A stretch of 35,832 bases of DNA from Escherichia phage vB_EcoM_APEC. Location: sequence record MT664721. One strand, written 5' to 3'. The notes beneath the pieces are model-generated. The model was not told the origin of the DNA. It saw only the letters and a program-made list of their open reading frames with translations, and ran no database searches. Positions 1-35,832 of this stretch are shown one piece after another; positions within the stretch are counted from its first letter, which is position 1, and each line of letters opens with the position of its first letter. The translations under genes were made by a program, and so were the position numbers.

Positions 1-1
1 A

Positions 2-448
2 CGAAAAGCGACGCTAGACGATGTGCCATTGCTGATGTTATTTGCTGACTGGCTAGAGGATGAATCAGCACGATATAAGCGATTAGGCGTAAATAAAGAG
101 AAGGTGGTGAGTCATTTCACTGCCATTATCGAGAACGAGAACACAGGCGTAATTCTTCTTGCTGAACAGAATGGCATAGTTCTTGGTGGCTTTGCTGGTG
201 GTGTGTACTCTGACTGGATGACGGACAGCTTATTGACGTTTGACTATGTGAATTACGTGATGCCTGAATGTCGTGGCCTTAAGATTGGCGAGAAGCTTGT
301 GGCTGAATTTGTCAAGTGGTCAAAGCAAAGAGGTGCTAAACTTGTGCAATGTGGCACAGCGACAGGAATCACACCGGACAAAACCATAGAAATGTATAAA
401 CGGTGTGGCTTCAGAGAGCAAGGCCGATTCTTAGAAATGGAGATATAG
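2..448 (+). CDS. GNAT-family N-acetyltransferase-like protein, 3' portion; 5' end is off the window start (or wraps from 35825)
   Basis: Open frame with no stop back to position 2; motifs YVMPECRGLKIGEKL and MYKRCGF resemble GNAT acetyl-CoA binding motifs; sits after tail tubular B in T7-like order (gp13 slot). Track start is GTG at 23. Confidence 0.5.
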   Translation, partial: RKATLDDVPLLMLFADWLEDESARYKRLGVNKEKVVSHFTAIIENENTGVILLAEQNGIVLGGFAGGVYSDWMTDSLLTFDYVNYVMPECRGLKIGEKLVAEFVKWSKQRGAKLVQCGTATGITPDKTIEMYKRCGFREQGRFLEMEI

Positions 449-450
449 AC

Positions 451-906
451 ATGGGTTCTTCAGCAGCAGCAATTATGCAAGGCGCTCAGGGCATAGTACA
501 GGGGGTTGGTCTTTATCAGGAAGGACGAGCCGCAGATAAACAATCGAAAGTTGATGCGGAACTGTATCAATCAGCAGCACGAGTAGAGGCTAAAAAGATT
601 CGTGAAGCCGCAGCCAATCAAAAGTCATCTGCAATCGCACAGGCCGCAGAGAATGGACTGGATGTAAGCACAGGCACACCTGTTGTGGTGAATGACTACA
701 TCACACAGCAGTCAGAACAGGATGCATGGATGACCATATTGAATGGTCGCGAGGCTGCATCAGTAACAAGACAGCAGGGTAAGGCAGCACGGCGAGCAGG
801 AACATGGGGCTTTGTTTCTTCTGCTACAGGTGGCTTGCTTGCTGCCAAGCAGACTTTAGATACAGCTAAGTCACAAAAAAGACAGACAGCACTTTCAAAG
901 GGGTAA
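451..906 (+). CDS. hypothetical virion protein (gp14-like position)
   Basis: ATG at 451 preceded by GGAG at 439-442; Ala/Gln-rich 152 aa; assigned by position only. The track's upstream extension overlaps the previous gene. Confidence 0.45.
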   Translation: MGSSAAAIMQGAQGIVQGVGLYQEGRAADKQSKVDAELYQSAARVEAKKIREAAANQKSSAIAQAAENGLDVSTGTPVVVNDYITQQSEQDAWMTILNGREAASVTRQQGKAARRAGTWGFVSSATGGLLAAKQTLDTAKSQKRQTALSKG

Positions 907-909
907 GTT

Positions 910-2949
910 ATGGCGCGTATACCGTTGGGTAATTTTGGCAATGTTCGGCCACAGAATACAAATGCTCAGGCATCTGGTGCTGGTGCTCCTTATCAGGCTG
1001 CGGCTCAGGTCTTGAGTGCAGGTGCTAATCTTGTTGGAGCTAATTATACCAATCAGCTTCGAGAACAGAATATTGTAGACCAGATTCAAGAACGTGATGA
1101 ACGTCTTAAATTTGTTGGAATATCAAGTAAAACCGCTGCTGATATTTCCCTGCTTGATGATGACTTGACCACAAAGGTAAATGCTGGCGAGTTGAATCTT
1201 GAACAGTCTATTCAGCAACGACAGGACGGTGTTAAGGCAATTAAAGAGCGATATGCTGCTGATGTACCACAACGCTTTCAAAAGAATTTTGAGCAATGGG
1301 CTGATGTAACGGCTTATGAAAGTTCTTCAAAGCTTGCACCAGTTGTCCAGCAGATGAAGCAAAAGGAAAACCTTCTGGCGGTTGATGAAACCATTGATAA
1401 TGCACTCAAGGTAGGTGACAAGGCTCAATTCATGGCTTTGACCACTCAGGCATTAGAAGCATCGGGGCTACCTTCAAACATTAAACAACAGCGCTTACTT
1501 GAGGCTCAGACGCGTTGGGACAAGAATAGTGCATCAACTGAACTGATTGCCCTTTCAGATGCAGGGGACATAGAAGGCATTAACCAGAAATTCAGCAAAG
1601 AGGAGTTAATCAAGAACTATCCTAACCTTTCTGCTGAAAATATCTTGCAATTTCAGGAGTCAGCAGGACGAGAAGCTGATAGAATCGCGCGCGCAAAAGA
1701 AGTAGAAGAGGCCAAACGGATTAACCTTGCTGGACAGGTATTCAATGACTTTAAATCTGCCGTGCTTACTGGACGTGCTTTAACGCCAGAGCTTCAAGAG
1801 AACACACTAGCTGCGGTTCGCGGTACTGAGTATGAAGCAGAGTTTCAGTTTTATCAGCAGCAATCTAAAAACTTTGGCAAGTTCCAGAACATGAGTACAT
1901 CGGCTCAGCTTGCAGAGATCAATGCAATCAAGGCCAATCTGAAGAACAGTAAGTCAAGTGACCCTCAGACAGAAGAAAAGATACTCGGCGTTTATGAGAA
2001 CATCTATTCTGAGAAACTGAATACTATCCGCAATGACCCATCGCAAGCGGTTCGAGAGGCAGGGGTGAGAGTTCAACCTGTTACAGCAGTGCAAATTGTT
2101 GCCAATCCGCGAGCAGCAGCGGCAAGTATTGTTGAGAATGGTATCAGTCAAATGTCCCTGAAAGATGCCAATGTTTCATTAAAGCCGATTCCTGCTGAAA
2201 ACCTTCCTGAAGCTAAACAGGCATGGAATAAATTAGGCGTTGATGGAAAGCTGAATATGATTAGCGAAATGATTCGTGGTACCAGAAACGTGCCGAATGG
2301 GCCCAAAATTTGGGGTTCTGCACTTGGTCAATTGGCTGATGGCGATTTGTCCTATGTCATGGCTGGCGTTGCACGGATGAATGGCTATAGATCACAAAAG
2401 GGTGAGGATGTTGCAACAGCGATTGTGAGTGGTACCCAACTTCTGAAAAACAAGCAATTTGTCATGCCTAAAGAAGATGACATGCGAAAAGAGTTCAACA
2501 AGTATGTTGGTGGTGCTGTCACCGGAACGGATGCCAATACAATGTACTCGGCATTTAAATCATTGTATGCAAGTTCACTAAGCACTCAGGGGTTAACTCA
2601 TGAAGCCAAGGACGAGAAACCAATCTCAAGCGTACTGAATACGGCATTAAGTCTGGCAACTGGTGGCATGTATACTCAGGGTGACTTTAAAAATTATGTC
2701 GGTGGAAAGATTGAGGACTGGAAGGTATCAAAACCTTATGGCATGAGAGATGACCGTTTTGAGGCACACATTGAAGGTATGTATAAGGGACTGGCTAAGG
2801 CTAACAACGTCAGGGAGTCAGACCTTAAAACGCTAAGATTGCGACGCGCTGGCGTTAATCCGCGCAATGGTGCAATCGTGTATGATCTTATTGACGAGCG
2901 CGGTATTCCAAAGTACAGAGGAACAATGCCTAAAGGGGTTTATAAATGA
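910..2949 (+). CDS. internal virion (core) protein, 679 aa
   Basis: Large ORF in a tightly coupled run (start 4 nt after previous stop); position matches T7 gp15-like proteins. Confidence 0.55.
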   Translation: MARIPLGNFGNVRPQNTNAQASGAGAPYQAAAQVLSAGANLVGANYTNQLREQNIVDQIQERDERLKFVGISSKTAADISLLDDDLTTKVNAGELNLEQSIQQRQDGVKAIKERYAADVPQRFQKNFEQWADVTAYESSSKLAPVVQQMKQKENLLAVDETIDNALKVGDKAQFMALTTQALEASGLPSNIKQQRLLEAQTRWDKNSASTELIALSDAGDIEGINQKFSKEELIKNYPNLSAENILQFQESAGREADRIARAKEVEEAKRINLAGQVFNDFKSAVLTGRALTPELQENTLAAVRGTEYEAEFQFYQQQSKNFGKFQNMSTSAQLAEINAIKANLKNSKSSDPQTEEKILGVYENIYSEKLNTIRNDPSQAVREAGVRVQPVTAVQIVANPRAAAASIVENGISQMSLKDANVSLKPIPAENLPEAKQAWNKLGVDGKLNMISEMIRGTRNVPNGPKIWGSALGQLADGDLSYVMAGVARMNGYRSQKGEDVATAIVSGTQLLKNKQFVMPKEDDMRKEFNKYVGGAVTGTDANTMYSAFKSLYASSLSTQGLTHEAKDEKPISSVLNTALSLATGGMYTQGDFKNYVGGKIEDWKVSKPYGMRDDRFEAHIEGMYKGLAKANNVRESDLKTLRLRRAGVNPRNGAIVYDLIDERGIPKYRGTMPKGVYK

Positions 2950-5558
2950 GTATCTGGTTCTCAGAAGTAAGTGATGATGAGCAAAAGAAGGTCAATGAAG
3001 CAACCTCAAAAGGTTTGCCTTATGAACCTATAGTTAAACGTGAAGAGCCTAGCGCATTCTCAGGTTCTTTGAGTGCTCCGCTGCGTGGTGCTGCTGCTGG
3101 CTTTGCTAAGGTTGCCGATGTGGTTGCTGCACCATTTGATGCAGTGACAGACCGTTTAGCCTATACCGCAAAGGATTTAGGCTCTGAAGGTTTTATCGAG
3201 CCATATTCAGAGTTCAAGCAGACAAGGGAAGATAAACGCGACAGGCTAGTGCTGGGTGGTATTGAAGCACTGGAAGACAAGGAGAATACAGGTGCAGTGG
3301 GTCGGTTTGCCTATAGCATTTCTGACTATGTTACTCGGGGAGTAATCGGTAGTGCATTAGGTGGTATCGGTGGTGCTGCTGTTGTGACTGGTGGTTCTGA
3401 ATCAAACTATGTTTACAAGGACTTGACTAATCAGGGAATAGATGAAGACATTGCTCTGACCACTTCAATCATAGATGGCATGGTTGCTGGCGTATCTACT
3501 GCATTGCCATTGTCTTATGGATTTAAAGGAACTGGTGGTCTGGTGGCTGATGCTGCATTGTCAGTGGGTAGTGCCACAGGTATTTCAGCAGCAGGACAGG
3601 TAGCCAGTGGCGTAGTCCTTAAATCAGGTGGTTATGACAAACAGGCGCAAAAGTATGATGTAACTTGGGAGAGTCTTTCAACTGAACTTGTGCTAAATGG
3701 TCTATTGTTTGGTGCAGGAAGATACGCAAGTACACGCTTGAATAACGATATTGATGCAGAGATTGACAGCATAAGTGTTCAGGATATAGAAGCCAGAAAC
3801 ACGGAGGTACAGGCCGCATTAGCAGTTAATGAGTTACAGCTAGATAGTATCGCTCCTGTAACGCCAAAGGATGCTATTCAGGCGAACAATCACCTCAAGA
3901 ATGTTGACACGGCATTAGAACAAATTAAGTCAGGCCGCCCTGTCAATGTCCCATATAAAATACAAGGTGAAAAGAAAAAAGCGCCTATCAATTACGATAC
4001 TATGCCACTTGCCGGACAGGGTAGAACTATTGCCCGACGTGCCCAGCAGGAAGGTGTCGACCCATCTGTTGCATTGACCATTAGCCACTTGGAAACAGGC
4101 GGTCGGTTCAATCCTTCAGCAAAAAATAAATCATCTACTGCACACGGCGTATTTCAGGTTTTAGATAGGACTTGGCGTAATCTTGGTGGTGGTAATCGCA
4201 ACGATGTGAATGAGCAGATTCGCATTGGCTTAAAGCACATCAAGATGGCGAACAACTATATCAACAAGAATCTAGGCAGGCCTCCGGTAGCGCATGAACA
4301 ATATTTAGGTCACTTGCTTGGACCTGCTGGTGCAGTCAAGGTATTAAAGGCAGACCCTAAACGTCCTTTAATCGATGTGGTTCGTGAATATGACCCGAAG
4401 TATGCCAATGCTATTGTGAACAACAATGGTATGAAGGGATTAACCGTAGGTCAGGCGATTAGCAAATGGGAGAACAAATGGAATAACTTAAGTTCTCGTT
4501 ATGGTGGTGCAGAGGCTACACGTTCAACCGCAATTGCCGGGAATGGTATGCCGGTTGACGTTGCTTATGAAGTGCGTGATATACGTGACTTGCTTGTGGC
4601 ATTTGACAAGGAAGGACGTGCAAATCCTGATTCACCTATTCCTTATGACCGCACAGCAGAAACCACAATGGCTCGCATTGATGCTATGGCCAATGATCTT
4701 GATATAGGAAGGCTAGGCGATTCAATTCGCATGAGTGACGGCGCTCCTATTATTGGTATGGATAACTTTGTAGAAAGTGGCAGTGTAAGAACTGCTGCCA
4801 TTGGTCGTGCTTATGAGTCTGGCAATGCTGATGCTTATAGAAACTTTGTACAAGGTGAGGCTGATCGTCTAGGTCTTGATATTTCAGACATTGAACAGCC
4901 TGTACTCGTTCGTACCAGAACCTCAGACATTGACCGTACACAATTGGCAGGTTTGGTAAACAGTCCAGATGAACTACCGGCAATCCGCTTACCACAAGAG
5001 CAGAATAGTCGTATTGACTATGACTATGAAACCATGGCATCAGACATAACCATGGGTAAGCCTGTAGCAATTAAAGACACCATGGCTAACCTACCGCGAA
5101 CCATGGACACAGCCACAGGAATTGAAACTACTACGTTTGTCGATAATAACGGCACTCGTAATGTTTTAGCGGTACGTGATGGAAACATTGTAGGTCAGGC
5201 AAGGATTGAACCAAACACAGGCAAGATTGATTACACCTCTAGTCCTGATAGTCCAGATATTGAATCGGTGATTAGCTCAAAGGCCAATGAATACGCTACA
5301 ATCGAAACAGCTAAAACTACTGCGAGCGAGTCAGGCTTTGGTGCTTCACCGGAAGAACAGGCAGCATTGGACATTATCATGGCTAATCCTGATCAACCAA
5401 TTTCAGTCAGTCGCATAGACCCTGATGGGAATGTACAGGAAATCACCATAACCTTACGTGAACGGTTTAATGAGCTGAGAGCTGAAGCTGAAAAGGCACA
5501 GCAGGACGTTTTGGCTACACAAACTGCAATATCATGTGCGCTTAAATTTGGGGGTTGA
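2946..5558 (+). CDS. internal virion protein with lytic transglycosylase (SLT-like) domain, 870 aa
   Basis: Motif LTISHLETGGRFNPSA...AHGVFQV resembles SLT catalytic region; overlapping ATGA coupling with neighbours; Gly/Ala-rich N-terminal segment. Confidence 0.65.
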   Translation: MSIWFSEVSDDEQKKVNEATSKGLPYEPIVKREEPSAFSGSLSAPLRGAAAGFAKVADVVAAPFDAVTDRLAYTAKDLGSEGFIEPYSEFKQTREDKRDRLVLGGIEALEDKENTGAVGRFAYSISDYVTRGVIGSALGGIGGAAVVTGGSESNYVYKDLTNQGIDEDIALTTSIIDGMVAGVSTALPLSYGFKGTGGLVADAALSVGSATGISAAGQVASGVVLKSGGYDKQAQKYDVTWESLSTELVLNGLLFGAGRYASTRLNNDIDAEIDSISVQDIEARNTEVQAALAVNELQLDSIAPVTPKDAIQANNHLKNVDTALEQIKSGRPVNVPYKIQGEKKKAPINYDTMPLAGQGRTIARRAQQEGVDPSVALTISHLETGGRFNPSAKNKSSTAHGVFQVLDRTWRNLGGGNRNDVNEQIRIGLKHIKMANNYINKNLGRPPVAHEQYLGHLLGPAGAVKVLKADPKRPLIDVVREYDPKYANAIVNNNGMKGLTVGQAISKWENKWNNLSSRYGGAEATRSTAIAGNGMPVDVAYEVRDIRDLLVAFDKEGRANPDSPIPYDRTAETTMARIDAMANDLDIGRLGDSIRMSDGAPIIGMDNFVESGSVRTAAIGRAYESGNADAYRNFVQGEADRLGLDISDIEQPVLVRTRTSDIDRTQLAGLVNSPDELPAIRLPQEQNSRIDYDYETMASDITMGKPVAIKDTMANLPRTMDTATGIETTTFVDNNGTRNVLAVRDGNIVGQARIEPNTGKIDYTSSPDSPDIESVISSKANEYATIETAKTTASESGFGASPEEQAALDIIMANPDQPISVSRIDPDGNVQEITITLRERFNELRAEAEKAQQDVLATQTAISCALKFGG

Positions 5559-8089
5559 TCGTGAGAAAAGAATGTAAACAGGCAGTAGCACAGGCACTCG
5601 GCAAGGCAGAGCTTAGTACTCAGGAATCAATTGATATTGAGCAGCGCATTGCACAGGCTAAAACCAATCTGGCACGTCAAGATATACAAGCTTGGCGTAA
5701 CCTCTCACCTCTTGAACAACTCACCAAAGCAGGTGAACAGGTTGCAAAGGATATTACCGAACAGGCAAGACGCAAGAACATGATTGCGGCTCAGGATATT
5801 CTTATTCAATCACAAAACCTAGCCAAGCTTGACCATCCAACATTGTCATCCATGGAAGTAGTAGACCGACTCATTGCTGCCCATGGTGATATGTCTGGAA
5901 TTCAATCTATTGATTCTAAATCTCGTGCTATTGCTTCAACATATCGGGGCAGACTGGTGGACCTGTATTCAAATGTTAAAGGTGCAATAGGCGTATTTAC
6001 TGACAAGCAGTTGGTTCAGGACATTATCAGGGAGCGTTTTGGACAGAATACAGATAACGCCGTTGCCAAAAAAATATCAGATGAAATGGGCAAAGTCTTT
6101 GATGATATGCGAGAACGATTTAATCGCTCAGGTGGAGACATTGGTAAGCTGGACAATTGGGGATTACCTCAGACCCATGATGCAGCCAAGATGCTTAAAG
6201 CAGGAAAGGATGCATGGGTAAATGCTACAGAGAACATTGTCGATACCTCAAAATATATCCATGAAGACGGAACGTACTATACAGGCGACGAGATCAAGAA
6301 GCTGTTAGAGAATGCCTTCGATACAATCACCAGTGATGGTGCAAACAAGATTGAGATCGGCAGACAGGCAACAGGTGGTGGCACAAGTAAAGTCACTAAT
6401 CGCCACTCTGAGAGTCGTGTAATTCACTTTAAAGATGCAGATGCTTGGCTTGAGTATCAGGCAGACTTTGGTGGTATGCCATTTGTAGACCTTGTAGAAG
6501 CACATATTAATGGCCTGTCTAAGGATATTGCACTGGTTGAAAACCTAGGCAGCAATCCAAAAAACTCAATGAAAATCCTGATGGATGCCGCAGCCAAAAA
6601 AGACTTTGACAAGGGTATCGAAGCCAAAGACACACAGAAGACACGCAAACGCGCTCAAACCATGTTTGACGAACTAACAGGTGGTAATACACCAGAGTCG
6701 GAAGTATTGGCTAATCTTGGCATTGCATACCGTTCTATGAACGTTGCATCCATGCTGGGTGGTACAACATTATCATCTTTGACTGACCAAGCCATGATCA
6801 AAAAGACAGCAGATATTCACGGCATTGCTTTCCGTAAAACCTTTGGTGAACTGCTAACACAGCTTAACCCGAAGAACAAGGCAGATCGTGAACTTGCACA
6901 TAGCTTAGGCTTGGCAACAGAAGAAATGCTCGGCTCACTGGCTCGCTTTGCTGACGATGGTTTAACTTCTGTACACGGTAAAGCTGAGAAACTGGCAAGA
7001 GTTTCAAGTGGCGTGGCTACTCAGGTTATGCGCCTGTCCGGATTAAATGCATTAACTGCCGCATCCAAGGTTGGCTTTAGTAAAATGCTGATGAGCAAGT
7101 ATGGCGAACTTACACGTAACAAGGCTTGGAATGATTTGTCTGAAATGGACAGAGAACTACTAAGCAAAACCGGACTGTCAGAGCGAGCGTGGGAAGTGAT
7201 GCGTCTTGCTGAGCCTGTCATTGACCGCAAAGGCAATAAGCTCATGTCAAACCGTTCAATCTATGAAATACCAGACGATAAGCTTAAGGCGTTTGGCAAT
7301 CCTAAAAAGGTTCGTGATGAAGTGGCTACACAGTTTCAGGCACACTTACTTGACGAGCAAGGCATGGCGGTAGTAGAAGCTGGACTTCGAGAACGTACTT
7401 TCCTGACTGCTGGACTATCCAAAGGTTCAGTGATGGGAGAGATTGTTCGCTCAATGATGCAGTTTAAATCCTTCCCTGCTGCCTTCTTAATGCGTCACGG
7501 TAGCCGAGCAATGAGTAAGCCAACATTAGGCAGTAGGGTAGGCTATGCTGCATCCATTCTGGCAATGACGACAATACTTGGCGGTCTTGTAGTGCAGTTA
7601 AAAGAACTGGCAAATGGTAATGACCCTCAGACCATGTTTGACAGTGAAGACCCGAAAGTAACTGGCTCGTTCTTTGTTCGCTCAGTGGTACAGGGTGGTG
7701 GCCTATCTATTCTAGGTGACATTCTGGTTGCCGGTTCTGATACTTCGGGACGCGGTGTAGACTCATTCTTTGGTGGGCCATTCGCTCAAGATGTTAAATC
7801 TGTTGCTGGTGTTACGCTCGGCAATGCAACGCAGTATTATGAAGACAAAGATACTAATGCAGCTAACGAGCTGTATCGACTCGTAAAAGGCAAGATTCCC
7901 GCCCAAAATCTCTGGTACACTAAAGCAGCGGCGAACCGTTTAATGTTTGATGAAATTCAGGATATTGTCGCACCAGATTACCGTCAGAAGCTTTTAGACA
8001 AGGCGGAACGTGAGCAAAACCGTACAAGATTTTGGGGTGATGATCTTGGTGACATTCAAACACCAGACTTTGAGAAAGTTGTTCAGTAG
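5555..8089 (+). CDS. internal virion / ejection protein, 844 aa
   Basis: Large coupled ORF after the SLT protein; hydrophobic segment (ASILAMTTILGGLVVQL); assigned by position. Confidence 0.5.
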   Translation: MIVRKECKQAVAQALGKAELSTQESIDIEQRIAQAKTNLARQDIQAWRNLSPLEQLTKAGEQVAKDITEQARRKNMIAAQDILIQSQNLAKLDHPTLSSMEVVDRLIAAHGDMSGIQSIDSKSRAIASTYRGRLVDLYSNVKGAIGVFTDKQLVQDIIRERFGQNTDNAVAKKISDEMGKVFDDMRERFNRSGGDIGKLDNWGLPQTHDAAKMLKAGKDAWVNATENIVDTSKYIHEDGTYYTGDEIKKLLENAFDTITSDGANKIEIGRQATGGGTSKVTNRHSESRVIHFKDADAWLEYQADFGGMPFVDLVEAHINGLSKDIALVENLGSNPKNSMKILMDAAAKKDFDKGIEAKDTQKTRKRAQTMFDELTGGNTPESEVLANLGIAYRSMNVASMLGGTTLSSLTDQAMIKKTADIHGIAFRKTFGELLTQLNPKNKADRELAHSLGLATEEMLGSLARFADDGLTSVHGKAEKLARVSSGVATQVMRLSGLNALTAASKVGFSKMLMSKYGELTRNKAWNDLSEMDRELLSKTGLSERAWEVMRLAEPVIDRKGNKLMSNRSIYEIPDDKLKAFGNPKKVRDEVATQFQAHLLDEQGMAVVEAGLRERTFLTAGLSKGSVMGEIVRSMMQFKSFPAAFLMRHGSRAMSKPTLGSRVGYAASILAMTTILGGLVVQLKELANGNDPQTMFDSEDPKVTGSFFVRSVVQGGGLSILGDILVAGSDTSGRGVDSFFGGPFAQDVKSVAGVTLGNATQYYEDKDTNAANELYRLVKGKIPAQNLWYTKAAANRLMFDEIQDIVAPDYRQKLLDKAEREQNRTRFWGDDLGDIQTPDFEKVVQ

Positions 8090-8097
8090 AGGTGAAT

Positions 8098-8271
8098 ATG
8101 AGTATTTTAAAACACATGTGGAATAACCTTACGTGCAAACATGTATATAAAAAGGTTAGAACTATACACGGCGATGAAATAATTTTCTTGAATTACTCAA
8201 GAAGCGAGTGGGTTTGTAAAAAGTGTGGAAATATTTATTATTCAGAATACCTTGACCGCATAGCGAAGTAA
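8098..8271 (+). CDS. small Cys/His-rich (zinc-ribbon-like) protein, 57 aa
   Basis: ATG at 8098 with GAGGTGA upstream; CKH...CKKCG pattern; below the ORF-track size cutoff; fills the gap before the next gene. Confidence 0.35.
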   Translation: MSILKHMWNNLTCKHVYKKVRTIHGDEIIFLNYSRSEWVCKKCGNIYYSEYLDRIAK

Positions 8272-8280
8272 GGAGGCAGA

Positions 8281-8673
8281 ATGAAAGACATAGATATTTA
8301 TGACCTCGACCTGTCCGATTCAGATATTGATGAACTGGAACGGCGCAGAGAGTTAAGGATTAAAAAACGCATTAATGAACGACATGCTTTGCAGACTGCT
8401 TTAATGTGCGATGACCTGATTGACGAGTCAATGAAAATGGCAAACAGGGGATTAAAAGCAGTTGACCCTGAATCTAAAAACGAGTTCTTTGGATTGAGCA
8501 ATAAAGTTGCCACGCTTGCAGTAAAGATGCAGCAAATCCACTTGATGAAAGTCGGCTTGCTTCCTCCTGTTTCAGCGACAAAGGACACTCAGGAGAGCTA
8601 CGAGGCCAAAGTCATTAAAGAGTATGAAGAACGAGCACAGCGGCGCAAAGAACAAGTCACAAGAGTATCTTAA
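8281..8673 (+). CDS. putative terminase small subunit, 130 aa
   Basis: GGAGG at 8272-8276; sits immediately upstream of and overlapping the terminase large subunit; no motif recognised, positional call. Confidence 0.4.
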   Translation: MKDIDIYDLDLSDSDIDELERRRELRIKKRINERHALQTALMCDDLIDESMKMANRGLKAVDPESKNEFFGLSNKVATLAVKMQQIHLMKVGLLPPVSATKDTQESYEAKVIKEYEERAQRRKEQVTRVS

Positions 8674-10346
8674 TGAAGATTAGTTTCTCTGCTTTTTTTC
8701 TGATGTATGTTGAAGGTCGATTGGGGCTAGAAGCTCCCGACTTTCATTTAGATGCTTGTGACTTCCTGCAAGATTTTGCAATGGGTGGAGAGAATGACCC
8801 CGATGTGGCTGTACTAATGTTTCCGCGCGGCCACTCTAAATCTACCAATCTTGATATATTCAATGCTTGGCTAATTTATGAAGACCCTGAACATTGGATA
8901 TTACATCAGGGGACGGCAGACCGTGACGCTTACAAGTGTAGTCGCGGTACATTGGCCGTACTTAAAACCCATCCTCTAACTGAAAACAACGAGCTATTCA
9001 AGAAGCGAGAAGGAACTACATCTAAATGGTGGGTAAATGGCTCAACAGATGAGCGTTACGGTACGTTCTTTGCTGCTGGTATCTTATCCGGTGTGACTGG
9101 ACAACGTGCAACATTCATCGAAAATGATGACGTTGAAACACCAAAAACCACAAATAATCAAGAGAAGCGAGAGAAGCTTAAAACCACACTAGGCGAGCAA
9201 ACGCATATTGCTGTGCCGAACACCAAAACTTTATTTATTGGCACACCACACAGTCATGATTCACTGTATACGCACTTAATTGAAAAAGGTGCTAAGACGC
9301 TGATTCTAAAGATGTTTGAGAAGGAATATAGGATTGAAAAAGGACAGACTAAAGCGGTCATCCCTTTTGCACCAGTACATGCTTTTGCTGGAATCGGAAA
9401 AGGTGCTAAGTATCTCTATCCTGATAAAGATTATTCTGTTCATGAGATTGATGGTTTTTACCATATAGAAATCTTTGGCGAGCATAACCTTGTTGATTTC
9501 TACTCAAAAAGTATTTGGGAAAAGCGGTTTACTCCGAAGGAAATGGAGAAGCGCCGTGTTAAGTGCGAAACAATTAATGAGTGGGATTCACAGTATCAGA
9601 TGCACGCCCGACCTGTAGGCAATATGCGTCTTGACCCTGATTACCTGAAGCCATATTTAGAAGAGCCCCGACTTGTCACAGCCAATGGAGAAACACGGCT
9701 GTATATCGGTGAGAATAGAATTGTTTCCGTATCGGCCCACCTAGACCCATCATCAGGCAAGAAGAACCGCGATGTGTCAAGCTTTACCATTCTTTTCCAA
9801 GATGATATAGGTCGCTTATATTGGCATCGTTCTGTTGGTCTAACAGGAAAGATTATTAACGTTGATGAGGAAGGTAATATCTGTACAGGTGGTCAAGCGT
9901 GGACTGTCGCCGATTTGGTCAAAGAGTTTAACCTTCCTGCCGTGACGGTAGAAACAAACGGTATTGGGGGCCACGTTCCTGATAACCTTCTTGCAGTATT
10001 TAAAAAACGCAAGATTCGCTGCGCCGTTCAGGGCATACATGAAAGCAAGAACAAGAACATTCGTATCTTAGGGGCTATAGAAGGACCTTTATTGTCTGGC
10101 TATCTATATGCACATGAAAGCATTCTGAAAGATGAGAACGGCAACGATTCGGATATTGTTAAAAAAATGCGTGTATTTAACCCTGAAACACAAGATAATC
10201 CTGATGATGAGATTGATTCACTTGCGAAGGCAATCAGTAATGAGCCTGTTCGCATGGGCCGTAATCTTGAACATTTTAGCGATACCAGACCAGACTGGCG
10301 CGGTATCCAGACCAACACCAAAGCCAAGTCAGCACACAGATATTAA
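8673..10346 (+). CDS. terminase large subunit (T7 gp19-like DNA maturase B)
   Basis: N-terminal ATPase region LMFPRGHSKST resembles T7 gp19 FRGIGKS Walker A region; 557 aa. Confidence 0.85.
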   Translation: MKISFSAFFLMYVEGRLGLEAPDFHLDACDFLQDFAMGGENDPDVAVLMFPRGHSKSTNLDIFNAWLIYEDPEHWILHQGTADRDAYKCSRGTLAVLKTHPLTENNELFKKREGTTSKWWVNGSTDERYGTFFAAGILSGVTGQRATFIENDDVETPKTTNNQEKREKLKTTLGEQTHIAVPNTKTLFIGTPHSHDSLYTHLIEKGAKTLILKMFEKEYRIEKGQTKAVIPFAPVHAFAGIGKGAKYLYPDKDYSVHEIDGFYHIEIFGEHNLVDFYSKSIWEKRFTPKEMEKRRVKCETINEWDSQYQMHARPVGNMRLDPDYLKPYLEEPRLVTANGETRLYIGENRIVSVSAHLDPSSGKKNRDVSSFTILFQDDIGRLYWHRSVGLTGKIINVDEEGNICTGGQAWTVADLVKEFNLPAVTVETNGIGGHVPDNLLAVFKKRKIRCAVQGIHESKNKNIRILGAIEGPLLSGYLYAHESILKDENGNDSDIVKKMRVFNPETQDNPDDEIDSLAKAISNEPVRMGRNLEHFSDTRPDWRGIQTNTKAKSAHRY

Positions 10347-10357
10347 GGGGATTTTTA

Positions 10358-12787
10358 ATGTCAGTACCAAATCAGATACCTGAAAGTAATTATGTAGGTA
10401 ACGGCACGACAACAACATTTGCTGCTAATTTTGAATATGCAAGTGATTCAGATGTGTTTGTTACTGTAAATGGAGTTGCACCAGAAATCGGACAGGCCGT
10501 CTTTGCTAATGGTGTATTTACTTTTATTACAGCCCCAGCAAACGGTACAGCAGTTCGCGTATATCGCAGCACACCAATTGAACGAGACACGGAATACGAT
10601 AACCACGACAATGTATTTCGTCCAAGAGTGGTTAATATTGACTTTGATCGTGTCTGGTTTGTGCTTCAAGAGTACCTATTATCGCTGGGCATTACCAACG
10701 CTAGGATTACACAGGAAATAGCAGACCGCATTCAAGCCGATGCAGAAATGATGAACTACATTCTGAATGAGGATAATGAACTAAAGGCCGACTATATCCT
10801 TCGTGATGAAAACCTTAAAACGGATTATATATACAGGGATGAGAACCTGAAAAAATATGTTGATCAAACATTGGGCGCTCTACTTAATCTTCCAGACTTT
10901 CAGGGAATTGAGGCACAATTTGTTAAAGATGTAAGCGGAAAGAACCAGCAAGAGATTAATAACGCTCTTGCTGGTGTTGGTGAAAAAGTCAAAAGAGAGT
11001 TTGTTTCAGTGTGGGATTTCTTTACAACCTCTGAGTATGCAACGTACAAAGCATCCCCAACAGCATTTGACGCAAGCAGACCCGTTCAAGAATTTTTCAA
11101 TTATATTGTTGCAAACGATACTCGTGTTGCCTACTGTTCAGGTGATTTTGTAACAAGTCAAGACCTTTTGCTTGGTTCTGGCTCAGCAAAAACAAAGCTG
11201 TTGTTCGGGAATGCTTCATTCAAAGCACTTAATGCTATTGATACGGTACTCAATATTAATGCCGGCTCTGATTTTGAGTGGGTTGGAATGATTACAACAA
11301 CAGGAACAGGAAGCACTGGGTCTAATTCTTATAATTCCCGAACTTGTCGAGTTGGCGTGCAAATAAGCTCACCTGGCAAAGCCTCACCACGGAACAAGTA
11401 CACAGCAATCACAGCAAACAATTTCAAAGAATTTGGGGTTTTTGCTAATGGCGTTGCTTCTCTTTCTTCCCTTGGATTCATCAGATCAAGTAATTGCGGT
11501 TCTGGCAAAAAAACAGCAGGCTACAGCCTTACTTCAAATTTCTCTAATGCAACAAATAGCGGCAGTTCTGGCTCAGTAAGTCAATTAACAACACTTGATG
11601 TTGATACTCTACCATCATCAGATTTAGCATCAGCTAACACAAACACACTACCCCTGCAAGCTATTATCAACGGCACGCCGTACTACATTCAGTCTATAGA
11701 TCGAGTTAATAACAAGATCACCATATTCCCGTGGATTGAGCCATCAATAACATCGGGAACCTTAACTTACATGTTCGGGGGTGCTGTTTGTGTTAATGGC
11801 AGGGATTCCTCTGTACTCGGAATTGAAATGATTGATGCGGTTAACTGCGGTGCTGCTTTAGTCTCCGGTGCATTATACCCCCCTGTTGTTGAGCGTATTG
11901 TTTCTCAAGTAAACGGTGCTGCGTTAGTGTTAGGTCAAAACCCTGCCTCTGCAATGATCGGTGGTTCTGTTGGTACTCTATATTGTGAAAACAATGACTT
12001 TGATTTAATTCGTGTTACTCGTTCAAAATTAAGTTTCAACATTCTTAACACTGTTGCATTTAACATGAACAAAGTCGGCTTTGCTTGTGCGACACGCTCA
12101 ACATCCGGCTCATACAGTGCTTTTGCGCATTTAAAAGGAATTAATATTTTTGAAAACGGTGTTCCTGTTCAATACCAGAGAAGCTCTGCTAGTCTTCCCT
12201 CACAAGCAACATGTGATGTGACCGACCCAAACAATAGTGATTTTATTTTCAATGGTGGTGCAACGGCTTCAACAATTACTTTAGGCACTCCAAACGATAA
12301 CTATGCAAACCTATTTGGTATTTATAAAAAGCGCGTTATTGTCTACGGAACAGGTCCGAACAACAGGCCTTCAACTGTAAACTTCACCGTTGCTGACACT
12401 GCAAACTACACGATCAATGCAGCAGGTACAACAACCACATCATATAGCGGATTTGATGGTTTTGCTGTATTCGATATTATTTATCGAAGTGACACAAAAC
12501 GCTTTTTAATATCACAAGTCAGCAATCGAGATAGGGCGGCGTCTGTAACATATAATCCGCCATCACTAACAGCATCAGGCACAGCAGGGGATTTTGTTTC
12601 AACGACAGTGAACTTAACTGGTGCAACTGTTGGAACGCCAGTTCACGCCGCTTTCACTCAATACAATGCTGATATTGAAATTAGTGCGCAAGTAAGTGCA
12701 GAAAATACTGTCACAGTTAAGTTCAAAAATACTTCTGCTGCTGCTGTTGATTTATCAAGTGGAACACTAACAGTAAAACTAATTTAA
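10358..12787 (+). CDS. tail fiber / tailspike protein, possible depolymerase
   Basis: N-terminus resembles the T7 gp17-type virion-attachment domain; Gly/Ser/Thr/Asn-rich C-terminal part typical of beta-helical tailspikes; followed by an intrinsic terminator. Confidence 0.8.
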   Translation: MSVPNQIPESNYVGNGTTTTFAANFEYASDSDVFVTVNGVAPEIGQAVFANGVFTFITAPANGTAVRVYRSTPIERDTEYDNHDNVFRPRVVNIDFDRVWFVLQEYLLSLGITNARITQEIADRIQADAEMMNYILNEDNELKADYILRDENLKTDYIYRDENLKKYVDQTLGALLNLPDFQGIEAQFVKDVSGKNQQEINNALAGVGEKVKREFVSVWDFFTTSEYATYKASPTAFDASRPVQEFFNYIVANDTRVAYCSGDFVTSQDLLLGSGSAKTKLLFGNASFKALNAIDTVLNINAGSDFEWVGMITTTGTGSTGSNSYNSRTCRVGVQISSPGKASPRNKYTAITANNFKEFGVFANGVASLSSLGFIRSSNCGSGKKTAGYSLTSNFSNATNSGSSGSVSQLTTLDVDTLPSSDLASANTNTLPLQAIINGTPYYIQSIDRVNNKITIFPWIEPSITSGTLTYMFGGAVCVNGRDSSVLGIEMIDAVNCGAALVSGALYPPVVERIVSQVNGAALVLGQNPASAMIGGSVGTLYCENNDFDLIRVTRSKLSFNILNTVAFNMNKVGFACATRSTSGSYSAFAHLKGINIFENGVPVQYQRSSASLPSQATCDVTDPNNSDFIFNGGATASTITLGTPNDNYANLFGIYKKRVIVYGTGPNNRPSTVNFTVADTANYTINAAGTTTTSYSGFDGFAVFDIIYRSDTKRFLISQVSNRDRAASVTYNPPSLTASGTAGDFVSTTVNLTGATVGTPVHAAFTQYNADIEISAQVSAENTVTVKFKNTSAAAVDLSSGTLTVKLI

Positions 12788-12792
12788 AGATT

Positions 12793-12818
12793 AAAGCCCT
12801 TCGGGGCTTTTCTTTTAC
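12793..12818 (+). terminator. rho-independent terminator after tail fiber gene
   Basis: Hairpin AAAGCCC-TTCG-GGGCTTT followed by TCTTTT. Confidence 0.6.
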
Positions 12819-12867
12819 TTACCAAATATGTTTGCTACTATAAGCGAAATTGATATAGGACTAACCG

Positions 12868-13206
12868 ATGGAAGATTTTGCAAAAGCTGTAGCGGATTAC
12901 TTCCGAAGCAATATAGGCTTGCTATCTGGCGTAGTGATAGGAATGCTTATTTATATTCTGACTGCGAAAAAAAAGACATGGCGAGAGAGGATTGTTAATG
13001 CTTCAGGTGGTGGCCTGCTGGCAATAGTTTTTGCTCCACACATTGCTACATTCTTTGACAAGCCGAATTACGCTGTGCCTATTGCGGTTCTTATTGTGTA
13101 TTTCAACGAGTGGTTACCAGAACTTATACAAACCTTTGCACCGAAATACATTAAAGTCCTCATTAAGCGTTTTACCGGAGTTGACCTAGATGACTCAAAT
13201 AAGTAA
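12868..13206 (+). CDS. holin-like membrane protein, 112 aa
   Basis: Two to three predicted hydrophobic helices; directly upstream of the endolysin. Confidence 0.5.
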   Translation: MEDFAKAVADYFRSNIGLLSGVVIGMLIYILTAKKKTWRERIVNASGGGLLAIVFAPHIATFFDKPNYAVPIAVLIVYFNEWLPELIQTFAPKYIKVLIKRFTGVDLDDSNK

Positions 13207-13474
13207 CTTCACATGGGGAGTGTTGCTAGAGAATCTAGCACTCTTTATTGTATTCCTGTGTATTGCAAGCGTGGTTATACAGCACATGCGAAAGCAAATT
13301 GTATTGGGCGTATTCTGGCATATATCTTTTGTTATTGGTCTAGTGATTACTTTTACACTAATACTTGACCCATATCCTAGAATATTTGATGAAGCACAAA
13401 CAGCATATAAGTTATTTATTGCTGTAATTGCCGTTGGACTCTGCAATAAAATAAGCAAAGAAGGTGGGTTCTAA
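13190..13474 (+). CDS. membrane protein, 94 aa (second holin / antiholin candidate)
   Basis: Multiple hydrophobic segments; overlaps previous gene; precedes the endolysin. Confidence 0.45.
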   Translation: MTQISNFTWGVLLENLALFIVFLCIASVVIQHMRKQIVLGVFWHISFVIGLVITFTLILDPYPRIFDEAQTAYKLFIAVIAVGLCNKISKEGGF

Positions 13475-13475
13475 T

Positions 13476-14084
13476 ATGATCATGACAGAGAAAGGCTTTG
13501 CTGTTTTAAGGTCACATTTTGGTAGCTTGAAGCAATCGCAAGTTGACGGAATTAATACCATTGTTGAGCAGTTCAATGCTCAGGGTGTGACCAACTACAA
13601 CCATGCAGCCTACATGCTCGCTACAACTTGGCATGAAACTGCAAAAACCATGCAGCCAATTGAAGAATATGGAAAGGGTAAAGGCCGTCCTTATGGAACA
13701 TGGTACAAGAACAGCAAGGGTCTGCTTTACAGCTTTATAAACGGATTTAAAAAGGTTGCCTATCTGTTCAATGACCATCCCCATCTCTATTATGGTCGTG
13801 GCTACGTGCAACTTACATGGTTTGAAAACTACCAGAGAGCATCCAAGAAACTCGGCGTAGACTTTATAAATAATCCAGGGCTTGCACTAGACCCTAAACC
13901 TGCTGCTGATATTATGATTGTCGGAATGCGTGAAGGTTGGTTTACCGGAAAGAAACTGGATGATTACATTTCAGGAAATAAAAAAGATTACGTGGGCGCA
14001 AGGAAGATTATCAACGGACTAGATAAAGCTAAACTCATTGCTGATTACTCTGCAATATTTGAAAAGGCTTTGCGCCAGCCATAA
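13476..14084 (+). CDS. endolysin, glycoside hydrolase family 19 (chitinase-like) type
   Basis: Motifs HETAK...YYGRGYVQLTW resemble GH19 catalytic region; ATG at 13476 with AAGGTGGG upstream (track starts at GTG 13464). Confidence 0.75.
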   Translation: MIMTEKGFAVLRSHFGSLKQSQVDGINTIVEQFNAQGVTNYNHAAYMLATTWHETAKTMQPIEEYGKGKGRPYGTWYKNSKGLLYSFINGFKKVAYLFNDHPHLYYGRGYVQLTWFENYQRASKKLGVDFINNPGLALDPKPAADIMIVGMREGWFTGKKLDDYISGNKKDYVGARKIINGLDKAKLIADYSAIFEKALRQP

Positions 14085-14087
14085 GAA

Positions 14088-14107
14088 AAGCCCCATTATA
14101 GGGGCTT
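14088..14107 (-). terminator. intrinsic terminator between convergent transcription units (U-tract on minus strand)
   Basis: Hairpin AAGCCCC-ATTATA-GGGGCTT; the T-run follows only in the minus orientation; overlaps the last codons of the minus-strand gene 14096..14293. Confidence 0.55.
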
Positions 14108-14293
14108 GATATACATAGACTGGGTTATTTTGCCCATACATGATCTTGACCATTCTCCAAAACAATAGCCATAGAGAACACCATCAACATATTTGTAATA
14201 TAAGAACCCTCTTTCATTATCTATTCCAGCTCTCTCTGGTCTGTAATGCGTAGCGCCGTTAGGTGCATTTTCCTTTATTTCTTGCTCTGTCAT
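14096..14293 (-). CDS. hypothetical protein, 65 aa (paralog of 20887..21078)
   Basis: Shares MT.EEI...AP.GATHY N-terminus and IKPL C-terminus with the plus-strand 63 aa protein; terminal gene of the minus-strand operon. Confidence 0.5.
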   Translation of the reverse strand: MTEQEIKENAPNGATHYRPERAGIDNERGFLYYKYVDGVLYGYCFGEWSRSCMGKITQSMYIKPL

Positions 14294-14463
14294 TTTACTT
14301 CCTCACTTAACTTCTGTATCCCAAACTCATCATGAAACATCTGATACGATAATACCGCCTTCCATTGCTGACAGCTATCCAGCCATATATACCACTCATT
14401 CTCTGCAACTTTCATCCAATAATCCAGTCCATCCCAATGAGTAGCGCCTAGAGGTTTAGTCAT
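14290..14463 (-). CDS. hypothetical protein, 57 aa
   Basis: ATG (rc of 14461-14463) with GAGGTGA upstream, 2 nt after the stop of the upstream gene; the track's longer version overlaps the neighbour out of frame. Confidence 0.4.
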   Translation of the reverse strand: MTKPLGATHWDGLDYWMKVAENEWYIWLDSCQQWKAVLSYQMFHDEFGIQKLSEEVK

Positions 14464-14839
14464 GCTCACCTCGCAGGGCTTTATGTTCATGATCACCAAA
14501 GTATTCTTTATTTTCGTATCTATTGTTATTGCAGTTAAAACAATGCAATAGACTAAAACCTTCACGGTCACTAACAATTCCCTGCCAAGGTTCACCACAT
14601 GAACAAGTTCCGTGAATCATGGCTGACATAGATTGGCTCTTCCAGGCTTTAAGCTGAGCATTTAAATCATTAATTACTTTCTGCTGCTCTTGGAATGCGT
14701 ACCATGCGCCGTTTATCCAGCAAACAAGCTTTTGAAAGTTGATTAAGTCCGAGTGATACAAATTGTCATCACCAAAATAAATATGCTGGCTAAGACTATT
14801 TGCAATCTCAGGCAACTTCTCAAACTGTTCTCTCATCAC
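14456..14839 (-). CDS. hypothetical Cys-rich protein, 127 aa
   Basis: CSCGEPW...HCFNCN pattern suggests metal binding; tightly coupled in the minus-strand operon. Confidence 0.5.
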   Translation of the reverse strand: MMREQFEKLPEIANSLSQHIYFGDDNLYHSDLINFQKLVCWINGAWYAFQEQQKVINDLNAQLKAWKSQSMSAMIHGTCSCGEPWQGIVSDREGFSLLHCFNCNNNRYENKEYFGDHEHKALRGEHD

Positions 14840-15189
14840 CCTTCCTCCACGTCAAGTATGGCTTGTTTTACTCTTGCGGTGTTTATATACCCTATGCCAC
14901 AGTCCAGCTTGACCAGTAGGTCCGCATGTCCTGCATACTCACAAGCTGCAACATCAGCCTTGGCCTGATCTAAAGATTTGAATAGCCCGAGAATCTCATG
15001 ACTTTCGACAAGTCGCTTTAGGTCGCAAAGACTGACAAATGGGCAATTTTCGGTTGGAGCAATCGCTATAAATGTATATTCCATCATATCGGGCAGATAG
15101 ACATCGGTTTCTGGATAATCACACCAGCAATCAACAATAAGCTTTGCGGTTTTATATCCTTTCTTCTTCACAAACTCAGTCGCTTTCAT
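14836..15189 (-). CDS. hypothetical protein, 117 aa
   Basis: Coupled ORF in the minus-strand operon; no motif recognised. Confidence 0.5.
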   Translation of the reverse strand: MKATEFVKKKGYKTAKLIVDCWCDYPETDVYLPDMMEYTFIAIAPTENCPFVSLCDLKRLVESHEILGLFKSLDQAKADVAACEYAGHADLLVKLDCGIGYINTARVKQAILDVEEG

Positions 15190-15497
15190 CCTGCAATCTC
15201 CAAAAAATTAATAAACTGTTGTTTTAAATGTTTTAATCCACTTGCATTGATTGGCAAAACACCTGTTTCTTCATTGTTTACTGTTGCGTAATCATGCATC
15301 AGCTTAATCTTAATTCCATCAACTTCCACATCATTCCAAGACTGAAACCCATTGCCATCTTTAAAGCGTCTTATGTCACAGTCAACTTGAGCCATGACAT
15401 AAGCTTCGTCCTCACCTTGCTTAAATTCAACTTCAAATAAATCATCTTTCCAATTTGAAATCTTAACTTCAGCTTGTTCTGTAATGTTCATAATCAC
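15186..15497 (-). CDS. hypothetical mildly acidic protein, 103 aa
   Basis: Coupled ORF; net-acidic composition; no motif recognised. Confidence 0.5.
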   Translation of the reverse strand: MIMNITEQAEVKISNWKDDLFEVEFKQGEDEAYVMAQVDCDIRRFKDGNGFQSWNDVEVDGIKIKLMHDYATVNNEETGVLPINASGLKHLKQQFINFLEIAG

Positions 15498-15533
15498 CTC
15501 ACTTATTATGAGGCAATTATATATGCTTTAATA

Positions 15534-15710
15534 TTATTTAGCAACTGGTGAGCAGTAGTAAAACTTGCTTTCATTTGCTTCGTATCTTTCATTTAACTGG
15601 TGCGCCACATATTCGCATTCCTGCTTATCCGAAAAGCGCGAATGGCTCACAAGTTCATTGTAGTAGTCGCCATTAGTTAGAGCGACAAATAAAACGATTA
15701 CATAGCTCAT
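15534..15710 (-). CDS. small protein with N-terminal hydrophobic segment, 58 aa
   Basis: ATG at rc 15708-15710 with AGGTG upstream, just after the exonuclease stop; MSYVIVLFVALT looks like a signal peptide or membrane anchor. Confidence 0.45.
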   Translation of the reverse strand: MSYVIVLFVALTNGDYYNELVSHSRFSDKQECEYVAHQLNERYEANESKFYYCSPVAK

Positions 15711-15718
15711 TTTACACC

Positions 15719-16330
15719 TCAATACATTTCCAAAATTTTGTCTTTAATTGCTTGGGTCTGTTCATTGTAGAGCTTGACCAAGGCTTCTATGTTTTCAATC
15801 TTATCTCTTACATCATTCGCATAAACACGTTTAACAAATAACGGAAGATTCGGGCAGTAGCTTACAAAGTCCATCCATTGAAGTTCTGCACAGGAAATAC
15901 CGCCTATCAGTTGATCTATATGCTCCTTCGGTATTTCACCTGAACGCAAGATAGCAATCTGAGTCTTTGGTGTTTTAACCTTAATCTCTATGCCTCCAAT
16001 AGGGATTTTATCAGGAATGATCAATCCATCTGGTGAATAACCAAATCCCTTATTCTTCACAAAAGAAACCATAGAAACCGTATAGCCTGTCTTTTCCTCA
16101 TACCGCTGACGTGCTTTAGATTCTAGCTGCTGACCTCTTTTAGTCCATTCATTACCCTGAAAAACCTCTGCCGGTTCATGATTAATTAACTCATAAGCCA
16201 GACCATTAATATAGCTCTGAGCGCCTACTCCATTTGCCCGAATGGTTGAAATCTCCGAACAGGTGATTAGACCTAAGCGCAAGTCCAACCACTCAGGAGA
16301 ACCCTGTTCTATTCCGGTGATGATTTGCAT
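15719..16330 (-). CDS. YqaJ-like (lambda-exonuclease-type) recombination exonuclease
   Basis: N-terminal QGSPEWLDLRLGLITCSE resembles the YqaJ family; PD-(D/E)xK-like SPDG...EIK; paired with the ERF gene. Confidence 0.75.
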   Translation of the reverse strand: MQIITGIEQGSPEWLDLRLGLITCSEISTIRANGVGAQSYINGLAYELINHEPAEVFQGNEWTKRGQQLESKARQRYEEKTGYTVSMVSFVKNKGFGYSPDGLIIPDKIPIGGIEIKVKTPKTQIAILRSGEIPKEHIDQLIGGISCAELQWMDFVSYCPNLPLFVKRVYANDVRDKIENIEALVKLYNEQTQAIKDKILEMY

Positions 16331-17028
16331 TATTCACCCTTTTCCAGCTTGGCTAATTTGGTATTTAAAACCCCGACCCAATAATCGAAATCATTTTTAG
16401 GTATCTCGTGCAACTCACAGCCAATATGAGCCTCCATTAATCCTCTTGCTTCTGCACCAAACTGAGATAACTTTTTCTCTATAACAGAAACTTGCTGCGG
16501 TGAAATCGTAATAGCCACCTGCCCATCGTTATCTTCAGCAATAACCAGACCTAGCAATGCTCGCATAGTGTAACGCTGTGCATAACTAATTGCTGAGCCA
16601 TAAGACTGTATATCTGACTTGCTGCCTCCCTTATCCGGCGCAACCTCCATTGAAGACTCTTCGCTGTGCCCACCAACGTGCGAGCAGATGCACGTAACGC
16701 GAGATTTACCATCAGCACATGCTTGGGTAGCCCATCGAATAAACAAGCCATGCTTACGCAATACAGGGTCAATACGGCTTTGTATATACTCAAGCTTTGC
16801 ATACTTAGAGTTATGACCACGACTAGACTTTTCCAAAACTGGTTTTTCCATTTGAAATGCCAGCATTGCCTGATCAAATTGCTGCTTGGCCTGATTGCGC
16901 TGTACACGTTCATGAAGCTCAAGCATCTTTTCAAGTTTCCCCACGTCTGCATCTGGACTGGTTGCAACACGTTCAATAATGCTAATCATCGGGTCAACAT
17001 TATTATTTCTTTCGATTAACTCACTCAT
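16330..17028 (-). CDS. ERF-family single-strand annealing protein
   Basis: SKYAKLEYIQSRIDPVLRKHGL and SYAQRYTMRALLGL resemble conserved ERF regions (P22 Erf type); first gene of the minus-strand operon. Confidence 0.8.
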   Translation of the reverse strand: MSELIERNNNVDPMISIIERVATSPDADVGKLEKMLELHERVQRNQAKQQFDQAMLAFQMEKPVLEKSSRGHNSKYAKLEYIQSRIDPVLRKHGLFIRWATQACADGKSRVTCICSHVGGHSEESSMEVAPDKGGSKSDIQSYGSAISYAQRYTMRALLGLVIAEDNDGQVAITISPQQVSVIEKKLSQFGAEARGLMEAHIGCELHEIPKNDFDYWVGVLNTKLAKLEKGE

Positions 17029-17043
17029 TTTTAACCACCTCTC

Positions 17044-17089
17044 TTGTTGTAATGGATTTAATAATATAATATAGTACGTACTGTTGCAA
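17044..17089. promoter_or_regulatory. divergent sigma70-like promoter region with central 10 bp palindrome AGTACGTACT
   Basis: Plus strand: TTGTAA (17047-17052), 17 nt, TATAGT (17070-17075); also TATAAT at 17065-17070. Minus strand: TTGCAA (17084-17089), about 17 nt, TATTAT-like. Palindrome at 17073-17082 overlaps both. Confidence 0.45.
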
Positions 17090-17101
17090 GAGGAAATTTA
17101 T

Positions 17102-17260
17102 ATGGACAAACAAAACCGTACAAGATTGCAAGTCTCAATTCACAATGAAAAGGAAAAAGACCTTCTCGATAAACTTAAAAAACGAGAGAATTTTTCTGGT
17201 GAAACTAAAGAACTATGGCTGGCTAAGTTAAAAAGTGAGGAGAGTAAAAATGGAAATTGA
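17102..17260 (+). CDS. small ribbon-helix-helix-like protein, 52 aa (tentative)
   Basis: ATG at 17102 with AGAGGA upstream; RTRLQVSIHNEKEKDLLDKLKK resembles an Arc/CopG-type RHH; below track cutoff; overlaps next gene start by 11 nt. Confidence 0.3.
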   Translation: MDKQNRTRLQVSIHNEKEKDLLDKLKKRENFSGETKELWLAKLKSEESKNGN

Positions 17261-17609
17261 TATTCAAATTGACTTAAGACGTGGCGGTTTTGAAGCAATG
17301 CACCCAAATGCAAGGCTATTTAACTTTGATTCTGAAAAAATGGTTTATTTTGGCGAAGGATCGGAAGGCATTAATAGTCAATGGACTACTTGGTGCGCGT
17401 GCATTGGAATGTTGCACTTAGAGACTGGGGAAGCCAAAGCCCAAGCAGTGCCGGAATGCAAATGGTCTAAAAATCAAGGTGGGTTTTACGACACATCATG
17501 CATCAATGCTTTTGTGTTCCCAGAGTCTGATGACACTCCAGAATATCATGAATTTACGCATTGCCCTTTTTGTGGTGGAAAGTTAAGCGAACCTCAGGAG
17601 GCCAAATGA
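17250..17609 (+). CDS. hypothetical protein with C-terminal zinc-ribbon-like motif, 119 aa
   Basis: ATG at 17250 with GAGGAG upstream; C-terminal HCPFCGGKL. Confidence 0.5.
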   Translation: MEIDIQIDLRRGGFEAMHPNARLFNFDSEKMVYFGEGSEGINSQWTTWCACIGMLHLETGEAKAQAVPECKWSKNQGGFYDTSCINAFVFPESDDTPEYHEFTHCPFCGGKLSEPQEAK

Positions 17610-17968
17610 ACAAATTAAAAATAGCACATGACTATTTCATGAAACATGGAAGTCCTGAAAATTTCAGTACAGACATTGCAGAGGCATGGGAATATGCAGA
17701 CCGGATGATTGAGCAAGAACAGCGTCGAGAAGACAAAACCAGACCAGAGGTTTTACGCGACAAAGAATGGCAGCCGGACTGGTCGCAAGCTCCGGTTTGG
17801 GCGTATTACTGGGCTAGAGATAGCAACGGTTTGTGCCATTGGTATAGTGGGGAGGTATGTATAAATGAAAATGAATTCTACCCAAGTGAATTTGGACAAT
17901 TATGGGATGATGCACCACTTTTCGGCTACTCAGGCGACTGGCGCGAGTCACTAAGAAAGCGGCCATGA
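17606..17968 (+). CDS. hypothetical protein, 120 aa (shares a Trp-rich domain with 24706..24918)
   Basis: ATG at 17606 overlapping the previous stop, AGGAGG upstream; C-terminal pattern DWS.AP...W.A.DS.G...GDWRESL..RP. Confidence 0.5.
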   Translation: MNKLKIAHDYFMKHGSPENFSTDIAEAWEYADRMIEQEQRREDKTRPEVLRDKEWQPDWSQAPVWAYYWARDSNGLCHWYSGEVCINENEFYPSEFGQLWDDAPLFGYSGDWRESLRKRP

Positions 17969-18351
17969 ATTTATTTGATGCTGCGGAATATGCAGAAAGT
18001 TTAAGCAATTGCAAGAAACGTCCAGTCGGGTGCAGTCTTGCAATAAATGGTGAAGTGGTTGCCATTGGATTTAATCATGCAGACAGTAAATGTAAATGCA
18101 AAATGCATGAAGAAAATTCAAAGGTTGAACATGCTGAAATATGTTGTCTGAAGCATTACGAGTTTCTAAAACAGGACTGTTCAGAATTGGCAGTGACTTA
18201 CATCTGTTGCCTGAATTGCTCTAAAGAAATCGTAAAGCGTGGCATTAAGAAGGTGTACTACCGCGACCATAGACCCGAAACAGACAAACAGTTAGGCATT
18301 AACTATTTAAAATCACACAATGTAGAGGTATCGAACCAATGGAACAGTTAA
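17965..18351 (+). CDS. cytidine/deoxycytidylate deaminase-like zinc-binding protein
   Basis: HAE motif followed by CCLNC (PC..C-like) at the spacing typical of CMP/dCMP deaminases. Confidence 0.55.
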   Translation: MNLFDAAEYAESLSNCKKRPVGCSLAINGEVVAIGFNHADSKCKCKMHEENSKVEHAEICCLKHYEFLKQDCSELAVTYICCLNCSKEIVKRGIKKVYYRDHRPETDKQLGINYLKSHNVEVSNQWNS

Positions 18352-18866
18352 TTAAACAGATTGAACAATGGGCAGAAGATCGGAATATTATTAATGGGAG
18401 CAAACCAATTGACCAAGCTATGAAACTGTTTTCAGAATTTGGCGAACTCGCAGACAATGTAGGGAAGGGTCGTGATTGCCGCGATGATATTGGCGATGTT
18501 TTTGTTGTGCTGACTATTATGGCGAAGCAATTAAATCTTAACATCAAAGGTATCGAAATTGTTAAATCTGAATCTAAGCCAATATTTAACTTAAAAAATA
18601 TGGTTGTTGACCTAGGGATGTCTTTAAATTATTTTTCTCGTTCAGAAAACCAATTAAACTTAAAAAATGCGGTTAATGAGTTACAAACAATTTCTGCAAT
18701 TTATGGTTATGATTTAAAAGAATGCGTCCAAATCGCCTACAACGACATTAAGGACAGAAAAGGTATTTTATGGAATGGGGTATTTGTAAAAGAAAGTGAT
18801 TTGAGTTATAATGCTTGTGTTGAAGCTTATAGAGAATCGCTAAGTGAGAAAAACACAGAAAATTAA
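18339..18866 (+). CDS. MazG-like nucleoside triphosphate pyrophosphohydrolase
   Basis: FSEFGELADNV...DDIGDVFVVL matches the MazG E..GE...D..GD pattern. Confidence 0.55.
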   Translation: MEQLIKQIEQWAEDRNIINGSKPIDQAMKLFSEFGELADNVGKGRDCRDDIGDVFVVLTIMAKQLNLNIKGIEIVKSESKPIFNLKNMVVDLGMSLNYFSRSENQLNLKNAVNELQTISAIYGYDLKECVQIAYNDIKDRKGILWNGVFVKESDLSYNACVEAYRESLSEKNTEN

Positions 18867-19497
18867 TATTATTGGTAGTAGGTTTGGCAACCTCGTAGTG
18901 CTAAGCGAGGTTGCTGAAAGAAACAAGAATGGTCATATTTTATATACTTGTGAGTGTGATTGTGGAAACAAAAAAAACATACTAGGGTCTTCATTAAGGC
19001 AGAAGCTTACGACTTCTTGCGGCTGTGTTCATAAAAAAAAGATAACAAAACACGGAATGGATGGAACTAAGGTTTATAGAACTTGGGTTGGAATGAGGAA
19101 TAGATGCAACAACCCAAATAATAGAAGATTTCACGATTATGGTGGCAGAGGTATTTCTGTTTGCAATGAGTGGAATAACTCTTTTGATGCGTTTTATTCG
19201 GATATGGGAGAACCAAAGCCAAATCAATCTATAGAACGGATAGACAACTCAAAACCATATTGCAAAGAAAATTGTGTATGGGCAACTAACAAACAACAGT
19301 GTAATAACAGGAGAAGCTCAGTGGTTGTTTATTTTGATGGTATTGAGATGACAGTAGAGGAATACTCAAAAAAAGTAGGCTTGTCAGTATCAGGGGCAAG
19401 AAAAAAAGTGATTCGAGAATTTACTAGATTTGGGAACGTATTCATCAAAGAATCTGACCCAGCCTATGCGGATGCTTGCAAGGAGCTGGGCAAATGA
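18844..19497 (+). CDS. HNH-family-like nuclease motif protein, 217 aa
   Basis: Cys-rich; YRTWVGMRNRCNNP...YGGRGISVCNEW...IERIDNSKPY..NCVWAT..QQCNNRR recalls phage HNH-like proteins; family assignment uncertain, start codon uncertain. Confidence 0.4.
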   Translation: MRKTQKINIIGSRFGNLVVLSEVAERNKNGHILYTCECDCGNKKNILGSSLRQKLTTSCGCVHKKKITKHGMDGTKVYRTWVGMRNRCNNPNNRRFHDYGGRGISVCNEWNNSFDAFYSDMGEPKPNQSIERIDNSKPYCKENCVWATNKQQCNNRRSSVVVYFDGIEMTVEEYSKKVGLSVSGARKKVIREFTRFGNVFIKESDPAYADACKELGK

Positions 19498-19754
19498 ACG
19501 AATCACAAAAAGCACTGGTGAATAACTTTGCTCAGTTCTTGGGTATATTGAATCTACCAGCCAATGACATATCTCCAAAAATAGATGCAGAAGGTAAAAT
19601 CTATTTTGAAGATCAGGAAACAATGAAAGCCTTCTCTGCATTCCGATATGCCTATGCAACAGGTTTTACTTCTGGTCGCAATGTCATGTATAAAAAACTG
19701 ACAGAACTGTCGGGAAAATACATGGCTGACCTTATGGCCGCAGCACCGAAATAG
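19494..19754 (+). CDS. hypothetical protein, 86 aa
   Basis: ATG overlapping the previous stop (ATGA) with AGGAG upstream. Confidence 0.45.
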   Translation: MNESQKALVNNFAQFLGILNLPANDISPKIDAEGKIYFEDQETMKAFSAFRYAYATGFTSGRNVMYKKLTELSGKYMADLMAAAPK

Positions 19755-19762
19755 GAGCTTAT

Positions 19763-19942
19763 ATGAAAAGCAAAATGACAGCAGCCATGTGGCTTGCTAA
19801 GATTCAATCTGAATGTAAGCACTTTTGGGTTCACGATAGTATGGGCTATCAAAAGAAGTGCAGCAGATGTGGAAAAGTGGAGCAACTTAAATTAACTACG
19901 CAATATTCAAAAACTTTTAAAGAAAGCTGGAATATTTATTAA
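19763..19942 (+). CDS. small Cys/His-rich protein, 59 aa
   Basis: ATG at 19763 with AGGAG upstream; ECKH...CSRCG pattern; below track cutoff; followed by a terminator. Confidence 0.35.
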   Translation: MKSKMTAAMWLAKIQSECKHFWVHDSMGYQKKCSRCGKVEQLKLTTQYSKTFKESWNIY

Positions 19943-19982
19943 AGTTTAGTTATATTGCAATAACTCACTTAAACCCTTTCCA

Positions 19983-20013
19983 AGCCCGGTGCCCTCACAC
20001 TGGGTTCTTTTTT
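19983..20013 (+). terminator. rho-independent terminator
   Basis: Imperfect 9 bp stem (AGCCCGGTG / CACTGGGTT with G-U pairs) followed by CTTTTTTG. Confidence 0.5.
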
Positions 20014-20015
20014 GC

Positions 20016-20043
20016 TTGCAAATAATATTAAAGCAATTATAAT
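20016..20043 (+). promoter_or_regulatory. sigma70-like promoter (TTGCAA, 16 nt, TATAAT)
   Basis: -35 TTGCAA at 20016-20021 and consensus -10 TATAAT at 20038-20043; GAGG at 20064-20067 and ATG at 20073 downstream. Confidence 0.5.
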
Positions 20044-20072
20044 AATAAAGCATACTAACAAGTGAGGTTAAA

Positions 20073-20258
20073 ATGTCTGCAAAAGAAAAAGCAAAACTGG
20101 CTTATAAAAAGCACTGTGCTGCGAAACTAAAAATTATCAATATCCGGTTTAACGTAGTTGATCATGAAGACGAAGCGCAAGCCTTTGAACATATCAAGTC
20201 GCAACCAAACCAGAAAAAATACATTCTTAAATTAGTAAAAGAGGACATGATTAAATGA
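20073..20258 (+). CDS. hypothetical basic protein, 61 aa
   Basis: First ORF downstream of the promoter at 20016-20043; GAGG RBS. Confidence 0.45.
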   Translation: MSAKEKAKLAYKKHCAAKLKIINIRFNVVDHEDEAQAFEHIKSQPNQKKYILKLVKEDMIK

Positions 20259-20890
20259 CTTTTCAAATCGGACAGGAAGTGGAAATTATAGGATTAGCAC
20301 CATTTGATGATAGATTCAATGTAGCTATAGGTGATAGAGGTATTATTATTAATATCAACACCAATTCTCATATAAAGATATCCAATCCAAAATTTACGGG
20401 AAGTGCTGCCGGAGAAGGTTTCTTTTATGCCCACAAGTCAAACGTAAGAATTGTTGAATCAAAACCTTTATACGAAGACTCAGGCAGAAACAAACTTAGA
20501 CTCTGGCTTAAGACTGTATGTAAAGAGTATGACTTTACCCTTGAGCAGCTATCATTAAATCTAGGATTCAACGAAAGCTATCTAAGCAATGTAGGCAGCA
20601 AGTCACGTTTTGAAAAACGCGGTGATATTAATTCAGAAGAATATAGAAAACTGGTTAATAATTTCCTTGTGCATGATTACAAAGAATGTAGACATACCAT
20701 GGCTCAGCTTGTTGAACAGATTGATAGCCTTGACGATGATCTGAGAGAGTGCAGGGGAGAAAACTACAAGTGCAATAGATACCTAGAACAAGCAAACAGG
20801 AATACCGAGTACTGGATGAGAAAGTTACCTAAAACCAGATTTCAGGCGTTTAAACTATTTATTAAAATGATGTTTGGAGGCCAGCCATGA
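20255..20890 (+). CDS. hypothetical protein with putative helix-turn-helix segment, 211 aa
   Basis: Central segment FTLEQLSLNLGFNESYLSNV resembles an XRE-type HTH; overlapping-stop coupling. Confidence 0.45.
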   Translation: MTFQIGQEVEIIGLAPFDDRFNVAIGDRGIIININTNSHIKISNPKFTGSAAGEGFFYAHKSNVRIVESKPLYEDSGRNKLRLWLKTVCKEYDFTLEQLSLNLGFNESYLSNVGSKSRFEKRGDINSEEYRKLVNNFLVHDYKECRHTMAQLVEQIDSLDDDLRECRGENYKCNRYLEQANRNTEYWMRKLPKTRFQAFKLFIKMMFGGQP

Positions 20891-21078
20891 CACCTGAAGA
20901 AATCAGAAAGAAAGCGCCAGAGGGAGCGACGCATTATATGAAGTCAATCATATTTTTGGATAGCGTTGACCTAATAACATATTTCAAGTGCGAAAATGGT
21001 AAATTCTTTGAATACTTCGCTCATCATTTCGCTAGGTACGAAACTGGTGTTCACCCAACCTTGATTAAGCCCCTCTAG
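20887..21078 (+). CDS. hypothetical protein, 63 aa (paralog of 14096..14293)
   Basis: Shared N- and C-terminal motifs with the minus-strand 65 aa protein; stop codon lies in the loop of the terminator hairpin. Confidence 0.5.
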   Translation: MTPEEIRKKAPEGATHYMKSIIFLDSVDLITYFKCENGKFFEYFAHHFARYETGVHPTLIKPL

Positions 21079-21090
21079 GGGCTTTTTATT
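21067..21090 (+). terminator. rho-independent terminator
   Basis: Hairpin AAGCCCC-TCTA-GGGGCTT followed by TTTTTATTTG. Confidence 0.65.
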
Positions 21091-21206
21091 TGCCCTTTAT
21101 ATTAGTTTTTCTTATTAATTTTAATTTAATTAATAAAAATTATTTATTTTACTTGTCACAATAAGATTAATAAAATAACCATATTGTTACTACCATCGAG
21201 GATAAG

Positions 21207-21437
21207 ATGATTTTACAAAAGCCTTTATTTTGGCACTGGTGCAAACAAGAAACTGGAAATATAGCATATTTGGCTAGAGAGTTAGGCGTAAGCCGAACAT
21301 TTGTTTCATTTCTTGTTAGTGGTAAAAAGCCCATACCTCTTGAACATATACCGAAGATTAAACAAGTAACTGGTCTAAAAGCCAAAGAATTGCGACCTGA
21401 TGTTTATGAAATTTTTAAGGATGATTTAGATGACTGA
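21207..21437 (+). CDS. Cro/YdaS-like helix-turn-helix DNA-binding protein
   Basis: GNIAYLARELGVSRTFVSFLVSGKKPIP resembles Cro/YdaS-type HTH regulators; first gene after the AT-rich intergenic region, upstream of the replication genes. Confidence 0.55.
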   Translation: MILQKPLFWHWCKQETGNIAYLARELGVSRTFVSFLVSGKKPIPLEHIPKIKQVTGLKAKELRPDVYEIFKDDLDD

Positions 21438-21642
21438 AATGCCAAAAGATGCCTTGTTCTTTATGAACTGGTTTGAAAAAGAATATCCAGAATTTGTAAA
21501 TCAGTATGGTCAGGTCAAAGGATTTTATGATCAATCCTCTGATGAGTTCCAGATTGAGGAAATACAGGATGCATATATCGAAAGAAAGAAAGGCAATGAG
21601 CCGTTACCCATGTATTTTGGCGACAGTGGTCAGTTTAGATAA
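21430..21642 (+). CDS. hypothetical protein, 70 aa
   Basis: Coupled ORF between the HTH gene and the replication initiator. Confidence 0.45.
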   Translation: MTEMPKDALFFMNWFEKEYPEFVNQYGQVKGFYDQSSDEFQIEEIQDAYIERKKGNEPLPMYFGDSGQFR

Positions 21643-21651
21643 GGAAAGGTT

Positions 21652-22389
21652 ATGAGTAATTGGATTCCAAATTCTTTTCAGCTTCCAAATTCATTGGTTG
21701 ATGAGAAGTACCTAGTAGAGCTAAAAGGTTCTCCATTAGCTATGTACATCTTCATTGTGAGGAAAACTAGAGGCTGGCAGAAAGAATGCGACAATATCAG
21801 CTTGTCTCAATTTGAGGAGTTTACCGGATATGGTAAAGATGCAGTTTTAACAGGAGTGAATAAGCTTGTTGAGCTTGGTTTAGTTAAGCGCGTTTCTTAT
21901 GAAAACAAGACTTCTTTTTACGAGTTAAATGATCAGCCATTACCTCCTGAAAAGATGCTGTCGGAAAATCCGCTAGCGGAAAATCCGACAAGTGCTGTCG
22001 GAAAATCCGACAAGTTGCTGTCGGAAAATCCGACACACAATAACAAAGAAAACAACTTTAAAAAAACAAATATAAATAACCATCCTAAAAAATTTGAGTT
22101 CAAGAAGGAATTACTAAAACTTGGGGCTAGTGAAGACTTAGTAAATGATTGGTTGATTGTTAGAGGGAATAAGAAGGCATCAAACACCCAAACTGCTTTC
22201 AATGGGTTTTTAAAACAAGTGAATGATTCTGGACTTGATGCTGAAACCGTTCTGAAAATCTGTGTTGATAAATCTTGGAGTGGCTTTAAGAAATCATGGT
22301 TATCGAATATTGATCTATCTGAATACCAGACAGAACCCAAGGAACCGAAGCAAGACAGTACATACGAAATTGAACTGGTGGAATATTAA
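21652..22389 (+). CDS. replication initiator, lambda O-like N-terminal domain
   Basis: LAMYIFIVRKTRGWQKECDNISLSQFEEFTG parallels the lambda O N-terminal domain (RKTYGW...SQ); iterons and an AT-rich tract lie inside the gene. Confidence 0.8.
   Translation: MSNWIPNSFQLPNSLVDEKYLVELKGSPLAMYIFIVRKTRGWQKECDNISLSQFEEFTGYGKDAVLTGVNKLVELGLVKRVSYENKTSFYELNDQPLPPEKMLSENPLAENPTSAVGKSDKLLSENPTHNNKENNFKKTNINNHPKKFEFKKELLKLGASEDLVNDWLIVRGNKKASNTQTAFNGFLKQVNDSGLDAETVLKICVDKSWSGFKKSWLSNIDLSEYQTEPKEPKQDSTYEIELVEY
21959..22035. repeat. four iterons (17 bp palindromic unit TGTCGGAAAATCCGACA), putative origin-binding sites
   Basis: Copies at about 21959, 21975, 21996 and 22019 (two perfect, two variant), followed by an AT-rich tract (22036-22100), all inside the O-like gene. 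Confidence 0.7.
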
Positions 22390-23693
22390 TGACTACATCA
22401 CTACATGCCATAAACTTTGAACAATACGTTCTATGTTTTCTAATGGACAATGAAAACGGATTAAGCTTTTTGAAAGTTAAACCCAAGGTTGAGCATTTCT
22501 ATGCTGACCGACACAAGGAGATATTCAAGGTAATTGAATCACTGGCATTTCAGGGAAAGCCTTATGATTATGAAATCGTCCTTGATCAACTAAAAACACT
22601 AGGTCTTGATTACAAGGTCGGGGGTGAGGAATATTTCAAGGAAATGATGAGTAACTTTGCAGCTCCTAGTGCTGTGAACGGATTTCATGAAAAACTGATA
22701 AAGCTGGAAGAATGCAGAAGGGTTGAGGAGGTAGGAAACAAGATTTTAGAACTATCACGAAACACTATGATTGATGATATGCCTAGAATCGCACAGGAGC
22801 TTGCTAGCGGCTTAGAAACTGTTTTTGTGAGTGACAGTACCATCAGCCTAACAGAAAGCGCTGCTGAAGCTCTGAGCGTCATTCACGATAAGTTGACTCA
22901 CAAGAAAGAAAACAGGGGAACAGCTTATGGCGTGAACACTGGTTTACGTGATCTTGATGCGACTCTAGGAGACATTGAGCCATCACATTTGTGTGTTATT
23001 GCTGCTGCCCCGGGTGGGGGTAAGACTACACTGGCACAAATGATTGCTTTGAATGCAGTGAAAAAGAATAATGCCCCTACAATTTTCTTTTCATGCGAAA
23101 TGGCACACTACGAGATAACCAACCGGATTATTAGTGCTGAGTGCAGAATCCCAATAGAGCGGATCCAGAACGGTACAATGGACAGTGATGATTACGAGCG
23201 CTGGGTTCAGACTACTGCAACGGTTTTCCCAAACTATAAGCTGGATATTGTAGACAAGGCAGCAATAAGCATTGGTGAAATCAGATCTGAAATACAGAGA
23301 ACAATTAAGCGACATGGGAAAGTTGGCTGTGTGATTGTTGATTACCTTCAGCTTGTTGAAGATAAAAATGCAAAGGATAACTTTGAAAAAATATCAAATG
23401 TTTCTACTGGTTTAAAACGAATAGCCAAAGACTTCAAGGTTCCGGTTATTGCTCTGTCGCAGCTAACGAAAGAGGCTCAAGGCAGAAGAATTACCATGTC
23501 GGATTTACGTGGTTCAGGCCAGATTTCACAAGATGCAGACAAGATCATTCTTTTGCATCCAGATGAAAAAACTCTAGGTCTGATTGTTGCGAATGTGGCA
23601 AAGAATCGGCAAGGACCTAAAGGTGAATCTCGGTTAATTTCCGCTTTTGATATATGTCAGTTTGGAAACATCAGACGGCAAGATGACTTTTAA
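22389..23693 (+). CDS. DnaB-family replicative DNA helicase
   Basis: DnaB-like N-terminal domain; Walker A AAPGGGKTTLAQ; RecA-like C-terminal region (DYLQLV, SQL). Confidence 0.85.
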   Translation: MTTSLHAINFEQYVLCFLMDNENGLSFLKVKPKVEHFYADRHKEIFKVIESLAFQGKPYDYEIVLDQLKTLGLDYKVGGEEYFKEMMSNFAAPSAVNGFHEKLIKLEECRRVEEVGNKILELSRNTMIDDMPRIAQELASGLETVFVSDSTISLTESAAEALSVIHDKLTHKKENRGTAYGVNTGLRDLDATLGDIEPSHLCVIAAAPGGGKTTLAQMIALNAVKKNNAPTIFFSCEMAHYEITNRIISAECRIPIERIQNGTMDSDDYERWVQTTATVFPNYKLDIVDKAAISIGEIRSEIQRTIKRHGKVGCVIVDYLQLVEDKNAKDNFEKISNVSTGLKRIAKDFKVPVIALSQLTKEAQGRRITMSDLRGSGQISQDADKIILLHPDEKTLGLIVANVAKNRQGPKGESRLISAFDICQFGNIRRQDDF

Positions 23694-23822
23694 TTTTAAA
23701 AACCAATGAGTAATGAGAGGAATATAAAATGTCAATTAAAGAAATCTGTCAGCACGAATATCAATATTCTTGGATTTATGATTCTTGGATGTGCATTCAT
23801 TGCGATAAATTAAAAAACAGTA

Positions 23823-23851
23823 TTGACTGAATTAATATTAAAGCATATAGT
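23823..23851 (+). promoter_or_regulatory. sigma70-like promoter (TTGACT, 17 nt, TATAGT)
   Basis: -35 TTGACT at 23823-23828 and -10 TATAGT at 23846-23851; GTGAGGA RBS and ATG at 23878 downstream. Confidence 0.5.
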
Positions 23852-23877
23852 TTGTATAAATTAGTGAGGACTAGATT

Positions 23878-24066
23878 ATGTTTAAAAAGTTACAAATTCA
23901 ATTAAATGACGCTATCCGTAAACAAGACGAGCTGGCTGTTAAACTGGCTGAAGCTCAAGACGATTTCCTTATTGCCAAGCTTGACGAATTGTATAAATCG
24001 GCTTCTGAATGGGTAGATTTATTGCAACGTCAAGTTAATCGCGAACAAAGAAGGGCCGCTAAATAA
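23878..24066 (+). CDS. hypothetical coiled-coil-like protein, 62 aa
   Basis: First ORF after the promoter; GTGAGGA RBS. Confidence 0.45.
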   Translation: MFKKLQIQLNDAIRKQDELAVKLAEAQDDFLIAKLDELYKSASEWVDLLQRQVNREQRRAAK

Positions 24067-24109
24067 GCGGCTTCACTTACTAACAAGCAGGAGTTGGAAA
24101 CTATATAAA

Positions 24110-24280
24110 ATGAAAACCCAGCAACAGATTGAAGAAATGAAAAAGAACATTCAGGAAAGAATTGATGAGTGTCATCGTATGGCTATGATGCAGCCAAGCA
24201 GAAGTGAAGCTGATAAATGGTTTGATTCAAAGCGTCAATTTATGGCCCAATACAACATTTTACTGGAGGTTTTGAAATGA
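24110..24280 (+). CDS. hypothetical protein, 56 aa
   Basis: ATG at 24110 with GGAG upstream; below track cutoff; stop overlaps the next start (ATGA). Confidence 0.4.
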   Translation: MKTQQQIEEMKKNIQERIDECHRMAMMQPSRSEADKWFDSKRQFMAQYNILLEVLK

Positions 24281-24450
24281 TTACATGGGTAACAGTGTGG
24301 GTTTTAACGGTATTTCCTTTTGATGGAGGCTCTTCAAGATACTCATATCAATTGCAATACTCCAGTCAGAAAATATGCGAAAATCAGAGGGAGAATAGGA
24401 AAGGTATCTCCCGTTGTGACTTCCAACAAATACCAGTGGTGATGAAATGA
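24277..24450 (+). CDS. small protein with N-terminal hydrophobic segment, 57 aa
   Basis: ATG overlapping the previous stop; MITWVTVWVLTVFPF hydrophobic; stop overlaps the next start at 24447. Confidence 0.4.
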   Translation: MITWVTVWVLTVFPFDGGSSRYSYQLQYSSQKICENQRENRKGISRCDFQQIPVVMK

Positions 24451-24713
24451 GCAGATTACAAGTAGGTGGGTTGGCTTTACACTTAAAAAGTGGTTTAACT
24501 TGCAAGCTCCTAGCATTCTATGGTGATGGTTATACTAGAAGCGGTTACTTAAAAAAAGAAAATTGGAGATGTGATTTTGGAGAAAAAGTTCAATGTGAAA
24601 ATACGGGTGTATGGGGTCAGGTTATGTTTGAGGAAGCTAAATACCTCTTACCCCTAGGCGACAAACAAACCCAAGATGAACTAGCAAAAGAGAAGGAATT
24701 AGAGGATGCCTAA
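24447..24713 (+). CDS. hypothetical protein, 88 aa
   Basis: Coupled ORF (overlapping stops and starts). Confidence 0.5.
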   Translation: MSRLQVGGLALHLKSGLTCKLLAFYGDGYTRSGYLKKENWRCDFGEKVQCENTGVWGQVMFEEAKYLLPLGDKQTQDELAKEKELEDA

Positions 24714-24918
24714 ATATGATTGGTCAAATGTGCCAGATGAAGTTAAGTGGATTGCTACCGACTCAGATGGATGGATTTCAATGCACACAATAAAACCTGA
24801 GCCTGTCTTAAATATTAATTGGATAGACAGCTCAGAAGAAGGGTATTTAGTTTTAATCAAAGGCAGCCCATTCAATGGTGATTGGAAAGAAAGCCTAGAG
24901 GAGCGACCAGGTGTTTAA
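24706..24918 (+). CDS. hypothetical protein, 70 aa (shares a Trp-rich domain with 17606..17968)
   Basis: Pattern DWSNVP...W.ATDSDG...GDWKESLEERP parallels the C-terminal half of the 17606 gene product. Confidence 0.5.
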   Translation: MPKYDWSNVPDEVKWIATDSDGWISMHTIKPEPVLNINWIDSSEEGYLVLIKGSPFNGDWKESLEERPGV

Positions 24919-25162
24919 AAATTTAAAAATCGCAATAATAGACGAGCAGCATTTAACTGCTGTTTGCGAGGTGCTGGAAAGTATGGGGTATCATCCATAC
25001 CAACCAAGTAAAAGACTACAATTTATTTATACTCAGACAGATGGGCTTTATTCATTTGGTGATGATTGTGTTTCTAGTATTTCTTATGAAACTGTAACCC
25101 TTCGCGACCTTCTGCAAATGCGTGATGAAATGGTAAAGGAGAAGATTAATGGACTTAATTGA
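24911..25162 (+). CDS. hypothetical protein, 83 aa
   Basis: Coupled ORF. Confidence 0.5.
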   Translation: MFKNLKIAIIDEQHLTAVCEVLESMGYHPYQPSKRLQFIYTQTDGLYSFGDDCVSSISYETVTLRDLLQMRDEMVKEKINGLN

Positions 25163-25550
25163 AAAGCTGTGTGGGTATGAGAACTCGAAGCGATTATTTC
25201 ATGTATACGATCACGCACTAATGTTTAGATATTATCCAAACTATTCTGAGAACTCAGATAATTTCGTTAATGTTTTTGTGCTTGATTTAAAAACAGCCCT
25301 TCTCGAATACCGCCGAGCAAATAATATTTTTGAGGTTGGGGATAAGGTTGTAGAGATAACAGATTATCCTAGCAATGATGTACTAACAGTTAAATCTATA
25401 TCGGATAATCTATTAGTGTGTGAAAGTGATGATCTTAGCGCAAGTTATATTTTGTCTAATAAATATAAGCCTTATTCTTATGTTAGTCACGCTACCGATG
25501 CAGAAATCGAAGCAGACCATCGCCTACCAGAGAAGGATAAAGATGTTTAG
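25149..25550 (+). CDS. hypothetical protein, 133 aa
   Basis: Coupled ORF. Confidence 0.5.
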   Translation: MDLIEKLCGYENSKRLFHVYDHALMFRYYPNYSENSDNFVNVFVLDLKTALLEYRRANNIFEVGDKVVEITDYPSNDVLTVKSISDNLLVCESDDLSASYILSNKYKPYSYVSHATDAEIEADHRLPEKDKDV

Positions 25551-25752
25551 CTATGAGGGTTTATTCGCTGCATCTTTGATAATTTCAATATTTATTATGC
25601 TGTTTATGTTGTTTTATCTAAGTGAACTGAACAGGGCTAAAAAATATATAAAACCCTGTTCTGTTTTAGTCTTTGTCTATGCGGTAATTACGGTTTTTAT
25701 CGTTCTGCCGATTTTTCTTTACGATGTAATTATTTGGTTTTTAAGTGTGTGA
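25543..25752 (+). CDS. small membrane protein, 69 aa, two predicted TM helices
   Basis: ATG at 25543 with AAGGA upstream; two long hydrophobic stretches. Confidence 0.45.
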   Translation: MFSYEGLFAASLIISIFIMLFMLFYLSELNRAKKYIKPCSVLVFVYAVITVFIVLPIFLYDVIIWFLSV

Positions 25753-25760
25753 GGTGAACC

Positions 25761-26726
25761 ATGATTAGTATGAATAGCAGTTTAATTAACCATGCATTGA
25801 GTGATCAGTTAGCCAGAGAAGTTGAGGAATTTCTGGCGCGTGGTGGAAAAGTAAAGTCTGAAGGTATTCAGCGCCGTGATATTGAGGAATTAACGCCGGA
25901 CTTTAAGCGCGACTTTGTAATATCAGGAAGAAAACCTGAAATGGTCAAGGCTGAGAAAAAGGAAGAAAAAGAACCTAAACCAAAGAAAGAGAAGGTTAAG
26001 GTGATTATACCAAAGCCAGAACCTAAACCGAAACGCGAACCTAAGCCCAAGAAGCAGGTAGTCAAAGTAGTTAAGGCCAAACCATTGCCGAAACCAAAGC
26101 CAGAACCTAAACCAAAGAAAGAGAAAAAAGAAAAGGTATTTACTAAAGAGACCTTAAGGGTTAGAGCTAACCAGAAATCGCGTGAAGATGCTTTGAAAAA
26201 GGGTATGGATACTTTTGAAGGTGAGTGTAAAAAGCATGGCATGACTGTATTTAAGATTCACAGTGATGCATTTAGATGCCGTGAATGTGCAGAGCTTGAC
26301 AAGCAGCGCAGAACTGAAGCCAAGAGAGCTAAACGTGATCAGCGAGAAGTTAGAAATGAGGATAGAAAGAAAGCGGCTATTGCAAATGGTTATACTAAAT
26401 TTGATGCTGAATGCCTGCATCATGGCTTAACCGAGCATCATCTTACGAGGAATAGCCGTAATCACACAATTATGGTGTGCACCTTATGCAAGAAAGAAAC
26501 TAACAAGCGAACTGTAGAGAGAAGGAAGAAAGTCCAGTACAGGGATTATGAGCGTAACGCTTTTATTAGAAATCAACTGGCCAATAGAAGAATAAGCTGT
26601 GTTGCGCTGGCAGATGCGATTAATGCTAGTCCATCAACCATGAATAAGATTAAACGTGGTGAACAGCTTTGCAGCGATAGACTATGGCAAGCCATTAATC
26701 AGTTCTTTGAAAAACTTGATAAATAA
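25761..26726 (+). CDS. DNA-binding protein with Lys/Pro-rich repeats, duplicated Cys-containing motif and C-terminal helix-turn-helix, 321 aa
   Basis: GAGGTGA RBS; EPKPK repeat tract (about residues 67-122); two copies of a (F/K)(E/D)..EC..HG.T....CxxC motif; C-terminal RRISCVALADAINASPSTMNKIKRGEQ resembles an HTH. Confidence 0.55.
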   Translation: MISMNSSLINHALSDQLAREVEEFLARGGKVKSEGIQRRDIEELTPDFKRDFVISGRKPEMVKAEKKEEKEPKPKKEKVKVIIPKPEPKPKREPKPKKQVVKVVKAKPLPKPKPEPKPKKEKKEKVFTKETLRVRANQKSREDALKKGMDTFEGECKKHGMTVFKIHSDAFRCRECAELDKQRRTEAKRAKRDQREVRNEDRKKAAIANGYTKFDAECLHHGLTEHHLTRNSRNHTIMVCTLCKKETNKRTVERRKKVQYRDYERNAFIRNQLANRRISCVALADAINASPSTMNKIKRGEQLCSDRLWQAINQFFEKLDK

Positions 26727-26785
26727 GTATTGTAAAGCATATCTATGAATGGTATGCTTTATTACATTAAAGTGAGGGAAATGAA

Positions 26786-27058
26786 ATGGACACTGGCATT
26801 TTAGATGCAATTCACAAGTTGACTGATTTGTGTATTGAAAAAAGCTTAGAGAGTAATATTTGCTTTAAGGTTGAGGTTACCCGAATCGCTGACGGTATGC
26901 ACGTTATGGTAATAAGAAACGATAAAGTTGTGTCATGGGTGAATGGTTCAACAGGGTTTAGATTCTATGATTTTGAACGGAAGGAGTGGAACATCAATGC
27001 CGAGAATCATATTTACTGGTGCATGTCTGAAGTAAGGAGAATTTCAAATGAGAGATAA
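26786..27058 (+). CDS. hypothetical protein, 90 aa
   Basis: GAGGGAA RBS; follows a weak hairpin. Confidence 0.45.
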   Translation: MDTGILDAIHKLTDLCIEKSLESNICFKVEVTRIADGMHVMVIRNDKVVSWVNGSTGFRFYDFERKEWNINAENHIYWCMSEVRRISNER

Positions 27059-27147
27059 AGAAAGCTGCCCTTTATGGTTTGGTTCGATTCTTTTTATGGT
27101 GGTCTTTGTTCTGTTTTTATTATTGGCTTATAAGGTGGCAGGTTGAT

Positions 27148-27780
27148 ATGGAAGATTTTAAAATTTTTGTAAAAGATGAAGCGGCAAGCAAGGAAGCCCA
27201 GGAGTTGTTTTTTGGGGTTGGTTTTAGGGGTGGTAAATATAAAGGTTATGATGGGAATAAGCAAAAAACAGAATATAGGTTGTGGGCAAATATGCTTAAG
27301 AGGTGTTACTCGAGATCATCTCAATTAGCTAGACCATCCTATATTGGTTGTGAGGTCTCTGATAACTTTAAAGAATACGATTACTTTTACGAGTGGTGTC
27401 AAAATCAAACCGGATTCAATGAAAAAGGATTTCAACTTGATAAGGACCTATTAAAAAAAGGGAATAGGATTTACTCTGAGGATTTATGCTTGTTTTTGCC
27501 AAGTGAAATCAATACCGCACTAATACTCAGAAAATCAAAAAGAGGTAAATATCCAATAGGTGTTACTTACTCAGAAAGAGATAGATTATTTGCATCAACA
27601 TTAACTATGTATGGGAAAAACACTCATGTTGGATATTTTAAAGATGAGATGTCGGCATTTTTGAAATACAAGGAGGTTAAAGAGGCCTATCTAAAAGAAC
27701 TCGCCAATCTATACAAGGAACAAATTAACCCTCTTGCGTATCTTGCTTTGTTGAACTACGAGGTATCCATTAATGACTAA
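27148..27780 (+). CDS. hypothetical protein with HNH-like motif, 210 aa
   Basis: ATG at 27148 with AAGGTGG upstream (the track's longer version begins in a hydrophobic out-of-context stretch); YRLWANMLKRC motif similar to the 18844 gene product. Confidence 0.45.
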   Translation: MEDFKIFVKDEAASKEAQELFFGVGFRGGKYKGYDGNKQKTEYRLWANMLKRCYSRSSQLARPSYIGCEVSDNFKEYDYFYEWCQNQTGFNEKGFQLDKDLLKKGNRIYSEDLCLFLPSEINTALILRKSKRGKYPIGVTYSERDRLFASTLTMYGKNTHVGYFKDEMSAFLKYKEVKEAYLKELANLYKEQINPLAYLALLNYEVSIND

Positions 27781-28354
27781 TCTATCAGAAATCGACATAG
27801 TTGTTTTGAAGAGGAATGAAACGATGAAAATGAAAGAATATCTAAACGAGAAATATGAACTGATTAATGCGCCTGAGTCAGAAGCTAAAGAACCACATGC
27901 TAAGGGGTGGATTGAAGTACCAGAGGGGGCAGAGATATTAACTGTTGGTATTGATCAGCGTGTATTCTGGAAAGGTGATTTGAGCTGGAATATTGATGGT
28001 TACGAAACTAAAGAGTGGAGATCAACTGATAGTTTCCCGATTTACATGAAGAATTACGAGAAAACGGTTAAGGTATTATGGCAACGCAACGCACCTACCC
28101 TGACAGAAGAACTGCCGTTTATTGATGATGAGCCACATGGACACTACAAGAAAGATGTTAGCAATTTAAATAGCATTGATGTTTATCGTGTATTAAAACT
28201 TTTTGATGTTAAAGACCCTGCATTGCAACACGCAGTAAAGAAAATATTATGTGCTGGTGATCGTGGCACAAAAGATAAGGTTCAGGATATTCAAGAGGCT
28301 ATCGCTTCACTTAATCGCTCCCTAGAGATGATTAAAGAGGATGGCTGTATGTGA
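27773..28354 (+). CDS. hypothetical protein, 193 aa
   Basis: Coupled ORF (ATGA overlap). Confidence 0.5.
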   Translation: MTNLSEIDIVVLKRNETMKMKEYLNEKYELINAPESEAKEPHAKGWIEVPEGAEILTVGIDQRVFWKGDLSWNIDGYETKEWRSTDSFPIYMKNYEKTVKVLWQRNAPTLTEELPFIDDEPHGHYKKDVSNLNSIDVYRVLKLFDVKDPALQHAVKKILCAGDRGTKDKVQDIQEAIASLNRSLEMIKEDGCM

Positions 28355-28361
28355 GGTGAAC

Positions 28362-28718
28362 ATGATTAAACCTAAATGGGGTGGTTATAAAATCCCTGCA
28401 TTAAAAGAGAAGTGTAATTGTATGAGACGAGCAGCAAAGATAGACGAGAATCAACCAGAGATTGTAGATGCATTGCGAGCTATGGGGTGTAGTGTGACAA
28501 ACCTTTCAGCGGTTGGAAATGGATGTCCTGATATTTTGGTTGGTTTTCGTGGAATCAATCTGCTATTTGAAATTAAAGACGGTAAGAAGCCGAAGTCTAA
28601 GCGCCAATTAACATCAGATCAAGTGAAGTGGCATACCGCATGGAATGGTAAGGTTTATATCGTGGAAAGTGTTGAACAGGCTATTACTATTATTAATGAC
28701 CCGAATACTTATATATAA
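28362..28718 (+). CDS. VRR-NUC-like (PD-(D/E)xK) nuclease domain protein
   Basis: GCPDILVGF...LLFEIKDGK...QVKWH resembles the VRR-NUC motif arrangement; ATG at 28362 with GAGGTG upstream. Confidence 0.5.
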   Translation: MIKPKWGGYKIPALKEKCNCMRRAAKIDENQPEIVDALRAMGCSVTNLSAVGNGCPDILVGFRGINLLFEIKDGKKPKSKRQLTSDQVKWHTAWNGKVYIVESVEQAITIINDPNTYI

Positions 28719-28792
28719 ATATTTTTCATTAGTAATTTGCTGATTGTGTTAGTATATTTGTTTTAAGAATTAATCCTCACGGGTTAAGACTA

Positions 28793-28843
28793 AACCATCT
28801 TCCTTATCTATCCTCTACCAAAATTTGAGTAAGGAAGGTGGTT
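28793..28843. other. 14 bp inverted repeat (one mismatch) with 23 nt loop in a non-coding region
   Basis: AACCATCTTCCTTA (28793-28806) pairs with TAAGGAAGGTGGTT (28830-28843). Confidence 0.4.
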
Positions 28844-29013
28844 ACCTTAAAAGTAAGACTGGTGTGTAAGTGCCTTTGTTTATGGCGTTGCAATCGAAAC
28901 TTTACTCCAAGAAGCCCCTGTTGACGCAGGACAAGCAAAGAGTAAATTGCAAACATCATACCCTGCATTTCGGGGAAATAATAAACATGACTGAAGCGAA
29001 AGACCTTCATAGA

Positions 29014-29037
29014 AAGCCCCTTAATTGGGGTTTTTTA
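29014..29037 (+). terminator. rho-independent terminator inside the non-coding region
   Basis: GCCCC-TTAATT-GGGGT stem followed by TTTTTT. Confidence 0.55.
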
Positions 29038-29090
29038 TTGCCTGTTCATAAGTATTGGTTATGGGTTAATATATCTTATATAAATAATTT

Positions 29091-29099
29091 TGATATAAT
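29091..29099 (+). promoter_or_regulatory. extended -10 promoter (TGaTATAAT) upstream of the structural module
   Basis: TG at 29091-29092, one base, then TATAAT at 29094-29099; AT-rich upstream; GGAG at 29141-29144 and ATG at 29153 downstream. Confidence 0.45.
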
Positions 29100-29152
29100 C
29101 GCGCGCGTGAGATAATGTTATTATCAGGTTTGTTTATATAGGAGTGTCGAAA

Positions 29153-29383
29153 ATGACCGAGAAGAAAGAAACCACAGAAAACGTTCAGGAAAAGGCAACT
29201 GAAGCAACAGTATCTCAAAAGGAATTTGACAAGGTGAAGGCTGAGAATGCCGAGCTTCGTAAAAAGAACGTGGCCTTGCACAATGAGAACCAACGCCTGA
29301 AAGACAGTGTTGCACCTCAGAAGCCTAAAGGTGATTTCGTTTTTGACGAGAAGAAGGGCTATACATTCAAGGAGCGTAAGTAA
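29153..29383 (+). CDS. hypothetical charged/coiled-coil protein, 76 aa
   Basis: ATG at 29153 with GGAG RBS; first gene of the structural operon. Confidence 0.5.
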   Translation: MTEKKETTENVQEKATEATVSQKEFDKVKAENAELRKKNVALHNENQRLKDSVAPQKPKGDFVFDEKKGYTFKERK

Positions 29384-29574
29384 TGAGCGTACGTCCTAAA
29401 GTTGTTCAACAAAAGTCCGCTGAACAGATTGAGAAAGAGGCGAAGGACTTGGCCACGCTTGAAGCGAATAAGGAAGCTGCACAGCGGCGTGGTGGTCGTT
29501 CGACTGCACTCAGTCCAATTGGTCAGGGCACAATGAATGGTCTTAAAACTTTACTAGGTGGTGGCGGACAATGA
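29383..29574 (+). CDS. hypothetical protein, 63 aa
   Basis: Coupled ORF immediately upstream of the portal gene. Confidence 0.45.
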   Translation: MSVRPKVVQQKSAEQIEKEAKDLATLEANKEAAQRRGGRSTALSPIGQGTMNGLKTLLGGGGQ

Positions 29575-31187
29575 GCGAACTGGCAACGAGTAAGATTAAA
29601 ATGTTGGGCAATCTGAAAGTTGCCCGCTCCAAACATGAGCCAAAATGGATTGACTGTTATAAATATGGTGCTCCTGAGCGTGAGCCTGATTTTACTGATG
29701 TAAGTAGTGATGATCAGAAAAGTCGTGTGAATCTTTATGACGGTACTGCTGCTGATAGTGTCCAGTTGCTTGCGAGTTCTATTATATCAGGAACCGTGCC
29801 TCCTAACGTTCGTTGGTTTAAGGCTGTACCTAGTGGTCTTGAAGATGATGAAATGACAGAGGCAGATCAGTGGCTTGATGATGTATGCGAAATGATGTGG
29901 CGCAAGATTCATGCTGGCAATTTCAACGTAGAAGCGTATGACTGCATCCAAGACTATGTTGTGGGTGGCTGGGGTGTTCTGTATATCACACAGGAAGGTG
30001 ACGGTTATCGCTTTGAGAACTGGCCGTTAGGTAATTGCTGGTTTTCAACAACTAAGCAAGGTGGTCTGGTTGACATTATCTATCATGTTGTTTCCATGTC
30101 TGCAAAACAGATGGTAGAAGAATATGGTGAGAATGAGGTTCATGAGTCAGTTAGACGCGCTGCGAAGGATGATGTAGAGCGAAACTACACTGTTCTTCAT
30201 GTAATTGAACCGCGCAAAGATGGCAGTGAGAATGCAGACTTACCAGAGAAAATGCCGTTTGCTTCATACCATATTGATATTGATAACAAGCATCTGCTTA
30301 AAGAGGGTGGTTATCGTAGTTTTCCTTGCGCTGTGCCACGTGCTCACAAGATTGCCAATTCAGTCTATGCGGTTGGGCAGATGTTTAAGGCTTTACCAGA
30401 TGCCAAGTCGTTAAATGAAATGCAACGCATGTTGTTAAACAGCATGGATGTAAATGTAAATGGCTTTTGGGCTGCTGCTGATGACGGTGTAATCAATCCT
30501 GCAACGTTCCGTATTGGACCAATGGAAATGGTCATGGTTCGCAGCATGGAGCAACGTCCACAGAACCTGATGCCAAATACAAACGTAAACTTGGCTGACT
30601 GGATGGTCTCTGGTAAACAGCAAGCAATCCGCAAGGTGTTAATGTCTGATCAGCTACAGGCGCAGGATGGGCCACAAATGACAGCAACCGAGGTTTATGT
30701 TCGTGTAGACCTGATTCGTCAGTTGTTAGGCCCAATGTTCGGACGTTTGCAAGATGAATTCATGATGCAGATATTAGACCGATGCTTCTCTATTGGTTAC
30801 TCTGCTGGATGGTTTGGTGAAGCGCCAGAAGAATTGCTTGGTGAAGAACTGAAGTTTAGATTCGAGAATCCATTTGCACGTTCACAGCGTTTAGAGGAAG
30901 TTACAGCGATTGAGCGCTTGATGGGTAGTGTTGGATTAATGGCTGAAGCATTCCCTGAAGTTCTGGATAACATCAATGCAGATGCAGCATATAACGTTTT
31001 ACAGGCTGGTTATGGAGTTCCTGCATCAGTAAGCAGAACAGCAGATCAGGTGATTAAATTACGTGAGCAGCAGCAGCAGCAGAAACAGCAAATGGAACAA
31101 CAGCAAAGACAGCAAGGCGCTGAGGATGCAATGGCAGGAGCAGCTTTAGACGTAATGACACAGCAAGGGGCTAACAATGATTTATAA
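29571..31187 (+). CDS. portal (head-tail connector) protein
   Basis: 538 aa, close to T7 gp8 size; Gln-rich C-terminus; upstream of scaffold and capsid genes. Confidence 0.75.
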   Translation: MSELATSKIKMLGNLKVARSKHEPKWIDCYKYGAPEREPDFTDVSSDDQKSRVNLYDGTAADSVQLLASSIISGTVPPNVRWFKAVPSGLEDDEMTEADQWLDDVCEMMWRKIHAGNFNVEAYDCIQDYVVGGWGVLYITQEGDGYRFENWPLGNCWFSTTKQGGLVDIIYHVVSMSAKQMVEEYGENEVHESVRRAAKDDVERNYTVLHVIEPRKDGSENADLPEKMPFASYHIDIDNKHLLKEGGYRSFPCAVPRAHKIANSVYAVGQMFKALPDAKSLNEMQRMLLNSMDVNVNGFWAAADDGVINPATFRIGPMEMVMVRSMEQRPQNLMPNTNVNLADWMVSGKQQAIRKVLMSDQLQAQDGPQMTATEVYVRVDLIRQLLGPMFGRLQDEFMMQILDRCFSIGYSAGWFGEAPEELLGEELKFRFENPFARSQRLEEVTAIERLMGSVGLMAEAFPEVLDNINADAAYNVLQAGYGVPASVSRTADQVIKLREQQQQQKQQMEQQQRQQGAEDAMAGAALDVMTQQGANNDL

Positions 31188-31530
31188 AATGTTTCAGTAT
31201 TCATTAATTTTAGTTATACTTGCGCTAACAGTTATTGGCATTATCACTATCGTCTACACGGTTCGAGAGTATCGCAATCAGCGCAATGTGCTTAAATCCA
31301 CAAAAGAACTGATTCATACTTGGGCCAATCCTGATATGAGAGCAACGCCACAGGATTACCAAAGAGTGTTTGAAATTGATGCAAGCGGACGGCGTGTTCT
31401 GATGCAGTTGGTCAAGAAGTACATGCAAGAACCGTTTGATGTAGATGATAGAAAGACAGCATACAGATGCGGCGCAAGAGAACCAGTCGCATTTATTATT
31501 GAACAGATACAAAGAGGACGTAATCAATGA
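31177..31530 (+). CDS. small protein with N-terminal transmembrane helix, 117 aa
   Basis: Hydrophobic N-terminus YSLILVILALTVIGIITIVY; lies between the portal and scaffold genes. Confidence 0.45.
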   Translation: MIYKMFQYSLILVILALTVIGIITIVYTVREYRNQRNVLKSTKELIHTWANPDMRATPQDYQRVFEIDASGRRVLMQLVKKYMQEPFDVDDRKTAYRCGAREPVAFIIEQIQRGRNQ

Positions 31531-32180
31531 GTGAATCTGAAGCAGCGGTAGAGACTACAGAGCAAACCGATTCATCTGCTCAACAGGAAAGTCAGGCAAC
31601 TACTGAAACCACACAGGATGATAGTCAACAGGCTCAAGAACAGAATCAGCAGCAAGGAGGTGATTTAACTGCTGACTCATACAATATTGAGCTTGAAGGT
31701 TTTGACTTTAACGAGTTTAAAGGTCTTGAAGAAAACAAGGCATTCTTGGGCAAGGCTGCTGAACTCGGCATTACCAATGATCAGCTACAGTATTTAATTG
31801 GTGAATACAATAGCCGCGCTGCCGGATTGCTCGGTGCAAGTGCAGAGCTAGACACAGAAGCCACAATAGGTAGCCTTAAGGAAGTTTGGGGTGACAACTT
31901 TGATACCAATGTGGTTAATGCTCAAAAGGCATTACGTGCTGCTGGATTTACAGATGAAGATTTAAATAAGCCAGAGATCGGCAATAACGTTGCTTTGGCT
32001 AAACTCGCGGCGCATTTTGGCGCACAAATGAATGAAGACGCGACACCGCAAGGTGCTCCGGCTTCTAATGCAATTAATATTCAGGACTTACTAAGCAATC
32101 CTGCGTATGACGATGTTTCTCATCCTGACCACAATGATGTTGTGAAACAGGTTGAGGCATACTACTCTAAAAACCGCTGA
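31527..32180 (+). CDS. scaffolding protein
   Basis: Very acidic, Gln/Glu/Thr-rich N-terminus; between portal and capsid genes. Confidence 0.6.
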   Translation: MSESEAAVETTEQTDSSAQQESQATTETTQDDSQQAQEQNQQQGGDLTADSYNIELEGFDFNEFKGLEENKAFLGKAAELGITNDQLQYLIGEYNSRAAGLLGASAELDTEATIGSLKEVWGDNFDTNVVNAQKALRAAGFTDEDLNKPEIGNNVALAKLAAHFGAQMNEDATPQGAPASNAINIQDLLSNPAYDDVSHPDHNDVVKQVEAYYSKNR

Positions 32181-32194
32181 TCAGGAGCTAACAC

Positions 32195-33085
32195 ATGACA
32201 GCAGATACTATTAAAGCGAATTATGTGCGCGAGTTTAGTGATAAGTTTGCGCTTGACGTTCAACAAAAGCAGTCACGTTTAGAGCGTGGGGTAACCAATC
32301 ATGGTCGTATCGTTGGTGCTGACTTCACGATTAACAAGTTTGGCACTGTTGAAATGCAGGACAAGACAGTTCGATTAAAAGAAACTGATCTTACACTCAT
32401 TCCAACCTCTGCACGTATCGTGACGATGCGAGATAAGATTCTTGCAACGGCGATTGATGCGACAGATGAAACCAAGATGAAGGCCGACTTGCGTGGCCCA
32501 ATCCGTAATACATTCTTCGGTGCTGTAAACCGTACCAAAGATGACATTATCTACAATGCCTTGCTGGGTGATATTGCATCTAAAACCACTTACTCGGATT
32601 CTGGTATCGCTCAGGTATCTCTGCCGGCTTCTCAGAAGATTACGCTAACCACTGGTGTGACTTCTGGCATGTTTACCCAAATCCTTTCAATGTTTATGGG
32701 TAACGAAGTGGGCGTAGAAGATGGTGAAGAAATCTATATCACCTATAACGCTGCCATGATGAAAGCCATTCTGGACAATGAAACTCTGACCAATGCAGAC
32801 TATGCAGCAGTTAAGATGCTTTGGGAGGGTAACATTTCTGGTAAATGGTTGGGCATGAACTGGATTCCTTATAACCGTATGAAAGTCGGTTCTACTGAAG
32901 GTACTCGTGTTGGTGTGGCTTGGGCTAAGTCTGGTATTGAATACGGCTGGAACGTTCCGCAAGACTTCCGTATCGATGTTCGTCCAGACCTTGAATACGC
33001 TACTCAGTTCGGTGGTATCTACTCGTTCGGTGCTGGTCGTAATGACGAGAAGAAAGTTGTGGCGTTTGAGTTCTTGAGTGCTTAA
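32195..33085 (+). CDS. major capsid protein
   Basis: 296 aa ORF after the scaffold gene, followed by a strong intrinsic terminator; positional call. Confidence 0.65.
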   Translation: MTADTIKANYVREFSDKFALDVQQKQSRLERGVTNHGRIVGADFTINKFGTVEMQDKTVRLKETDLTLIPTSARIVTMRDKILATAIDATDETKMKADLRGPIRNTFFGAVNRTKDDIIYNALLGDIASKTTYSDSGIAQVSLPASQKITLTTGVTSGMFTQILSMFMGNEVGVEDGEEIYITYNAAMMKAILDNETLTNADYAAVKMLWEGNISGKWLGMNWIPYNRMKVGSTEGTRVGVAWAKSGIEYGWNVPQDFRIDVRPDLEYATQFGGIYSFGAGRNDEKKVVAFEFLSA

Positions 33086-33120
33086 TTGCTAACAAGCCTG
33101 AATAAAATACATTAAACTAA

Positions 33121-33146
33121 GGGTATCTTGAAGATGCCCTTTTTTA
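33121..33146 (+). terminator. rho-independent terminator after the capsid gene
   Basis: GGGTATC-TTGAA-GATGCCC (one G-U pair) followed by TTTTTT. Confidence 0.6.
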
Positions 33147-33157
33147 ATGGAGCAGAT

Positions 33158-33721
33158 ATGAATAATACAAAAGTGTCTATTGCGAATTATGCTTTGGCCT
33201 TGATTGGTTCAGAACCGATACAGGACTTTGAAAGCTCAGTCAAGAATGCAAAGTTAATCAGAAGTATGTATGACATAAAGCGACGTGCATTGCTTCGGGA
33301 CCACCCTTGGTCATTTGCCAGAAAGCGTATAAAGATTGCACCATCGGCAGAAAAGCCGGATTTCGGTTATAGCAATAAATTTGCATTGCCGCGTGATTTC
33401 ATTCGATTGCTTGACCCAAACCAGTTTGATTTCACTATTGAAGGTGCTTATGTCCTTGTCAATGCTGAAGAACTGCAACTGTCATACATCTATGATTGCG
33501 ACAATGAAGCAATATGGGATGATTCATTTGCTCTCTGCATGTCTTATGCGTTGGGCGCTGACTTGTGCAAGCCGATTACAGGCAGCGATTCCTCAAGGGA
33601 TACATTGCTAATCATGCTACGTGATGAACTGAGAGCAGCCAAGAGCATTAATGGTCAGCAGCTACCATCTGGCAAGTTTCAGAATAACTATGTTTCTCCA
33701 TACATTGCAGCGAGATACTGA
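33158..33721 (+). CDS. tail tubular protein A (gp11-like)
   Basis: ATG at 33158 with GGAG upstream; 187 aa, close to T7 gp11 size; the track's TTG start at 33128 lies inside the terminator hairpin. Confidence 0.6.
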   Translation: MNNTKVSIANYALALIGSEPIQDFESSVKNAKLIRSMYDIKRRALLRDHPWSFARKRIKIAPSAEKPDFGYSNKFALPRDFIRLLDPNQFDFTIEGAYVLVNAEELQLSYIYDCDNEAIWDDSFALCMSYALGADLCKPITGSDSSRDTLLIMLRDELRAAKSINGQQLPSGKFQNNYVSPYIAARY

Positions 33722-33722
33722 T

Positions 33723-35828
33723 ATGGCACTAAATATAATCAAGTCTAATTTCAGTTCCGGTGAGCTTGACCCGATACTCTCTACTCGCGGCGATGTGGCG
33801 CAATATCATAACGGTGCAAAAGAGCTGACCAACGTCATTGCACTGGTAGAAGGTGGAGTTAAGAAACGTGCAGGAACTCGCTATATTCGCAAAGGAACAA
33901 CATCTGACTATGTTCGGATGCTGCCATTTGCGCCTAGTGCTTCACAGCCGTTCTTTATCATCTTAGGGGTAGGTAAGGCAACCATTGTTAATGCAACCAC
34001 TCTAGCAGTCGTAACCACAGTGACCACGCCATACAACACAGTGCAACGCGTTAAAGATGTTCAGTACATTAACTCGCGTTACACCTTGTTCTTCACCCAC
34101 CCTGATTTTCCAGTTCAGCAACTTCGGACAAGTGCAGATTATGCGGATTGGAGTTGGACAAAATTAATTTTTGATATACCACCATTGGCAGAGAGTGGGC
34201 GCTCACCTAACAGTACATTGCAACCAGGTGCAAAAGAGGTTGGGGCGTCAATTCTGCTTAATTCAAGTCCATATTCCAATTGGTCAGCAACACAGCAGTA
34301 CTACATTGGAGATCGTGTTTATTACAATTCTTCCTATTGGGAAGCTGTAAGTGACAACTTGAACTCACCGCCTTCCGGTTCAAATCCAAATTGGGTGTAT
34401 GTCCCTGAAAGCCGGCCTAATATTTTTAGTCCATCTGATGTGGGTTCTATTATAAAAATTAACGGTGGTCTGGTAAGAGTCACAGAGTTTACTAATGGTT
34501 GGGCTGTGCGTGGAACTGTTCTGGTTAAGCTTAATTCTACGGTTCAGGCGCTCGGCAGATCATGGACAATTACAGGTGGCGCTTATAATGCAACTGATGG
34601 TTATCCGCGTTGCTGCACCTTCTTTAAGCAGCGACTTGTGCTGGGTGGTACTAGAAAATATCCAAACATGGTCTGGTTTAGCCGGATTGGTGACCCTCAA
34701 AACTTCCTTGAAACCACAAAGGATGCGGATGCATTTAGTGTTGCTCCTGCCTCAGATCGTTCTGATAATATCTTGCACCTAGTTCAGTCAAGAGGTGTTG
34801 TGGCTTTAACTGGCGGTTCTGAGTTTCTGATTGATTCAAATGAAGCATTGACCCCGACTACTGTACAGATTACAGAGCATACGGCGTATGGTGCTTATCC
34901 AGATGCTCGGCCTACTCGTGTTGCAAATGAATTGTTGTTTGTACAGCGTGGTGGCGAGCGATTAAGAGCATTATCCTATCGTTACGAAGTGGATGGTCTG
35001 GTCTCGCCAGACATTAGCATTCTGTCTGCACACATTACCCGAAACAATGGTGGGATTGCTGAGCTGTCCTATCAGCAAGAACCTAATAGTCTGGTATGGG
35101 TGGTTTTGGAAAACGGAAAGGTTGCAGGTGTGACATTAAACCGCGAGCAAGAGGTCATTGCTTGGGCATTGGAAGATTTTAATGCTGAGGTGCTCTCTAT
35201 TGTAAGTACACCCACATTGCTTGGTTCTGATAAAACCTTTGCACTCATCAAACGGCTAGATGGTCAGGTCTGGCTAGAACAGCTTACGCAGGATGCATTA
35301 ACTGACTGTGAAGTAGGTTATACGGTAAGCAATAACACCATTACAGCGACACATCTAAACGGATTTGCTGCATCAGGTATTGAGAATGTTCAAGCGTGGA
35401 TGATGGTTAATGGTGCTTATACTCAGGTCAAGATCAAGTCAAGATCAGGCAATGTTCTAACCCTTCAGGATGATGACTACACCGGAAAGACGGTTTATGT
35501 TGGTGCGCCAATCAAGTGTAGAATATCGCTACTGCCACCTGAATTTGCTCAATATCCCTCTTCTATGCGTACCTCAAAAATAACGATTCATTCAGTCTAT
35601 GCGACGATTTATAATACACTTGGCTTACGTGTAAATGGTGAAGATGTGGATGATATACGTTTTGATGATAATCCGCTGAACCCGCTTAAACCGTTTAGCC
35701 GTGTGGTCAATATTGGACAGTATGGGTGGACAACGGTTGAAGACTTGGACATGGTAATTGAACATGACAGACCATTGCCATTTCATTTGCAAGCAGTCAA
35801 TCTCGAATTAACGGTGAATAACAAATGA
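33723..35828 (+). CDS. tail tubular protein B (gp12-like)
   Basis: ATG at 33723, 1 nt after the gp11-like stop; about 701 aa; the track's upstream extension overlaps the previous gene. Confidence 0.65.
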   Translation: MALNIIKSNFSSGELDPILSTRGDVAQYHNGAKELTNVIALVEGGVKKRAGTRYIRKGTTSDYVRMLPFAPSASQPFFIILGVGKATIVNATTLAVVTTVTTPYNTVQRVKDVQYINSRYTLFFTHPDFPVQQLRTSADYADWSWTKLIFDIPPLAESGRSPNSTLQPGAKEVGASILLNSSPYSNWSATQQYYIGDRVYYNSSYWEAVSDNLNSPPSGSNPNWVYVPESRPNIFSPSDVGSIIKINGGLVRVTEFTNGWAVRGTVLVKLNSTVQALGRSWTITGGAYNATDGYPRCCTFFKQRLVLGGTRKYPNMVWFSRIGDPQNFLETTKDADAFSVAPASDRSDNILHLVQSRGVVALTGGSEFLIDSNEALTPTTVQITEHTAYGAYPDARPTRVANELLFVQRGGERLRALSYRYEVDGLVSPDISILSAHITRNNGGIAELSYQQEPNSLVWVVLENGKVAGVTLNREQEVIAWALEDFNAEVLSIVSTPTLLGSDKTFALIKRLDGQVWLEQLTQDALTDCEVGYTVSNNTITATHLNGFAASGIENVQAWMMVNGAYTQVKIKSRSGNVLTLQDDDYTGKTVYVGAPIKCRISLLPPEFAQYPSSMRTSKITIHSVYATIYNTLGLRVNGEDVDDIRFDDNPLNPLKPFSRVVNIGQYGWTTVEDLDMVIEHDRPLPFHLQAVNLELTVNNK

Positions 35829-35832
35829 TGAT
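35825..35832 (+). CDS. first 8 nt of a gene running off the window end (probably the GNAT gene that continues at position 2)
   Basis: ATGATGAT with GGTGA 7 nt upstream, overlapping the gp12-like stop; frame matches the open frame at the window start. Confidence 0.4.

What the first reader, a model, noticed from the sequence alone, without database searches (positions are those of the whole stretch)
8673..35828. T7-like structural module combined with lambda/P22-like replication and recombination genes, and no phage RNA or DNA polymerase
Terminase, tail fiber, portal, scaffold, capsid and tail tubular proteins follow T7-like order. No ORF is long enough for a T7-type RNAP or DNAP outside the structural proteins. 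Instead there is an O-like initiator with iterons, a DnaB-like helicase, an ERF plus YqaJ pair, and several sigma70-consensus promoters, implying host-RNAP-dependent transcription. The GH19-type endolysin is a flavour I associate with some Acinetobacter and Pseudomonas phages, but the host is unknown.
Basis: partly seen in the sequence, partly recalled or inferred. Interest (0 to 1): 0.55.

Follow-up and report, generated by a model that had tools for sequence, protein, structure and literature searches.

The report
Polymerase-less epsilon15/Piluca-type Acinetobacter podophage genome
The window is the complete, circularly permuted 35.8-kb genome of an uncultured Acinetobacter short-tailed phage that joins a T7-type virion gene set to lambda/P22-type replication and recombination genes and relies on the host's RNA and DNA polymerases, a combination already known from phages such as epsilon15, Piluca and the HTVC010P pelagiphages.

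Summary
Terminase, fibre, portal, scaffold, capsid, tail tube A and nozzle, an O-type initiator with four iterons, a DnaB helicase, an ERF plus YqaJ pair and a GH19 endolysin are all present. No RNA or DNA polymerase is detectable by HMM or six-frame searches.

Three corrections:
- **Extent.** The window is a whole circular or permuted genome. The virion module wraps the ends, so positions 1-8672 (GNAT, four internal virion proteins, small terminase) belong to it.
- **Relatives.** The virion genes are T7-like only at profile level. Their sequence relatives are Acinetobacter prophages, Alcaligenes phage Piluca, Acinetobacter phage TPWB-05, Yersinia YeP4-6 and, further off, epsilon15, BPP-1 and HTVC010P.
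- **Promoters.** Sigma70-like sites are fewer than chance overall but concentrated in intergenic DNA.

The architecture is known: epsilon15 and Piluca have it, and HTVC010P-type phages are reported to lack both polymerases. This is a new member of a known kind.

Two things are distinctive:
- This clade has no integrase or CI in at least nine contigs of 35-37.5 kb.
- A conserved 321-aa protein upstream of the late operon carries a SutA-like RNAP-binding motif, and phage homologues pass Pfam's threshold for that domain.

The parts
1..448 (+). GNAT acetyltransferase in the IVP-A position. The gene starts at ATG 35825/35828 and wraps across the window ends (151 aa).
   Evidence: phrog_1249 1e-30 from residue 1. 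Pfam GNAT. Sister contigs call a 151-aa gene directly after the nozzle. The junction is contiguous in 4 contigs.
451..8089 (+). Four internal virion (ejection) proteins: 151 aa (451-906), 679 aa (910-2949), 870 aa (2946-5558; lytic transglycosylase plus ddrB-ParB domain) and 844 aa (5555-8089; epsilon15 gp17 / T7 IVP-D type).
   Evidence: phrog_418, 992, 11561 and 684. PF18763, 93 bits. Transglycosylase hits in PDB. 25% identity to epsilon15 gp17 over the full length, 68% to Piluca. PMC4819975 equates epsilon15 gp17 with T7 IVP-D.
8281..10346 (+). Small terminase candidate (8281-8673) and large terminase (8673-10346).
   Evidence: phrog_38 1e-74. T7 terminase RNaseH-like domain at 26.2 bits, just under the cut-off. 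54% identity to Piluca TerL. Same position as the annotated Piluca TerS.
10358..12787 (+). Tail fibre or spike with a T7 gp17-type N-terminal anchor and a variable C-terminal part.
   Evidence: phrog_1640 and PF03906 (weak) on residues 1-110. Only the N-terminal 13-26% is shared with relatives. Length varies from 818 to 893 aa in sister contigs.
12868..14084 (+). Lysis cassette: holin-like 112 aa, 94-aa membrane protein, GH19 endolysin (13476-14084).
   Evidence: phrog_126 (weak), PF00182 at 31.5 bits, phrog_181 1e-38.
14088..14107 (.). Hairpin terminator between the convergent late and leftward-early operons.
14096..17028 (-). Leftward early operon: ERF annealase (16330-17028), YqaJ/lambda-Exo-type exonuclease (15719-16330) and six small ORFs.
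   Evidence: PF04404 at 72.5 bits, PF09588 at 49 bits. phrog_155 and phrog_149.
17029..17101 (.). Divergent early control region with overlapping sigma70-like promoters: + strand TTGTAA-17-TATAGT at 17047-17075, and - strand TTGCAA-17-TATTAT at 17089-17061.
   Evidence: Invariant in 7 contigs while the neighbouring codons vary synonymously.
17102..21642 (+). Rightward early genes.
- 52-aa basic protein (17102-17260)
- dCMP deaminase (17965-18351)
- MazG-like pyrophosphatase (18339-18866)
- HNH endonuclease (18844-19497)
- Terminator 19983-20006 followed by promoter 20016-20043
- Terminator 21067-21084 followed by promoter 21148-21176
- Cro/YdaS-type HTH (21207-21437)
21652..23693 (+). Replication module: O-type initiator (21652-22389) containing the origin (iterons 21956-22035, A/T-rich 22036-22095), and a DnaB-type helicase (22389-23693).
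   Evidence: PF04492. phrog_678 1e-45. DnaB_C at 211 bits. Repeats. P22 gp12 hits at 7e-36. 76% nucleotide identity to A. baumannii phages.
25761..26726 (+). 321-aa candidate host-RNAP-binding regulator: N-terminal SutA-RBD-like helix, KP-rich linker, two zinc-ribbon repeats, C-terminal HTH-like end.
   Evidence: - PF20661 at 28.2 bits against a cut-off of 29.3.
- 13/20 residues identical to SutA.
- Homologues found with the C-terminal half alone carry PF20661 in 11 of 58 cases, four above the cut-off.
- pLDDT about 90 for residues 125-255.
27079..28718 (+). Second HNH endonuclease (27145-27780), 193-aa protein, Hjc-like resolvase candidate (28341-28718).
   Evidence: phrog_953 7e-64, phrog_93, and PF01870 (weak).
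28719..29152 (+). Non-coding late control region: conserved hairpins, terminator hairpin 29013-29037, extended -10 TGATATAAT at 29091-29099 with a CGCGCGCG discriminator.
   Evidence: Alignment of 5 contigs. Fold. This is the only sense-strand TGNTATAAT in the genome. No Rfam family.
29153..35828 (+). Head and tail genes: two small ORFs, portal (29571-31187), Bbp19-like (31177-31530), scaffold (31527-32180), major capsid (32195-33085), tail tube A (33158-33721), nozzle / tube B (33723-35828).

Best explanation
The window is the complete genome (35,832 bp, circularly permuted or circularly assembled) of an uncultured Acinetobacter podovirus.

**Virion module.** It runs portal, Bbp19-like, scaffold, capsid, tube A, nozzle, GNAT, four ejection proteins, TerS, TerL, fibre, lysis. 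It belongs to the epsilon15/Piluca branch of the T7-type tail lineage.

**Early region.** This is an unrelated lambdoid module of P22 flavour.

**Replication (inferred from homology).** The O-type initiator binds four iterons inside its own gene, next to an A/T-rich tract. It recruits the phage's own DnaB-type helicase. Host primase and Pol III then do the synthesis. ERF plus the YqaJ exonuclease provide recombination.

**Transcription (inferred).** It is carried out throughout by host sigma70 RNAP:
- Divergent early promoters lie at 17029-17101.
- Internal promoter/terminator pairs subdivide the rightward early genes.
- A terminator at 29013-29037 ends the early units.
- A late promoter with a perfect extended -10 at 29091-29099 drives a late operon of about 21 kb that runs across the window ends to the terminator at 14088-14107.
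- The conserved 321-aa SutA-RBD/zinc-ribbon protein is the best candidate for the factor that directs host RNAP to late genes.

**Lifestyle.** The clade has no integrase or CI-type repressor, so it is probably a virulent offshoot of a family otherwise found as Acinetobacter prophages.
For: **Completeness.** A GNAT gene wraps the ends. The junction is contiguous in 4 contigs. Thirteen and 19 contigs carry identical capsid and ERF proteins, the longest nine of each being 35-37.5 kb, none above 50 kb.

**Gene identities.**

**No polymerases, integrase, CI, Q or N.**

**Relatives.**
- 15-17 virion and packaging proteins are shared at 29-69% identity with Piluca, TPWB-05 and MD-2021a. Seven are shared with epsilon15, five with HTVC010P, two with T7 and one with P22.
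- Piluca and epsilon15 have the same gene order.
- The 844-aa ejection protein is 67-75% identical to proteins in Acinetobacter chromosomes and MAG contigs.

**Mosaicism.**
- GC is 43-47% in the virion module against 35-40% in the early region.
- The O/DnaB segment is 76% identical, and 21064-21643 is 88% identical, to A. baumannii myophages.
- YeP5 and BPP-1 combine the same virion type with their own DNA polymerase.

**Origin.**

**Promoter placement and conservation.**

**RNAP-binding candidate.**
Against: - No experiment exists: transcription start sites, rifampicin sensitivity and lifestyle are all inferred.
- Sigma70-like matches are not enriched genome-wide. The intergenic enrichment is confounded by low intergenic GC (32.5%).
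- The window's own SutA-RBD score is just under Pfam's cut-off (28.2 against 29.3).
- One distant homologue (P0003) lacks the GG motif.
- The closest virion relatives are prophages, so an unrecognised lysogeny system cannot be excluded.
Confidence: 0.85

Rival explanations
1. Temperate phage with unrecognised lysogeny functions. A small repressor (the 52-aa early protein, the 76-aa YdaS/Cro-type HTH or the 211-aa ORF) would combine with host-recombinase-mediated integration or plasmid-like maintenance through O/DnaB.
For: All sequence-related virion modules sit in temperate phages or prophages. Small DNA-binding proteins are present.
Against: - No integrase, CI or S24 peptidase by HMM or tblastn.
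- No partition genes were found.
- None of the 32 contigs read that carry identical capsid or ERF proteins exceeds 50 kb or shows bacterial flanks.
- In Piluca the integrase lies between the endolysin and the leftward operon. Here that gap is 11 bp.
Confidence: 0.12
2. A divergent or split RNA or DNA polymerase is hidden among the hypothetical ORFs or the large ejection proteins, as in N4 or crAss-like phages.
For: Three large virion proteins (679, 870 and 844 aa) have little Pfam annotation. According to PMC4819975, the N4 virion RNAP gp50 carries an IVP-D-like C-terminal domain.
Against: - The 844-aa protein aligns end to end with phrog_684 and epsilon15 gp17, and the 870-aa protein with a transglycosylase/ParB-type family. 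That leaves no unaccounted stretch of polymerase size.
- PDB sequence searches give no polymerase hits.
- The largest non-virion ORFs are DnaB (434 aa) and the 321-aa protein.
- No repeated phage-specific promoter motif was found.
Confidence: 0.03
3. The window is a fragment of a larger phage or prophage, and the polymerase and lysogeny genes lie outside it.
For: The window ends fall at gene boundaries, and no terminal repeat is present.
Against: A gene reads through the end-to-start junction. Four independent contigs are colinear across it at 94-99.9% identity. Sister contigs cluster at 35.3-37.5 kb.
Confidence: 0.02

Closest known systems
Alcaligenes phage Piluca (MZ326864) and Acinetobacter phage TPWB-05 / MD-2021a prophages
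   Same: The gene order matches almost one for one: TerS, TerL, fibre, holin, endolysin; leftward exonuclease plus annealase; rightward initiator and helicase or loader, then resolvase; portal through nozzle, GNAT, ejection proteins. Fifteen to 17 proteins are shared at 29-69% identity. None has an RNAP or DNAP. Piluca is reported to be related to Acinetobacter prophages and to package by headful (PMC9022569).
   Different: Those phages carry an integrase, CI and Cro. Their early proteins are unrelated (Bet rather than ERF, DnaA-like or DnaC-like rather than O plus DnaB). There is no nucleotide-level similarity.
Salmonella phage epsilon15 (Uetakevirus) and the epsilon15 tail-structure homology group (PMC4819975)
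   Same: A T7-type portal, tube A, tube B, GNAT (IVP-A), IVP-B and transglycosylase IVP, together with a gp17/IVP-D set, joined to a lambdoid early region with exonuclease plus annealase and no polymerases. Portal, tube A, nozzle and the 844-aa protein match at 24-25% identity over more than 80% of their length.
   Different: In epsilon15 an Sf6-type terminase lies upstream of the portal, the capsid has no BLAST similarity, and the phage is temperate with O-antigen conversion genes. In the window a T7-type TerL lies after the ejection proteins.
HTVC010P-type pelagiphages
   Same: Podoviruses of about 35 kb with homologous portal, scaffold, capsid, tube A and nozzle (27-30% identity). They are explicitly reported to encode neither RNA nor DNA polymerase (PMC8477408).
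   Different: Marine SAR11 hosts. A DnaA-domain initiator rather than O plus DnaB. A different terminase position.
Phage T7 (Autographiviridae)
   Same: The order of portal, scaffold, capsid, tube A, tube B, IVP-A to IVP-D, fibre and terminase genes. Pfam families PF12236, PF17212 and PF25675, with weak PF22530 and PF03906.
   Different: No RNAP, DNAP, primase-helicase, ligase or T7-type promoters. Only TerL and the helicase show weak BLAST similarity.
Phage P22 / lambda early region
   Same: An O-type initiator with iterons and an A/T-rich tract inside its gene, followed directly by a phage DnaB-type helicase as in P22 gp18/gp12. ERF lies in a leftward operon, with divergent early promoters, a resolvase before the late genes, and one long late operon.
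   Different: No c2/cro/c1 immunity region, N, Q, integrase or P22-type virion genes.

Membership tests
Autographiviridae (T7-like phages) | Phage-encoded single-subunit RNA polymerase | tested here: not met
   tblastn of T7 RNAP against the circularised genome: best E 1.7. No polymerase family in the PHROGs or Pfam scans of all ORFs.
Autographiviridae (T7-like phages) | T7-type replication set (family A DNAP, gp4 primase-helicase) | tested here: not met
   T7 DNAP best E 2.1. T7 gp4 matches only the RecA-type core of DnaB at 5e-9.
Autographiviridae (T7-like phages) | T7-type virion module and gene order | tested here: met
   PF12236, PF17212 and PF25675, and the order portal to IVPs. Similarity is at profile level only.
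epsilon15 tail-structure homology group (Hardies et al., PMC4819975) | Tube B (gp12), tube A (gp11) and IVP-D (gp17) homologues, with GNAT IVP-A in syntenic position | tested here: met
   tblastn to epsilon15: nozzle 24% over 83% of its length, tube A 24% over 89%, the 844-aa protein 25% over the full length. GNAT lies directly after the nozzle.
Genus Uetakevirus (epsilon15) | Genus-level nucleotide or proteome similarity and a temperate lifestyle | tested here: not met
   No megablast hit. Only 7 of 51 proteins are shared, at 24-34% identity. No integrase or repressor.
Piluca / TPWB-05-like podophages (unclassified) | Shared, syntenic virion and packaging module | tested here: met
   15-17 shared proteins at 29-69% identity, in the same order.
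Piluca / TPWB-05-like podophages (unclassified) | Lysogeny module (tyrosine integrase, CI, Cro) | tested here: not met
   No hit with Piluca, MD-2021a, TPWB-05, YeP5, epsilon15 or P22 queries. None in sister contigs.
Lambdoid (lambda/P22) replication module | O-type initiator whose gene contains iterons plus an A/T-rich tract | tested here: met
   PF04492 at 35.5 bits. Four copies of TGCTGTCGGAAAATCCGACA at 21956-22035, then an A/T-rich tract at 22036-22095. Binding was not tested.
Lambdoid (lambda/P22) replication module | P22 gp12-type phage DnaB helicase adjacent to the initiator | tested here: met
   DnaB N- and C-terminal domains. P22 gp12 hits at 7e-36 with 30% identity. The start codon overlaps the O stop codon at 22389.
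Lambdoid late control (Q antitermination) | Q-family antiterminator plus a PR'-qut-tR' cassette | tested here: not met
   No Q family in Pfam or PHROGs. P22 gp23 gives no hit. A terminator does precede the late genes, but the best promoter lies downstream of it.
SutA-RBD-containing proteins (Pfam PF20661) | Score at or above the gathering cut-off of 29.3 bits, and conservation of the RNAP beta-protrusion interface residues (L67, M71, F74, L75, G78, G79, V81 of P. aeruginosa SutA; PMC9300723) | tested here: inconclusive
   The window protein scores 28.2 bits, E 1e-6. In the SutA alignment L, F, L, G, G and V are kept and M becomes V. Four homologues found through the C-terminal domain score 29.7-42.7 bits. 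Binding was not tested.

The most novel reading that the evidence does not exclude
The 321-aa protein belongs to an undescribed family of phage transcription factors. An N-terminal SutA-type helix would dock on the beta protrusion of the host RNA polymerase. One to five zinc-ribbon repeats and an HTH would bind DNA. In this polymerase-less, lysogeny-free Acinetobacter podophage it would switch host RNAP to the late promoter (extended -10 with a GC-rich discriminator), taking the place of a Q-type antiterminator or a phage RNAP.
Probability: 0.25. Interest if true: 0.55.

Novelty: new member of a known kind. Interest (0 to 1): 0.28.

Why it matters
For phage classification, this adds an uncultured lineage at about genus level or above. 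It belongs to the unclassified Piluca/TPWB-05 group, which links epsilon15-type, HTVC010P-type and T7-type podoviruses. It also gives another clear case of a virion module exchanged between different replication modules: O plus DnaB here, a DnaA-like or DnaC-like protein in Piluca and TPWB-05, and the phage's own DNA polymerase in YeP5 and BPP-1.

The practical interest is modest. A naturally lysogeny-free relative of common Acinetobacter prophages would be a more acceptable therapeutic scaffold than its temperate kin.

The more interesting lead is the side observation. Phages of several types carry a SutA-like RNAP-binding motif fused to zinc-ribbon DNA-binding repeats. If confirmed, this would be a new way for phages to commandeer host RNA polymerase.

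Tried and rejected
- **Nucleotide search.** Megablast of the whole window against 50,697 phage records matched only the O/DnaB segment and two short early segments. Nothing matched 24001-35832.
- **Rfam.** The gathering threshold gave nothing for the whole window. In E-value mode the late control region gave only a sub-threshold PK-repBA hit, treated as chance.
- **Late promoter.** My first reading was TTGACG-16-TAAATT at 28921-28948 followed by a terminator, in the manner of lambda PR'-tR'. I downgraded it because the '-35' lies in the loop of a hairpin whose loop varies between sister contigs while the stem is kept. A perfect extended -10 downstream of the terminator fits better.
- **Covariation test of the late-region hairpins.** Not possible. 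IMG/VR holds only one close relative, and the sister contigs are 93-99% identical.
- **Word-index protein searches.** The 321-aa protein returned 3 hits, its low-complexity linker swamping the candidate list. Its first 60 residues returned none. The exhaustive phmmer with the C-terminal half worked.
- **Structure of the 321-aa protein.** The AlphaFold model has confident zinc-ribbon repeats, but Foldseek against PDB gave no match better than E 0.3.
- **PDB sequence searches of the three large ejection proteins.** Only transglycosylase hits.
- **Genome-wide sigma70 count as evidence.** Rejected, because matches are fewer than in shuffles.

Full report
**What the window is.** The 35,832-bp window contains about 51-55 tightly packed ORFs and no tRNA. 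It is a complete genome. An acetyltransferase gene starts at ATG 35825/35828, runs over the end and continues in frame from position 2. The joined 151-aa protein matches phrog_1249 from its first residue, and also matches the Pfam GNAT families. An 800-nt probe made of the last and first 400 nt aligns without a break to four independent metagenome contigs at 94-99.9% identity. Exact-sequence look-ups of the capsid and ERF proteins read 13 and 19 contigs. For each protein, nine blocks have a longest contig in the 20-50 kb range; those shown are 35.3-37.5 kb, and none exceeds 50 kb. IMG/VR holds one more contig, of 35,770 bp.

**Checking the observation: virion and lysis genes.**
- The portal is of the T7 gp8 type (PF12236, 342 bits). 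Its best solved relative is the portal chain 8ck0_A, and T7 portals match weakly.
- A Bbp19-like protein, a scaffold and a capsid (PF19821, 186 bits) follow, then tube A (PF17212) and the nozzle (PF25675; phrog_376, 6e-158).
- Across the junction come the GNAT protein and four internal virion proteins. One is an 870-aa protein with a lytic transglycosylase and a ddrB-ParB domain. Another is an 844-aa protein matching phrog_684 end to end.
- Next are a small-terminase candidate, TerL, a fibre with a T7 gp17-like N-terminus, a holin and a GH19 endolysin at 31.5 bits against a cut-off of 25.5.

The order is T7-like, except that the terminase precedes the fibre.

**Checking the observation: early genes.**
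- The leftward operon holds ERF and a YqaJ exonuclease.
- The rightward genes include a dCMP deaminase, a MazG-like protein, two HNH endonucleases and a Cro/YdaS-type HTH. They also include an O-type initiator, a DnaB-type helicase that starts on the O stop codon, and an Hjc-like resolvase candidate.
- The iterons are real. Four copies of TGCTGTCGGAAAATCCGACA lie at 21956-22035 inside the O gene and are followed by a 60-bp A/T-rich tract, the lambda ori layout.

**No polymerases and no lysogeny genes.**
- T7 RNAP and DNAP give no hit in the six-frame translation of the circularised genome (best E 1.7 and 2.1).
- The DNA polymerases of YeP5 and BPP-1, the YeP5 primase, six integrases or recombinases, five CI-type repressors, and P22 gp23 (Q) and gp24 (N) give nothing below E 0.05.
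- All predicted proteins were scanned with PHROGs and/or Pfam without any polymerase, sigma, integrase or S24 family.
- The only frames of 440 aa or more are seven virion or packaging genes. The largest others are DnaB (434 aa) and a 321-aa protein.
- The three large ejection proteins are accounted for over their length by phage structural families and by epsilon15 gp15-gp17 similarity. They give no polymerase hit against PDB sequences.
- No repeated phage-specific promoter motif exists.

**Relatives.** At nucleotide level only the O/DnaB segment (about 76%) and 21064-21643 (88%) match known phages, all of them A. baumannii myophages. By protein, the capsid and nozzle find these relatives at 29-45% identity:
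- Acinetobacter phage TPWB-05
- Alcaligenes phage Piluca
- Acinetobacter MD-2021a prophage contigs
- Yersinia prophages YeP4-6

HTVC010P-type pelagiphages, BPP-1 and epsilon15/phiV10 follow at 24-30%.

A tblastn matrix of all 51 proteins against nine genomes gives these shared counts:

| Genome | Proteins shared |
|---|---|
| Piluca | 17 |
| TPWB-05 | 15 |
| MD-2021a | 15 |
| YeP5 | 11 |
| epsilon15 | 7 |
| HTVC010P | 5 |
| BPP-1 | 2 |
| T7 | 2 (TerL at 25% over 30% of its length, and the helicase core) |
| P22 | 1 (DnaB) |

Almost all shared proteins are virion or packaging proteins.

A scan of one genome per prokaryotic species found the 844-aa protein at 67-75% identity only in Acinetobacter. 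It occurs in large chromosomal contigs (A. haemolyticus, A. brisouii, A. corruptisaponis, several ANC strains) and in MAG contigs of about 35-37 kb. The host is therefore Acinetobacter, and the virion module belongs to a common family of Acinetobacter prophages.

**Comparison with what is known.**
- Piluca's annotation is almost gene-for-gene syntenic with the window. It runs TerS, TerL, fibre, holin, endolysin, then integrase. Its leftward operon holds an exonuclease and an annealase, followed by CI and Cro. Then come the initiator, helicase and resolvase, and finally portal to nozzle, GNAT and epsilon15 gp15-17-like proteins.
- The Piluca authors describe tail proteins like those of T7 and epsilon15, a relation to A. 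baumannii prophages, and headful packaging (PMC9022569).
- epsilon15 has the same overall plan and no polymerase in its annotation.
- Hardies et al. place epsilon15, BPP-1 and others in one tail-structure homology group related to T7. They equate epsilon15 gp17 with T7 IVP-D and the GNAT protein with IVP-A. They also note that the RNAP gene could reassort independently of the tail genes (PMC4819975).
- YeP5 and BPP-1 combine the same virion type with their own DNA polymerase. APSE combines a YeP4/BPP-1-like early region with P22-type late genes (PMC8579659).
- Within the window, GC is 43-47% in the virion module and 35-40% in the early region.

The mosaic is real, but it is a well-documented pattern.

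**How it most likely works.** The gene identities and the DNA motifs are shown by the analyses here. The steps below are inferred from homology.
- **Replication.** O binds the iterons, the A/T-rich tract melts, the phage DnaB is loaded as in P22 gp18/gp12, and host DnaG and Pol III replicate. ERF and YqaJ provide recombination, and the Hjc-like nuclease resolves junctions.
- **Promoter counts.** Sigma70-like matches are fewer than in shuffles: 34 against 52.1 ± 6.0, and 12 against 27.5 ± 4.4. Yet 9 of 49 lie in the 4.1% of the genome that is intergenic, where 2.0 would be expected, and eight of those face a downstream gene. Low intergenic GC is a confounder.
- **Early control region.** The 73-bp divergent region 17029-17101, with overlapping promoters in both directions, is invariant in seven contigs. 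The first rightward gene, a 52-aa basic protein, shows synonymous changes.
- **Early units.** Terminator/promoter pairs lie at 19983-20043 and 21067-21176.
- **Late control region.** Ahead of the late operon is a 434-bp non-coding block that is almost invariant in five contigs. It holds a hairpin terminator at 29013-29037, found by folding but not listed by the consensus scan. Downstream of it lies TGATATAAT at 29091-29099, the only sense-strand perfect extended -10 in the genome. A CGCGCGCG discriminator follows, and the first late ATG is 54 nt further on.
- **Late operon.** It then runs about 21 kb across the window ends to the bidirectional terminator at 14088-14107.

**A candidate RNAP-directing factor.** The 321-aa ORF (25761-26726) is conserved in every sister contig.
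- Its N-terminus, SDQLAREVEEFLARGGKVKS, hits Pfam SutA-RBD at 28.2 bits (cut-off 29.3). It is 13/20 identical to the P. aeruginosa SutA segment RDALAKAMEEFLSRGGKVQE.
- That segment contains the residues shown to contact the RNAP beta protrusion: L67, M71, F74, L75, G78, G79 and V81 (PMC9300723).
- A KP-rich linker follows, then two helix-plus-zinc-ribbon repeats modelled at pLDDT of about 90, then an HTH-like end.
- An exhaustive phmmer search with the C-terminal 197 residues only found 57 cluster representatives with one to five such repeats. Eleven of 58 carry SutA-RBD at their N-terminus, four of them above the Pfam cut-off (29.7-42.7 bits).
- The four contexts examined are phage-like. One has a RusA and superinfection-immunity neighbourhood, and one is a P2-like myovirus.
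- No paper in the library uses the term 'SutA-like'. Foldseek finds no solved fold.
- RNAP binding, and a role in late transcription, remain hypotheses.

**Lifestyle.** In Piluca, MD-2021a and epsilon15 the integrase follows the lysis genes. Here the endolysin stop and the end of the leftward operon are 11 bp apart. No CI lies between the divergent operons. Together with the contig-size evidence, the clade looks virulent. An unrecognised lysogeny mechanism remains possible, and I rate it at about 0.12.

**Verdict.** The thing itself is a new, uncultured member of a known kind of podovirus, not a new kind of mosaic. Interest is low to moderate. It rests mainly on the lysogeny-free state of the clade and on the SutA-RBD/zinc-ribbon protein family seen in passing.

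Noticed in passing
window 25761-26726; homologues P0002, P0004-P0059; loci L062-L065: A family of phage proteins joins an N-terminal SutA-type RNAP-binding motif to 1-5 CxxHG...CxxC zinc-ribbon repeats and often an HTH. Eleven of 58 members hit Pfam PF20661, four above the cut-off. There is no solved fold match and no mention in the searched literature.
   Followed up: partly
window 28719-29152: A 434-bp non-coding block before the late operon is almost invariant in five contigs. It holds small hairpins (one with a variable loop and conserved stem), a terminator hairpin at 29013-29037, and a perfect extended -10 (TGATATAAT, 29091-29099) followed by a CGCGCGCG discriminator. No Rfam family matches.
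   Followed up: partly
window 2946-5558: The 870-aa ejection protein combines a lytic transglycosylase (about residues 340-520) with a ddrB-like ParB-superfamily domain (PF18763, 93 bits, residues 533-658). It may be a 'polyvalent' injected protein with a DNA- or nucleotide-directed activity.
   Followed up: no
window 14085-14095 and 17029-17101, compared with L001, L017 and L018: The whole clade (at least nine contigs of 35-37.5 kb) lacks the integrase and CI that occupy these two positions in Piluca, MD-2021a and epsilon15. It appears to be a lysogeny-free offshoot of an Acinetobacter prophage family.
   Followed up: partly
window 18844-19497 and 27079-27780: Two HNH endonuclease genes are absent from the corresponding positions of several sister contigs, as expected for mobile homing endonucleases. 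In some sisters MazG is replaced by a dUTPase.
   Followed up: no
window 14096-14293 (-) and 20887-21078 (+); 17561-17968 and 24706-24918: There are two pairs of paralogous small genes: phrog_6698, and phrog_14495/phrog_1972. The first pair sits at the ends of opposite operons, and each copy is followed by an AAGCCCC...GGGGCTT terminator hairpin.
   Followed up: no
whole window: Sigma70-like promoter matches are markedly fewer than in dinucleotide-preserving shuffles: 34 against 52 ± 6, and 12 against 27.5 ± 4.4. This may reflect selection against spurious host-RNAP promoters inside genes, or a codon-structure artefact of the shuffling.
   Followed up: partly
window 1-8000 and 29000-35832 against 17000-29000: GC content steps from 43-47% in the virion module to 35-40% in the early region, consistent with separate histories for the two modules.
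   Followed up: no
L016 (Yersinia phage YeP5) and L019 (BPP-1): Phages with the same type of virion module carry their own family A DNA polymerase and primase together with an integrase and repressor. The virion module has therefore been combined with at least three different replication strategies.
   Followed up: partly

What the first reader, a model, noticed from the sequence alone, without database searches (positions are those of the whole stretch)
10358..12787. Tail fiber/tailspike with a T7-like N-terminal anchor, a near-tandem peptide repeat and a probable enzymatic C-terminal body
The N-terminus resembles the virion-attachment domain of T7-type fibers. The DNA at about 10781-10850 encodes the near-tandem repeat ADYILRDENLK / TDYIYRDENLK. 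The remainder is Gly/Ser/Thr/Asn-rich, as in beta-helical depolymerases, so this gene probably determines host range and may degrade capsule or LPS.
Basis: partly seen in the sequence, partly recalled or inferred. Interest (0 to 1): 0.4.

Follow-up and report, generated by a model that had tools for sequence, protein, structure and literature searches.

The report
Modular phage tailspike with beta-helix body
This gene encodes an ordinary but uncharacterised phage tailspike: a T7-type virion anchor, a helical neck containing an 11-residue repeat whose copy number varies between sibling phages, and a swappable beta-helix body that probably cuts a host surface polysaccharide.

Summary
ORF 10358-12787 (+, 809 aa) is real. 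It is the gene annotated "tail fiber protein" in Escherichia phage vB_EcoM_APEC (MT664721). The peptide repeat ADYILRDENLK/TDYIYRDENLK lies at aa 144-165 (nt 10787-10852), with 9 of 11 residues identical; none of 300 shuffles exceeded 7.

The interpretation also holds in outline.
- **Anchor:** aa 1-~110 is a distant T7 gp17-type anchor. It falls below the Pfam cutoff itself, but all 12 aligned N-domain sequences (the query and 11 relatives) match PF03906 at E <= 0.01. An N-domain profile hits the phiAB6 tailspike and Dpo31/Dpo36 chains in the PDB.
- **Cassette:** the body is a swapped cassette. A sibling metagenomic phage is 93-95% identical in DNA on both sides and unrelated across 10961-12832. 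A 73%-identical body sits in a myovirus baseplate module.
- **Family:** the body family is large (1269 clusters) and matches nothing in Pfam, NCBIfam or PDB sequences; PHROGs matches only the N-terminal and last domains.

Enzymatic activity is inferred from conserved polar residues and from published halo plaques. It is not shown, and the substrate is unknown. This is a new member of a known kind and of low to moderate interest.

The parts
10358..12787 (+). Tailspike gene, 809 aa (GenBank: 'tail fiber protein' of Escherichia phage vB_EcoM_APEC)
   Evidence: ORF list. 100% identical protein P0001, named by NCBI, on a 35832-bp contig.
10345..10350 (+). AAGGGG ribosome-binding-like site, 7 nt before the ATG, overlapping the terminase stop codon
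   Evidence: Sequence printed.
10358..10687 (+). N-terminal virion-anchor domain (aa 1-~110), T7 gp17 N-domain superfamily
   Evidence: PF03906 at E 8.6e-4 for the whole protein and 6.2e-5 for the domain alone, both below cutoff. phrog_1640 'tail protein' at 2.8e-16. Profile A4 hits 9s0y, Dpo31/Dpo36, phiAB6 and LME-1 orf22 in the PDB. AF2 predicts a beta domain, pLDDT 79-91 over aa 11-70.
10688..10972 (+). Helical neck (aa ~111-205), probably a trimeric coiled coil; low-confidence helices in the monomer model
   Evidence: AF2 helices 94-109, 114-137, 140-146, 151-176, 181-188, 197-204 with pLDDT 50-68. Hydrophobic periodicity 3.6 over aa 94-176.
10754..10786 (+). Degenerate first repeat unit NYILNEDNELK (aa 133-143)
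10787..10852 (+). Two 11-residue repeat units, ADYILRDENLK and TDYIYRDENLK (aa 144-165). One unit (33 nt) is absent from sibling phages.
   Evidence: The sibling L006 lacks exactly 33 nt here. Copy number among homologues is 1, 2, or 3 plus an insert.
10886..10960 (+). Conserved junction motif NLPDFQGIEAQFVKDxSGxxQQEIN (aa 177-201), the left recombination boundary of the body cassette
   Evidence: Homologues with different bodies share sequence up to here and diverge immediately after. DNA identity with L006 ends at 10960.
10961..12832 (+). Swapped cassette: body, C-terminal domains and terminator, flanked by DNA 93-95% identical to a sibling phage
   Evidence: blastn of the window against L006 gives 92.6% for 8098-10960, nothing for 10961-12832, and 94.9% for 12833-14475.
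10991..12157 (+). Right-handed parallel beta-helix body (aa ~212-600) with an N-terminal helical cap and a conserved inserted segment (aa ~416-465)
11804..12004 (+). Stretch holding the most conserved polar residues, the candidate active site: D483, Y507, Q517, Y542, E544, N546, D549. R328, Q409 and K572 lie outside it.
   Evidence: Column conservation in 107 homologues of 26-73% identity: E544 99%, Y542 99%, Y507 98%, Q409 97%, R328 96%, D483 92%. A 19%-identical homologue keeps Q409, Y507, Y542, E544, N546 and D549.
12215..12517 (+). First C-terminal beta domain (aa ~620-720)
12521..12784 (+). Last beta-sandwich domain (aa 722-809), an optional and separately mobile module
   Evidence: 68 of the collected family members stop aligning before this domain, and many of them end at about aa 710-720. 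It is 51% identical to the C-terminus of the 787-aa protein downstream of the baseplate genes of Acinetobacter phage SR (Obolenskvirus). phrog_23388 at 8.8e-9.
12793..12810 (+). Terminator-like hairpin AAAGCCC-TTCG-GGGCTTT followed by a T-run, 6 nt after the stop codon
   Evidence: This is a consensus scan only, and the number of sites found does not exceed the shuffle expectation.

Best explanation
The gene encodes the single receptor-binding tailspike of a T7-type short-tailed phage. The protein is presumably a homotrimer. Its N-terminal beta domain (aa 1-~110) would dock on the tail tube A/nozzle junction, as T7 gp17 does. A helical neck (aa ~111-205) contains a hendecad-like 11-residue repeat whose copy number differs between sibling phages and so sets neck length. 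A conserved junction motif (aa 177-201) acts as the recombination boundary. Behind it a right-handed beta-helix body (aa ~212-600) binds, and most likely cleaves, a host surface polysaccharide (capsule or O-antigen), letting the virion reach the outer membrane. Two C-terminal beta domains (aa ~620-720 and 722-809) would stabilise the trimer and/or add glycan binding. Shown here: the gene, the repeat, the module borders, the cassette exchange, the predicted fold and the conserved residues. Inferred: trimer formation, coiled-coil neck, catalysis, substrate and mechanism class. A glycosidase using the D483/E544/D549 carboxylates is slightly favoured over a lyase.
Confidence: 0.7

Rival explanations
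1. A non-catalytic receptor-binding tailspike. The beta-helix only binds a surface glycan or protein, and the conserved polar residues form a binding site or serve folding and trimer contacts.
Against: An acidic/aromatic constellation is conserved across homologues of 19-40% identity, while the rest of the surface diverges. The closest structural matches are dominated by enzymes and phage depolymerases. Halo plaques are reported.
Confidence: 0.2
2. The body is a polysaccharide lyase acting by beta-elimination on a uronic-acid-containing capsule. It would use Tyr/Arg/Lys residues (Y507, Y542, R328, K572) rather than a carboxylate pair.
Confidence: 0.3
3. The 11-residue repeat is an incidental recent duplication with no structural role.
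For: A sibling phage 92.6% identical in this region lacks exactly one 33-nt unit.
Against: The two units differ at 11 of 33 bases while keeping 9 of 11 residues, and 5 conserved residues use different codons. This argues for an old duplication kept by selection on the peptide. The motif xDYIxRDExLK recurs in 1 to 3 copies in all close N-module homologues. The 11-residue register of hydrophobic positions extends to neighbouring rows.
Confidence: 0.15

Closest known systems
T7 gp17 tail fibre N-terminal domain (Pfam PF03906) as used by podovirus tailspikes, e.g. Acinetobacter phage phiAB6 tailspike (PDB 5js4) and Klebsiella phage Dpo31/Dpo36
   Same: An N-terminal beta domain of about 110 aa followed by a helical segment. 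The N-domain profile aligns to the N-termini of these chains. The gene set includes T7-type tube A and nozzle partners.
   Different: Very divergent. The query scores 19.5-23.2 bits against a 25.2-bit cutoff, and T7 gp17 itself is reached only at E 0.062. The gene lies after the terminase rather than after the internal core genes as in T7.
Right-handed beta-helix tailspike depolymerases (Sf6, HK620, CBA120 TSP2, KP32gp38, and the Acinetobacter phage APK16, Belisarius and Fri1 spikes)
   Different: Sequence identity is 8-13%, with no profile-level sequence similarity to any solved chain. Catalytic residues cannot be transferred. Activity and substrate are untested.
Pectate_lyase_3 / RHGA-epimerase-like beta-helix domain (Pfam PF12708)
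   Same: The homologues P0023 and P0031 hit the first ~27-60 positions of this model. The distant homologue P0009 starts its body with the typical FDFGAIGDG cap.
   Different: The query has VSVWDFFT in place of the GAxGDG cap and gets no PF12708 or PF13229 hit even at E <= 10. P0023 is just below cutoff, at 26.8 against 27 bits.
Tail spike locus of Acinetobacter temperate podophages (TPWB-05; Alcaligenes phage Piluca) and the Obolenskvirus myovirus tailspikes
   Same: Gene order is the same: terminase large subunit, spike, holin, endolysin. The N-module is 41-43% identical. The last 80 aa are 51% identical to the corresponding protein of Obolenskvirus phage SR.
   Different: The bodies differ. 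Among isolated phages only the Acinetobacter johnsonii podovirus AJO1 carries a related body, at 36% identity.

Membership tests
T7 gp17-type tail fibre N-terminal anchor (PF03906) | Score at or above the Pfam gathering cutoff (25.2 bits) | tested here: not met
   19.5 bits for the whole protein and 23.2 bits for aa 1-135 alone.
T7 gp17-type tail fibre N-terminal anchor (PF03906) | Transitive or profile-level homology to bona fide members | tested here: met
   All 12 aligned N-domain sequences (query plus 11 relatives) match PF03906 at E <= 0.01, the best at 4.2e-22. P0023 scores 78.4 bits and aligns to query aa 7-169 at E 5e-11. Profile A4 hits the phiAB6 tailspike at 7.6e-10 and Dpo31/Dpo36 at 6.7e-11, but T7 gp17 only at 0.062.
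T7 gp17-type tail fibre N-terminal anchor (PF03906) | Docking partners (gp11-like tail tube A, gp12-like nozzle) encoded by the same phage | tested here: met
   PF17212 Tube at 33128-33721 (22.8 bits against a 22.3 cutoff) and PF25675 nozzle at 33651-35828 (33.2 against 27).
T7 gp17-type tail fibre N-terminal anchor (PF03906) | Physical attachment at the tube/nozzle interface as a trimer | not testable with these tools
   Only monomer prediction was available.
Right-handed parallel beta-helix tailspike depolymerases (pectin-lyase fold) | Right-handed parallel beta-helix fold of the central body | tested here: met
Right-handed parallel beta-helix tailspike depolymerases (pectin-lyase fold) | Identifiable catalytic residues in a substrate groove | tested here: inconclusive
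   Conserved residues are D483, Y507, Y542, E544, D549, R328, Q409 and K572. Their 3D positions could not be inspected, and no alignment to known catalytic residues was possible.
Right-handed parallel beta-helix tailspike depolymerases (pectin-lyase fold) | Homotrimer | not testable with these tools
   No multimer prediction was available. Inferred from the family.
Right-handed parallel beta-helix tailspike depolymerases (pectin-lyase fold) | Polysaccharide-degrading activity (halo, oligosaccharide release) | not testable with these tools
   Indirect only: the paper reports halos around plaques (PMC8229158). The protein itself was never tested.
Pfam beta-helix families PF12708 / PF13229 | Significant HMM match | tested here: not met
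   No Pfam hit for aa 200-601, 600-721 or 720-809 at E <= 10. The homologue P0023 scores 26.8 bits, below the 27-bit cutoff.

The most novel reading that the evidence does not exclude
The body (aa ~212-720) may be the first isolated-phage example of a large glycan-depolymerase family that has no structure and no classification. The family has at least 1269 clusters at 50% identity and no Pfam, CAZy-type or PDB sequence relative. It would have its own catalytic constellation (D483, Y507, Y542-x-E544, D549) and moves as a cassette between podovirus anchors and myovirus baseplates. The variable-copy 11-residue neck repeat would be a simple length-tuning device for the spike.
Probability: 0.4. Interest if true: 0.4.

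Novelty: new member of a known kind. Interest (0 to 1): 0.25.

Why it matters
The practical value is modest. This is the only candidate for the halo-forming depolymerase of a published phage whose paper studied only the endolysin. The mapping gives clean domain borders for expressing the body (about aa 205-809) and names residues to mutate. It also documents an exact recombination junction, the motif at aa 177-201 with DNA identity ending at nt 10960, which could be used to engineer host range in this phage group. The body family is abundant in metagenomes and has no structural or biochemical representative. Its genomic affinities point to Acinetobacter rather than E. coli, which bears on what substrate to test.

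Tried and rejected
- A megablast of the gene against the phage collection found nothing.
- A second search of the 5.8-billion-protein database, using only the N-terminal 210 aa, returned no scored hit despite obvious relatives. That search was wasted.
With 17 closer sequences it found only a 25%-identical Paenibacillus locus and gave no host clue.
- A profile search of the body against PDB sequences gave only chance-level hits: EAP/MAP domain at E 0.045 on the last domain.
- Pfam at E <= 10 on three body fragments found nothing, and NCBIfam gave only a chance-level hit (E 0.17, 12 bits).
- Tandem Repeats Finder does not see the repeat at DNA level.
- I considered an auto-cleaved intramolecular chaperone C-terminus (Peptidase_S74). 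Only the unrelated C-terminus of P0034 carries PF13884, and the query's last domain is a beta sandwich resembling tailspike C-domains, so I rejected it.
- I tried to fit the repeat to canonical hendecad core positions (a, d, e, h). Only positions 3/4 and 10 are hydrophobic and d/e are R/D, so the coiled-coil assignment stays tentative.

Full report
**Identity of the window.** The 809-aa product of ORF 10358-12787 is 100% identical to the protein NCBI names "tail fiber protein [Escherichia phage vB_EcoM_APEC]", on a 35832-bp contig. The window is therefore that phage genome, MT664721, described in PMC8229158. That paper lists the gene (ORF8) only as a structural protein and studies the endolysin. 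It notes that plaques on E. coli APEC O78 carry semi-transparent halos "suggesting a depolymerase".

**The observation.**
- The ORF is the only long one in the interval. It follows the terminase large subunit by 11 nt and has an AAGGGG site 7 nt before its ATG.
- The repeat ADYILRDENLK/TDYIYRDENLK is at aa 144-165, nt 10787-10852.
- Nine of 11 residues are identical at offset 11. The best of 300 shuffles reached 7.
- The DNA copies share only 22 of 33 bases, and five conserved residues use different codons. This is an old duplication kept at peptide level, invisible to TRF.
- A degenerate third unit, NYILNEDNELK, precedes the two.
- The G/S/T/N richness of the remainder is confirmed: about 40% against 16% in the neck.

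**Anatomy: four or five modules.** BLAST against the 33 homologues from the large protein database splits the protein at about aa 205. Residues 1-~205 are 66-86% identical to proteins that carry unrelated C-terminal parts (P0013, P0015, P0018, P0019, P0030). Residues 209-809 are 66-73% identical to proteins with other N-termini (P0003 to P0006).

At DNA level, a sibling 36-kb metagenomic phage (L006) compares as follows:

| Window interval | Identity to L006 |
|---|---|
| 8098-10960 | 92.6% |
| 10961-12832 | no similarity |
| 12833-14475 | 94.9% |

This is a textbook cassette replacement. Its left border is the conserved motif NLPDFQGIEAQFVKDxSGxxQQEIN (aa 177-201). Its right border lies in the intergenic region after a terminator-like hairpin at 12793-12810. 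The closest body, P0003 at 73%, lies behind Baseplate_J, wedge and gp53-like genes of a 42-kb myovirus-type contig. The body therefore moves between tail morphotypes.

**N-terminal anchor.**
- The query's own match to PF03906 is below the cutoff: 19.5 bits for the whole protein and 23.2 bits for the domain alone, against 25.2.
- I aligned the domain with relatives: metagenomic proteins plus the Acinetobacter TPWB-05, Alcaligenes Piluca, Yersinia YeP5, Synechococcus S-TIP37 and Pseudomonas phiNV3 fibres.
- All 12 aligned sequences (the query and these 11 relatives) match PF03906 at E <= 0.01, the best at 4e-22.
- The profile finds solved podovirus fibre and spike N-termini: 9s0y at 9e-23, Dpo31/Dpo36 at 7e-11 and the phiAB6 tailspike at 8e-10. 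LME-1 orf22 (E 1.9e-7) is also found. T7 gp17 is reached only marginally, at 0.062.
- The window encodes the T7-type partners: tail tube A (PF17212), nozzle (PF25675) and portal (PF12236).
- I conclude that this is a divergent member of the gp17 N-domain superfamily.

**Neck and repeat.** AlphaFold2 (monomer, 34-sequence alignment) predicts helices over aa 94-204 at pLDDT 50-68. That is expected for a segment that needs partners. Hydrophobicity has a 3.6-residue period, and an 11-residue register with hydrophobic residues at positions 3/4 and 10 extends over five rows.

Among close homologues the unit xDYIxRDExLK occurs in different copy numbers:

| Copies | Proteins |
|---|---|
| 1 | P0009, P0015, P0017, P0018, P0019, P0030 |
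| 2 | this phage, P0007, P0008 |
| 3 plus a 40-aa insert | P0002, P0013 |

The sibling L006 lacks exactly 33 nt. Copy number does not track body type. The simplest reading is a trimeric, hendecad-like coiled-coil neck whose length varies in 11-residue steps. This is inference.

**Body.**
- Residues ~212-590 are modelled at pLDDT mostly above 90, as a long run of short strands.
- Dozens more right-handed beta-helix enzymes follow.
- Foldseek ranks the Sf6, KP32gp38, HK620 and APK16 tailspikes first, at E 3e-5 to 1e-3 but with low TM-scores.
- By sequence the body is unclassified. Pfam, NCBIfam and PHROGs give no meaningful match over aa 210-720 (NCBIfam only a chance-level 12-bit hit). A 107-sequence profile finds no solved chain.
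- An exhaustive HMMER scan nevertheless finds 1269 clusters at 50% identity with E <= 1e-3, and 173 with E <= 1e-30.
- In 107 members of 26-73% identity, the near-invariant polar residues are R328, Q409, D483, Y507, Y542 and E544. D448, Q517, N546, D549, K572 and R580 are conserved at 79-88%.
- A 19%-identical member, P0009, still carries the usual FDFGAIGDG cap of PF12708-type spikes. It keeps Q409, Y507, Y542, E544, N546 and D549 but has N at position 483.
- D483, Y507 and Y542/E544 are spaced 24 and 35 residues apart, about one helix turn each. This suggests a row along one face. I could not inspect the coordinates, so this remains an inference.
- Conservation of this kind argues for catalysis. 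It does not separate hydrolase from lyase.

**Context and caveats on the host.** The gene order (terminase large subunit, spike, holin, GH19 endolysin) is shared with sibling metagenomic phages and with Acinetobacter phage TPWB-05 and Alcaligenes phage Piluca. The Piluca paper calls that phage a temperate podophage related to A. baumannii prophages (PMC9022569).

Several facts sit uneasily with the published description:
- The window has 41.3% G+C.
- All 20 megablast matches of its first 25 kb in the phage collection are Acinetobacter phages. There is no match in 5,426 complete E. coli genomes.
- The paper reports a contractile-tailed myovirus infecting E. coli O78, K-12 and K. pneumoniae subsp. 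ozaenae. The genome encodes a T7-type short tail and no sheath or baseplate.

The substrate of the spike is therefore more likely an Acinetobacter-type capsule than O78 LPS. Nothing here proves that.

**Verdict.** This is a modular tailspike of a well-known kind. Its particular body belongs to a large family that has never been characterised, and its neck repeat varies in copy number between siblings. Nothing suggests a new mechanism. I rate novelty as a new member of a known kind and interest at about 0.25.

Noticed in passing
window 29571-35828 and 23-8089: The published description (vB_EcoM, a myovirus with a 146-nm contractile tail) conflicts with the gene content. The window encodes a T7-type portal, capsid, tail tube A, nozzle and three large internal virion proteins, and no sheath, tube or baseplate genes. 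The imaged particle may not be the sequenced phage.
   Followed up: partly
whole window: G+C is 41.3%. All 20 nucleotide-level matches in the phage collection are Acinetobacter phages, and there is no match in 5,426 complete E. coli genomes. The relatives are Acinetobacter or Alcaligenes temperate podophages. The natural host is probably Acinetobacter-like rather than E. coli.
   Followed up: partly
window 2946-5558: An 870-aa internal virion protein combines a ddrB-like ParB-superfamily domain (PF18763, aa 533-658) with a transglycosylase/glucosaminidase-like segment (aa ~340-525). This is an unusual pairing for an ejection protein.
   Followed up: no
window 12793-12810: A terminator-like GC hairpin with a T-run lies 6 nt after the spike stop codon. 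It sits inside the swapped cassette, so the cassette appears to carry its own terminator.
   Followed up: no
window 12868-14084: The lysis cluster comprises a 112-aa holin candidate, a 94-aa ORF at 13190-13474 overlapping both neighbours (not analysed further), and a GTG-started GH19 endolysin (the published LysO78).
   Followed up: no
window 15719-17028 (minus strand): Two minus-strand ORFs of 203 and 232 aa match in length and position the PF09588 YqaJ / PF04404 ERF recombination pair of sibling contigs L003 and L006. The window ORFs themselves were not scanned. The paper reports CI/Cro-type regulators, which suggests a temperate lifestyle, but I did not look for an integrase.
   Followed up: no
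L008 (SRR27853835 contig, 41.9 kb) 8001-10190: A myovirus-type contig carries a body 73% identical to this spike directly after Baseplate_J, wedge and gp53-like genes, followed by the same type of GH19 endolysin. This is exchange of the receptor-binding body between tail morphotypes.
   Followed up: partly
window 33128-33721 / 33651-35828: The listed tail tube A and nozzle ORFs overlap by 71 nt. The nozzle ORF probably starts at a later codon than the mechanical ORF call gives. The structural module is split across the ends of the window, so the record is circularly permuted.
   Followed up: no

What the first reader, a model, noticed from the sequence alone, without database searches (positions are those of the whole stretch)
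14096..21078. Paralogous small proteins on opposite strands, each with its stop codon inside a terminator hairpin
Gene 14096..14293 (minus) and gene 20887..21078 (plus) share an N-terminal MT.EEI...AP.GATHY motif and the C-terminus IKPL. In both, the KPL codons form the left arm of an AAGCCCC/GGGGCTT hairpin with the stop codon in the loop. Each is the last gene of its transcription unit. The neighbouring 57 aa product (14290..14463) has a related KPLGATHW start.
Basis: seen in the sequence. Interest (0 to 1): 0.5.

Follow-up and report, generated by a model that had tools for sequence, protein, structure and literature searches.

The report
Small phage genes ending inside terminators
Two diverged copies of a small phage gene of unknown function each end inside the hairpin that stops transcription, and this double use of the last three codons (Lys-Pro-Leu) recurs across the gene family in Acinetobacter-type phages; it is a tidy case of one DNA stretch doing two jobs, not a new kind of system.

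Summary
Gene A (14096..14293, minus) and gene B (20887..21078, plus) are true paralogues: BLASTP E=1e-10, still 1e-9 without the IKPL tail, both in PHROG 6698/7563, and the same predicted fold. Each has AAG-CCC-C(TN) as the 5' arm of a 7-bp hairpin followed by a T-run, with the stop codon in the loop.

The window is the whole genome of 'Escherichia phage vB_EcoM_APEC', whose relatives are all Acinetobacter phages.

Across 114 distinct family genes from phage and metagenome loci:
- 41 of 54 KPL-ending genes have the stop inside a terminator hairpin, against 2 of 60 genes with other ends.
- The arm always starts at the Lys codon.
- Left-arm changes fall at third codon positions (plus a synonymous CTN/TTA switch at Leu) and are compensated in the 3' arm, across 20 distinct stems.
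- One EPL-ending gene is the only exception.

The A-tract plus (G)CCNC arm is the generic terminator form in these genomes. Internal copies lose the proline. Unrelated genes use the same terminators in other frames. So the KPL tail looks largely terminator-imposed on an ancestral basic-x-Leu end.

The gene centre is hypervariable, and module junctions fall at the stop codon or terminator. Protein function is unknown. Interest is moderate.

The parts
14096..14293 (-). Gene A, 65 aa (QMP81469.1). Member of the MTxEEIxxNAPxGATHY...KPL small-protein family. Its start overlaps the stop of the upstream gene (ATGA).
   Evidence: phrog_6698 E=2e-13; AF2 pLDDT 84.3.
14088..14107 (-). Terminator hairpin of gene A: AAGCCCC / TATAAT / GGGGCTT. 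The 5' arm is the Lys and Pro codons plus the first base of Leu, and the stop TAA (14098..14096) lies in the loop. It also sits 3 nt after the convergent endolysin gene, so it probably serves both strands.
   Evidence: -14.2 kcal/mol on the minus strand, -13.0 on the plus strand.
14078..14087 (-). T-rich tail (TTCTTATGGC) after the gene A hairpin. It is weaker than a canonical U-tract.
14290..14463 (-). 57-aa tandem neighbour and distant relative. It starts MTKPLGATHW, so it lacks the N-terminal helix, and it lacks the KPL end. It is an internal gene with no terminator.
   Evidence: hhalign probability 91%.
20887..21078 (+). Gene B, 63 aa (QMP81486.1), a paralogue of gene A. Its start overlaps the stop of the upstream 211-aa gene (ATGA).
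   Evidence: phrog_6698 E=8e-10; AF2 pLDDT 87.6, same topology as gene A.
21067..21084 (+). Terminator hairpin of gene B: AAGCCCC / TCTA / GGGGCTT. [quoted passage not shown]
   Evidence: -11.7 kcal/mol.
21085..21094 (+). T-run (TTTATTTGCC) after the gene B hairpin. DNA from 21064 onward is 88.5% identical to phage WUPSU, where it follows an unrelated gene, so this is a mosaic module boundary.
20016..20043 (+). Promoter-like site (TTGCAA-16-TATAAT) ahead of the three-gene unit 20073..21078 that gene B closes. It lies just after the terminator-like hairpin 19983..20006.
   Evidence: This is a consensus match only.
17061..17089 (-). Promoter-like site (TTGCAA-17-TATTAT) ahead of the leftward unit 17028..14096. 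That unit holds the Erf-like annealing protein, an exonuclease, small ORFs, the 57-aa relative and gene A.
   Evidence: This is a consensus match only.

Best explanation
Gene A and gene B are diverged paralogues of a phage-specific family of proteins about 55-70 aa long. The predicted fold is an N-terminal helix, a GATHY strand, a variable antiparallel sheet and a short C-terminal strand. Function is unknown.

In Acinetobacter-type phages the family typically sits, often in tandem, at the 3' end of early or accessory transcription units.

The hairpins are ordinary Rho-independent terminators of the local consensus: an A-tract, a (G)CCNC arm, a loop, a GNGG(C) arm and a T-run. In this family the reading frame runs into the terminator in one fixed register. 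AAR-CCN-CTN (Lys-Pro-Leu) is the 5' arm and the stop codon lies in the loop.

Shown:
- Paralogy of the two genes.
- The fixed register across the family.
- Compensated, almost entirely synonymous substitutions across 20 stems.
- The tight link between a KPL end and a terminal position.

Inferred:
- The tripeptide, above all the proline, is imposed by the terminator on an ancestral basic-x-Leu end.
- The terminator doubles as a recombination junction, where unrelated gene bodies are exchanged.
- A ribosome at the stop codon covers the 3' arm, so termination should work only when RNA polymerase has outrun the lead ribosome. That would make these terminators leaky and sensitive to translation.
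For: Paralogy:
- BLASTP results.
- Shared PHROGs.
- The same predicted topology.
- A profile search finds 71 cluster representatives, nearly all 55-70 aa, with the same conserved ends.

Selection acts on the protein at the N-terminus. Third-codon-position entropy is 1.39 bits against about 0.05 at positions 1 and 2.

Register and covariation:
- 42 distinct genes have the stop inside the hairpin: 41 KPL-ending and one EPL-ending.
- The arm starts at Lys base 1 in 28 cases and one base earlier in 14.
- Lys third base pairs G-C in 22, A-T in 19 and G-T in 1.
- Pro third base pairs C-G in 24, G-C in 11, A-T in 6 and T-A in 1.
- Leu first base pairs C-G in 31 and T-A in 4.

Association with KPL:
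- 41 of 54 KPL-ending genes have the stop in a hairpin, against 2 of 60 others and 2% in shuffles.

Evidence that the terminator imposes the tail:
- 59 of 84 non-family terminators in the same loci have GCC or CC arm cores.
- Internal copies end IKQI, YKRL, IKKL, FKKL or LKAF.
- In one orthologue pair the terminal copy ends ...DIKPL* and the internal copy ends ...DIKQI*.
- Long relatives align TR-SL to IK-PL.

Evidence for a module junction:
- The WUPSU comparison.
- The same gene body occurs with different 3' flanks, and different bodies with the same flank.
- Eight Obolenskvirus loci share the terminator and the following 60 nt at 89% identity, while gene centres are about 50% identical, which is unalignable.

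Ribosome occlusion:
- Moving a stop codon from 28 bp to 5 bp upstream of terminator tR2 cut termination efficiency from about 90% to under 10% in E. coli. Uncoupling translation reversed this (PMC4824070).
Against: - No 3'-end data exist for this phage, so termination at these sites is inferred from sequence.
- The T-run after gene A is poor (TTCTTATG).
- 13 KPL-ending genes have no hairpin over the stop.
- The residue before Lys is hydrophobic in most cases although it lies outside the stem.
- AF2 models the C-terminal I-K(-P) as a strand at high confidence. Some selection on the tail at the protein level is therefore likely, and 'imposed by the terminator' may be only half the story.
- The counts are not phylogenetically independent.
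- Ribosome-polymerase coupling is documented for E. coli, not for Acinetobacter.
Confidence: 0.72

Rival explanations
1. KPL is mainly a functional protein motif, such as the last beta-strand or a C-terminal recognition tail. The terminator was built onto it secondarily, because AAR-CCN-CTN happens to make a good 5' arm.
For: - 13 KPL-ending genes have no hairpin over the stop (11 with none within 45 nt), and six internal genes end IKPLNLGLHYGY.
- All left-arm changes are synonymous.
- The residue before Lys is Ile, Leu, Val or Tyr in 37 of 42 cases although it is outside the stem.
- AF2 puts I-K(-P) in a strand, with pLDDT 88-94 for the last block.
Against: - 58 of 60 non-KPL family genes have no hairpin over the stop, and internal copies replace Pro with Q, R, K or A.
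- The hairpin-less KPL cases keep the left arm while the right arm has been replaced by foreign DNA, so they look like relics of recombination.
- CC at Pro positions 1 and 2 matches the generic terminator core in these genomes.
- A three-base GTA insertion variant ends ...FKRIK* directly before the hairpin and is conserved in two contexts.
Confidence: 0.2
2. The small ORF works mainly as a leader-like gate, as in the pyrBI attenuator. Its translation state decides whether polymerase reads through into downstream genes, for example from early genes into terS and late genes in Obolenskvirus. The peptide itself would matter little.
For: - The stop-in-loop geometry predicts ribosome occlusion (PMC4824070).
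- ATGA overlaps couple both genes to upstream translation.
- In Obolenskvirus the terminator sits between the early genes and terS.
Against: - The N-terminal 17 residues are under strong amino-acid selection, and the proteins are predicted to fold well.
- Gene A has no co-directional genes downstream, since it converges on the lysis genes.
- Many family members are internal genes without any hairpin.
- Downstream units have their own promoter-like boxes.
Confidence: 0.08
3. Coincidence: two unrelated terminators of the common AAGCCCC type merely happen to be read in the same frame by two related genes.
For: AAGCCC-type arms are the commonest in these genomes. Also, 10 of 44 non-family genes with strong terminators have the stop overlapping the hairpin.
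Against: - In the family 39 of 44 overlap, always in one register, with 20 different stems.
- 41 of 54 KPL-ending genes show the arrangement, against 2% in shuffles.
Confidence: 0.02
4. The hairpin is a site-specific recombination element, like an integron attC site, that mobilises the small genes as cassettes. It would not be a terminator.
For: The centre is hypervariable between conserved ends, and junctions fall at the hairpin.
Against: - The stem is only 6-10 bp, is followed by a T-run, and varies in sequence.
- No conserved core site was seen.
- No integron-type integrase ORF is evident in the window's ORF list or in the flanking genes scanned, although the whole genome was not searched for one.
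- The same hairpin type ends unrelated genes.
Confidence: 0.02

Closest known systems
PHROG families phrog_6698 and phrog_7563 (phage proteins of unknown function)
   Same: Both window proteins match over their full length, at E=2e-13 and 8e-10. Relatives are annotated only as hypothetical proteins in Acinetobacter phages.
   Different: The catalogue records only a protein cluster. It says nothing about the terminator overlap, the hypervariable centre or the tandem arrays.
Rho-independent terminators placed next to or over a stop codon (Li et al. 2016, PMC4824070)
   Same: A GC-rich stem and T-run directly at the gene end. A ribosome at the stop is expected to block folding of the hairpin.
   Different: Here the stop is inside the loop, not merely a few bp upstream. 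The arrangement is also inherited across a gene family in a fixed register. In E. coli most termination sites lie 25-75 nt after the stop (PMC12207403).
pyrBI-type attenuator, in which a leader ORF runs through the terminator (as described in PMC4824070)
   Same: A short ORF whose translating ribosome can physically prevent the terminator hairpin from forming.
   Different: - The pyrBI leader lies at the 5' end of an operon and relies on UTP-sensitive pausing.
- These ORFs are 3'-terminal and encode conserved, foldable proteins.
- One of them (gene A) has nothing co-directional downstream.
Mosaic module boundaries and 'moron'-style units in tailed phages (gene flanked by promoter and terminator; from my own knowledge of the Hendrix and Juhala work)
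   Same: Accessory genes bounded by a terminator, with exchange junctions at the gene ends.
   Different: The junction lies inside the last codons, so whichever body is inserted inherits the KPL-stop. The 5' boundary is a conserved coding segment of 17 codons rather than a promoter.
Bidirectional terminators between convergent genes
   Same: The gene A hairpin lies 3 nt after the convergent endolysin stop and folds on both strands. In L054, L065 and L106 a single palindromic hairpin holds both stop codons.
   Different: On the plus strand the gene A hairpin has no T-run, so termination of the lysis transcript there is doubtful.

Membership tests
PHROG 6698/7563 small-protein family | Significant full-length match to the family HMM | tested here: met
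   gene A 2e-13 and 5.4e-7; gene B 8e-10 and 8.9e-8. My own family HMM scores both at about 1e-22.
PHROG 6698/7563 small-protein family | Shared fold | tested here: met
   AF2 models of A and B have the same element order: H3-9, E16-22, E27-36, E39-44, E47-50 and a C-terminal strand. In BFVD the next best hit after the identical protein is a 63-aa, 32%-identical protein with TM 0.83 (probably gene B), followed by Acinetobacter phage proteins.
Rho-independent (intrinsic) terminator | GC-rich stem-loop (5 or more bp, short loop) | tested here: met
   Both have 7 bp with 5 G-C pairs and loops of 6 and 4 nt. Predicted stabilities are -14.2 and -11.7 kcal/mol.
Rho-independent (intrinsic) terminator | U-rich tract immediately 3' of the stem | tested here: met
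   Gene B: TTTATTTG. Gene A: TTCTTATG, which is weaker. Both pass the scan's rule of 5 T in 8 bases, in part because the TT that closes the 3' arm can fall within the scanner's window.
Rho-independent (intrinsic) terminator | Position at the end of a transcription unit | tested here: met
   Gene A converges on the endolysin gene. Gene B is followed by an AT-rich spacer, a promoter-like site and a new gene set.
Rho-independent (intrinsic) terminator | Stem maintained by compensatory change in relatives | tested here: met
   20 distinct stems and all four Watson-Crick pair types at the Pro third base. The hairpins were selected by a pairing rule, so a control is needed: 2% of downstream-shuffled sequences pass.
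Rho-independent (intrinsic) terminator | RNA 3' ends mapped in the T-run | not testable with these tools
   No transcript data are available. The phage paper does not mention terminators.
Ribosome-gated attenuator (pyrBI type) | The translated ORF overlaps the terminator hairpin | tested here: met
   The last three codons and the stop lie in the hairpin.
Ribosome-gated attenuator (pyrBI type) | Co-directional regulated genes immediately downstream, without their own promoter | tested here: not met
   Gene A has none, because the arrangement is convergent. Gene B and the Obolenskvirus sites are followed by promoter-like boxes.
Ribosome-gated attenuator (pyrBI type) | Signal-dependent pausing that sets the distance between ribosome and polymerase | not tested
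   No pause-site analysis was done.
Integron-type gene cassette (attC) | Long imperfect inverted repeat with conserved core sites, and an integron integrase nearby | tested here: not met
   The stems are 6-10 bp perfect repeats of variable sequence followed by T-runs. No integron-type integrase ORF is evident in the window's ORF list or in the flanking genes scanned; the whole genome was not searched against a protein-family library.

The most novel reading that the evidence does not exclude
The family is a terminator-anchored hypervariable cassette. The conserved first 17 codons and the terminator, whose 5' arm supplies KPL-stop, would act as the two anchors. Short-homology recombination would swap or duplicate unrelated gene bodies at the same genomic site. 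Phage annealing proteins such as the Erf-like protein and exonuclease encoded at 15719..17028 could catalyse this. The result would be a fast-changing repertoire of host-interaction proteins, possibly anti-defence proteins. In addition, the stop-in-loop geometry would make read-through out of the early unit depend on how closely ribosomes follow the polymerase.
Probability: 0.15. Interest if true: 0.7.

Novelty: new variant of a known kind. Interest (0 to 1): 0.4.

Why it matters
This is a clean natural example of dual coding. Three sense codons and a stop codon are also the stem and loop of a terminator, and the register has been kept while the stem sequence changed 20 times.

It has three practical consequences:
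- A conserved C-terminal tripeptide can be a by-product of an RNA signal. That is a caution for motif hunters.
- It offers a natural test bed for the idea that ribosomes silence terminators placed at stop codons.
- It marks a hypervariable accessory-gene site in Acinetobacter phages that are being developed for therapy. The gene body differs completely between otherwise similar genomes. That pattern would be expected for genes engaged with host defences, although no function is shown here.

Tried and rejected
Searches that gave no functional lead:
- Pfam, NCBIfam and PDB sequence searches found nothing for the domain.
- The afdb50 library was not available.

Searches for more relatives:
- Two scans of genome contigs found no bacterial relatives. 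The only hit was one MAG contig labelled Streptococcus, which looks like a phage contig.
- Two long proteins in the profile search, P0013 and P0014, are repetitive or low-complexity false hits.
- The 135-aa ORF 17561..17968, whose AP.WA.YW motif looked similar, is not related: hhalign probability 1%.

Method problem:
- MAFFT did not place gaps in the loops of the 3'-end sequences.
- I therefore did not use the covariation tool on that alignment. I counted pairs with my own script and used a shuffle control.

Ideas considered and rejected:
- The conserved N-terminal segment is not a nucleotide element. Its third codon positions are nearly saturated.
- The invariance of CC in the proline codon is not proof of protein-level selection. 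Unrelated terminators in the same loci have the same core.
- The attC-like idea was rejected on anatomy.
Full report
**What the window is**

Exact look-up of the two proteins returns QMP81469.1 and QMP81486.1 of 'Escherichia phage vB_EcoM_APEC', on a contig of 35,832 bp. The window is therefore the whole published genome, MT664721 (PMC8229158). That paper treats these genes as hypothetical and never mentions terminators.

Every detectable relative is an Acinetobacter phage. Megablast of 25 kb of the window finds nothing in 5,426 complete E. coli genomes.

**The observation**

Gene A (14096..14293, minus strand, 65 aa) and gene B (20887..21078, plus strand, 63 aa) exist as described.

In both genes AAG-CCC-C is the 5' arm of a 7-bp hairpin, AAGCCCC/GGGGCTT, followed by a T-rich run:
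- In gene A the stop TAA lies in the 6-nt loop.

The RNA folds are predicted at -14.2 and -11.7 kcal/mol, with modest z-scores.

Gene A converges on the endolysin gene, which ends at 14084, 3 nt from the hairpin. Gene B closes a three-gene unit that begins after the terminator-like hairpin 19983..20006 and a promoter-like site at 20016..20043. It is followed by an AT-rich spacer, a promoter-like site and a Cro-like gene. Both genes start in an ATGA overlap with the preceding gene.

**Paralogy**

- BLASTP gives 34% identity over the full length, E=1e-10.
- Without the last four residues the E-value is 1e-9.
- The central parts alone do not align.
- Both proteins hit phrog_6698 and phrog_7563, both of unknown function.
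- There are no hits in Pfam, NCBIfam or PDB sequences.

The 57-aa neighbour (14290..14463) is a distant relative that lacks the N-terminal helix and the KPL end (hhalign probability 91%).

**The family**

A profile search of 1.84 billion cluster representatives gives 71 hits, nearly all 55-70 aa. They share three features:
- An almost invariant MTIEEIRKNAPDGATHY start.
- A hypervariable centre with a loose YYK..G..Y..W pattern.
- A KPL end in 59 of the 77 short proteins examined (the 71 profile hits pooled with close relatives), either as the last three residues or followed by one or two more.

The N-terminal motif is conserved as amino acids, not as nucleotides. Third-position entropy is 1.39 bits against about 0.05 at positions 1 and 2.

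I fetched DNA for relatives from phage records, IMG/VR and metagenomes. Scanning all loci with a family HMM gave 114 distinct genes with their 3' flanks. Of 97 loci with hits, 32 carry two to four family genes and 25 have them in tandem.

**Terminator overlap is a family trait**

| C-terminus | Stop inside hairpin with T-run | Hairpin just downstream | No hairpin |
|---|---|---|---|
| KPL (54 genes) | 41 | 2 | 11 |
| Other (60 genes) | 2 | 5 | 53 |

Shuffling the 45 nt after the stop gives a hairpin over the stop in 2% of KPL genes. Fisher's test gives 5e-17, but the genes are related, so this overstates independence.

In the 42 distinct stop-in-hairpin cases (41 KPL and one EPL):
- The 5' arm begins at the first base of the Lys codon in 28 and one base earlier in 14.
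- Lys third base pairs G-C in 22, A-T in 19 and G-T in 1.
- Pro third base uses all four pair types: C-G 24, G-C 11, A-T 6, T-A 1.
- Leu first base pairs C-G in 31 and T-A in 4.
- Pro first and second bases are always C-G.
- There are 20 distinct stems.

So the arm changes at synonymous positions and the 3' arm follows. The one exception is the EPL gene, where GAG pairs through a G-T wobble.

For comparison, among non-family genes with strong terminators in the same loci, the stop overlaps the hairpin in 10 of 44. These cases use varied frames. In the family the figure is 39 of 44.

**Which constraint comes first**

Four results point to the terminator as the main cause of the tripeptide, especially the proline:
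- Unrelated terminators in these loci have the same arm. Cores begin GCC or CC in 59 of 84, and are C-rich in 50 against G-rich in 5.
- Family genes that are not last in a unit lack the proline. They end IKQI, YKRL, IKKL, FKKL, LKAF or IKIEY.
- One orthologue pair differs only there...NWFKDIKPL* with a terminator against ...NWFKDIKQI* as an internal gene.
- Longer relatives in marine or Vibrio-like contigs continue into an RSLADIKRIVELE helix, sometimes followed by DUF551. They align TR-SL with IK-PL, which suggests an ancestral basic-x-Leu end.

Three results point to some protein-level constraint as well:
- 13 KPL-ending genes lack a hairpin over the stop.
- The residue before Lys is hydrophobic although it lies outside the stem.
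- AF2 models the tail as a strand.

In most of those 13 genes the left arm survives while the right arm has been replaced by different DNA, or another terminator follows a few bases later. That looks like the relic of a recombination event.

I therefore read the tail as dual-coded. Lys and Leu are acceptable to the protein, and Pro is supplied by the hairpin.

**The terminator as a module junction**

Homology between the window and phage WUPSU (88.5%) begins at 21064, which is ATTAAGCCC. In WUPSU the gene upstream is unrelated and reads that sequence as ..TAT TAA.

In eight Obolenskvirus loci the same terminator, which lies just upstream of terS, closes eight different gene bodies. Mean identities:
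- 74% in the first 51 nt.
- 50% in the centre, which is unalignable.
- 89% in the last 12 nt plus the 60 nt downstream.

The same body also occurs with different 3' flanks, and different bodies occur with the same flank.

**Expected consequence**

In E. coli, moving a stop codon from 28 bp to 5 bp upstream of terminator tR2 cut termination from about 90% to under 10%. Removing translation restored it (PMC4824070). Most E. coli termination sites lie 25-75 nt after the stop (PMC12207403).

With the stop in the loop, a terminating ribosome must cover the 3' arm. These terminators should therefore act only when the polymerase is ahead of the lead ribosome. This is inference and was not tested here.

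**Verdict**

The finding is real and correctly read. The two components are ordinary: a catalogued phage protein family of unknown function and consensus intrinsic terminators.

What is new is their fixed, family-wide overlap with compensated synonymous change, and the hypervariable, junction-bounded nature of the genes. I rate it a new variant of a known kind, of moderate interest.

Noticed in passing
window 1..35832: The window is the complete genome of 'Escherichia phage vB_EcoM_APEC' (MT664721). However, 25 kb of it has no megablast match in 5,426 complete E. coli genomes, and all relatives are Acinetobacter phages. GC content (37-45%) and terminator style also look Acinetobacter-like. The lineage, and perhaps the natural host, deserve a second look.
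   Followed up: partly
window 23878..24071 (+): A third stop-in-hairpin case, in an unrelated 62-aa ORF. It ends ...RRAAK*, with TAA (24064..24066) in the loop of GCCGC-TAAATAA-GCGGC (24055..24071). The T-run is weak. On the minus strand the same hairpin reads VKPLI* but there is no ORF.
   Followed up: partly
window 24706..24918 (+) and 17561..17968 (+): A second pair of paralogous small proteins. The 70-aa product aligns with the C-terminal half of the 135-aa product (37% identity, E=3e-7). They share a DW..P...W.A.D..G core and a GDW[KR]ESLxxRP tail. There is no Pfam match.
   Followed up: partly
L054 about 1121..1139; also L065 and L106: One palindromic hairpin (AAACCCCTATAAGGGGTTT) serves two convergent genes and contains both stop codons. 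The family gene ends IKPL* on one strand, and an unrelated gene ends ENPL* or KTPL* on the other.
   Followed up: no
L001, L002, L010, L012, L017-L019, L031 (Obolenskvirus, just upstream of terS): Hypervariable site. Eight unalignable family gene bodies sit between a conserved 17-codon start and one shared terminator, AAACCGCTTTAACGCGGTTTTTCTTTTT. Within about 10 nt the terminator is followed by TGTGGTAT(T/A)AT, an extended -10-like box. Tandem arrays of two to four copies are common: 32 of 97 loci have at least two family genes.
   Followed up: partly
L008, L032, L037, L044, L056, L068, L070, L071, L104, L105 (metagenome and viral contigs): Longer relatives carry the same N-terminal GATHY domain followed by an RSLADIKRIVELE coiled-coil segment, and in some cases DUF551 (PF04448, E=2.4e-12). 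They are internal genes without a KPL end or a terminator.
   Followed up: partly
window 14253..14266 (+) and 20914..20932 (-): The terminator scan also flags small hairpins with T-runs on the antisense strand of the AP.GAT motif in both genes. GCNCC (Ala-Pro) is the reverse complement of GGNGC (Gly-Ala), so this is probably a by-product of the conserved amino acids.
   Followed up: no

What the first reader, a model, noticed from the sequence alone, without database searches (positions are those of the whole stretch)
17029..17260. Divergent early control region with a perfect 10 bp palindrome and a possible RHH regulator
The 73 bp gap between the ERF operon (minus) and the early operon (plus) holds sigma70-like -35/-10 elements for both directions. 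The palindrome AGTACGTACT (17073-17082) overlaps the plus -10 and sits beside the minus -35, as an operator would. The first plus-strand ORF (17102-17260, 52 aa) has a ribbon-helix-helix-like N-terminus, a plausible autoregulator.
Basis: partly seen in the sequence, partly recalled or inferred. Interest (0 to 1): 0.55.

Follow-up and report, generated by a model that had tools for sequence, protein, structure and literature searches.

The report
Phage divergent early promoters, small regulator
This is an ordinary compact control region of an uncultured Acinetobacter-type phage: two overlapping back-to-back host-type promoters and a real 52-residue first gene that may be a small repressor, while the 10 bp palindrome has no support as its binding site.

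Summary
These are the 73 bp gap, AGTACGTACT at 17073-17082, one sigma70-like promoter on each strand, and a 52-aa ORF with a good ribosome-binding site.

The two promoters are the best-supported part. Their geometry is kept in six diverged lineages, and the phage has no RNA polymerase or integrase gene of its own.

ORF52 is a real gene under purifying selection. Against the most diverged close relative it shows 13 synonymous changes and 1 conservative replacement. It is not an orphan: it belongs to an unannotated family that always sits first in the operon divergent from ERF (phiAC-1 gp76 and four metagenomic relatives). In another lineage a Cro-like HTH regulator fills that slot.

The ribbon-helix-helix (RHH) idea rests only on a residue pattern. 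Pfam, NCBIfam, PDB, hhalign and two AlphaFold runs gave no support.

The palindrome is not statistically unusual (P about 0.04-0.15). It has no second copy, is absent from the other lineages, and is broken by C17077T in three of seven near-identical genomes. An autoregulatory operator remains plausible but untested.

Verdict: a routine regulatory region with a new member of a known kind, of low to moderate interest.

The parts
16330..17028 (-). ERF-family single-strand annealing protein, first gene of the leftward early operon
   Evidence: phrog_155 E 3e-43. PF04404 on the orthologue. 40 of 47 variable sites are at codon position 3.
15719..16330 (-). YqaJ-type exonuclease, second gene of the leftward operon
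   Evidence: phrog_149 E 5.5e-26. PF09588 on the orthologue.
17029..17101 (.). 73 bp intergenic control region holding both promoters and both ribosome-binding sites
   Evidence: Read directly. 27% G+C. Only 17041-46 and 17077 vary among relatives that differ at 17-27% of synonymous sites.
17047..17075 (+). Rightward promoter P(+): TTGTAA, 17 nt spacer, TATAGT; inferred start near 17082
   Evidence: Scan, 9 of 12. TTG and the -10 block are invariant in position in six lineages. The start site is inferred, not mapped.
17061..17089 (-). Leftward promoter P(-): TTGCAA (17089-84), 17 nt spacer, TATTAT (17066-61); inferred start near 17054
   Evidence: Scan, 9 of 12. The complement of the -35 TTG (CAA; AA in every lineage) and the -10 block are at the same position in the relatives. 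The start site is inferred.
17073..17082 (.). Perfect 10 bp palindrome AGTACGTACT, the candidate operator. It spans the end of the P(+) -10 to about +1 and lies in the P(-) spacer next to its -35.
   Evidence: Not rarer than chance. C17077T in L001, L004 and L012. Not conserved in other lineages.
17090..17093 (+). Shine-Dalgarno GAGG for ORF52, 8 nt before the ATG
   Evidence: Read directly. A purine-rich block is at the same place in all relatives.
17035..17042 (-). Shine-Dalgarno AGAGGTGG for ERF, 6 nt before the ATG
   Evidence: Read directly.
17102..17260 (+). ORF52, a 52-aa basic protein and first gene of the rightward early operon. It is the shortest member of an unannotated family that includes phiAC-1 gp76, and a candidate small repressor.
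   Evidence: Variable sites fall at codon position 3. 13 synonymous changes against 1 replacement versus L097. BLASTP to the positional orthologue in L024, E 4e-5. Family alignments A10 and A12 and family HMM hits.
17250..17609 (+). Second gene of the rightward operon (119 aa, C-terminal zinc-ribbon-like CPFCGG). Its start overlaps the ORF52 stop by 11 nt.
   Evidence: Only weak PHROG hits.
20073..20258 (+). ORF61, a possible distant paralogue of ORF52. It is the first gene of the next rightward operon.
   Evidence: Family HMM E 0.006-0.03. hhalign P 0.002, in register. Preceded by terminator 19983-20006 and promoter 20016-20043, 10 of 12.

Best explanation
The 73 bp gap is the early control region of a virulent-looking phage. 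The phage has a T7-like structural module, no integrase and no RNA polymerase of its own, and a phiAC-1-like early module.

Two sigma70-type promoters overlap back to back. Their -10 hexamers are 3 bp apart, and each -35 lies downstream of the other promoter's start, so one RNA polymerase excludes the other. P(-) drives ERF, the exonuclease and six small genes. P(+) drives ORF52 and then nucleotide-metabolism genes, up to the terminator at 19983-20006.

ORF52 is a real protein occupying the 'cro slot'. I propose it is a small dimeric DNA-binding protein, possibly of strand-helix-helix (RHH-like) type. In this model it accumulates early and binds within the promoter overlap, turning down both early promoters. 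This is negative feedback, as Arc does at Pant/Pmnt and Cro does at PR/PL. In this lineage the palindrome 17073-17082 is the best candidate site, and its size fits one dimer.

Shown: the sequence features, conservation of promoter geometry, coding selection on ORF52, family membership and gene position. Inferred: the transcription start sites, DNA binding, the fold, and the operator identity.
For: Promoters:
- Found by scan. Both-strand occurrence has P about 0.03.
- In the six-lineage alignment the invariant columns are the -35 TTG of P(+), the twin -10 block, the complement of the -35 TTG of P(-), and the SD/ATG.
- 17047-17133 is unchanged in L097 although ERF carries about 40 synonymous changes.
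- No phage RNA polymerase or integrase was found among the proteins scanned.

ORF52 is a gene:
- Strong SD.
- 7 of 7 variable sites are at codon position 3.
- 13 synonymous changes against 1 replacement versus L097.

Family and slot:
- L024 protein, BLASTP E 4e-5.
- L098, L099, gp76, P0004 and P0005 align with a conserved hydrophobic alternation, an [ND]F[SA] turn and two helix-prone segments.
- All are the first gene divergent from ERF.
- A sister lineage has a 56-aa HTH regulator in that slot (phrog_18104, E 8e-11).
- The next two rightward operons also begin with small candidate DNA-binding proteins: ORF61, and the YdaS-like HTH at 21207 (PF15943, E 2e-11).

Other points:
- ORF52 has a net charge of +3 (counted from the sequence).
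- The palindrome covers the P(+) -10/+1 and abuts the P(-) -35.
- Precedent: Arc represses the divergent overlapping promoters Pant and Pmnt (PMC2724298).
Against: - No RHH or other DNA-binding family matches ORF52 or any relative. hhalign against Arc, Mnt, CopG, NikR, AmrZ, RelB and ParD gave 0.75% probability.
- The AlphaFold models are low-confidence and all-helical (pLDDT 70 and 60). Foldseek found nothing.
- The palindrome is within chance expectation and single-copy. It is not conserved in the four other lineages.
- Its centre is mutated in three near-identical genomes that encode the same protein.
- Arc and CopG operators have two boxes a helical turn apart, bound by a dimer of dimers. 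That layout is not seen here.
- By my own count from the sequences, the N-domains of some family members (gp76, L099) are neutral or acidic.
- The C-terminal parts of the long members look like repeated helical hairpins. MAFFT can align ORF52 to one such repeat, so a purely helical, non-DNA-binding fold is possible.
Confidence: 0.4

Rival explanations
1. The promoters are real, but the palindrome is incidental and ORF52 is not a transcription factor. It would be a small helical early protein, for example a host-takeover or partner-binding coiled-coil protein. Early expression would then be set by promoter strength, polymerase competition at the overlapping promoters, and the terminators.
For: - A 10 bp palindrome is expected in 4-15% of such gaps.
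- It is absent from the other lineages and broken in L001, L004 and L012.
- The AlphaFold models are helical.
- There is no DNA-binding family hit.
- Long family members carry coiled-coil repeats, and ORF52 can be aligned to such a repeat.
- The PDB profile hits are coiled coils only.
Against: - The same slot holds a bona fide HTH regulator in a sister lineage.
- Three successive rightward operons start with small proteins of regulator size.
- ORF52 is basic and has a conserved strand-like alternation before helix A.
- The whole 55 nt promoter core, including the palindrome, is far more conserved than synonymous sites.
Confidence: 0.35
2. The palindrome is an operator, but for a different protein. 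Candidates are the ORF61 paralogue, the YdaS/Cro-like HTH at 21207-21437, or a host factor. That protein would shut off both early promoters later in infection.
For: - Two further small candidate DNA-binding proteins are encoded downstream.
- The palindrome's position would block both promoters whoever binds it.
Against: - No related site is found at the promoters of those genes or anywhere else in the window.
- Half-site centres 5 bp apart are too close for a typical HTH dimer (general knowledge).
- The conservation problems are the same as for the main explanation.
Confidence: 0.12
3. The palindrome is a target or by-product of DNA modification or cleavage, not of transcription control. It could be a site for a methyltransferase, a restriction enzyme or a homing endonuclease. 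The C to T change at its central CpG would then be a 5-methylcytosine deamination footprint.
For: - The motif contains GTAC twice, ACGT and TACGTA.
- The only variable base in a 159-nt invariant island is the CpG cytosine.
- Palindromes are under-represented overall in the window (18 against 39).
- Two HNH endonuclease genes are present.
Against: - GTAC and ACGT are not avoided in the window (observed/expected 0.86 and 1.01).
- No methyltransferase gene was seen among the proteins scanned.
- One transition is too little evidence.
Confidence: 0.05

Closest known systems
Phage P22 immI region: Arc (53 aa, RHH) at the divergent overlapping promoters Pant/Pmnt, with Mnt as the longer paralogue carrying a C-terminal coiled coil
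   Same: - A repressor-sized (52 against 53 aa) first gene of an operon whose promoter overlaps a divergent promoter.
- One site could silence both promoters (PMC2724298).
- The family has short members with the N-domain only, and long members with an added coiled coil. This resembles Arc against Mnt (Mnt architecture from my own knowledge).
- Strand-like alternation, then helix, turn, helix, in nearly the same register as Arc. hhalign aligned ORF52 7-25 to Arc 8-26, without significance.
   Different: - No detectable sequence or profile similarity and no predicted strand.
- The Arc operator is two TAGA boxes 5 bp apart, bound by a dimer of dimers. Here there is one 10 bp palindrome.
- There is no antirepressor gene and no lysogeny module.
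- The operons controlled are recombination and nucleotide-metabolism genes.
Lambda-type Cro at PR/PL
   Same: - First gene of the rightward early operon, facing a leftward operon that carries the recombination genes (exonuclease plus annealing protein).
- Replication genes (O-like initiator, DnaB) lie further right.
- In lineage L007/L006 the slot is filled by a Cro-like HTH.
   Different: - No cI or PRM lies between the promoters, which overlap within 73 bp.
- There are no triple operators.
- ORF52 has no HTH signature.
- The replication genes are in a separate, terminator-bounded operon with its own HTH first gene.
MetJ metbox and CopG symmetric element (RHH operators)
   Same: - A short perfect palindrome with a central ACGT. 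The metbox is AGACGTCT (own knowledge), and here the site is AGTACGTACT. An 8-10 bp dyad is the footprint of one RHH dimer.
- Self-palindromic 4-bp boxes occur in both: TGCA in CopG, GTAC here.
   Different: - Known RHH operators use two or more sites about a helical turn apart with cooperative binding.
- Here the two GTAC boxes are 4 bp apart, and no further copy exists.
Bacterial bidirectional promoters arising from -10 symmetry (Warman et al. 2021, as summarised in PMC10268837)
   Same: Two promoters on opposite strands share one AT-rich -10 region, so RNA polymerase can engage in only one orientation at a time.
   Different: That class is defined by divergent starts 7-25 bp apart, most often 18 bp, with reciprocally overlapping -10 positions. 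Here the -10 hexamers are adjacent, not overlapping. The inferred starts are about 28 bp apart, and each promoter has its own -35 TTG.
Acinetobacter phage phiAC-1 gp75-gp76 region (NC_028995)
   Same: - Same module: ERF (67.5% identical) and exonuclease facing gp76, dCMP deaminase and dUTPase across a 75 bp gap.
- gp76 belongs to the ORF52 family.
   Different: - gp76 is 90 aa with a coiled-coil tail.
- There is no GC-containing palindrome. The aligned segment is AATTAAATTC.
- phiAC-1 is a myovirus related to the AP22 group (PMC5795418), so only the early module is shared.
- gp76 is annotated as hypothetical.

Membership tests
Ribbon-helix-helix (Arc/MetJ/CopG) superfamily | Significant sequence or profile match to an RHH family | tested here: not met
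   - Pfam (which includes the Arc, RHH_1 and related families), NCBIfam and PDB sequence searches gave no hit for ORF52 or any of its 7 relatives, even at E up to 10.
- hhalign of the family N-domain against a recalled RHH set gave probability 0.75%.
Ribbon-helix-helix (Arc/MetJ/CopG) superfamily | Strand-helix-helix topology in about 45 residues | tested here: inconclusive
   - The AlphaFold monomer models are low-confidence. The single-sequence model has H3-32 and H36-50 (pLDDT 70). The model from a 5-sequence alignment has H3-11, H16-26 and H33-49 (pLDDT 60).
- No strand was predicted. The RHH strand forms only in the dimer, which could not be modelled here.
Ribbon-helix-helix (Arc/MetJ/CopG) superfamily | N-terminal segment with alternating buried hydrophobic and exposed polar residues, and a G/N-x-S/T turn capping helix B | tested here: inconclusive
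   The pattern is present and conserved in 7 family members (K-x-V-x-F-x-L, [ND]F[SA]). It is a pattern read by eye, with no statistical test.
Ribbon-helix-helix (Arc/MetJ/CopG) superfamily | Dimer that binds DNA through the paired strands | not testable with these tools
   Needs EMSA or footprinting, or a solved structure or multimer model.
Arc/CopG-type operator | Two inverted 4-bp boxes 5 bp apart (13-bp symmetric element) bound by a dimer of dimers, overlapping the promoter | tested here: not met
   There is a single 10 bp palindrome with GTAC boxes 4 bp apart, and no second copy at up to 1 mismatch in the window. The definition is taken from PMC2724298. The overlap with the promoter is met.
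Cro-type early repressor (lambdoid) | First gene of the rightward early operon, divergent from the recombination operon | tested here: met
   Gene order. The same order is seen in phiAC-1, L024, L098 and L099.
Cro-type early repressor (lambdoid) | Helix-turn-helix DNA-binding fold | tested here: not met
   ORF52 has no HTH family hit. The HTH hit belongs to the non-homologous protein in the same slot of L007.
Sigma70-type promoter pair | -35 and -10 hexamers with a 16-18 bp spacer, correctly oriented before each operon | tested here: met
   Both promoters score 9 of 12 with 17 bp spacers. P about 0.03 by chance. Positions are conserved in six lineages. Transcription start sites are not mapped.
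Bidirectional promoter (-10 symmetry class) | Divergent start sites 7-25 bp apart with reciprocally overlapping -10 positions | tested here: not met
   The -10 hexamers at 17061-66 and 17070-75 do not overlap, and the inferred starts are about 28 bp apart. The definition is from PMC10268837. The starts are inferred only.
ORF52/gp76 family (unannotated, defined here) | Sequence similarity together with a conserved position as the first gene divergent from ERF | tested here: met
   - BLASTP against the L024 protein, E 4e-5.
- The family HMM recovers all members at E 1e-20 or better. These are largely the sequences it was built from.
- Synteny.
- The direct ORF52 to gp76 link is weak on its own (hhalign 5%) and rests on the bridging members L024 and L099.

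The most novel reading that the evidence does not exclude
ORF52, phiAC-1 gp76 and their relatives are a previously unrecognised family of minimal phage transcription regulators. Their fold would be either a very divergent RHH or a new small DNA-binding fold. They come in Arc-like short forms and Mnt-like long forms with a coiled coil. They would replace Cro in a cI-less early switch, where a single dimer-sized site inside two interlocked promoters shuts off both early operons at once.
Probability: 0.3. Interest if true: 0.4.

Novelty: new member of a known kind. Interest (0 to 1): 0.25.

Why it matters
If ORF52 is the repressor, this would be one of the most compact bidirectional early switches known. 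It would consist of 73 bp, two interlocked promoters, one dimer-sized site and a 52-residue protein. Such a unit could serve as a synthetic-biology part.

It would also give a function to a small family of 'hypothetical' first genes in Acinetobacter-type phages, including phiAC-1 gp76.

As it stands, the finding adds only a routine annotation. It marks likely host-type early promoters and a conserved small early gene in an uncultured phage. It does not open or settle a larger question.

Tried and rejected
- **Direct homology for ORF52.** The word-indexed search and a full phmmer run over 1.84 billion representatives found only its own 96% cluster, plus one low-complexity hit. tblastn against phage records found nothing.
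- **Family libraries.** Pfam, PHROGs and NCBIfam gave nothing beyond two E about 0.002 hits to PHROGs of unknown function.
- **Solved structures.** PDB sequence and profile searches returned only coiled-coil or chance hits.
- **Structure prediction.** Both AlphaFold jobs were low-confidence.
- **Pairwise tests that failed.** ORF52 against ORF61 and against gp76 by BLASTP gave no alignment. ORF52 against the gp76 family by hhalign gave 5%.
- **RNA explanations rejected.** There is no Rfam match. The region folds no better than shuffles (z 0.73).
- **Restriction avoidance of GTAC or ACGT** was not seen.
- **A shared TAGTAC/AGTAC operator half-site** across phages was suggested by Shewanella phage ZP9. 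I judged it unreliable. The closer relatives lack it, and TAGTAT/TAGTAC resemble -10 hexamers.
- **Failed or uninformative searches.** The first metagenome pattern scan failed because I wrote 12 N instead of 10. The corrected scans found only near-identical contigs. L096 was a false positive, a 2OG-oxygenase-like protein. The MD-2021a and Pseudomonas phage AF loci carry ERF inside long operons and say nothing about the control region.

Full report
**Observation.** The sequence is as described.
- The ERF gene (16330-17028, minus strand) starts at 17028, and a 52-codon ORF starts at ATG 17102. That leaves a 73 bp gap of 27% G+C.
- AGTACGTACT occupies 17073-17082.
- The consensus scan reports TTGTAA-17-TATAGT (17047-17075, plus strand) and TTGCAA-17-TATTAT (17089-17061, minus strand), each 9 of 12.
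- The palindrome therefore covers the last three bases of the plus -10 through about +1. It lies in the spacer of the minus promoter, one base from its -35.
- ORF52 has GAGG 8 nt before its ATG. Its stop overlaps the start of the next ORF (17250).

**Is it more than chance?**
- Perfect palindromes of 10 bp or more are not rare. The window has 18, against 39+-6 expected from a first-order Markov model. That gives about 0.04-0.08 expected per 73 bp.
- In random 73-mers of the gap's own composition, 15% contain one.
- The motif has no second copy. The only 1-mismatch match lies inside a structural gene at 7390.
- GTAC and ACGT are not avoided in the window.
- Promoter-like sites on both strands of a random 73-mer occur in about 3% of trials.

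**Context.**
- The window is a nearly complete uncultured phage genome of about 35.8 kb.
- It carries a T7-like structural module: portal, scaffold or protease, major head protein, tail tubular protein, internal virion proteins and large terminase.
- It also has an O-like initiator and a DnaB helicase.
- No integrase, CI-type repressor or phage RNA polymerase was found among the proteins scanned.
- Nucleotide similarity to known phages is minimal.
- The closest early module is that of Acinetobacter phage phiAC-1, whose ERF is 67.5% identical. Related contigs include one binned with Acinetobacter bereziniae. The host is probably Acinetobacter or a relative.

**Operon layout.**
- The leftward operon is ERF, a YqaJ-type exonuclease and six small genes.
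- The rightward operon is ORF52, two unknown genes, dCMP deaminase, a MazG-like enzyme, an HNH endonuclease and small genes. It ends at a terminator at 19983-20006.
- Two further rightward operons follow. One starts with ORF61 at 20073. The other starts with a YdaS/Cro-like HTH at 21207 (PF15943, E 2e-11) and follows a terminator at 21067-21084.

**The promoters are the best-supported part.** Divergent operons 73 bp apart must be started from this gap or very near it. I aligned the gap from six lineages: the window, L097, phiAC-1, L024, L098 and L099. Their ERF proteins are 57-100% identical to the window's.
- The invariant columns are the TTG of the plus -35, a T-A-rich block covering both -10 hexamers, the complement of the minus -35 TTG, and the SD/ATG regions.
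- By my reading of that alignment, both promoters keep 17 bp spacers in every lineage. They also keep the same distances to the two start codons.
- Several relatives have -35 hexamers with only the TTG matching. That is why the scan tool does not list them.
- The two -10 hexamers are 3-4 bp apart on opposite strands. Each -35 lies beyond the other promoter's inferred start, and the starts are about 28 bp apart. The two polymerase footprints must therefore exclude each other.
- This is close to, but outside, the defined 'bidirectional promoter' class, which has starts 7-25 bp apart and most often 18 bp (PMC10268837).

**Constraint within close relatives.**
- Genomes about 5-6% diverged (L001-L004, L012, L097) differ from the window at 17% of ERF third codon positions.
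- The gap nevertheless varies only at 17041-46 and at 17077. The stretch 17047-17133 is identical in L097.
- The whole promoter core is under strong constraint. The constraint is not specific to the palindrome.

**ORF52 is a real gene.**
- Among close relatives, 7 of 7 variable sites inside it are third codon positions.
- Against L097 I count 14 differences, of which 13 are synonymous and one gives D23E. The changes include two Leu codons rewritten at two positions each.

**ORF52 is not an orphan.**
- Direct searches found only its own 96% cluster.
- Walking along ERF homologues and looking at the first gene divergent from ERF found relatives.
  - The L024 protein (88 aa) matches ORF52 by BLASTP at E 4e-5 over helix A, the turn and helix B: FSGETKELWLAKL against FAKETKDMWMSRL.
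  - L098 (63 aa) has ENFSKVTKLFWAEKL.
  - L099 (133 aa) combines FSGLTKEL with the gp76-like N-terminus KQVSFNL..SEAY.
- These members bridge ORF52 to phiAC-1 gp76 and its relatives P0004 and P0005. On their own, those are not significantly similar to ORF52.
- The family shares a short basic N-terminus and a segment with conserved alternating hydrophobic residues. It also shares a helix-prone stretch, an [ND]F[SA] turn and a second helix-prone stretch.
- Long members add one or two coiled-coil units ending in IExKIxQxE. ORF52 is the N-domain alone.
- In L098 the tail lies in a separate reading frame.

**Is it a ribbon-helix-helix protein?**
- The pattern fits. ORF52 residues 8-14, 16-29, 30-33 and 34-48 match, almost residue for residue, the strand, helix A, turn and helix B of Arc as I recall them.
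- No test supports it.
  - No Pfam, NCBIfam or PDB sequence hit for any family member.
It did align ORF52 7-25 with Arc 8-26.
  - AlphaFold monomer models are weak and all-helical (pLDDT 70 and 60). Foldseek found nothing.
- The RHH strand forms only in the dimer, and I could not model a dimer. The fold question stays open.
- MAFFT can also align ORF52 to an internal helical-hairpin repeat of P0004 and P0005. A purely helical protein is therefore a live alternative.

**Is ORF52 a regulator?** The evidence is positional.
- In lineage L006/L007/L008 (ERF 62-64% identical), the slot is occupied by a non-homologous 56-aa Cro-like HTH (phrog_18104, E 8e-11).
- In this phage each of the three rightward operons begins with a small protein. 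These are ORF52, ORF61 and the YdaS-like HTH.
- ORF61 is a weak candidate paralogue. The family HMM gives E 0.006-0.03, and hhalign gives P 0.002 in register.
- The overall layout is lambdoid PL/PR without cI. Recombination genes run leftward, and a small first gene followed later by replication genes runs rightward.
- On this basis I put 'small DNA-binding repressor feeding back on the early promoters' at roughly 45%.

**Is the palindrome its operator?**
- The position is right for blocking both promoters.
- An 8-10 bp dyad is the size one RHH dimer covers. The MetJ box AGACGTCT, from my own knowledge, even shares the central ACGT.
- Against this:
  - The palindrome is not improbable by chance.
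  - It has no partner site a helical turn away, as Arc and CopG operators do (PMC2724298).
  - The aligned segment in the other four lineages is not palindromic: AATTAAATTC, AATAAATAAA, ACTTGGAGGT and ACTAAGCTAA.
  - L024 instead has TGGTGACCA on the other side of the -10 block.
  - Three near-identical genomes from different samples carry AGTATGTACT while encoding exactly the same protein.
- A different operator in each lineage is expected if the exposed strand residues differ, and they do differ. The non-conservation therefore weakens the idea but does not refute it.
- I put the operator assignment at about 30%.

**Comparison with known systems.** In function, the nearest models are Arc at Pant/Pmnt and Cro at PR/PL. 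Membership in either protein family is not established: the profile tests failed and the structure test was inconclusive. The protein family itself is unannotated; phiAC-1 gp76 is listed as 'hypothetical protein'.

**Verdict.** This is a routine, compact, divergent early promoter region with a conserved small first gene of unknown fold. The regulatory reading is reasonable but unproven, and the emphasis on the 'perfect palindrome' is not warranted by statistics or conservation. Interest is 0.25. If the regulator idea holds, it is a new member of a known kind of system.

Noticed in passing
window 19983-20258: A terminator (19983-20006) is followed by the strongest promoter match in the region, TTGCAA-16-TATAAT (10 of 12, 20016-20043). 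Next comes ORF61 (20073-20258), a possible distant paralogue of ORF52. It has its own strand-like IINIRFNV segment and a basic N-terminal extension. TAAAGCA is repeated 16 bp apart on either side of the -10.
   Followed up: partly
window 21067-21437: A terminator (21067-21084), an AT-rich gap and a promoter-like site (21148-21176) precede a 76-aa YdaS/Cro-like HTH (PF15943, E 2e-11). This protein heads the replication operon (O-like initiator, DnaB). All three rightward operons thus start with a small candidate regulator.
   Followed up: partly
window 18339-19497; L001 7334-7801: The early operon is mosaic. The window has a MazG-like pyrophosphatase and an HNH endonuclease where the 95%-identical relatives L001-L003 have a dUTPase. 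A second HNH gene lies at 27079-27780.
   Followed up: no
window 14096-14293 (-) and 20887-21078 (+): Two paralogous small proteins (phrog_6698; MTEQEIKENAPNGATHY... and MTPEEIRKKAPEGATHY...) are each the last gene of an operon. One ends the leftward operon, the other the second rightward operon.
   Followed up: no
whole window: Perfect palindromes of 10 bp or more are half as frequent as expected (18 against 39+-6). GATC is at 0.51 of expectation, and TCGA, AATT, AGCT and GGCC are at 0.66-0.73. This is the usual signature of restriction avoidance.
   Followed up: partly
window 17077: C17077T, the CpG cytosine at the centre of the palindrome, is the only variable base in a 159-nt invariant island (16976-17133) among the four 95%-identical relatives L001-L004. 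L097 adds one further change, at 16978. The change also creates TAGTAT, a better -10-like hexamer 2 nt downstream of TATAGT.
   Followed up: partly
L098 2053-2419 (-): In the Acinetobacter bereziniae-binned contig, the ORF52-family gene stops after 63 aa. The coiled-coil tail continues in another frame. This is either an assembly frameshift or a natural split into N-domain and tail.
   Followed up: no
L006 231-366 / L007 2646-2780: In the lineage with a Cro-like HTH in the slot, the 135 bp gap carries TAAGAT three times and the inverted repeat TAAAGT-N6-ACTTTA. These are candidate operators for that HTH.
   Followed up: no
L014 1828-1903 (Shewanella phage ZP9): A 76 bp gap between a divergent small gene and the ERF operon contains GTACTA-GAT-TAGTAC and the 8 bp palindrome TAGTACTA. 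These share the AGTAC half-site with the window. The first gene there is an unrelated acidic 63-aa protein.
   Followed up: partly
L097, L099: Phage-sized contigs carrying this module are binned into MAGs labelled Erysipelothrix sp. and Streptococcus sp. These are probably binning errors, given the Acinetobacter-like relatives.
   Followed up: no

What the first reader, a model, noticed from the sequence alone, without database searches (positions are those of the whole stretch)
17606..24918. A Trp-rich domain occurs twice in separate early proteins
The C-terminal half of the 17606..17968 product and the whole 24706..24918 product share the pattern DWS..P...W.A.DS.G...GDW(R/K)ESL..RP. This suggests duplication of a small module within the genome.
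Basis: seen in the sequence. Interest (0 to 1): 0.4.

Follow-up and report, generated by a model that had tools for sequence, protein, structure and literature searches.

The report
Orphan Trp-rich phage domain, two copies
Two small genes of this phage genome really do share a ~65-residue tryptophan-rich domain, but it is an old, widespread, mobile phage domain of unknown function with no Pfam entry and no solved fold, not a fresh duplication in this genome.

Summary
Residues 54-120 of the 17606-17968 product and residues 4-68 of the 24706-24918 product are homologous: BLASTP E=3e-7, 37% identity, and 0 of 5000 shuffles reach the alignment score. There are only these two copies in the window.

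The reading as a duplication within this genome is only partly supported.
- Each copy has hundreds of closer relatives in other phages.
- The two genes share no DNA similarity.
- Both types (a long form with a helical N-terminus, and a stand-alone short form) sit together in many Acinetobacter Obolenskvirus genomes, at different positions.

The module is a portable, almost always C-terminal, acidic, Trp-rich beta domain. Its signature is DW[SD]x[AV]P...W...P...W...WxxSLxxRP.
- A profile search finds 2293 protein clusters.
- It occurs as tandem arrays of up to 9 copies and is fused to a dCMP deaminase and to DUF3310.
- It has no Pfam, NCBIfam or PADLOC match, and its PHROG families are all of unknown function.
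- The "DUF551" label that UniRef gives one relative fails both tests run here.

Function is unknown. My best inference, at low confidence, is a binding or adaptor module linked to phage SaV-like/nucleotide-metabolism proteins.

The parts
17606..17968 (+). Gene A, the 'long type' (120 aa): helical N-terminal hairpin, flexible linker, then the C-terminal Trp-rich domain. AGGAGG lies 5 nt upstream. Its start overlaps the stop of 17235-17609 (ATGA), and its stop overlaps the start of the dCMP deaminase gene (ATGA).
   Evidence: phrog_14495 matches over the whole length, E=2.7e-20
17606..17731 (+). N-terminal helical hairpin of A (aa 1-42; predicted helices 3-14 and 17-42). Conserved motifs are AH.Y..K and AW.YADAMQAEADKRE. 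It is present in 88 of the 140 representative proteins examined that carry the domain.
17732..17764 (+). Linker of A (aa 43-53; pLDDT below 50 at 43-47 and 49-51). It carries the conserved 'RPEVL', which is also the linker between repeats in tandem-domain proteins such as P0062.
17765..17965 (+). Trp-rich domain, copy A (aa 54-120): EWQPDWSQAP...SGDWRESLRKRP. It ends at the C-terminus of the protein.
24706..24918 (+). Gene B, the 'short type' (70 aa): a stand-alone domain. It overlaps both neighbouring genes by 8 nt. It is 100% identical to a hypothetical protein of Escherichia phage vB_EcoM_APEC.
24715..24909 (+). Trp-rich domain, copy B (aa 4-68): YDWSNVP...NGDWKESLEERP. The AF2 model has pLDDT 91.3, with five beta strands and a short helix.
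17965..18351 (+). Context: a dCMP deaminase gene whose start overlaps the stop of gene A. The same arrangement is seen in relatives L022 and L024. In another phage the domain is fused to this enzyme (P0210: 7 repeats plus a deaminase).
18339..18866 (+). Context: a MazG-like pyrophosphatase gene, the next gene in the same tightly packed operon.
27773..28354 (+). Inferred partner family (phrog_13223/2452). Its relatives lie immediately upstream of the long-type gene in 17 of 33 other loci, and pieces of this family are fused to the domain in P0129, P0249 and P0168. In this genome it lies 10 kb from A.

Best explanation
The two genes carry anciently diverged copies of one portable protein domain that is found mainly in phages. 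It is about 65 residues long, acidic and Trp-rich, and is predicted to form a five-stranded beta domain closed by a short helix and the terminal SLxxRP segment. Its signature is DW[SD]x[AV]P-x2-A-x-[WY][WF]...W-x4-P-x6-W-(variable)-W-x2-SL-x2-RP. Gene B is the bare domain. Gene A tethers the same domain through a flexible linker to a helical hairpin.

Shown here: the homology; that the domain is independent and mobile; that it sits at the C-terminus; that it forms tandem arrays; that no Pfam or PDB relative was found; and that the two types are old paralogues.

Inferred, with low confidence: the domain is a binding or adaptor module. Its strongly conserved N- and C-terminal segments would form the functional surface, and its hypervariable middle would tolerate change. 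It would dock whatever is attached to it (a probable oligomerising hairpin in A, enzymes or SaV-like domains elsewhere, more copies of itself in arrays) onto a common partner in early phage nucleotide/DNA metabolism or host take-over. The best candidate partner is the SaV-like (DUF3310/DUF6378-type) protein family, represented in this genome by 27773-28354.
For: Homology.

A family that is large and mainly in phage or phage-like contexts:
- 2293 representative clusters at E<=1e-3 and 295 at E<=1e-10.
- Phage records from Acinetobacter and Burkholderia.
- BFVD structural matches only to uncharacterised phage proteins from Iodobacter, Pseudomonas, Burkholderia and Agrobacterium phages.
- Only 1 confirmed locus, a small MAG contig, in a pattern-seeded scan for the long type in 185,579 species genomes. 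Some short-type contigs look like prophages by their identifiers.

Portability:
- The extension after the last domain has median length 0.
- There are 1 to 9 domains per protein.
- 52 of 140 representatives lack A's helical hairpin and carry a variety of other N-termini.

Structure: pLDDT is 91.3 for B and 84.8 for A, and the same beta domain appears in both.

Link to nucleotide-metabolism and SaV-like proteins:
- P0210 is 7 repeats plus a dCMP deaminase.
- Gene A overlaps a dCMP deaminase gene in the window and in two relatives.
- P0249 is DUF3310 plus the domain.
- P0129 is the N-domain of the neighbour family plus 2 domains, and P0168 is a DUF6378-like start plus the domain.
- The gene immediately upstream belongs to that family in 17 of 33 loci, which span 29-41% identity to A.

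Acidic character argues against direct nucleic-acid binding: median pI 4.85, median net charge -3, 9% Trp.

Conserved ends and a variable middle.
Against: - No member of the family has been characterised, and no binding partner has been shown.
- Gene neighbourhood in compact phage early regions is weak evidence. Many of the 33 loci are related phages, so part of the synteny may simply be inherited.
- In this genome gene A is not next to the SaV-like gene.
- The short type (B) has no recurrent neighbour.
- Only 4 of about 360 fetched proteins carry an informative fusion.
- The PHROG label 'nucleotide kinase' for DUF3310 families is an annotation, not a test.
- I could not inspect model coordinates, so 'conserved segments form a surface' is unverified. 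The conserved Trp residues may simply be the hydrophobic core.
Confidence: 0.55

Rival explanations
1. Recent duplication of a module inside this genome: one gene gave rise to the other within this phage lineage.
For: The two copies are homologous and lie in the same genome.
Against: Each copy has many closer relatives in other phages; the mutual ranks are 355/396 and 119/386. There is no DNA similarity. The two subfamilies have distinct signatures (EWQPDWSQAP..SLRKRP versus YDWSNVP..SLEERP) and both occur together in many other genomes.
Confidence: 0.04
2. The domain is a diverged DUF551 (PF04448) domain, as the UniRef name of one family member (P0108) says.
For: UniRef calls P0108 a 'DUF551 domain-containing protein'. 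The two domains are loosely alike: small, Trp-containing, portable phage domains that end in a W...P motif. The short type of phage XC1 even has 'THW'.
Against: The Pfam DUF551 model does not match A, B, P0108, the XC1 short type or a repeat of P0126. As a positive control, the genuine DUF551 protein of phage XC1 matches it at 7.8e-11. The two domains hit disjoint sets of PHROGs. hhalign of the domain profile against a 7-sequence DUF551 profile gives probability 0.3%.
Confidence: 0.05
3. The domain binds a small ligand (a nucleotide, or a nucleotide-derived immune signal), and the tandem arrays act as high-capacity sponges or sensors. The fusions to nucleotide enzymes would then reflect ligand delivery or regulation rather than protein docking.
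For: The domain has many conserved aromatic residues. It forms arrays of up to 9 copies. It is fused or adjacent to dCMP deaminase, MazG and DUF3310 'nucleotide kinase' families. It sits in early or accessory genome regions, where anti-defence genes are typically found.
Against: It has no sequence or fold similarity to any solved structure, so none to any solved sponge, and no PADLOC match for the domain. The conserved Trp residues may be core rather than pocket residues. There is no direct evidence.
Confidence: 0.15
4. It is an acidic decoy or DNA mimic that inhibits a host DNA-binding defence or enzyme, in the style of Ocr or ArdA.
For: The domain is consistently acidic, with median pI 4.85. 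It is repeated in long arrays. It lies among early and accessory genes.
Against: No similarity to known mimics was found in the PDB searches. The charge is modest, with a median net charge of -3 per domain. The fusions to enzymes are not explained.
Confidence: 0.08
5. The similarity is a chance match of two Trp-rich, compositionally similar short ORFs, or B is not a real gene.
For: Both are short, and B is only 70 codons.
Against: 0 of 5000 composition-preserving shuffles reach the score. Both genes have many conserved homologues in phages and metagenomes. Gene B is found identical on 9 independent contigs. The AF2 models are confident.
Confidence: 0.01

Closest known systems
PHROG families phrog_14495 (whole long type), phrog_1972, phrog_33797, phrog_21375 and phrog_15048
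   Same: These are the same sequences. A matches phrog_14495 end to end (E=2.7e-20). B matches phrog_1972 (7.9e-10) and internal regions of longer families.
   Different: All are labelled 'unknown function'. PHROGs cluster whole proteins, so the shared domain, its boundaries, its tandem arrays and its fusions are not described there. A full-text search for these four PHROG identifiers found no paper.
DUF551 (Pfam PF04448 / IPR007539)
   Same: Both are small (~65 aa), Trp-containing portable domains of phage early and accessory proteins. DUF551 is also usually C-terminal and is fused to varied partners, such as Ea22 variant V2, YfdS and MazZ, according to PMC10834534. One relative of A is named DUF551 in UniRef.
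   Different: The curated model fails, the PHROG hits are disjoint, and hhalign gives probability 0.3%. The signatures differ: W[IV]sv.d.LP...vTHWMplPepP for DUF551 against DWS.AP...W..SL..RP here.
Lambda/Stx phage Ea22-type modular early proteins
   Same: The architecture is alike: a short N-terminus and a helical (coiled-coil) region, followed by an exchangeable C-terminal domain that is acidic and thought to bind an unknown partner (PMC10834534). Gene A has a helical hairpin, a linker and an acidic portable C-terminal domain.
   Different: There is no sequence relationship. The lambda Ea22 C-terminal domain is a mixed alpha-beta dimer, whereas the fold predicted here is nearly all beta. The comparison is an analogy of design only.
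SaV-like / DUF3310 (PF11753) and DUF6378 early phage proteins
   Same: They are linked by gene order (immediately upstream in 17 of 33 loci) and by fusions (P0249, P0129, P0168). SaV is an early, toxic lactococcal phage protein that triggers AbiV, as summarised in PMC8306868.
   Different: They are not homologous to the domain, and A and B have no DUF3310 or DUF6378 match. The relation is a proposed partnership, not membership.

Membership tests
DUF551 (PF04448) | Match to the curated Pfam model at or above the gathering score (22 bits) | tested here: not met
   There is no hit at E<=1 for A or B, at E<=0.1 for P0108, or at E<=10 for the XC1 short type and a P0126 repeat. As a positive control, the XC1 DUF551 protein scores 43.1 bits, E=7.8e-11.
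DUF551 (PF04448) | Profile-profile similarity to DUF551 sequences | tested here: not met
   hhalign of A2 (32 sequences) against A4 (7 DUF551 sequences) gives probability 0.3% with 1 aligned column. Caveat: the DUF551 profile is thin.
DUF551 (PF04448) | Signature motifs W[IV]..d.LP at the start and THWMplPepP at the end | tested here: not met
   A and B instead have DWS..P and GDW[RK]ESL..RP.
DUF551 (PF04448) | Same three-dimensional fold | not tested
No DUF551-labelled entry appeared in the top 50 BFVD matches, although most of those entries carry no name.
PHROG phrog_14495 / phrog_1972 | Significant match to the family profile | tested here: met
   A matches phrog_14495 at 2.7e-20 over residues 1-120. 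B matches phrog_1972 at 7.9e-10 and phrog_14495 at 3.1e-6.
Trp-rich 'DWS...SLxxRP' domain, as defined in this analysis | Signature residues D5, W6, A9/P10, W26, P31, W38, W59, S62, L63, R66, P67 (profile numbering) | tested here: met
   Both copies carry D, W, P10, P31, W59, S, L, R and P. A has W26. B has W38, where A has F.
Trp-rich 'DWS...SLxxRP' domain, as defined in this analysis | The domain ends at the protein C-terminus, or at a repeat boundary | tested here: met
   A ends at ...RKRP*. B ends at ...ERPGV*. The median C-terminal extension is 0 in 265 proteins.
Trp-rich 'DWS...SLxxRP' domain, as defined in this analysis | Predicted five-stranded beta domain with a short C-terminal helix | tested here: met
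   The same element order appears in both models, at pLDDT 91.3 and 84.8 (above 90 within the domain). These are predictions only.
Any solved-structure family | Significant sequence or fold similarity to a PDB entry | tested here: not met
Known anti-phage defence proteins (PADLOC) | Match to a PADLOC model | tested here: not met
   There is no hit for A, B, P0124 or P0126. In P0210 only the deaminase part matches.

The most novel reading that the evidence does not exclude
The domain is a previously undescribed protein fold, found mainly in phages, with a specific and conserved molecular target. It would be either a dedicated docking module that assembles phage nucleotide-metabolism and SaV-like take-over proteins, or a ligand or immune-signal sponge whose capacity scales with the tandem copy number (up to 9). 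Gene A and gene B would be two differently packaged versions used by the same phage.
Probability: 0.2. Interest if true: 0.6.

Novelty: new member of a known kind. Interest (0 to 1): 0.33.

Why it matters
On its own this is a modest result: one more orphan phage domain. It still has some value.
- It defines the boundaries and signature of a domain family of more than 2000 clusters that Pfam lacks and that PHROGs split into several whole-protein families.
- It shows that the 'DUF551' label on one relative fails the tests run here.
- It gives a confident model with no PDB counterpart, which makes the domain a reasonable target for structure determination.
- The fusions and conserved gene order give a concrete, testable lead: interaction with SaV-like/DUF3310 proteins and with dCMP deaminase. 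That lead bears on a set of early genes shared by many Obolenskvirus phages of Acinetobacter, including isolates characterised as therapeutic candidates.

Tried and rejected
- Third copy in the window: an HMM of the two copies against the six-frame ORFs, plus motif regexes, found none.
- Family libraries: Pfam, NCBIfam and PADLOC gave nothing for the domain.
- DUF551 link: rejected by the Pfam model with a positive control, by disjoint PHROG hits, and by hhalign.
- Relation to the other paralogous pair in the window (14096-14293 and 20887-21078): hhalign probability 0.4%.
- Word-indexed search with a 65-sequence domain profile: it returned only unannotated proteins, with no new fused Pfam domains.
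- Literature: searches for the PHROG identifiers and for Trp-rich phage repeats, plus one term search inside an Obolenskvirus genomics paper, found no description of the family.
- Short type: the neighbour analysis found no recurrent partner.
Full report
**What the window is.** The 35,832-base window matches the stated genome length of Escherichia phage vB_EcoM_APEC (MT664721), given in PMC8229158. The 70-aa product of 24706-24918 is 100% identical to a hypothetical protein of that phage. The window is therefore very probably that complete genome. All DNA and protein relatives are Acinetobacter phages, mostly of the genus Obolenskvirus.

Gene order; where Pfam or PHROG results did not settle a function, the assignment is my reading of the translations:
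- Large presumed tail genes at 1-12787.
- Holins and endolysin at 12868-14084.
- A leftward recombination operon: exonuclease at 15719-16330 and an ERF-type recombinase at 16330-17028.
- A rightward operon starting at 17084. It holds gene A (17606-17968), a dCMP deaminase (17965-18351) and a MazG-like pyrophosphatase (18339-18866).
- Replication genes: O-like protein at 21652 and DnaB at 22389.
- A run of small genes that includes gene B (24706-24918).
- Presumed morphogenesis genes from about 29571.

**Check of the observation.**
- BLASTP aligns A 58-120 with B 5-68 at 37% identity, E=3e-7.
- The local alignment score of 81 is about 10 standard deviations above composition-preserving shuffles (mean 28.8, sd 5.2, maximum 65). 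None of 5000 shuffles reaches it, so Trp richness does not explain the match.
- An HMM of the two copies finds no third copy in any frame of the window.
- The C-terminal motif GDW[RK]ESLxxRP is exact in both.

**What the module is.**
- Gene A has many full-length relatives: 264 at E<=1e-3 in the word-indexed search. They share a helical N-terminal region, a variable linker and a highly conserved C-terminal block, EWQPDWSQAP...APSFGYxGxWxxSLRKRP.
- A profile of the C-terminal block plus the short proteins (alignment A2) was scored against 1.84 billion cluster representatives. It finds 2293 proteins at E<=1e-3 and 295 at E<=1e-10.
- In 265 fetched proteins the domain count is 1 (235 proteins), 2 (11), 3 (10), 4 (4), 5 (3), 6 (1) and 9 (1).
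- The extension after the last domain has median length 0. The domain is therefore almost always C-terminal and ends in RP.
- Of 140 representatives, 88 have A's helical N-domain. The rest have many unrelated N-termini or none.
- P0062 and P0074 carry two copies. P0126 (1003 aa) carries nine.
- The domain is acidic (median pI 4.85, median net charge -3) and about 9% Trp.
- Column statistics over 296 instances give these conserved positions: D5, W6 (100%), A9, P10 (99%), W26, P31, W38, W59, S62, L63, R66 and P67. Positions 32-49 are poorly conserved.
- The short type shows the same picture. YDWSNVPxEVNWIATD and WxxSLExRP are nearly constant, and the middle is hypervariable in sequence and length.

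**Structure.**
- AlphaFold2 with alignment A2 models B at mean pLDDT 91.3. It predicts five beta strands, a short helix at the W..SL motif and a final short strand.
- A is modelled at pLDDT 84.8 as a helical hairpin (3-14 and 17-42), a low-confidence linker (43-51) and the same beta domain at pLDDT above 90.
- Against BFVD, the nine matches at E<=1e-3 that carry a name are all uncharacterised phage proteins, from Iodobacter PhiPLPE, Pseudomonas Itty13 and Burkholderia Bcep781 gp28. Agrobacterium phage 7-7-1 follows just below that threshold. Weaker matches lie in T4-like phages.
- No known fold is therefore recognised. The AFDB50 library could not be searched.

**Comparison with known families.**
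- Pfam, NCBIfam and PADLOC have no model for the domain.
- PHROGs contain it in several whole-protein families (14495, 1972, 33797, 21375, 15048, 23941, 20561), all of unknown function.
- UniRef names one relative (P0108) a 'DUF551 domain-containing protein'. I tested that label in four ways.
  - The Pfam DUF551 model does not match A, B, P0108, the phage XC1 short-type protein or a P0126 repeat.
  - The genuine DUF551 protein of phage XC1 (WFD61275.1) matches the model at 7.8e-11.
  - That protein hits a disjoint set of PHROGs.
  - hhalign between the domain profile and a 7-sequence DUF551 profile gives probability 0.3%.
- The label is not supported by these tests. A fold comparison remains undone.
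- DUF551 is still the nearest described analogue in kind: a small, portable, Trp-containing domain of phage early proteins (PMC10834534).

**Duplication or old paralogy.**
- Among about 390 domain instances, B ranks 355th for A, and A ranks 119th for B.
- A's nearest relatives are long-type proteins of other phages (56-49% identity in the domain). B's nearest are short-type proteins (78%, 53% and 44%).
- The two genes share no detectable DNA similarity. Identity is 44% over the aligned codons.
- The long type occurs in 69 phage records and the short type in 58. Both occur in the same genomes, at locations that differ from those in this window.
  - In XC1 the short type follows the ERF and exonuclease genes, and the long type lies after the helicase, between a DUF3310 'nucleotide kinase' and an endonuclease.
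  - One IMG/VR contig carries two short-type genes.
- The long type is essentially absent from a pattern-seeded scan of 185,579 species-representative bacterial genomes. The scan gave one confirmed locus, on a 6.7-kb MAG contig.
It is wrong if read as a recent local event.

**Clues to function.** Two kinds of association were found.

1. Fusions.
   - P0210 has seven repeats followed by a dCMP/cytidine deaminase domain (E=1.5e-23). It is encoded on a phage-like contig with NinG, a metallophosphatase and an amidase.
   - P0249 is DUF3310 plus the domain.
   - P0129 has the N-terminal region of the family of window 27773-28354 and the XC1 'nucleotide kinase' (E about 1e-4), followed by two domains.
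   - P0168 has a DUF6378-like start followed by the domain.
2. Gene order.
   - In 17 of 33 loci that encode a long-type protein (29-41% identical to A), the gene immediately upstream belongs to the family of window 27773-28354. It often overlaps the long-type gene by 4 or 8 nt.
   - That upstream family has a shared N-domain and a SaV-like DUF3310, DUF6378-type or related C-domain.
   - In the window's own lineage (the window, L022 and L024) gene A is instead followed by a dCMP deaminase gene whose start overlaps A's stop, and then by MazG.
   - PHROGs label the DUF3310 families 'nucleotide kinase'.
   - The one characterised DUF3310 protein I found described is lactococcal SaV, an early, toxic protein that triggers AbiV (PMC8306868).
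   - The short type has no recurrent neighbour.

**Most likely mechanism (inference).** The domain has these properties:
- It is acidic, so it is unlikely to bind nucleic acid directly.
- It sits at C-termini.
- It tolerates a hypervariable middle but has near-invariant terminal segments.
- It is attached to many different N-terminal modules.
- It forms arrays.
- It is tied by fusion and gene order to SaV-like proteins and dCMP deaminase.

This fits best with a binding or adaptor module. In gene A a probable oligomerising hairpin would present two or more copies on flexible linkers. Gene B would be the free module. I hold this at low confidence. A ligand-binding sponge role and an acidic decoy role are not excluded. 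What is firmly shown is only the existence, extent, distribution and architecture of the domain, and the age of the two copies.

**Verdict.** The object is an uncharacterised, widespread phage domain that PHROGs already cluster but that has not been described as a domain, is not in Pfam, and has no recognisable solved fold. It is ordinary in kind, since phages are full of such orphan domains. The structural orphan status, the tandem arrays and the enzyme fusions give it moderate interest.

Noticed in passing
window 14096-14293 (-) and 20887-21078 (+); possibly also the C-terminal part of 14290-14598 (-): A second pair of small paralogous proteins (65 and 63 aa) shares 'EIxKxAPxGATHY...IKPL': BLASTP E=2.4e-8, 34% identity, both in phrog_6698 (unknown function). 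One lies at the end of the leftward operon and the other in the rightward operon. hhalign shows no relation to the Trp-rich domain (probability 0.4%).
   Followed up: partly
whole window: The window has the same length (35,832 bp) as the published genome of Escherichia phage vB_EcoM_APEC (MT664721), reported to infect E. coli APEC O78 and Klebsiella, and one encoded protein is 100% identical to a protein of that phage. Every detectable relative at DNA and protein level is an Acinetobacter phage (Obolenskvirus and relatives), and identical genes turn up in several metagenomes. The host assignment looks odd against the gene content.
   Followed up: partly
window 27773-28354 (+), and loci L018-L021, L025, L029, L030, L033, L034 and others: This is a modular early-protein family with a shared N-domain ('MKEYL...W.E.PEGA...LWQR') and interchangeable SaV-like C-domains (DUF3310, DUF6378-type or a third type). 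PHROGs annotate it variously as nucleotide kinase, ATPase or phosphofructokinase, so those annotations look unreliable.
   Followed up: partly
window 17235-17609 (+): The gene upstream of A encodes a 124-aa protein that ends in a CPFCGG zinc-ribbon-like motif. It has only faint PHROG matches, including a Lar-like restriction alleviation family at E=0.23. It is 57% identical to the protein at the same position in relative L024.
   Followed up: no
P0167 (75 aa) compared with P0010, outside the window: P0167 is a stand-alone protein with short-type ends (YDWS...SLEERP), but its core closely resembles the long-type domain of P0010. This suggests recombination between the short-type and long-type genes.
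   Followed up: no
window 25761-26726 (+): This 321-aa protein has a long Lys/Pro/Glu-rich low-complexity stretch (KPKPEPKPK...). The precomputed annotation of the identical gene on a metagenome contig carries a weak SutA-RBD Pfam hit.
   Followed up: no
window 17732-17764 (linker of gene A): The conserved 'K(T)RPEVL' just before the domain in long-type proteins is the same as the 'SLRKRP-EVL' junction between tandem domains in P0062. This hints that the long type may derive from a two-domain ancestor, or that RP-EVL is a structural linker motif.
   Followed up: no

What the first reader, a model, noticed from the sequence alone, without database searches (positions are those of the whole stretch)
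17965..18866. Adjacent deaminase-like and MazG-like genes suggest nucleotide pool manipulation
A zinc-dependent CMP/dCMP-deaminase-like protein sits directly upstream of a MazG-like pyrophosphohydrolase, with no thymidylate synthase seen nearby. They might bias dNTP pools, degrade alarmones or support base modification.
Basis: partly seen in the sequence, partly recalled or inferred. Interest (0 to 1): 0.4.

Follow-up and report, generated by a model that had tools for sequence, protein, structure and literature searches.

The report
Phage deaminase plus dUTPase-like thymidylate cassette
Two overlapping early genes of a roughly 36-kb Acinetobacter-type phage encode a dCMP-deaminase-family enzyme and a MazG-like pyrophosphatase that most likely stands in for a dUTPase; together they are an ordinary module feeding dUMP to thymidylate synthesis, not a sign of exotic DNA chemistry.

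Summary
ORF 17965-18351 is a 128-aa zinc deaminase of the dCMP-deaminase family with intact HAE and CxxC motifs. Its best sequence and fold matches are solved dCMP deaminases. ORF 18339-18866 overlaps it by 13 nt and is a 175-aa all-alpha MazG-superfamily pyrophosphatase.

The MazG-like protein reaches no Pfam threshold. Its predicted fold is closest to dimeric dUTPases. In every informative related locus the deaminase is followed by either this MazG-like gene or a canonical trimeric dUTPase, never both. This holds even in phages 93-97% identical on both flanks. ThyA or ThyX completes the cassette in some relatives.

Best reading: a thymidylate-precursor module that turns dC nucleotides into dUMP and keeps dUTP low, with the host supplying thymidylate synthase. 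Alarmone hydrolysis and base modification have no support. Substrates were not assayed, and whether the deaminase takes dCMP or dCTP cannot be told from sequence.

Three side findings:
- The MazG-like family has a hypervariable central domain, as S. aureus phage dUTPases do.
- An HNH homing endonuclease has inserted into the 3' end of the MazG-like gene.
- A C-terminal tail is shared by both enzyme types.

Ordinary overall, with modest added interest.

The parts
17965..18351 (+). Gene for a 128-aa zinc-dependent deoxycytidine-nucleotide deaminase (dCMP-deaminase/DCTD family)
   Evidence: PF00383 at 43.4 bits against cutoff 25. phrog_174 at 1.6e-21. phmmer best PDB hit is cyanophage S-TIM5 dCMP deaminase 4p9c, 2.3e-12, full length. 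AF2 model pLDDT 93. Foldseek top 15 are all dCMP/dCTP deaminases of this family.
18130..18219 (+). Catalytic zinc motifs: H56-A-E58 (18130-18138) and C81-C82-L-N-C85 (18205-18219)
   Evidence: Read from the sequence. H56, E58, C82 and C85 are invariant in the 44-sequence family alignment A3. N37, C43 and S14 are also invariant, and C16, H38 and C45 nearly so.
18326..18351 (+). Gene junction: GAGG ribosome-binding site (18326-18329) and the ATG of the second gene (18339) inside the last codons of the deaminase, giving a 13-nt overlap. It is also the left boundary of the exchangeable cassette.
   Evidence: Sequence. The same 13-nt overlap occurs in phiAC-1, L003, L030 and L032 whichever gene follows. 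Homology with L007 breaks at 18344/18345. L007's trimeric dUTPase starts at the same ACCAATGGAA.
18339..18866 (+). Gene for a 175-aa all-alpha NTP pyrophosphatase of the MazG superfamily; inferred dUTPase (possibly d(C/U)TPase) analogue
18435..18497 (+). Predicted metal-binding acidic motif E33-x-x-E36 ... D50-x-x-D53 on two adjacent helices
   Evidence: E33 is invariant and E36, D50 and D53 are at least 90% conserved in alignment A4. They lie on helices 23-43 and 48-64 of the model. They align with ExxE...ExxD of the phiNM1 dimeric dUTPase in a weak hhalign match, E 0.11.
18531..18713 (+). Hypervariable central region of the MazG-like protein (residues 65-125)
   Evidence: Mean column entropy is 2.2-3.1 bits here, against 0.05-0.35 bits for residues 11-60 and 131-140. 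There is no nucleotide similarity to L003 across exactly 18531-18714, although both sides align.
18844..19497 (+). HNH homing-endonuclease gene inserted into the 3' end of the MazG-like gene. Its last 20 codons (19438-19497) are the displaced original C-terminus of the MazG-like protein.
   Evidence: phrog_374 at 4.7e-65. It is absent from the near-identical phage L003, whose MazG-like C-terminus equals the HNH ORF's last 19 aa at 100%. Window 18718-19467 is 96.8% identical in nucleotides to L035, an otherwise different phage, where the HNH is frameshifted.
17047..20006 (+). Tentative transcription unit holding the cassette: promoter-like site 17047-17075, tightly packed ORFs, terminator-like hairpin 19983-20006
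   Evidence: Consensus scans only. Site counts are no higher than in shuffled sequence. ORF packing with overlapping stops and starts.

Best explanation
The two genes form the core of a phage thymidylate-precursor cassette. The first product is an active zinc deaminase of the dCMP-deaminase (DCTD) family. It converts deoxycytidine nucleotides (dCMP, possibly dCDP or dCTP) into the matching deoxyuridine nucleotides. The second product is translationally coupled to the first. It is a Mg2+-dependent all-alpha nucleoside-triphosphate pyrophosphatase that does the job a dUTPase does in sister phages: it hydrolyses dUTP, and perhaps dCTP, to the monophosphate plus pyrophosphate. The pair would therefore push dC nucleotides towards dUMP and keep dUTP out of DNA. 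This phage has no thymidylate synthase, so the host enzyme would make dTMP. The net effect is a higher dTTP supply for a 41% G+C genome.

Shown: family membership, intact catalytic motifs, predicted folds, gene coupling, and slot equivalence with trimeric dUTPase.

Inferred: enzyme activities, substrate phosphorylation state, dUTP specificity and reliance on host ThyA.
For: Deaminase:
- PF00383 above threshold.
- Best solved relative is S-TIM5 dCMP deaminase, by sequence and by fold.
- The HxE and CxxC motifs and Asn37 are invariant.

MazG-like protein:
- PHROG MazG-like families.
- Acidic ExxE...DxxD motif.

Slot equivalence:
- In 16 informative, non-duplicate loci carrying a deaminase at least 41% identical, the deaminase is followed within about 1.3 kb by either the MazG-like gene or a trimeric dUTPase (PF00692), never both.
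- MazG-like: window, L003, L008, L027, L028, L034, HFM1.
- Trimeric dUTPase: L007, L024, phiAC-1, L023, L025, L029, L030, L032, L033.
- L007 is 93-97% identical to the window on both flanks and differs only in this slot. Its dUTPase passes the NCBIfam dut cutoffs.
- The cultured sister Obolenskviruses Brutus and Scipio show the same one-for-one swap in identical gene order.
- The listed Acinetobacter phages with one type do not overlap those with the other. Complete genomes carry only one type.
- None of 40 further MazG-like loci has a trimeric dUTPase within 10 kb.

Pathway context:
- Canonical ThyA follows the cassette in L033 and L034, lies two genes upstream of the deaminase in HFM1 and just upstream of the MazG-like gene in L054. 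ThyX follows the cassette in L028 and L042.
Against: - No enzyme activity was measured.
- The MazG-like protein matches neither Pfam dUTPase_2 (PF08761) nor the phiNM1 dimeric dUTPase by BLASTP. Its sequence core looks more MazG-like than dUTPase-like.
- At the position aligned, weakly, with the Ala/His-Phe deoxyribose-stacking pair of dimeric dUTPases it has Val-Val. Uracil specificity therefore cannot be read off.
[quoted passage not shown] The first step may not be dCMP to dUMP.
- The MazG-like family is far more widespread than the deaminase and mostly occurs without it. A broader house-cleaning role is possible.
Confidence: 0.6

Rival explanations
1. The MazG-like protein is a general house-cleaning or pool-biasing (d)NTP pyrophosphatase, for example with a dGTP/dCTP preference or acting on damaged dNTPs. 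It would then be functionally independent of the deaminase, and its adjacency would reflect shared early expression only.
For: The sequence core gives sub-threshold MazG (PF03819) and MazG-like (PF12643) hits, not dUTPase_2. The family mostly occurs without the deaminase: 38 of 40 loci. Characterised phage MazG proteins are (d)NTP pyrophosphatases (PMC6850273, listed).
Against: It does not explain the strict either/or exchange with trimeric dUTPase in the same slot, including in near-identical phages. It also does not explain why full-length fold similarity is best to dimeric dUTPases.
Confidence: 0.2
2. The deaminase acts on dCTP, giving dUTP. The downstream enzyme is obligatorily coupled because it must immediately hydrolyse that dUTP to dUMP. 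This would be a phage copy of the bacterial Dcd-Dut route built from unrelated protein families. It is a variant of the best explanation rather than a true alternative.
For: The deaminase is always followed by a dUTPase-type gene, often with overlapping codons. DCTD-family enzymes annotated as dCMP deaminases in phages PBS1, DSS3_VP1 and PhiR1-37 are dCTP deaminases, and PBCV-1 has a dCMP/dCTP enzyme (PMC12697855; 7fh4 among the fold hits).
Against: The closest solved relative, S-TIM5, was crystallised with dCMP and dUMP. Nothing in the sequence discriminates the phosphorylation state.
Confidence: 0.25
3. The pair supports a modified genome such as dU-DNA: the deaminase makes dUTP and the MazG-like enzyme destroys dTTP. 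Alternatively, it supplies a precursor for a hypermodified base.
For: The window has no thymidylate synthase and no canonical dUTPase. dU-DNA phages do combine a DCTD-family deaminase with a dTTP- or dTMP-degrading enzyme (PMC12697855).
Against: Phages 93-97% identical on both flanks carry a bona fide dUTPase in this slot. The MazG-like gene sits beside canonical ThyA or ThyX in L034, L028, L042, L054 and HFM1. Either arrangement would be futile or self-defeating for dU-DNA. The known dT-nucleotide-degrading enzymes of dU-DNA phages belong to other families: HAM1, HD and deoxyribonucleotidase. No hydroxymethylase, glycosyltransferase or uracil-glycosylase-inhibitor candidate was found.
Confidence: 0.03
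4. The MazG-like protein degrades (p)ppGpp or another alarmone or immune signal. The deaminase would then be incidental.
For: Only the historical hypothesis for phage MazG proteins. The hypervariable domain suggests some interaction with a variable partner.
Against: Cyanophage MazG does not hydrolyse magic-spot nucleotides (PMC6850273, title). The interchangeability with dUTPase and the thymidylate-synthase context point to dNTP metabolism. There are no PADLOC or anti-defence family hits.
Confidence: 0.03
5. The deaminase is a weapon: a dCTP-depleting or nucleic-acid-editing enzyme used for superinfection exclusion or host shut-off, like AvcD or the anti-phage dCTP deaminases, or the MafB19-type toxins.
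For: Weak hits to NF041025 anti-phage dCTP deaminase (22 bits) and PADLOC 'dCTPase' (19.7 bits). PF14437 MafB19-deam scores 28.8 bits against a cutoff of 27.
Against: The defence-family scores are far below their cutoffs (22 against 400). The 128-aa protein lacks the N-terminal kinase-like domain. PF00383 outscores PF14437, and the best structural matches are metabolic dCMP deaminases. The conserved dUTPase and thymidylate-synthase partners indicate metabolism.
Confidence: 0.03

Closest known systems
Cyanophage S-TIM5 dCMP deaminase (PDB 4P9C/4P9D/4P9E)
   Same: Small single-domain DCTD-family enzyme (138 aa against 128 aa). Aligned end to end at 36% identity. It shares HAE and (P/C)CxxC, the loop-3 Asn, and a similar Cys/His pattern in loop 3. 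It is the best hit by both sequence and fold.
   Different: Only about 36% identical. The G(W/Y)NG motif reads GFNH here. Substrate and allosteric behaviour are untested. The S-TIM5 structural paper could not be read, so ligand-contact residues were not mapped.
Acinetobacter phage phiAC-1 gp77-gp78 (putative deoxycytidylate deaminase plus dUTP diphosphatase)
   Same: Same deaminase family (50% identity). Same position after a divergently transcribed Erf/exonuclease block. Same 13-nt overlap with the downstream gene.
   Different: The downstream gene is a trimeric beta-fold dUTPase (PF00692) with no detectable similarity to the MazG-like protein. phiAC-1 is a myovirus of the Obolenskvirus type; the window is podovirus-like.
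Dimeric (all-alpha) dUTPases of S. aureus phages (phiDI, phiO11, phiNM1; PDB 5MYD/5MYF/5MYI) and of Campylobacter and trypanosomatids
   Same: Best structural matches. Similar size (about 160-178 aa). Conserved N- and C-terminal catalytic parts flank a hypervariable central region of about 50-60 residues. In both cases the enzyme alternates with trimeric dUTPases at one phage locus (PMC5608427).
   Different: No significant sequence similarity and no PF08761 match. The motif IV Ala/His-Phe pair is not recognisable. No known partner equivalent to the SaPI repressor Stl. Activity untested.
Phage T4 pyrimidine module: Cd (dCMP deaminase), gp56 (dCTPase-dUTPase), Td (thymidylate synthase)
   Same: Same logic: a DCTD-family deaminase and a d(C/U)TP pyrophosphatase feed dUMP to thymidylate synthase. 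T4 Cd is among the fold hits (1vq2). That gp56 belongs to the all-alpha d(C/U)TPase group is from my own knowledge and was not tested here.
   Different: T4 uses the module for hydroxymethyl-dC DNA and encodes its own Td and dCMP hydroxymethylase. This phage has neither. No comparison with gp56 was run.
MazG proper (PF03819) and MazG-like (PF12643) house-cleaning pyrophosphatases, including cyanophage MazG
   Different: Never reaches the Pfam gathering score. It carries two extra variable helices and a conserved C-terminal helix-hairpin (YNDIKDRKG...NGVF.KE). Its genomic behaviour is that of a dUTPase substitute.

Membership tests
dCMP deaminase / DCTD family (Pfam PF00383; InterPro IPR016473) | Profile match above the curated threshold | tested here: met
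   PF00383 scores 43.4 bits against cutoff 25, E 3.4e-11, covering residues 8-99.
dCMP deaminase / DCTD family (Pfam PF00383; InterPro IPR016473) | Catalytic zinc site H-x-E ... (P/C)-C-x-x-C with the proton-shuttle Glu | tested here: met
   H56-A-E58 and C81-C82-L-N-C85 are present. H56, E58, C82 and C85 are invariant in 44 homologues.
dCMP deaminase / DCTD family (Pfam PF00383; InterPro IPR016473) | Closest solved relatives are mononucleotide dCMP deaminases rather than tRNA, base or DNA deaminases | tested here: met
   phmmer finds only 4p9c and 2hvv. Foldseek ranks 1-15 are all dCMP/dCTP deaminases of this family; RibD and TadA come lower.
dCMP deaminase / DCTD family (Pfam PF00383; InterPro IPR016473) | Conserved Asn at the start of loop 3 that docks the nucleoside | tested here: met
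   N37 is invariant. It aligns with the Asn of GWNG in S-TIM5 and of GYNG in S. mutans. Its role is described in PMC4683357.
dCMP deaminase / DCTD family (Pfam PF00383; InterPro IPR016473) | Second (structural) metal site in loop 3 | tested here: inconclusive
   C43 is invariant and C16, H38 and C45 are nearly invariant. The pattern resembles the Cys/His pattern of S-TIM5 in the alignment. No coordinates were available to check the geometry.
dCMP deaminase / DCTD family (Pfam PF00383; InterPro IPR016473) | dCMP as substrate, and allosteric control by dCTP and dTTP | not testable with these tools
   Family members range from dCMP- to dCDP- to dCTP-specific (PMC12697855). The G(Y/W)NG motif is GFNH here.
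ComEB-type bacterial dCMP deaminase (NCBIfam TIGR02571 equivalog) | Equivalog score cutoff | tested here: not met
   31.9 bits against cutoff 219.45.
MazG (PF03819) / MazG-like (PF12643) | Profile match above the curated threshold | tested here: not met
   The window protein scores 13.2 bits against cutoff 22. No Pfam domain is on record for any of the 120 listed homologues. 32 of 43 members give only sub-threshold hits, best E 1.6e-4.
MazG (PF03819) / MazG-like (PF12643) | All-alpha four-helix core with the acidic ExxE...(E/D)xxD metal-binding motif | tested here: met
PHROG 1992 / 715 'MazG-like pyrophosphatase' | Profile match | tested here: met
   E 1.8e-64 for phrog_1992 (residues 1-171) and 1.2e-33 for phrog_715. 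The annotation rests on homology only; no assayed member turned up.
Dimeric dUTPase (Pfam PF08761 dUTPase_2) | Sequence membership (profile or pairwise similarity) | tested here: not met
   No PF08761 hit for any of the 43 members. BLASTP against the phiNM1 dimeric dUTPase (itself PF08761, 9.3e-19) gives nothing. hhalign E is 0.11.
Dimeric dUTPase (Pfam PF08761 dUTPase_2) | Overall fold beyond the four-helix core | tested here: met
Dimeric dUTPase (Pfam PF08761 dUTPase_2) | Uracil- and deoxyribose-recognising residues (motif IV His/Ala-Phe pair; motif V Asn/Lys/Arg) | tested here: inconclusive
   V56-V57 sit at the weakly aligned motif IV position. A conserved C-terminal N135...K138.R140 could correspond to motif V, but no superposition was possible.
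Dimeric dUTPase (Pfam PF08761 dUTPase_2) | dUTP/dUDP hydrolysis | not testable with these tools
   Indirect support only: one-for-one replacement by trimeric dUTPase.
Anti-phage dCTP deaminase (AvcD / NCBIfam NF041025; PADLOC dCTPase) | Full-length match including the N-terminal kinase-like domain | tested here: not met
   22 bits against cutoff 400, matching only residues 50-101. PADLOC scores 19.7 bits over 23 residues. The protein is only 128 aa.
dU-DNA biosynthesis set (deaminase plus dTTP/dTMP-degrading enzyme; no dUTPase or thymidylate synthase) | A dT-nucleotide-degrading enzyme, and absence of dUTPase and thymidylate synthase in the lineage | tested here: not met
   Near-identical and related phages carry a canonical dUTPase, ThyA or ThyX in the same cassette. 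The known Dtt and Dtm enzymes belong to other families.

The most novel reading that the evidence does not exclude
The widespread 'MazG-like pyrophosphatase / DNA-binding protein' family has more than 1,200 clusters and covers the Obolenskvirus, Pbunavirus, Streptococcus and Vibrio phage proteins that carry this annotation. It may be an unrecognised third sequence class of phage dUTPase. If so, the dUTPase slot of Acinetobacter phages would be an arms-race locus like the Dut locus of S. aureus phages. Near-identical phages swap trimeric dUTPase, MazG-like alleles with unrelated central domains, and a portable C-terminal tail. That pattern would imply an unknown host, satellite or defence protein that senses phage dUTPases in Gram-negative bacteria.
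Probability: 0.2. Interest if true: 0.6.

Novelty: new member of a known kind. Interest (0 to 1): 0.33.

Why it matters
In itself the finding is routine: another phage carrying pyrimidine-deoxynucleotide genes. It matters in three modest ways.

- It gives a testable functional assignment (dUTPase analogue) to a very common phage protein family. Pfam does not cover that family, and genome records label it variously as MazG-like, NTP pyrophosphohydrolase or DNA-binding protein.
- 'No thymidylate synthase nearby' should not be read as a hint of modified DNA. The cassette is modular (deaminase, then either kind of dUTPase, then ThyA, ThyX or nothing), and this phage simply has the shortest version.
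- The conserved-variable-conserved architecture and the allele and fold swapping mirror the S. aureus Dut-Stl system. That raises the possibility that dUTPases are sensed by parasites or defences in Gram-negative hosts too.

Tried and rejected
- Nucleotide search of 17000-20000 against phages found only a 184-nt patch in Acinetobacter phage Abp95. Relatives therefore had to be found at the protein level.
- The first word-indexed protein search gave only 4 deaminase homologues. A profile search gave 55.
- Scans of genome and metagenome collections first failed because the alignment was too divergent. They then gave only 5 loci. Two are metagenome-assembled genomes labelled Erysipelothrix and Streptococcus, most likely mis-binned phage contigs. 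No prophage copy was found.
- I tried to read the S-TIM5 dCMP deaminase structure paper to map substrate and allosteric contacts. It is not held, so the substrate phosphorylation state is left open.
- I tested whether the MazG-like protein is a sequence-level dimeric dUTPase. BLASTP and tblastn against phage phiNM1 and a Pfam scan were negative, and hhalign was insignificant. Membership is rejected; only fold and context resemblance are kept.
- The Staphylococcus phage tblastn hits turned out to be short MazG-like proteins of Kayvirus-type phages matching only residues 5-70. They are not the dimeric dUTPases.
- The defence and anti-defence reading was rejected.
- The dU-DNA and alarmone readings were rejected on context.
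- Literature searches found no assayed member of this MazG-like family.
- The promoter and terminator scans are no better than shuffled sequence and serve only as tentative operon limits.
- The representative-library HMMER search was not used. It carries no annotation or context and would not have settled substrate specificity.
Full report
**1. Observation.**
- They overlap by 13 nt. The second ATG lies inside the last codons of the first gene and is preceded by GAGG, the usual arrangement for translational coupling.
- The first start codon overlaps the stop of the upstream ORF (ATGA).
- Both genes sit in a tightly packed rightward early block. It starts after a divergently transcribed Erf/exonuclease pair (15719-17028, minus strand) and precedes an O-like initiator and a DnaB helicase.

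**2. The genome.**
- PHROG scans show a podovirus-like structural set: portal, scaffold/protease-like protein, major capsid, tail tubular proteins A and B, internal virion proteins, large terminase, tailspike, holin and endolysin.
- The replication and recombination genes are lambda-like. There is no DNA polymerase, RNA polymerase or integrase.
- Four independent metagenomic contigs of 35.3-36.0 kb are closely related (about 75-98% nucleotide identity over the aligned parts) and start at different points. The 35.8-kb window is therefore very probably a complete genome.
- Protein-level relatives are Acinetobacter phages (phiAC-1, HFM1, Abp95, Obolenskvirus). Overall G+C is 41%.

**3. The deaminase.**
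- It passes the Pfam dCMP_cyt_deam_1 threshold (43.4 against 25 bits) and matches phrog_174.
- Its only PDB sequence hits are two dCMP deaminases: cyanophage S-TIM5 (2.3e-12, end to end) and Streptococcus mutans.
- An AlphaFold model built on 44 homologues is confident (pLDDT 93).
- The 15 best Foldseek matches are all dCMP or dCMP/dCTP deaminases: S-TIM5, human DCTD, S. mutans, PBCV-1 bi-DCD and T4 Cd. RibD and TadA rank lower.
- H56, E58, C82, C85, N37, C43 and S14 are invariant. C16, H38 and C45 are nearly so. The catalytic zinc site and the loop-3 asparagine are intact, and a second loop-3 metal site is plausible.
- Hits to anti-phage dCTP deaminases are negligible (22 bits against a cutoff of 400).
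- Sequence cannot settle the phosphorylation state of the substrate. Enzymes of this family annotated as dCMP deaminases have been shown to prefer dCTP or dCDP (PMC12697855).

**4. The MazG-like protein.**
- No Pfam or NCBIfam model reaches threshold. PHROG families named MazG-like pyrophosphatase match strongly (1.8e-64).
- The big protein database holds 1,227 homologous clusters; none of the 120 listed has a Pfam domain on record. 32 of 43 sampled members give only sub-threshold MazG hits.
- Records label the family as MazG-like, NTP pyrophosphohydrolase or DNA-binding protein. It occurs in Obolenskvirus, Pbunavirus, and Streptococcus, Vibrio and jumbo phages. I found no assayed member.
- The alignment shows a near-invariant N-terminal 64 residues carrying E33xxE36 and D50xxD53. 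A hypervariable middle follows (residues 65-125). The C-terminal YNDIKDRKG...NGVF.KE segment is conserved.
- The AlphaFold model is confident (pLDDT 92).
- There is no sequence-level membership in the dimeric dUTPase family.

**5. Genomic context, the most informative evidence.** I collected loci encoding deaminases at least 41% identical to this one and labelled their neighbours with tblastn.
- In all 16 informative, non-duplicate loci the deaminase is followed, usually with overlapping codons, by one of two genes and never both.
- The MazG-like gene follows in the window, L003, L008, L027, L028, L034 and HFM1.
- A canonical trimeric dUTPase follows in L007, L024, phiAC-1, L023, L025, L029, L030, L032 and L033.
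- L007 is 95-97% identical to the window up to position 18344 and 93% identical from 19489 onward. Between those points the window has MazG-like plus HNH, while L007 has a trimeric dUTPase that starts at the same ATG and passes the NCBIfam dut cutoffs.
- The cultured sister Obolenskviruses Brutus and Scipio have identical gene order around the slot, with MazG-like in one and dut in the other.
- The Acinetobacter phages listed with one type do not overlap those listed with the other. Complete genomes checked carry only one type.
- None of 40 further MazG-like loci has a trimeric dUTPase within 10 kb.
- Canonical ThyA follows the cassette in L033 and L034, lies two genes upstream of the deaminase in HFM1 and just upstream of the MazG-like gene in L054. 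ThyX follows the cassette in L028 and L042, where deaminase, MazG-like and ThyX are contiguous.

**6. Interpretation.** The pair is the minimal version of a modular thymidylate-precursor cassette.
- The module order is: deaminase; then a dUTPase function supplied by either of two unrelated folds; then optionally ThyA or ThyX.
- The most likely mechanism has three parts. dC nucleotides are deaminated to dU nucleotides. dUTP, and perhaps dCTP, is hydrolysed to the monophosphate. Host thymidylate synthase makes dTMP.
- That Acinetobacter encodes thyA, dcd and dut is from my own knowledge and was not tested here.
- Confidence in the whole statement is about 0.6. It is higher (about 0.85) for 'active dC-nucleotide deaminase' and lower (about 0.55-0.6) for 'dUTP is the key substrate of the MazG-like enzyme'.
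- A variant in which the deaminase acts on dCTP would explain the obligatory coupling especially well, but cannot be told apart here.

**7. Rivals.**
- A general house-cleaning pyrophosphatase remains possible (about 0.2). It does not explain the either/or exchange.
- dU-DNA or another base modification is very unlikely. Near-identical phages carry a true dUTPase, and relatives place a thymidylate synthase beside the MazG-like gene.
- Alarmone hydrolysis and a defensive deaminase have no support.

**8. Comparison with known systems.**
- The closest relatives are S-TIM5 dCMP deaminase (family member), phiAC-1 gp77-gp78 (same cassette, other dUTPase fold), the T4 Cd/gp56/Td logic, and the S. aureus phage dimeric dUTPases.
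- The last resemblance goes beyond fold. Those enzymes also have conserved catalytic ends around a 50-60-residue hypervariable 'motif VI', and they alternate with trimeric dUTPases at one locus. That pattern is attributed to an arms race with the SaPI repressor Stl (PMC5608427).
- Whether anything similar operates in Acinetobacter is unknown. This is the most novel reading the data allow (probability about 0.2).

**9. Side observations.**
- An HNH homing-endonuclease gene (18844-19497) has inserted into the 3' end of the MazG-like gene. The near-identical phage L003 lacks it.
- The last 19 residues of the HNH ORF are identical to the L003 MazG-like C-terminus.
- The 750-nt segment 18718-19467 is 96.8% identical to a segment of an otherwise different phage (L035), where the HNH is frameshifted.
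- A C-terminal peptide, LDNIEADKRMASQKRISVNIEDL, is fused in frame both to many MazG-like proteins and to the trimeric dUTPase of L030.
- HFM1 has a TnpB gene inserted between its deaminase and MazG-like genes.

**10. Verdict.** The feature is a real but ordinary nucleotide-metabolism module, a new member of a known kind. Modest extra interest comes from the inferred dUTPase-analogue role and the plasticity of the MazG-like slot.

Noticed in passing
window 18718-19497 (HNH ORF 18844-19497; displaced MazG-like 3' end 19438-19497): An HNH homing-endonuclease gene has inserted in frame into the 3' end of the MazG-like gene. It gives that gene a new C-terminal tail and carries the original C-terminus at the end of its own ORF. 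The near-identical phage L003 lacks it. The same 750-nt cassette (96.8% identical) sits after a quite different MazG-like allele in L035, where the HNH is frameshifted. A promoter-like site (18784-18812, 10 of 12 matches) lies just upstream.
   Followed up: yes
window 18531-18713; family alignment A4: The central 60 residues of the MazG-like protein are hypervariable (2.2-3.1 bits of column entropy), while the flanks are almost invariant. Between the window and L003 this segment has no nucleotide similarity, although both sides align. The pattern matches 'motif VI' of S. aureus phage dUTPases.
   Followed up: partly
L030 5793-6335; proteins P0033, P0056, P0061, P0067, P0101, P0112; L035 6156-6233: A C-terminal peptide of about 23 residues (LDNIEADKRMASQKRISVNIEDL) is attached in frame to many MazG-like proteins and also to a trimeric dUTPase. 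It is a portable tail shared by two unrelated enzymes in the same slot. Its function is unknown.
   Followed up: partly
L002 (Acinetobacter phage HFM1) 4476-5534: A TnpB (RNA-guided endonuclease family) gene is inserted between the deaminase and the MazG-like gene of HFM1. Thymidylate synthase lies two genes upstream of the deaminase.
   Followed up: no
window 27079-28354: A second HNH endonuclease gene (27079-27780, phrog_953) is followed by a 193-aa ORF. The close relative L003 has a single 400-aa gene at the corresponding place (L003 12240-13442), and nucleotide similarity is lost across window 27225-28348. This may be another homing-endonuclease insertion or a gene replacement.
   Followed up: no
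whole window; L003, L007, L024, L022, L023: The window looks like a complete genome of about 35.8 kb: four related contigs of 35.3-36.0 kb start at different points. It combines T7-like virion genes with lambda-like replication and recombination genes and has no polymerase genes. Two related contigs are filed in public MAGs as Erysipelothrix and Streptococcus, probably through mis-binning.
   Followed up: partly
window 23-448: An acetyltransferase-like ORF (phrog_1249, 1.3e-25) sits between the tail tubular B gene, at the other end of the window, and the internal virion protein genes.
   Followed up: no
window 1-10000 and 29000-35832 versus 15000-29000: G+C is 43-47% in the structural genes but 36-40% in the early, replication and accessory region. 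This fits the mosaic, frequently exchanged nature of the early region.
   Followed up: no

Follow-up and report, generated by a model that had tools for sequence, protein, structure and literature searches.

A probable lambda/P22-type replication origin embedded in an O-like phage initiator gene, with iterons that vary together with the initiator N-domain

The described systems closest to the locus presented here are the replication origins of phages lambda and P22. The lambda origin has been described as four iterons of hyphenated symmetry, linked by adenines, together with a 39-bp stretch of high AT content; the O protein has its DNA-binding domain at the N-terminus and its P-binding domain at the C-terminus, with a flexible linker connecting the two (PMC6022878, PMC7466680). 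The lambda iterons ITN1-4 (ATCCCTCAAAACGAGGGA and variants) are 18-bp dyads of 6+5+6 architecture whose starts lie 20, 24 and 23 bp apart, and they run into the tail ACACAAAAGACACTATTACAAAAGAAAAAAG, also given as ACACAAAAGACACTATT.... The P22-like Salmonella phage MG40 (Lederbergvirus) carries four dyad iterons in its gp18 gene, spaced 20, 24 and 23 and resembling TTTACCGAATCGGTAAA; they are followed by ACACAAAAGACAATAT twice, and the next gene, which overlaps the initiator stop codon, encodes a DnaB-like helicase. The (18,12) module of P22 can serve in lambda hybrids (PMC3349717). In P22, gp12 is the DnaB analogue.

The DNA that we analysed (hereafter the window: the whole stretch of 35,832 nucleotides) is a podovirus-like phage genome of about 36 kb. 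It encodes tail tubular proteins, a portal, a major head protein, a large terminase and an endolysin, together with an Erf-like annealing protein and exonuclease, two HNH endonucleases and MazG; a tRNA scan of it was empty. Only its replication module is common to the Acinetobacter Obolenskvirus myophages, at about 76% nucleotide identity, and outside this module the two kinds of genome are unrelated. In the Obolenskvirus phages Highwayman, IME284, Ab31/59/65, YNAF and Acba_21, the module is annotated as 'replication protein O' and 'replicative DNA helicase'. It shares with the window a 78% identical initiator, four iterons spaced 15, 22 and 23, and an A-rich tract, the iterons differing slightly in their outer 3' arms. 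Homologues of the initiator protein are mostly 'replication proteins' of Acinetobacter prophages, and in our reading the host is an Acinetobacter, unlike that of lambda. Literature searches found no published or annotated origin for these Obolenskvirus phages and nothing relevant on the motif or on Acinetobacter phage iterons.

The replication genes appear to form an operon (Table 1). The region before the HTH gene is a very AT-rich intergenic segment holding a terminator-like hairpin (21067-21084) and, behind it, the promoter-like site. The genes cro/YdaS-like, phrog_5771, O-like and DnaB-like then follow in this order, the last one with a start that overlaps the stop codon of the initiator, and the predicted transcript would cross the candidate origin.

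Table 1. Features of the candidate origin and its surroundings (positions in the window)
Feature	Position	Strand	Basis or remark
Promoter-like site upstream of the operon	21148..21176	+	Consensus scan 9/12; pattern match only
YdaS/Cro-like HTH gene	21207-21437	+	Pfam YdaS_toxin 1.7e-11, HTH_3
phrog_5771 gene	21430-21642	+	phrog_5771 1.4e-30
Exchangeable cassette: N-domain coding part, iterons and A-rich tract	21642..22089	.	L009 and L310 comparisons
O-like replication initiator gene, 245 aa, containing the candidate origin	21652..22389	+	ORF list, Pfam, PHROG
Predicted N-terminal winged-helix DNA-binding domain, aa 1-100	21652..21951	+	Coding region
Iteron 1	21959..21975	.	TGTCGGAAAATCCGCTA, degenerate 3' arm
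Iteron 2	21974..21990	.	TAGCGGAAAATCCGACA, degenerate 5' arm, 2-bp overlap with iteron 1
Iteron 3	21996..22012	.	TGTCGGAAAATCCGACA, perfect; other reading frame, VGKSD
Iteron 4	22019..22035	.	TGTCGGAAAATCCGACA, perfect; adjoins A-rich tract
A-rich low-stability tract, presumed DNA-unwinding element	22036..22089	.	GC 0.18-0.25
Conserved helical C-terminal domain of the initiator	22090..22386	+	Alignment, PHROG 6451/678/12556, pLDDT about 90
DnaB-like replicative helicase gene	22389..23693	+	Pfam DnaB_C 2.1e-62, DnaB 5.8e-15

The candidate origin consists of four iterons and the tract that adjoins them; the region reads CTGTCGGAAAATCCGCTAGCGGAAAATCCGACAAGTGCTGTCGGAAAATCCGACAAGTTGCTGTCGGAAAATCCGACACACAATAAC.... 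Each iteron is a variant of the hyphenated 6+5+6 dyad TGTCGG-AAAAT-CCGACA. The 17-mer TGTCGGAAAATCCGACA is matched without mismatch by the last two copies and with two mismatches by each of the first two, and when up to three mismatches are allowed no fifth site is found within the 35.8-kb window. Chance would be expected to produce 0.11 such matches in the window, and the observed count was reached in 0 of 100 shuffles. The iterons are the top tandem array of the window (TRF score 111 vs 43 for the runner-up), and the tandem-repeat search of the 35.8 kb returned no second local repeat array. An earlier note on this DNA had described four dyad units at 17-23 bp, followed by an A/T-rich stretch and lying in the linker between the N- and C-terminal parts of an O-like protein. 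The four copies are there, but their starts lie 15, 22 and 23 bp apart; the note had also missed that the first two copies overlap by 2 bp and have one degenerate arm each. About two helical turns separate the three AT-proximal iterons. The two remaining points, the A/T-rich stretch and the position in the linker, were both borne out.

The tract begins CACAATAACAAAG (the opening of this tail is also given as ACACACAATAACAAAG) and includes two 14-mers, AAAACAA(C/A)T(T/A)TAAA, at 22049-22076 (TRF). The lowest 60-nt GC content in 22036-22100 is 0.18 (window mean 0.413), a value within the lowest 0.26% of 60-nt windows. The coding strand of this segment is strongly A-rich (A 38, T 14, G 3, C 10), and the least stable 40-mer begins at 22039. 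The tract is not the AT-richest spot in the window: in the intergenic region 21074-21197 GC goes down to 0.07. Near the candidate origin no DnaA box matching TTATCCACA or TTATNCACA was found. We also considered the inverted repeat at 22111-22144 as an analogue of the lambda right-arm palindrome and treated it as a chance occurrence, because it falls within the part of the gene that codes for the conserved C-domain and relatives show no evident counterpart.

The protein encoded around the array is recognizably O-like. Its sole Pfam match is Phage_rep_O (PF04492), at aa 10-82 (E 1.5e-8, 35.5 bits vs a curated cut-off of 28.7), RepA_N (PF06970) and plasmid Rep domains being absent, and it also matches PHROG 18020/678, 'replication initiation O-like'. 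A sequence search of the PDB with the initiator gave no relative. For its structure we used an alignment-based AF2 model built from 75 sequences, since the single-sequence model was poor (pLDDT 49) and was kept out of the fold search. In the model, a confident winged helix (aa 10-95) and a confident helical C-domain (aa 148-225) flank a disordered segment (aa 102-144). The iterons occupy codons 103-128 of the gene, between the parts coding for the N- and C-domains, and together with the A-rich tract (aa 103-149) they fall mostly in this predicted disordered linker (pLDDT <50). The arrangement of domains agrees with that given for lambda O (PMC6022878, PMC7466680). Fold searches returned generic winged-helix proteins only for the N-domain model and nothing informative for the C-domain model.

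How does this locus compare with the known origins? Lambda and Stx phages have four (lambda) or six (Stx) hyphenated inverted-repeat iterons of 18-19 bp with an A-rich centre, as in the window, and their spacing of about 20-24 bp is akin to that of the AT-proximal units here. In lambda, as in the window, the iterons precede a roughly 40-bp A-rich tract with an ACACA start, and the origin is placed in the linker that connects the N-terminal DNA-binding domain to the C-terminal domain. The N-domains are related too (Phage_rep_O, 35% identity over 49 aa). The differences are in the arms, which read TGTCGG/CCGACA in the window and TCCCTC/GAGGGA in lambda, in the first two window units, which abut at 15 bp unlike those of lambda, and in the gene downstream of the initiator, which encodes a DnaB-like helicase in the window and a P-like loader in lambda. 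No similarity was found between the C-domain and the C-terminus of lambda O. MG40, of the P22 type, is alike in its O-like initiator, its four internal iterons, its ACACAAAAGACA A-rich tail and its DnaB-like gene. Its gp18 aligns with the window protein over the N-domain and linker only (26% over 140 aa, E 3e-7), the C-domains being unrelated, and its iterons differ from those of the window. A lambda O-type C-domain with a P-type loader sets apart lambda proper, not the wider lambdoid/P22 family. The module layout of the window, an initiator with its own DnaB-like helicase, is closest to P22. The N-domain and candidate origin are homologous to those of lambda and P22, and the C-domain is a different, widely shuffled module.

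Further afield, RepA_N plasmids and satellites and the 'replisome organizer' of Firmicutes phages also combine a winged-helix initiator with iterons in or next to its own gene, as in the window. Similar arrays occur in many Firmicutes-like phage loci, and one locus with a RepA_N initiator (L305, Pfam RepA_N 5.5e-25) carries GTCGGAAAATCAGAC-type units. Because the window protein matches Phage_rep_O and not RepA_N, this is a resemblance in design, not membership.

The C-terminal ~100 aa of the initiator form a conserved module that occurs in 47 IMG/VR loci and in phage records, where at least 24 N-domain clusters are combined with it. The 53 loci that share this C-domain fall into 24 N-domain clusters with different repeat types, and in nearly all of them a repeat array lies 50-150 nt upstream of the C-domain. 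Its sequence differs between N-domain clusters and even between sub-clusters. Among loci whose N-domains resemble that of the window, the iterons form a graded series. The unit reads GTCGG-AAAAT-C(C/A)G.. where the N-domain is 86% identical (L310; spacing 15, 15, 22, 23), GTCGG-AAAAT-CCGAC at 73% (L306; same spacing), GTCGG-AAAAA-CCGAC at 64% (L311; spacing 33, 22, 23), GTCGG-AAATA-CCGAC at 60% (L312), TATCA-AAATC-TGATA at 51% (L315), GTGGAG-AAAT-TCCAC at 50% (L313 and L316) and CTACAG-AAA-CTGTAG at 41% (L314). The GTCGG-AAAAT-CCGAC form thus spans N-domains of 100-73% identity, and along the series the arms change with the N-domain, with the A-rich centre kept and the last spacings (21-24) preserved throughout. 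An ACACA(A/G).. A-rich tail follows the iterons directly in all loci of the series (GC 0.22-0.40); the tail of L316, ACACAAAAGACACTATTA, is nearly identical to that of lambda, and every homologue examined has such an 'ACACA..' A-rich tail, as do lambda and the P22-like phage.

Exchange events point the same way. Contig L009 matches the window at 95-96% identity over 21445-21641 and again from 22090 on, its DnaB being 99.5% identical, and between these segments it is unrelated: it has a DUF1376-type N-domain unrelated to ours, its own repeats and an extra ORF. The reverse is seen in L310, which keeps the N-domain/iteron cassette and changes its C-domain after about 22078; the proteins P0019-P0037 likewise combine the same N-domain and iteron-encoded linker with unrelated C-domains, and in L306 the N-domain and iterons are kept and the C-domain has diverged to only remote similarity. 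The neighbouring genes behave differently. Highwayman (L001) and IME284 (L002) have the same iterons as the window and no Cro-like gene, and across three iteron types the phrog_5771 protein and DnaB stay conserved. The iterons thus track the N-domain and no other gene of the operon, and these comparisons show that N-domain, iterons and A-rich tract pass between phages as a single cassette. A DnaB-like gene adjoins the initiator in 30 of the 53 related loci, as it also does in MG40; elsewhere this C-domain is followed by a primase-helicase, an IstB-like or an unknown gene. As downstream genes vary in this way among the 53 loci, we dropped the idea of one specific partner for the conserved C-domain and claim no partner specificity for it.

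Could the repeats be something other than an origin? The earlier note had also read them as a low-complexity peptide, LSENP...ENP...SENP, and a linker selected as protein, with no function in the DNA, would fit the disorder of the encoded segment and the translation of three copies as (S/A)ENP. The peptide repeat is only partial, however: the frames of the four copies are 1, 1, 2 and 1, so that copy 3 gives AVGKSDK. Likewise, the unit is read in all three frames in L304 and lies on the opposite strand in L301, and dyad symmetry would be meaningless for a peptide. We also aligned the codons of the window with those of L001 and L002 (76% nucleotide identity overall); the Ab69 record (L003) was left out because its region looks frameshifted and degenerate. 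Third codon positions are identical in 25 of the 26 array codons (96%), whereas the N-domain reaches 54% and the C-domain 49%, and synonymous changes number 0 in the array vs 71 in 197 flank codons (Fisher p = 8e-6 and 3e-5, in a test that rests on only three effectively independent close relatives). The changes that do occur in the array in L001 and L002 are all non-synonymous (P to Q, D to A) and restricted to outer 3' arms (CCGACA to CAGACA or CCGCTA), with the core CGGAAAATC invariant in all three. Given this frame and synonymous-site pattern the peptide reading fails, and we give it very little credence; the array is under purifying selection at the DNA level, the repeat being selected as DNA and not as peptide. 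Another reading is that the palindromes form hairpins, in mRNA or ssDNA, and so control how the initiator and helicase genes are translated or transcribed; the predicted fold of 21950-22045 is very stable (-41 kcal/mol, z = -7.2). Yet the iterons of the lambda origin score alike (z = -7.1), so this stability simply comes with the dyad repeats. The homologous segment of L001 folds weakly and with different pairs (z = -2.6), its substitutions are not compensatory, and Rfam gave no match; hairpin regulation is accordingly a very improbable explanation.

The array might instead be a set of operators for another protein of the operon, and a regulator is at hand in the Cro/YdaS-like HTH protein, encoded 500 bp upstream. 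This we regard as extremely unlikely, given that the HTH gene is missing from two phages with the same iterons and that only the O-like N-domain follows the repeats. A further reading grants that the repeats bind the initiator and gives them mainly another role (autoregulation, copy control or handcuffing) or takes them for a relic, with replication firing at another place, such as one of the AT-rich intergenic regions. An initiator bound inside its own gene could block transcription, and four regions of the window, 19884-19965, 21074-21197, 23686-23907 and 28678-28777, are as AT-rich as the tract or more so. Against this, none of the window outside the initiator gene holds a repeat array, and one of the candidates, the intergenic region 21074-21197, is accounted for by its terminator-like and promoter-like sites. 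Moreover, iterons and A-rich tract are kept as a unit, in order, spacing and tail, throughout a family that includes the experimentally defined origin of lambda. We therefore hold an origin elsewhere to be improbable.

The iterons and the A-rich tract are thus very probably the replication origin of this phage, of the lambda/P22 type and embedded in the initiator gene. The earlier comparison with ori-lambda is supported by the layout, the selection on DNA, the co-variation with the N-domain and the ACACA tail, and the comparison with related phages that the note had proposed gave the same layout with arms that co-vary with the N-domain, both in the graded series and in the swaps. By homology with lambda and P22 we infer binding, bending, unwinding, helicase recruitment and activation by transcription. 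Dimers of the N-terminal winged-helix domain would bind the four dyad iterons, and the phased A-tract centres would aid the wrapping or bending of the DNA into an 'O-some'. The resulting stress would open the adjacent A-rich tract, where the phage DnaB-like helicase encoded immediately downstream could be recruited by the C-terminal domain, a putative helicase- or loader-recruiting module. This recruitment step is a conjecture, as the C-domain has no similarity to the C-termini of lambda O or P22 gp18 and its fold search was uninformative. Finally, operon transcription starting from about 21148 would cross the origin and may activate it.

Related repeats also turn up well outside this group of phages. 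Scanning for paired copies of one motif (GTCGGAAAATC...GTCGGAAAATC) gave 11 further IMG/VR loci, 10 of them distinct (L300 = L302). At all of them except L303, a winged-helix initiator-like gene contains or adjoins the array. The proteins at these loci are highly divergent: they are Phage_rep_O-like, RepA_N, MarR-like, small stand-alone winged-helix proteins or, in one instance, a 647-aa protein without a family match; the control motifs GTACGGAAAAA and GTGGAGAAATT behave similarly to GTCGGAAAATC. Scans of viral and genome contigs with the exact 14-mer TGTCGGAAAATCCG gave only single chance matches among the matches listed. The CGGAAAA-centred dyad GTCGGAAAATCCGAC recurs in arrays in or next to highly divergent winged-helix initiator genes, among them Phage_rep_O at 28-73% identity, RepA_N, MarR-like in a GC-rich phage, and stand-alone winged-helix proteins of 110 aa. 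The start of the unwinding tract, ACACAAAAGACA, is conserved from lambda and P22 to the Acinetobacter-type phages, and where the recognition helix begins, the residues (GYGKDAV, G(L/M)SRKT, KLPVKR) vary in step with the arms.

The origin family of lambda and P22 was already known, and our understanding of how embedded origins work stays unchanged; what is new here is the iteron specificity. The analysis annotates a precise candidate origin, with its iterons, unwinding tract and cognate domain, in a group of Acinetobacter phages, among them Obolenskvirus phages obtained on clinical A. baumannii. Transfer of the cassette would explain mosaic boundaries in these genomes and would predict which phages compete or cross-react in replication, and work towards a recognition code of O-like initiators can begin from the table of N-domain/iteron pairings. 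More broadly, the comparisons suggest that embedded origins share an iteron vocabulary. We tentatively envision, as a possibility and no firmer than that, that lambda-type embedded origins are one ancient homologous family whose vocabulary is limited and readable. If so, origin specificity would be predictable from sequence across many phages and plasmids.

The modular exchange of initiator parts is apparent when the O-like gene of the window is set beside two of its relatives. In a near-identical contig (L009, IMGVR_UViG_3300011883_000004) that differs from the window by a swapped cassette, 21642-22089, the N-domain, the iterons and the A-rich tract have all been replaced, and a 130-aa ORF has been gained. 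In an N-domain homologue (L310), it is the C-domain that is replaced relative to the window. The two junctions fall no more than about 12 bp apart (~22078-22090), where the A-rich tract comes to its 3' end. Thus, the end of the presumed unwinding tract serves as a boundary at which initiator modules recombine.

The module beyond this boundary, the C-terminal ~100 aa (22090-22386; KFxFKKxL...DW..VR..KKA.NT.TA.NGF...SW.GF), is promiscuous: across the window and the loci sharing it (L007-L054), it is found fused to N-domains of at least 24 types, DUF1376/YdaU-like ones among them. The gene that follows varies as well, encoding a DnaB-like helicase in 30 of 53 loci and otherwise a primase-helicase, an IstB-like ATPase or small unknown proteins. 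For the module itself, neither a Pfam family nor a fold match was found.

On the other side of the boundary, the DNA directly 3' of the last iteron is far more broadly conserved than the iterons themselves. Lambda (L057, 520-540), the P22-like Salmonella phage MG40 (L317, 1030-1060) and an unrelated metagenomic phage (L316, ~938-960) have ACACAAAAGACA(C/A)TAT in common, and the window reads ACACACAATAACAAAG just past its last iteron (22034-22050). Within the A-rich tract, the window carries a tandem pair of 14-mers, AAAACAACTTTAAA and AAAACAAATATAAA (22049-22076), and the P22-like tract likewise carries such a pair, ACAAAAGACAATAT and ACAAAAGACAATAA (L317, 1032-1059). In both phages, these tandem 14-mers may constitute repeated unwinding elements.

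The replication module is the only part that the window shares with the Obolenskvirus myophages (~45 kb). The gene content of the window (1-35832: tail tubular A and B, portal, major head protein, large terminase, endolysin) looks like that of a complete or nearly complete podovirus-like genome of ~36 kb. The Erf-like protein and exonuclease genes lie on the minus strand, and no integrase was seen among the window ORFs scanned. Scattered amid the early genes are two HNH endonuclease-like genes (18844-19497 and 27079-27780; phrog_374, phrog_953) and a MazG-like pyrophosphatase gene (18339-18866). The intergenic region 21067-21197 is extremely AT-rich, its GC content falling to 0.07 over 60 nt; its probable role is that of an early-right control region for the replication operon.

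Control-region features of the window and proteins associated with dyad arrays in IMG/VR loci
Feature	Position or locus	Context
Terminator-like hairpin	21067-21084	AT-rich intergenic region, upstream of Cro/YdaS-like gene
Promoter-like site	21148-21176	AT-rich intergenic region, upstream of Cro/YdaS-like gene
RepA_N protein	L305	GTCGGAAAATC(C)GAC array
MarR-like protein	L308 (GC-rich)	GTCGGAAAATC(C)GAC array
Stand-alone 110-aa proteins	L298, L299	GTCGGAAAATC(C)GAC array
647-aa protein	L300/L302 (same sequence)	GTCGGAAAATC(C)GAC array

The GenBank record of Acinetobacter phage Ab69 (OR045356.1) has its replication region annotated as numerous tiny ORFs, and the iteron region appears degenerate or frameshifted, which suggests sequencing or assembly errors rather than biology.

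Dyad arrays of the GTCGGAAAATC(C)GAC type lie within or adjoin genes whose initiator-like, winged-helix products diverge widely from one another (IMG/VR loci L298-L308, L303 excepted), and across these loci the unit is read in as many as three frames or lies on the opposite strand. In many phage contigs whose initiators are Firmicutes-like (DnaD-like), retrieved in control motif searches (L319, L321-L330, including L323, L325 and L326), the linker-coding stretch of initiator-like genes holds dyad arrays of the GGTACGGAAAAAA(T)TCC(C/G) or GGTGGAGAAATTACACC type, and AT-rich DNA comes after the arrays. Embedded putative origins in which an A-tract separates a G-rich arm from a C-rich arm appear to be widespread.
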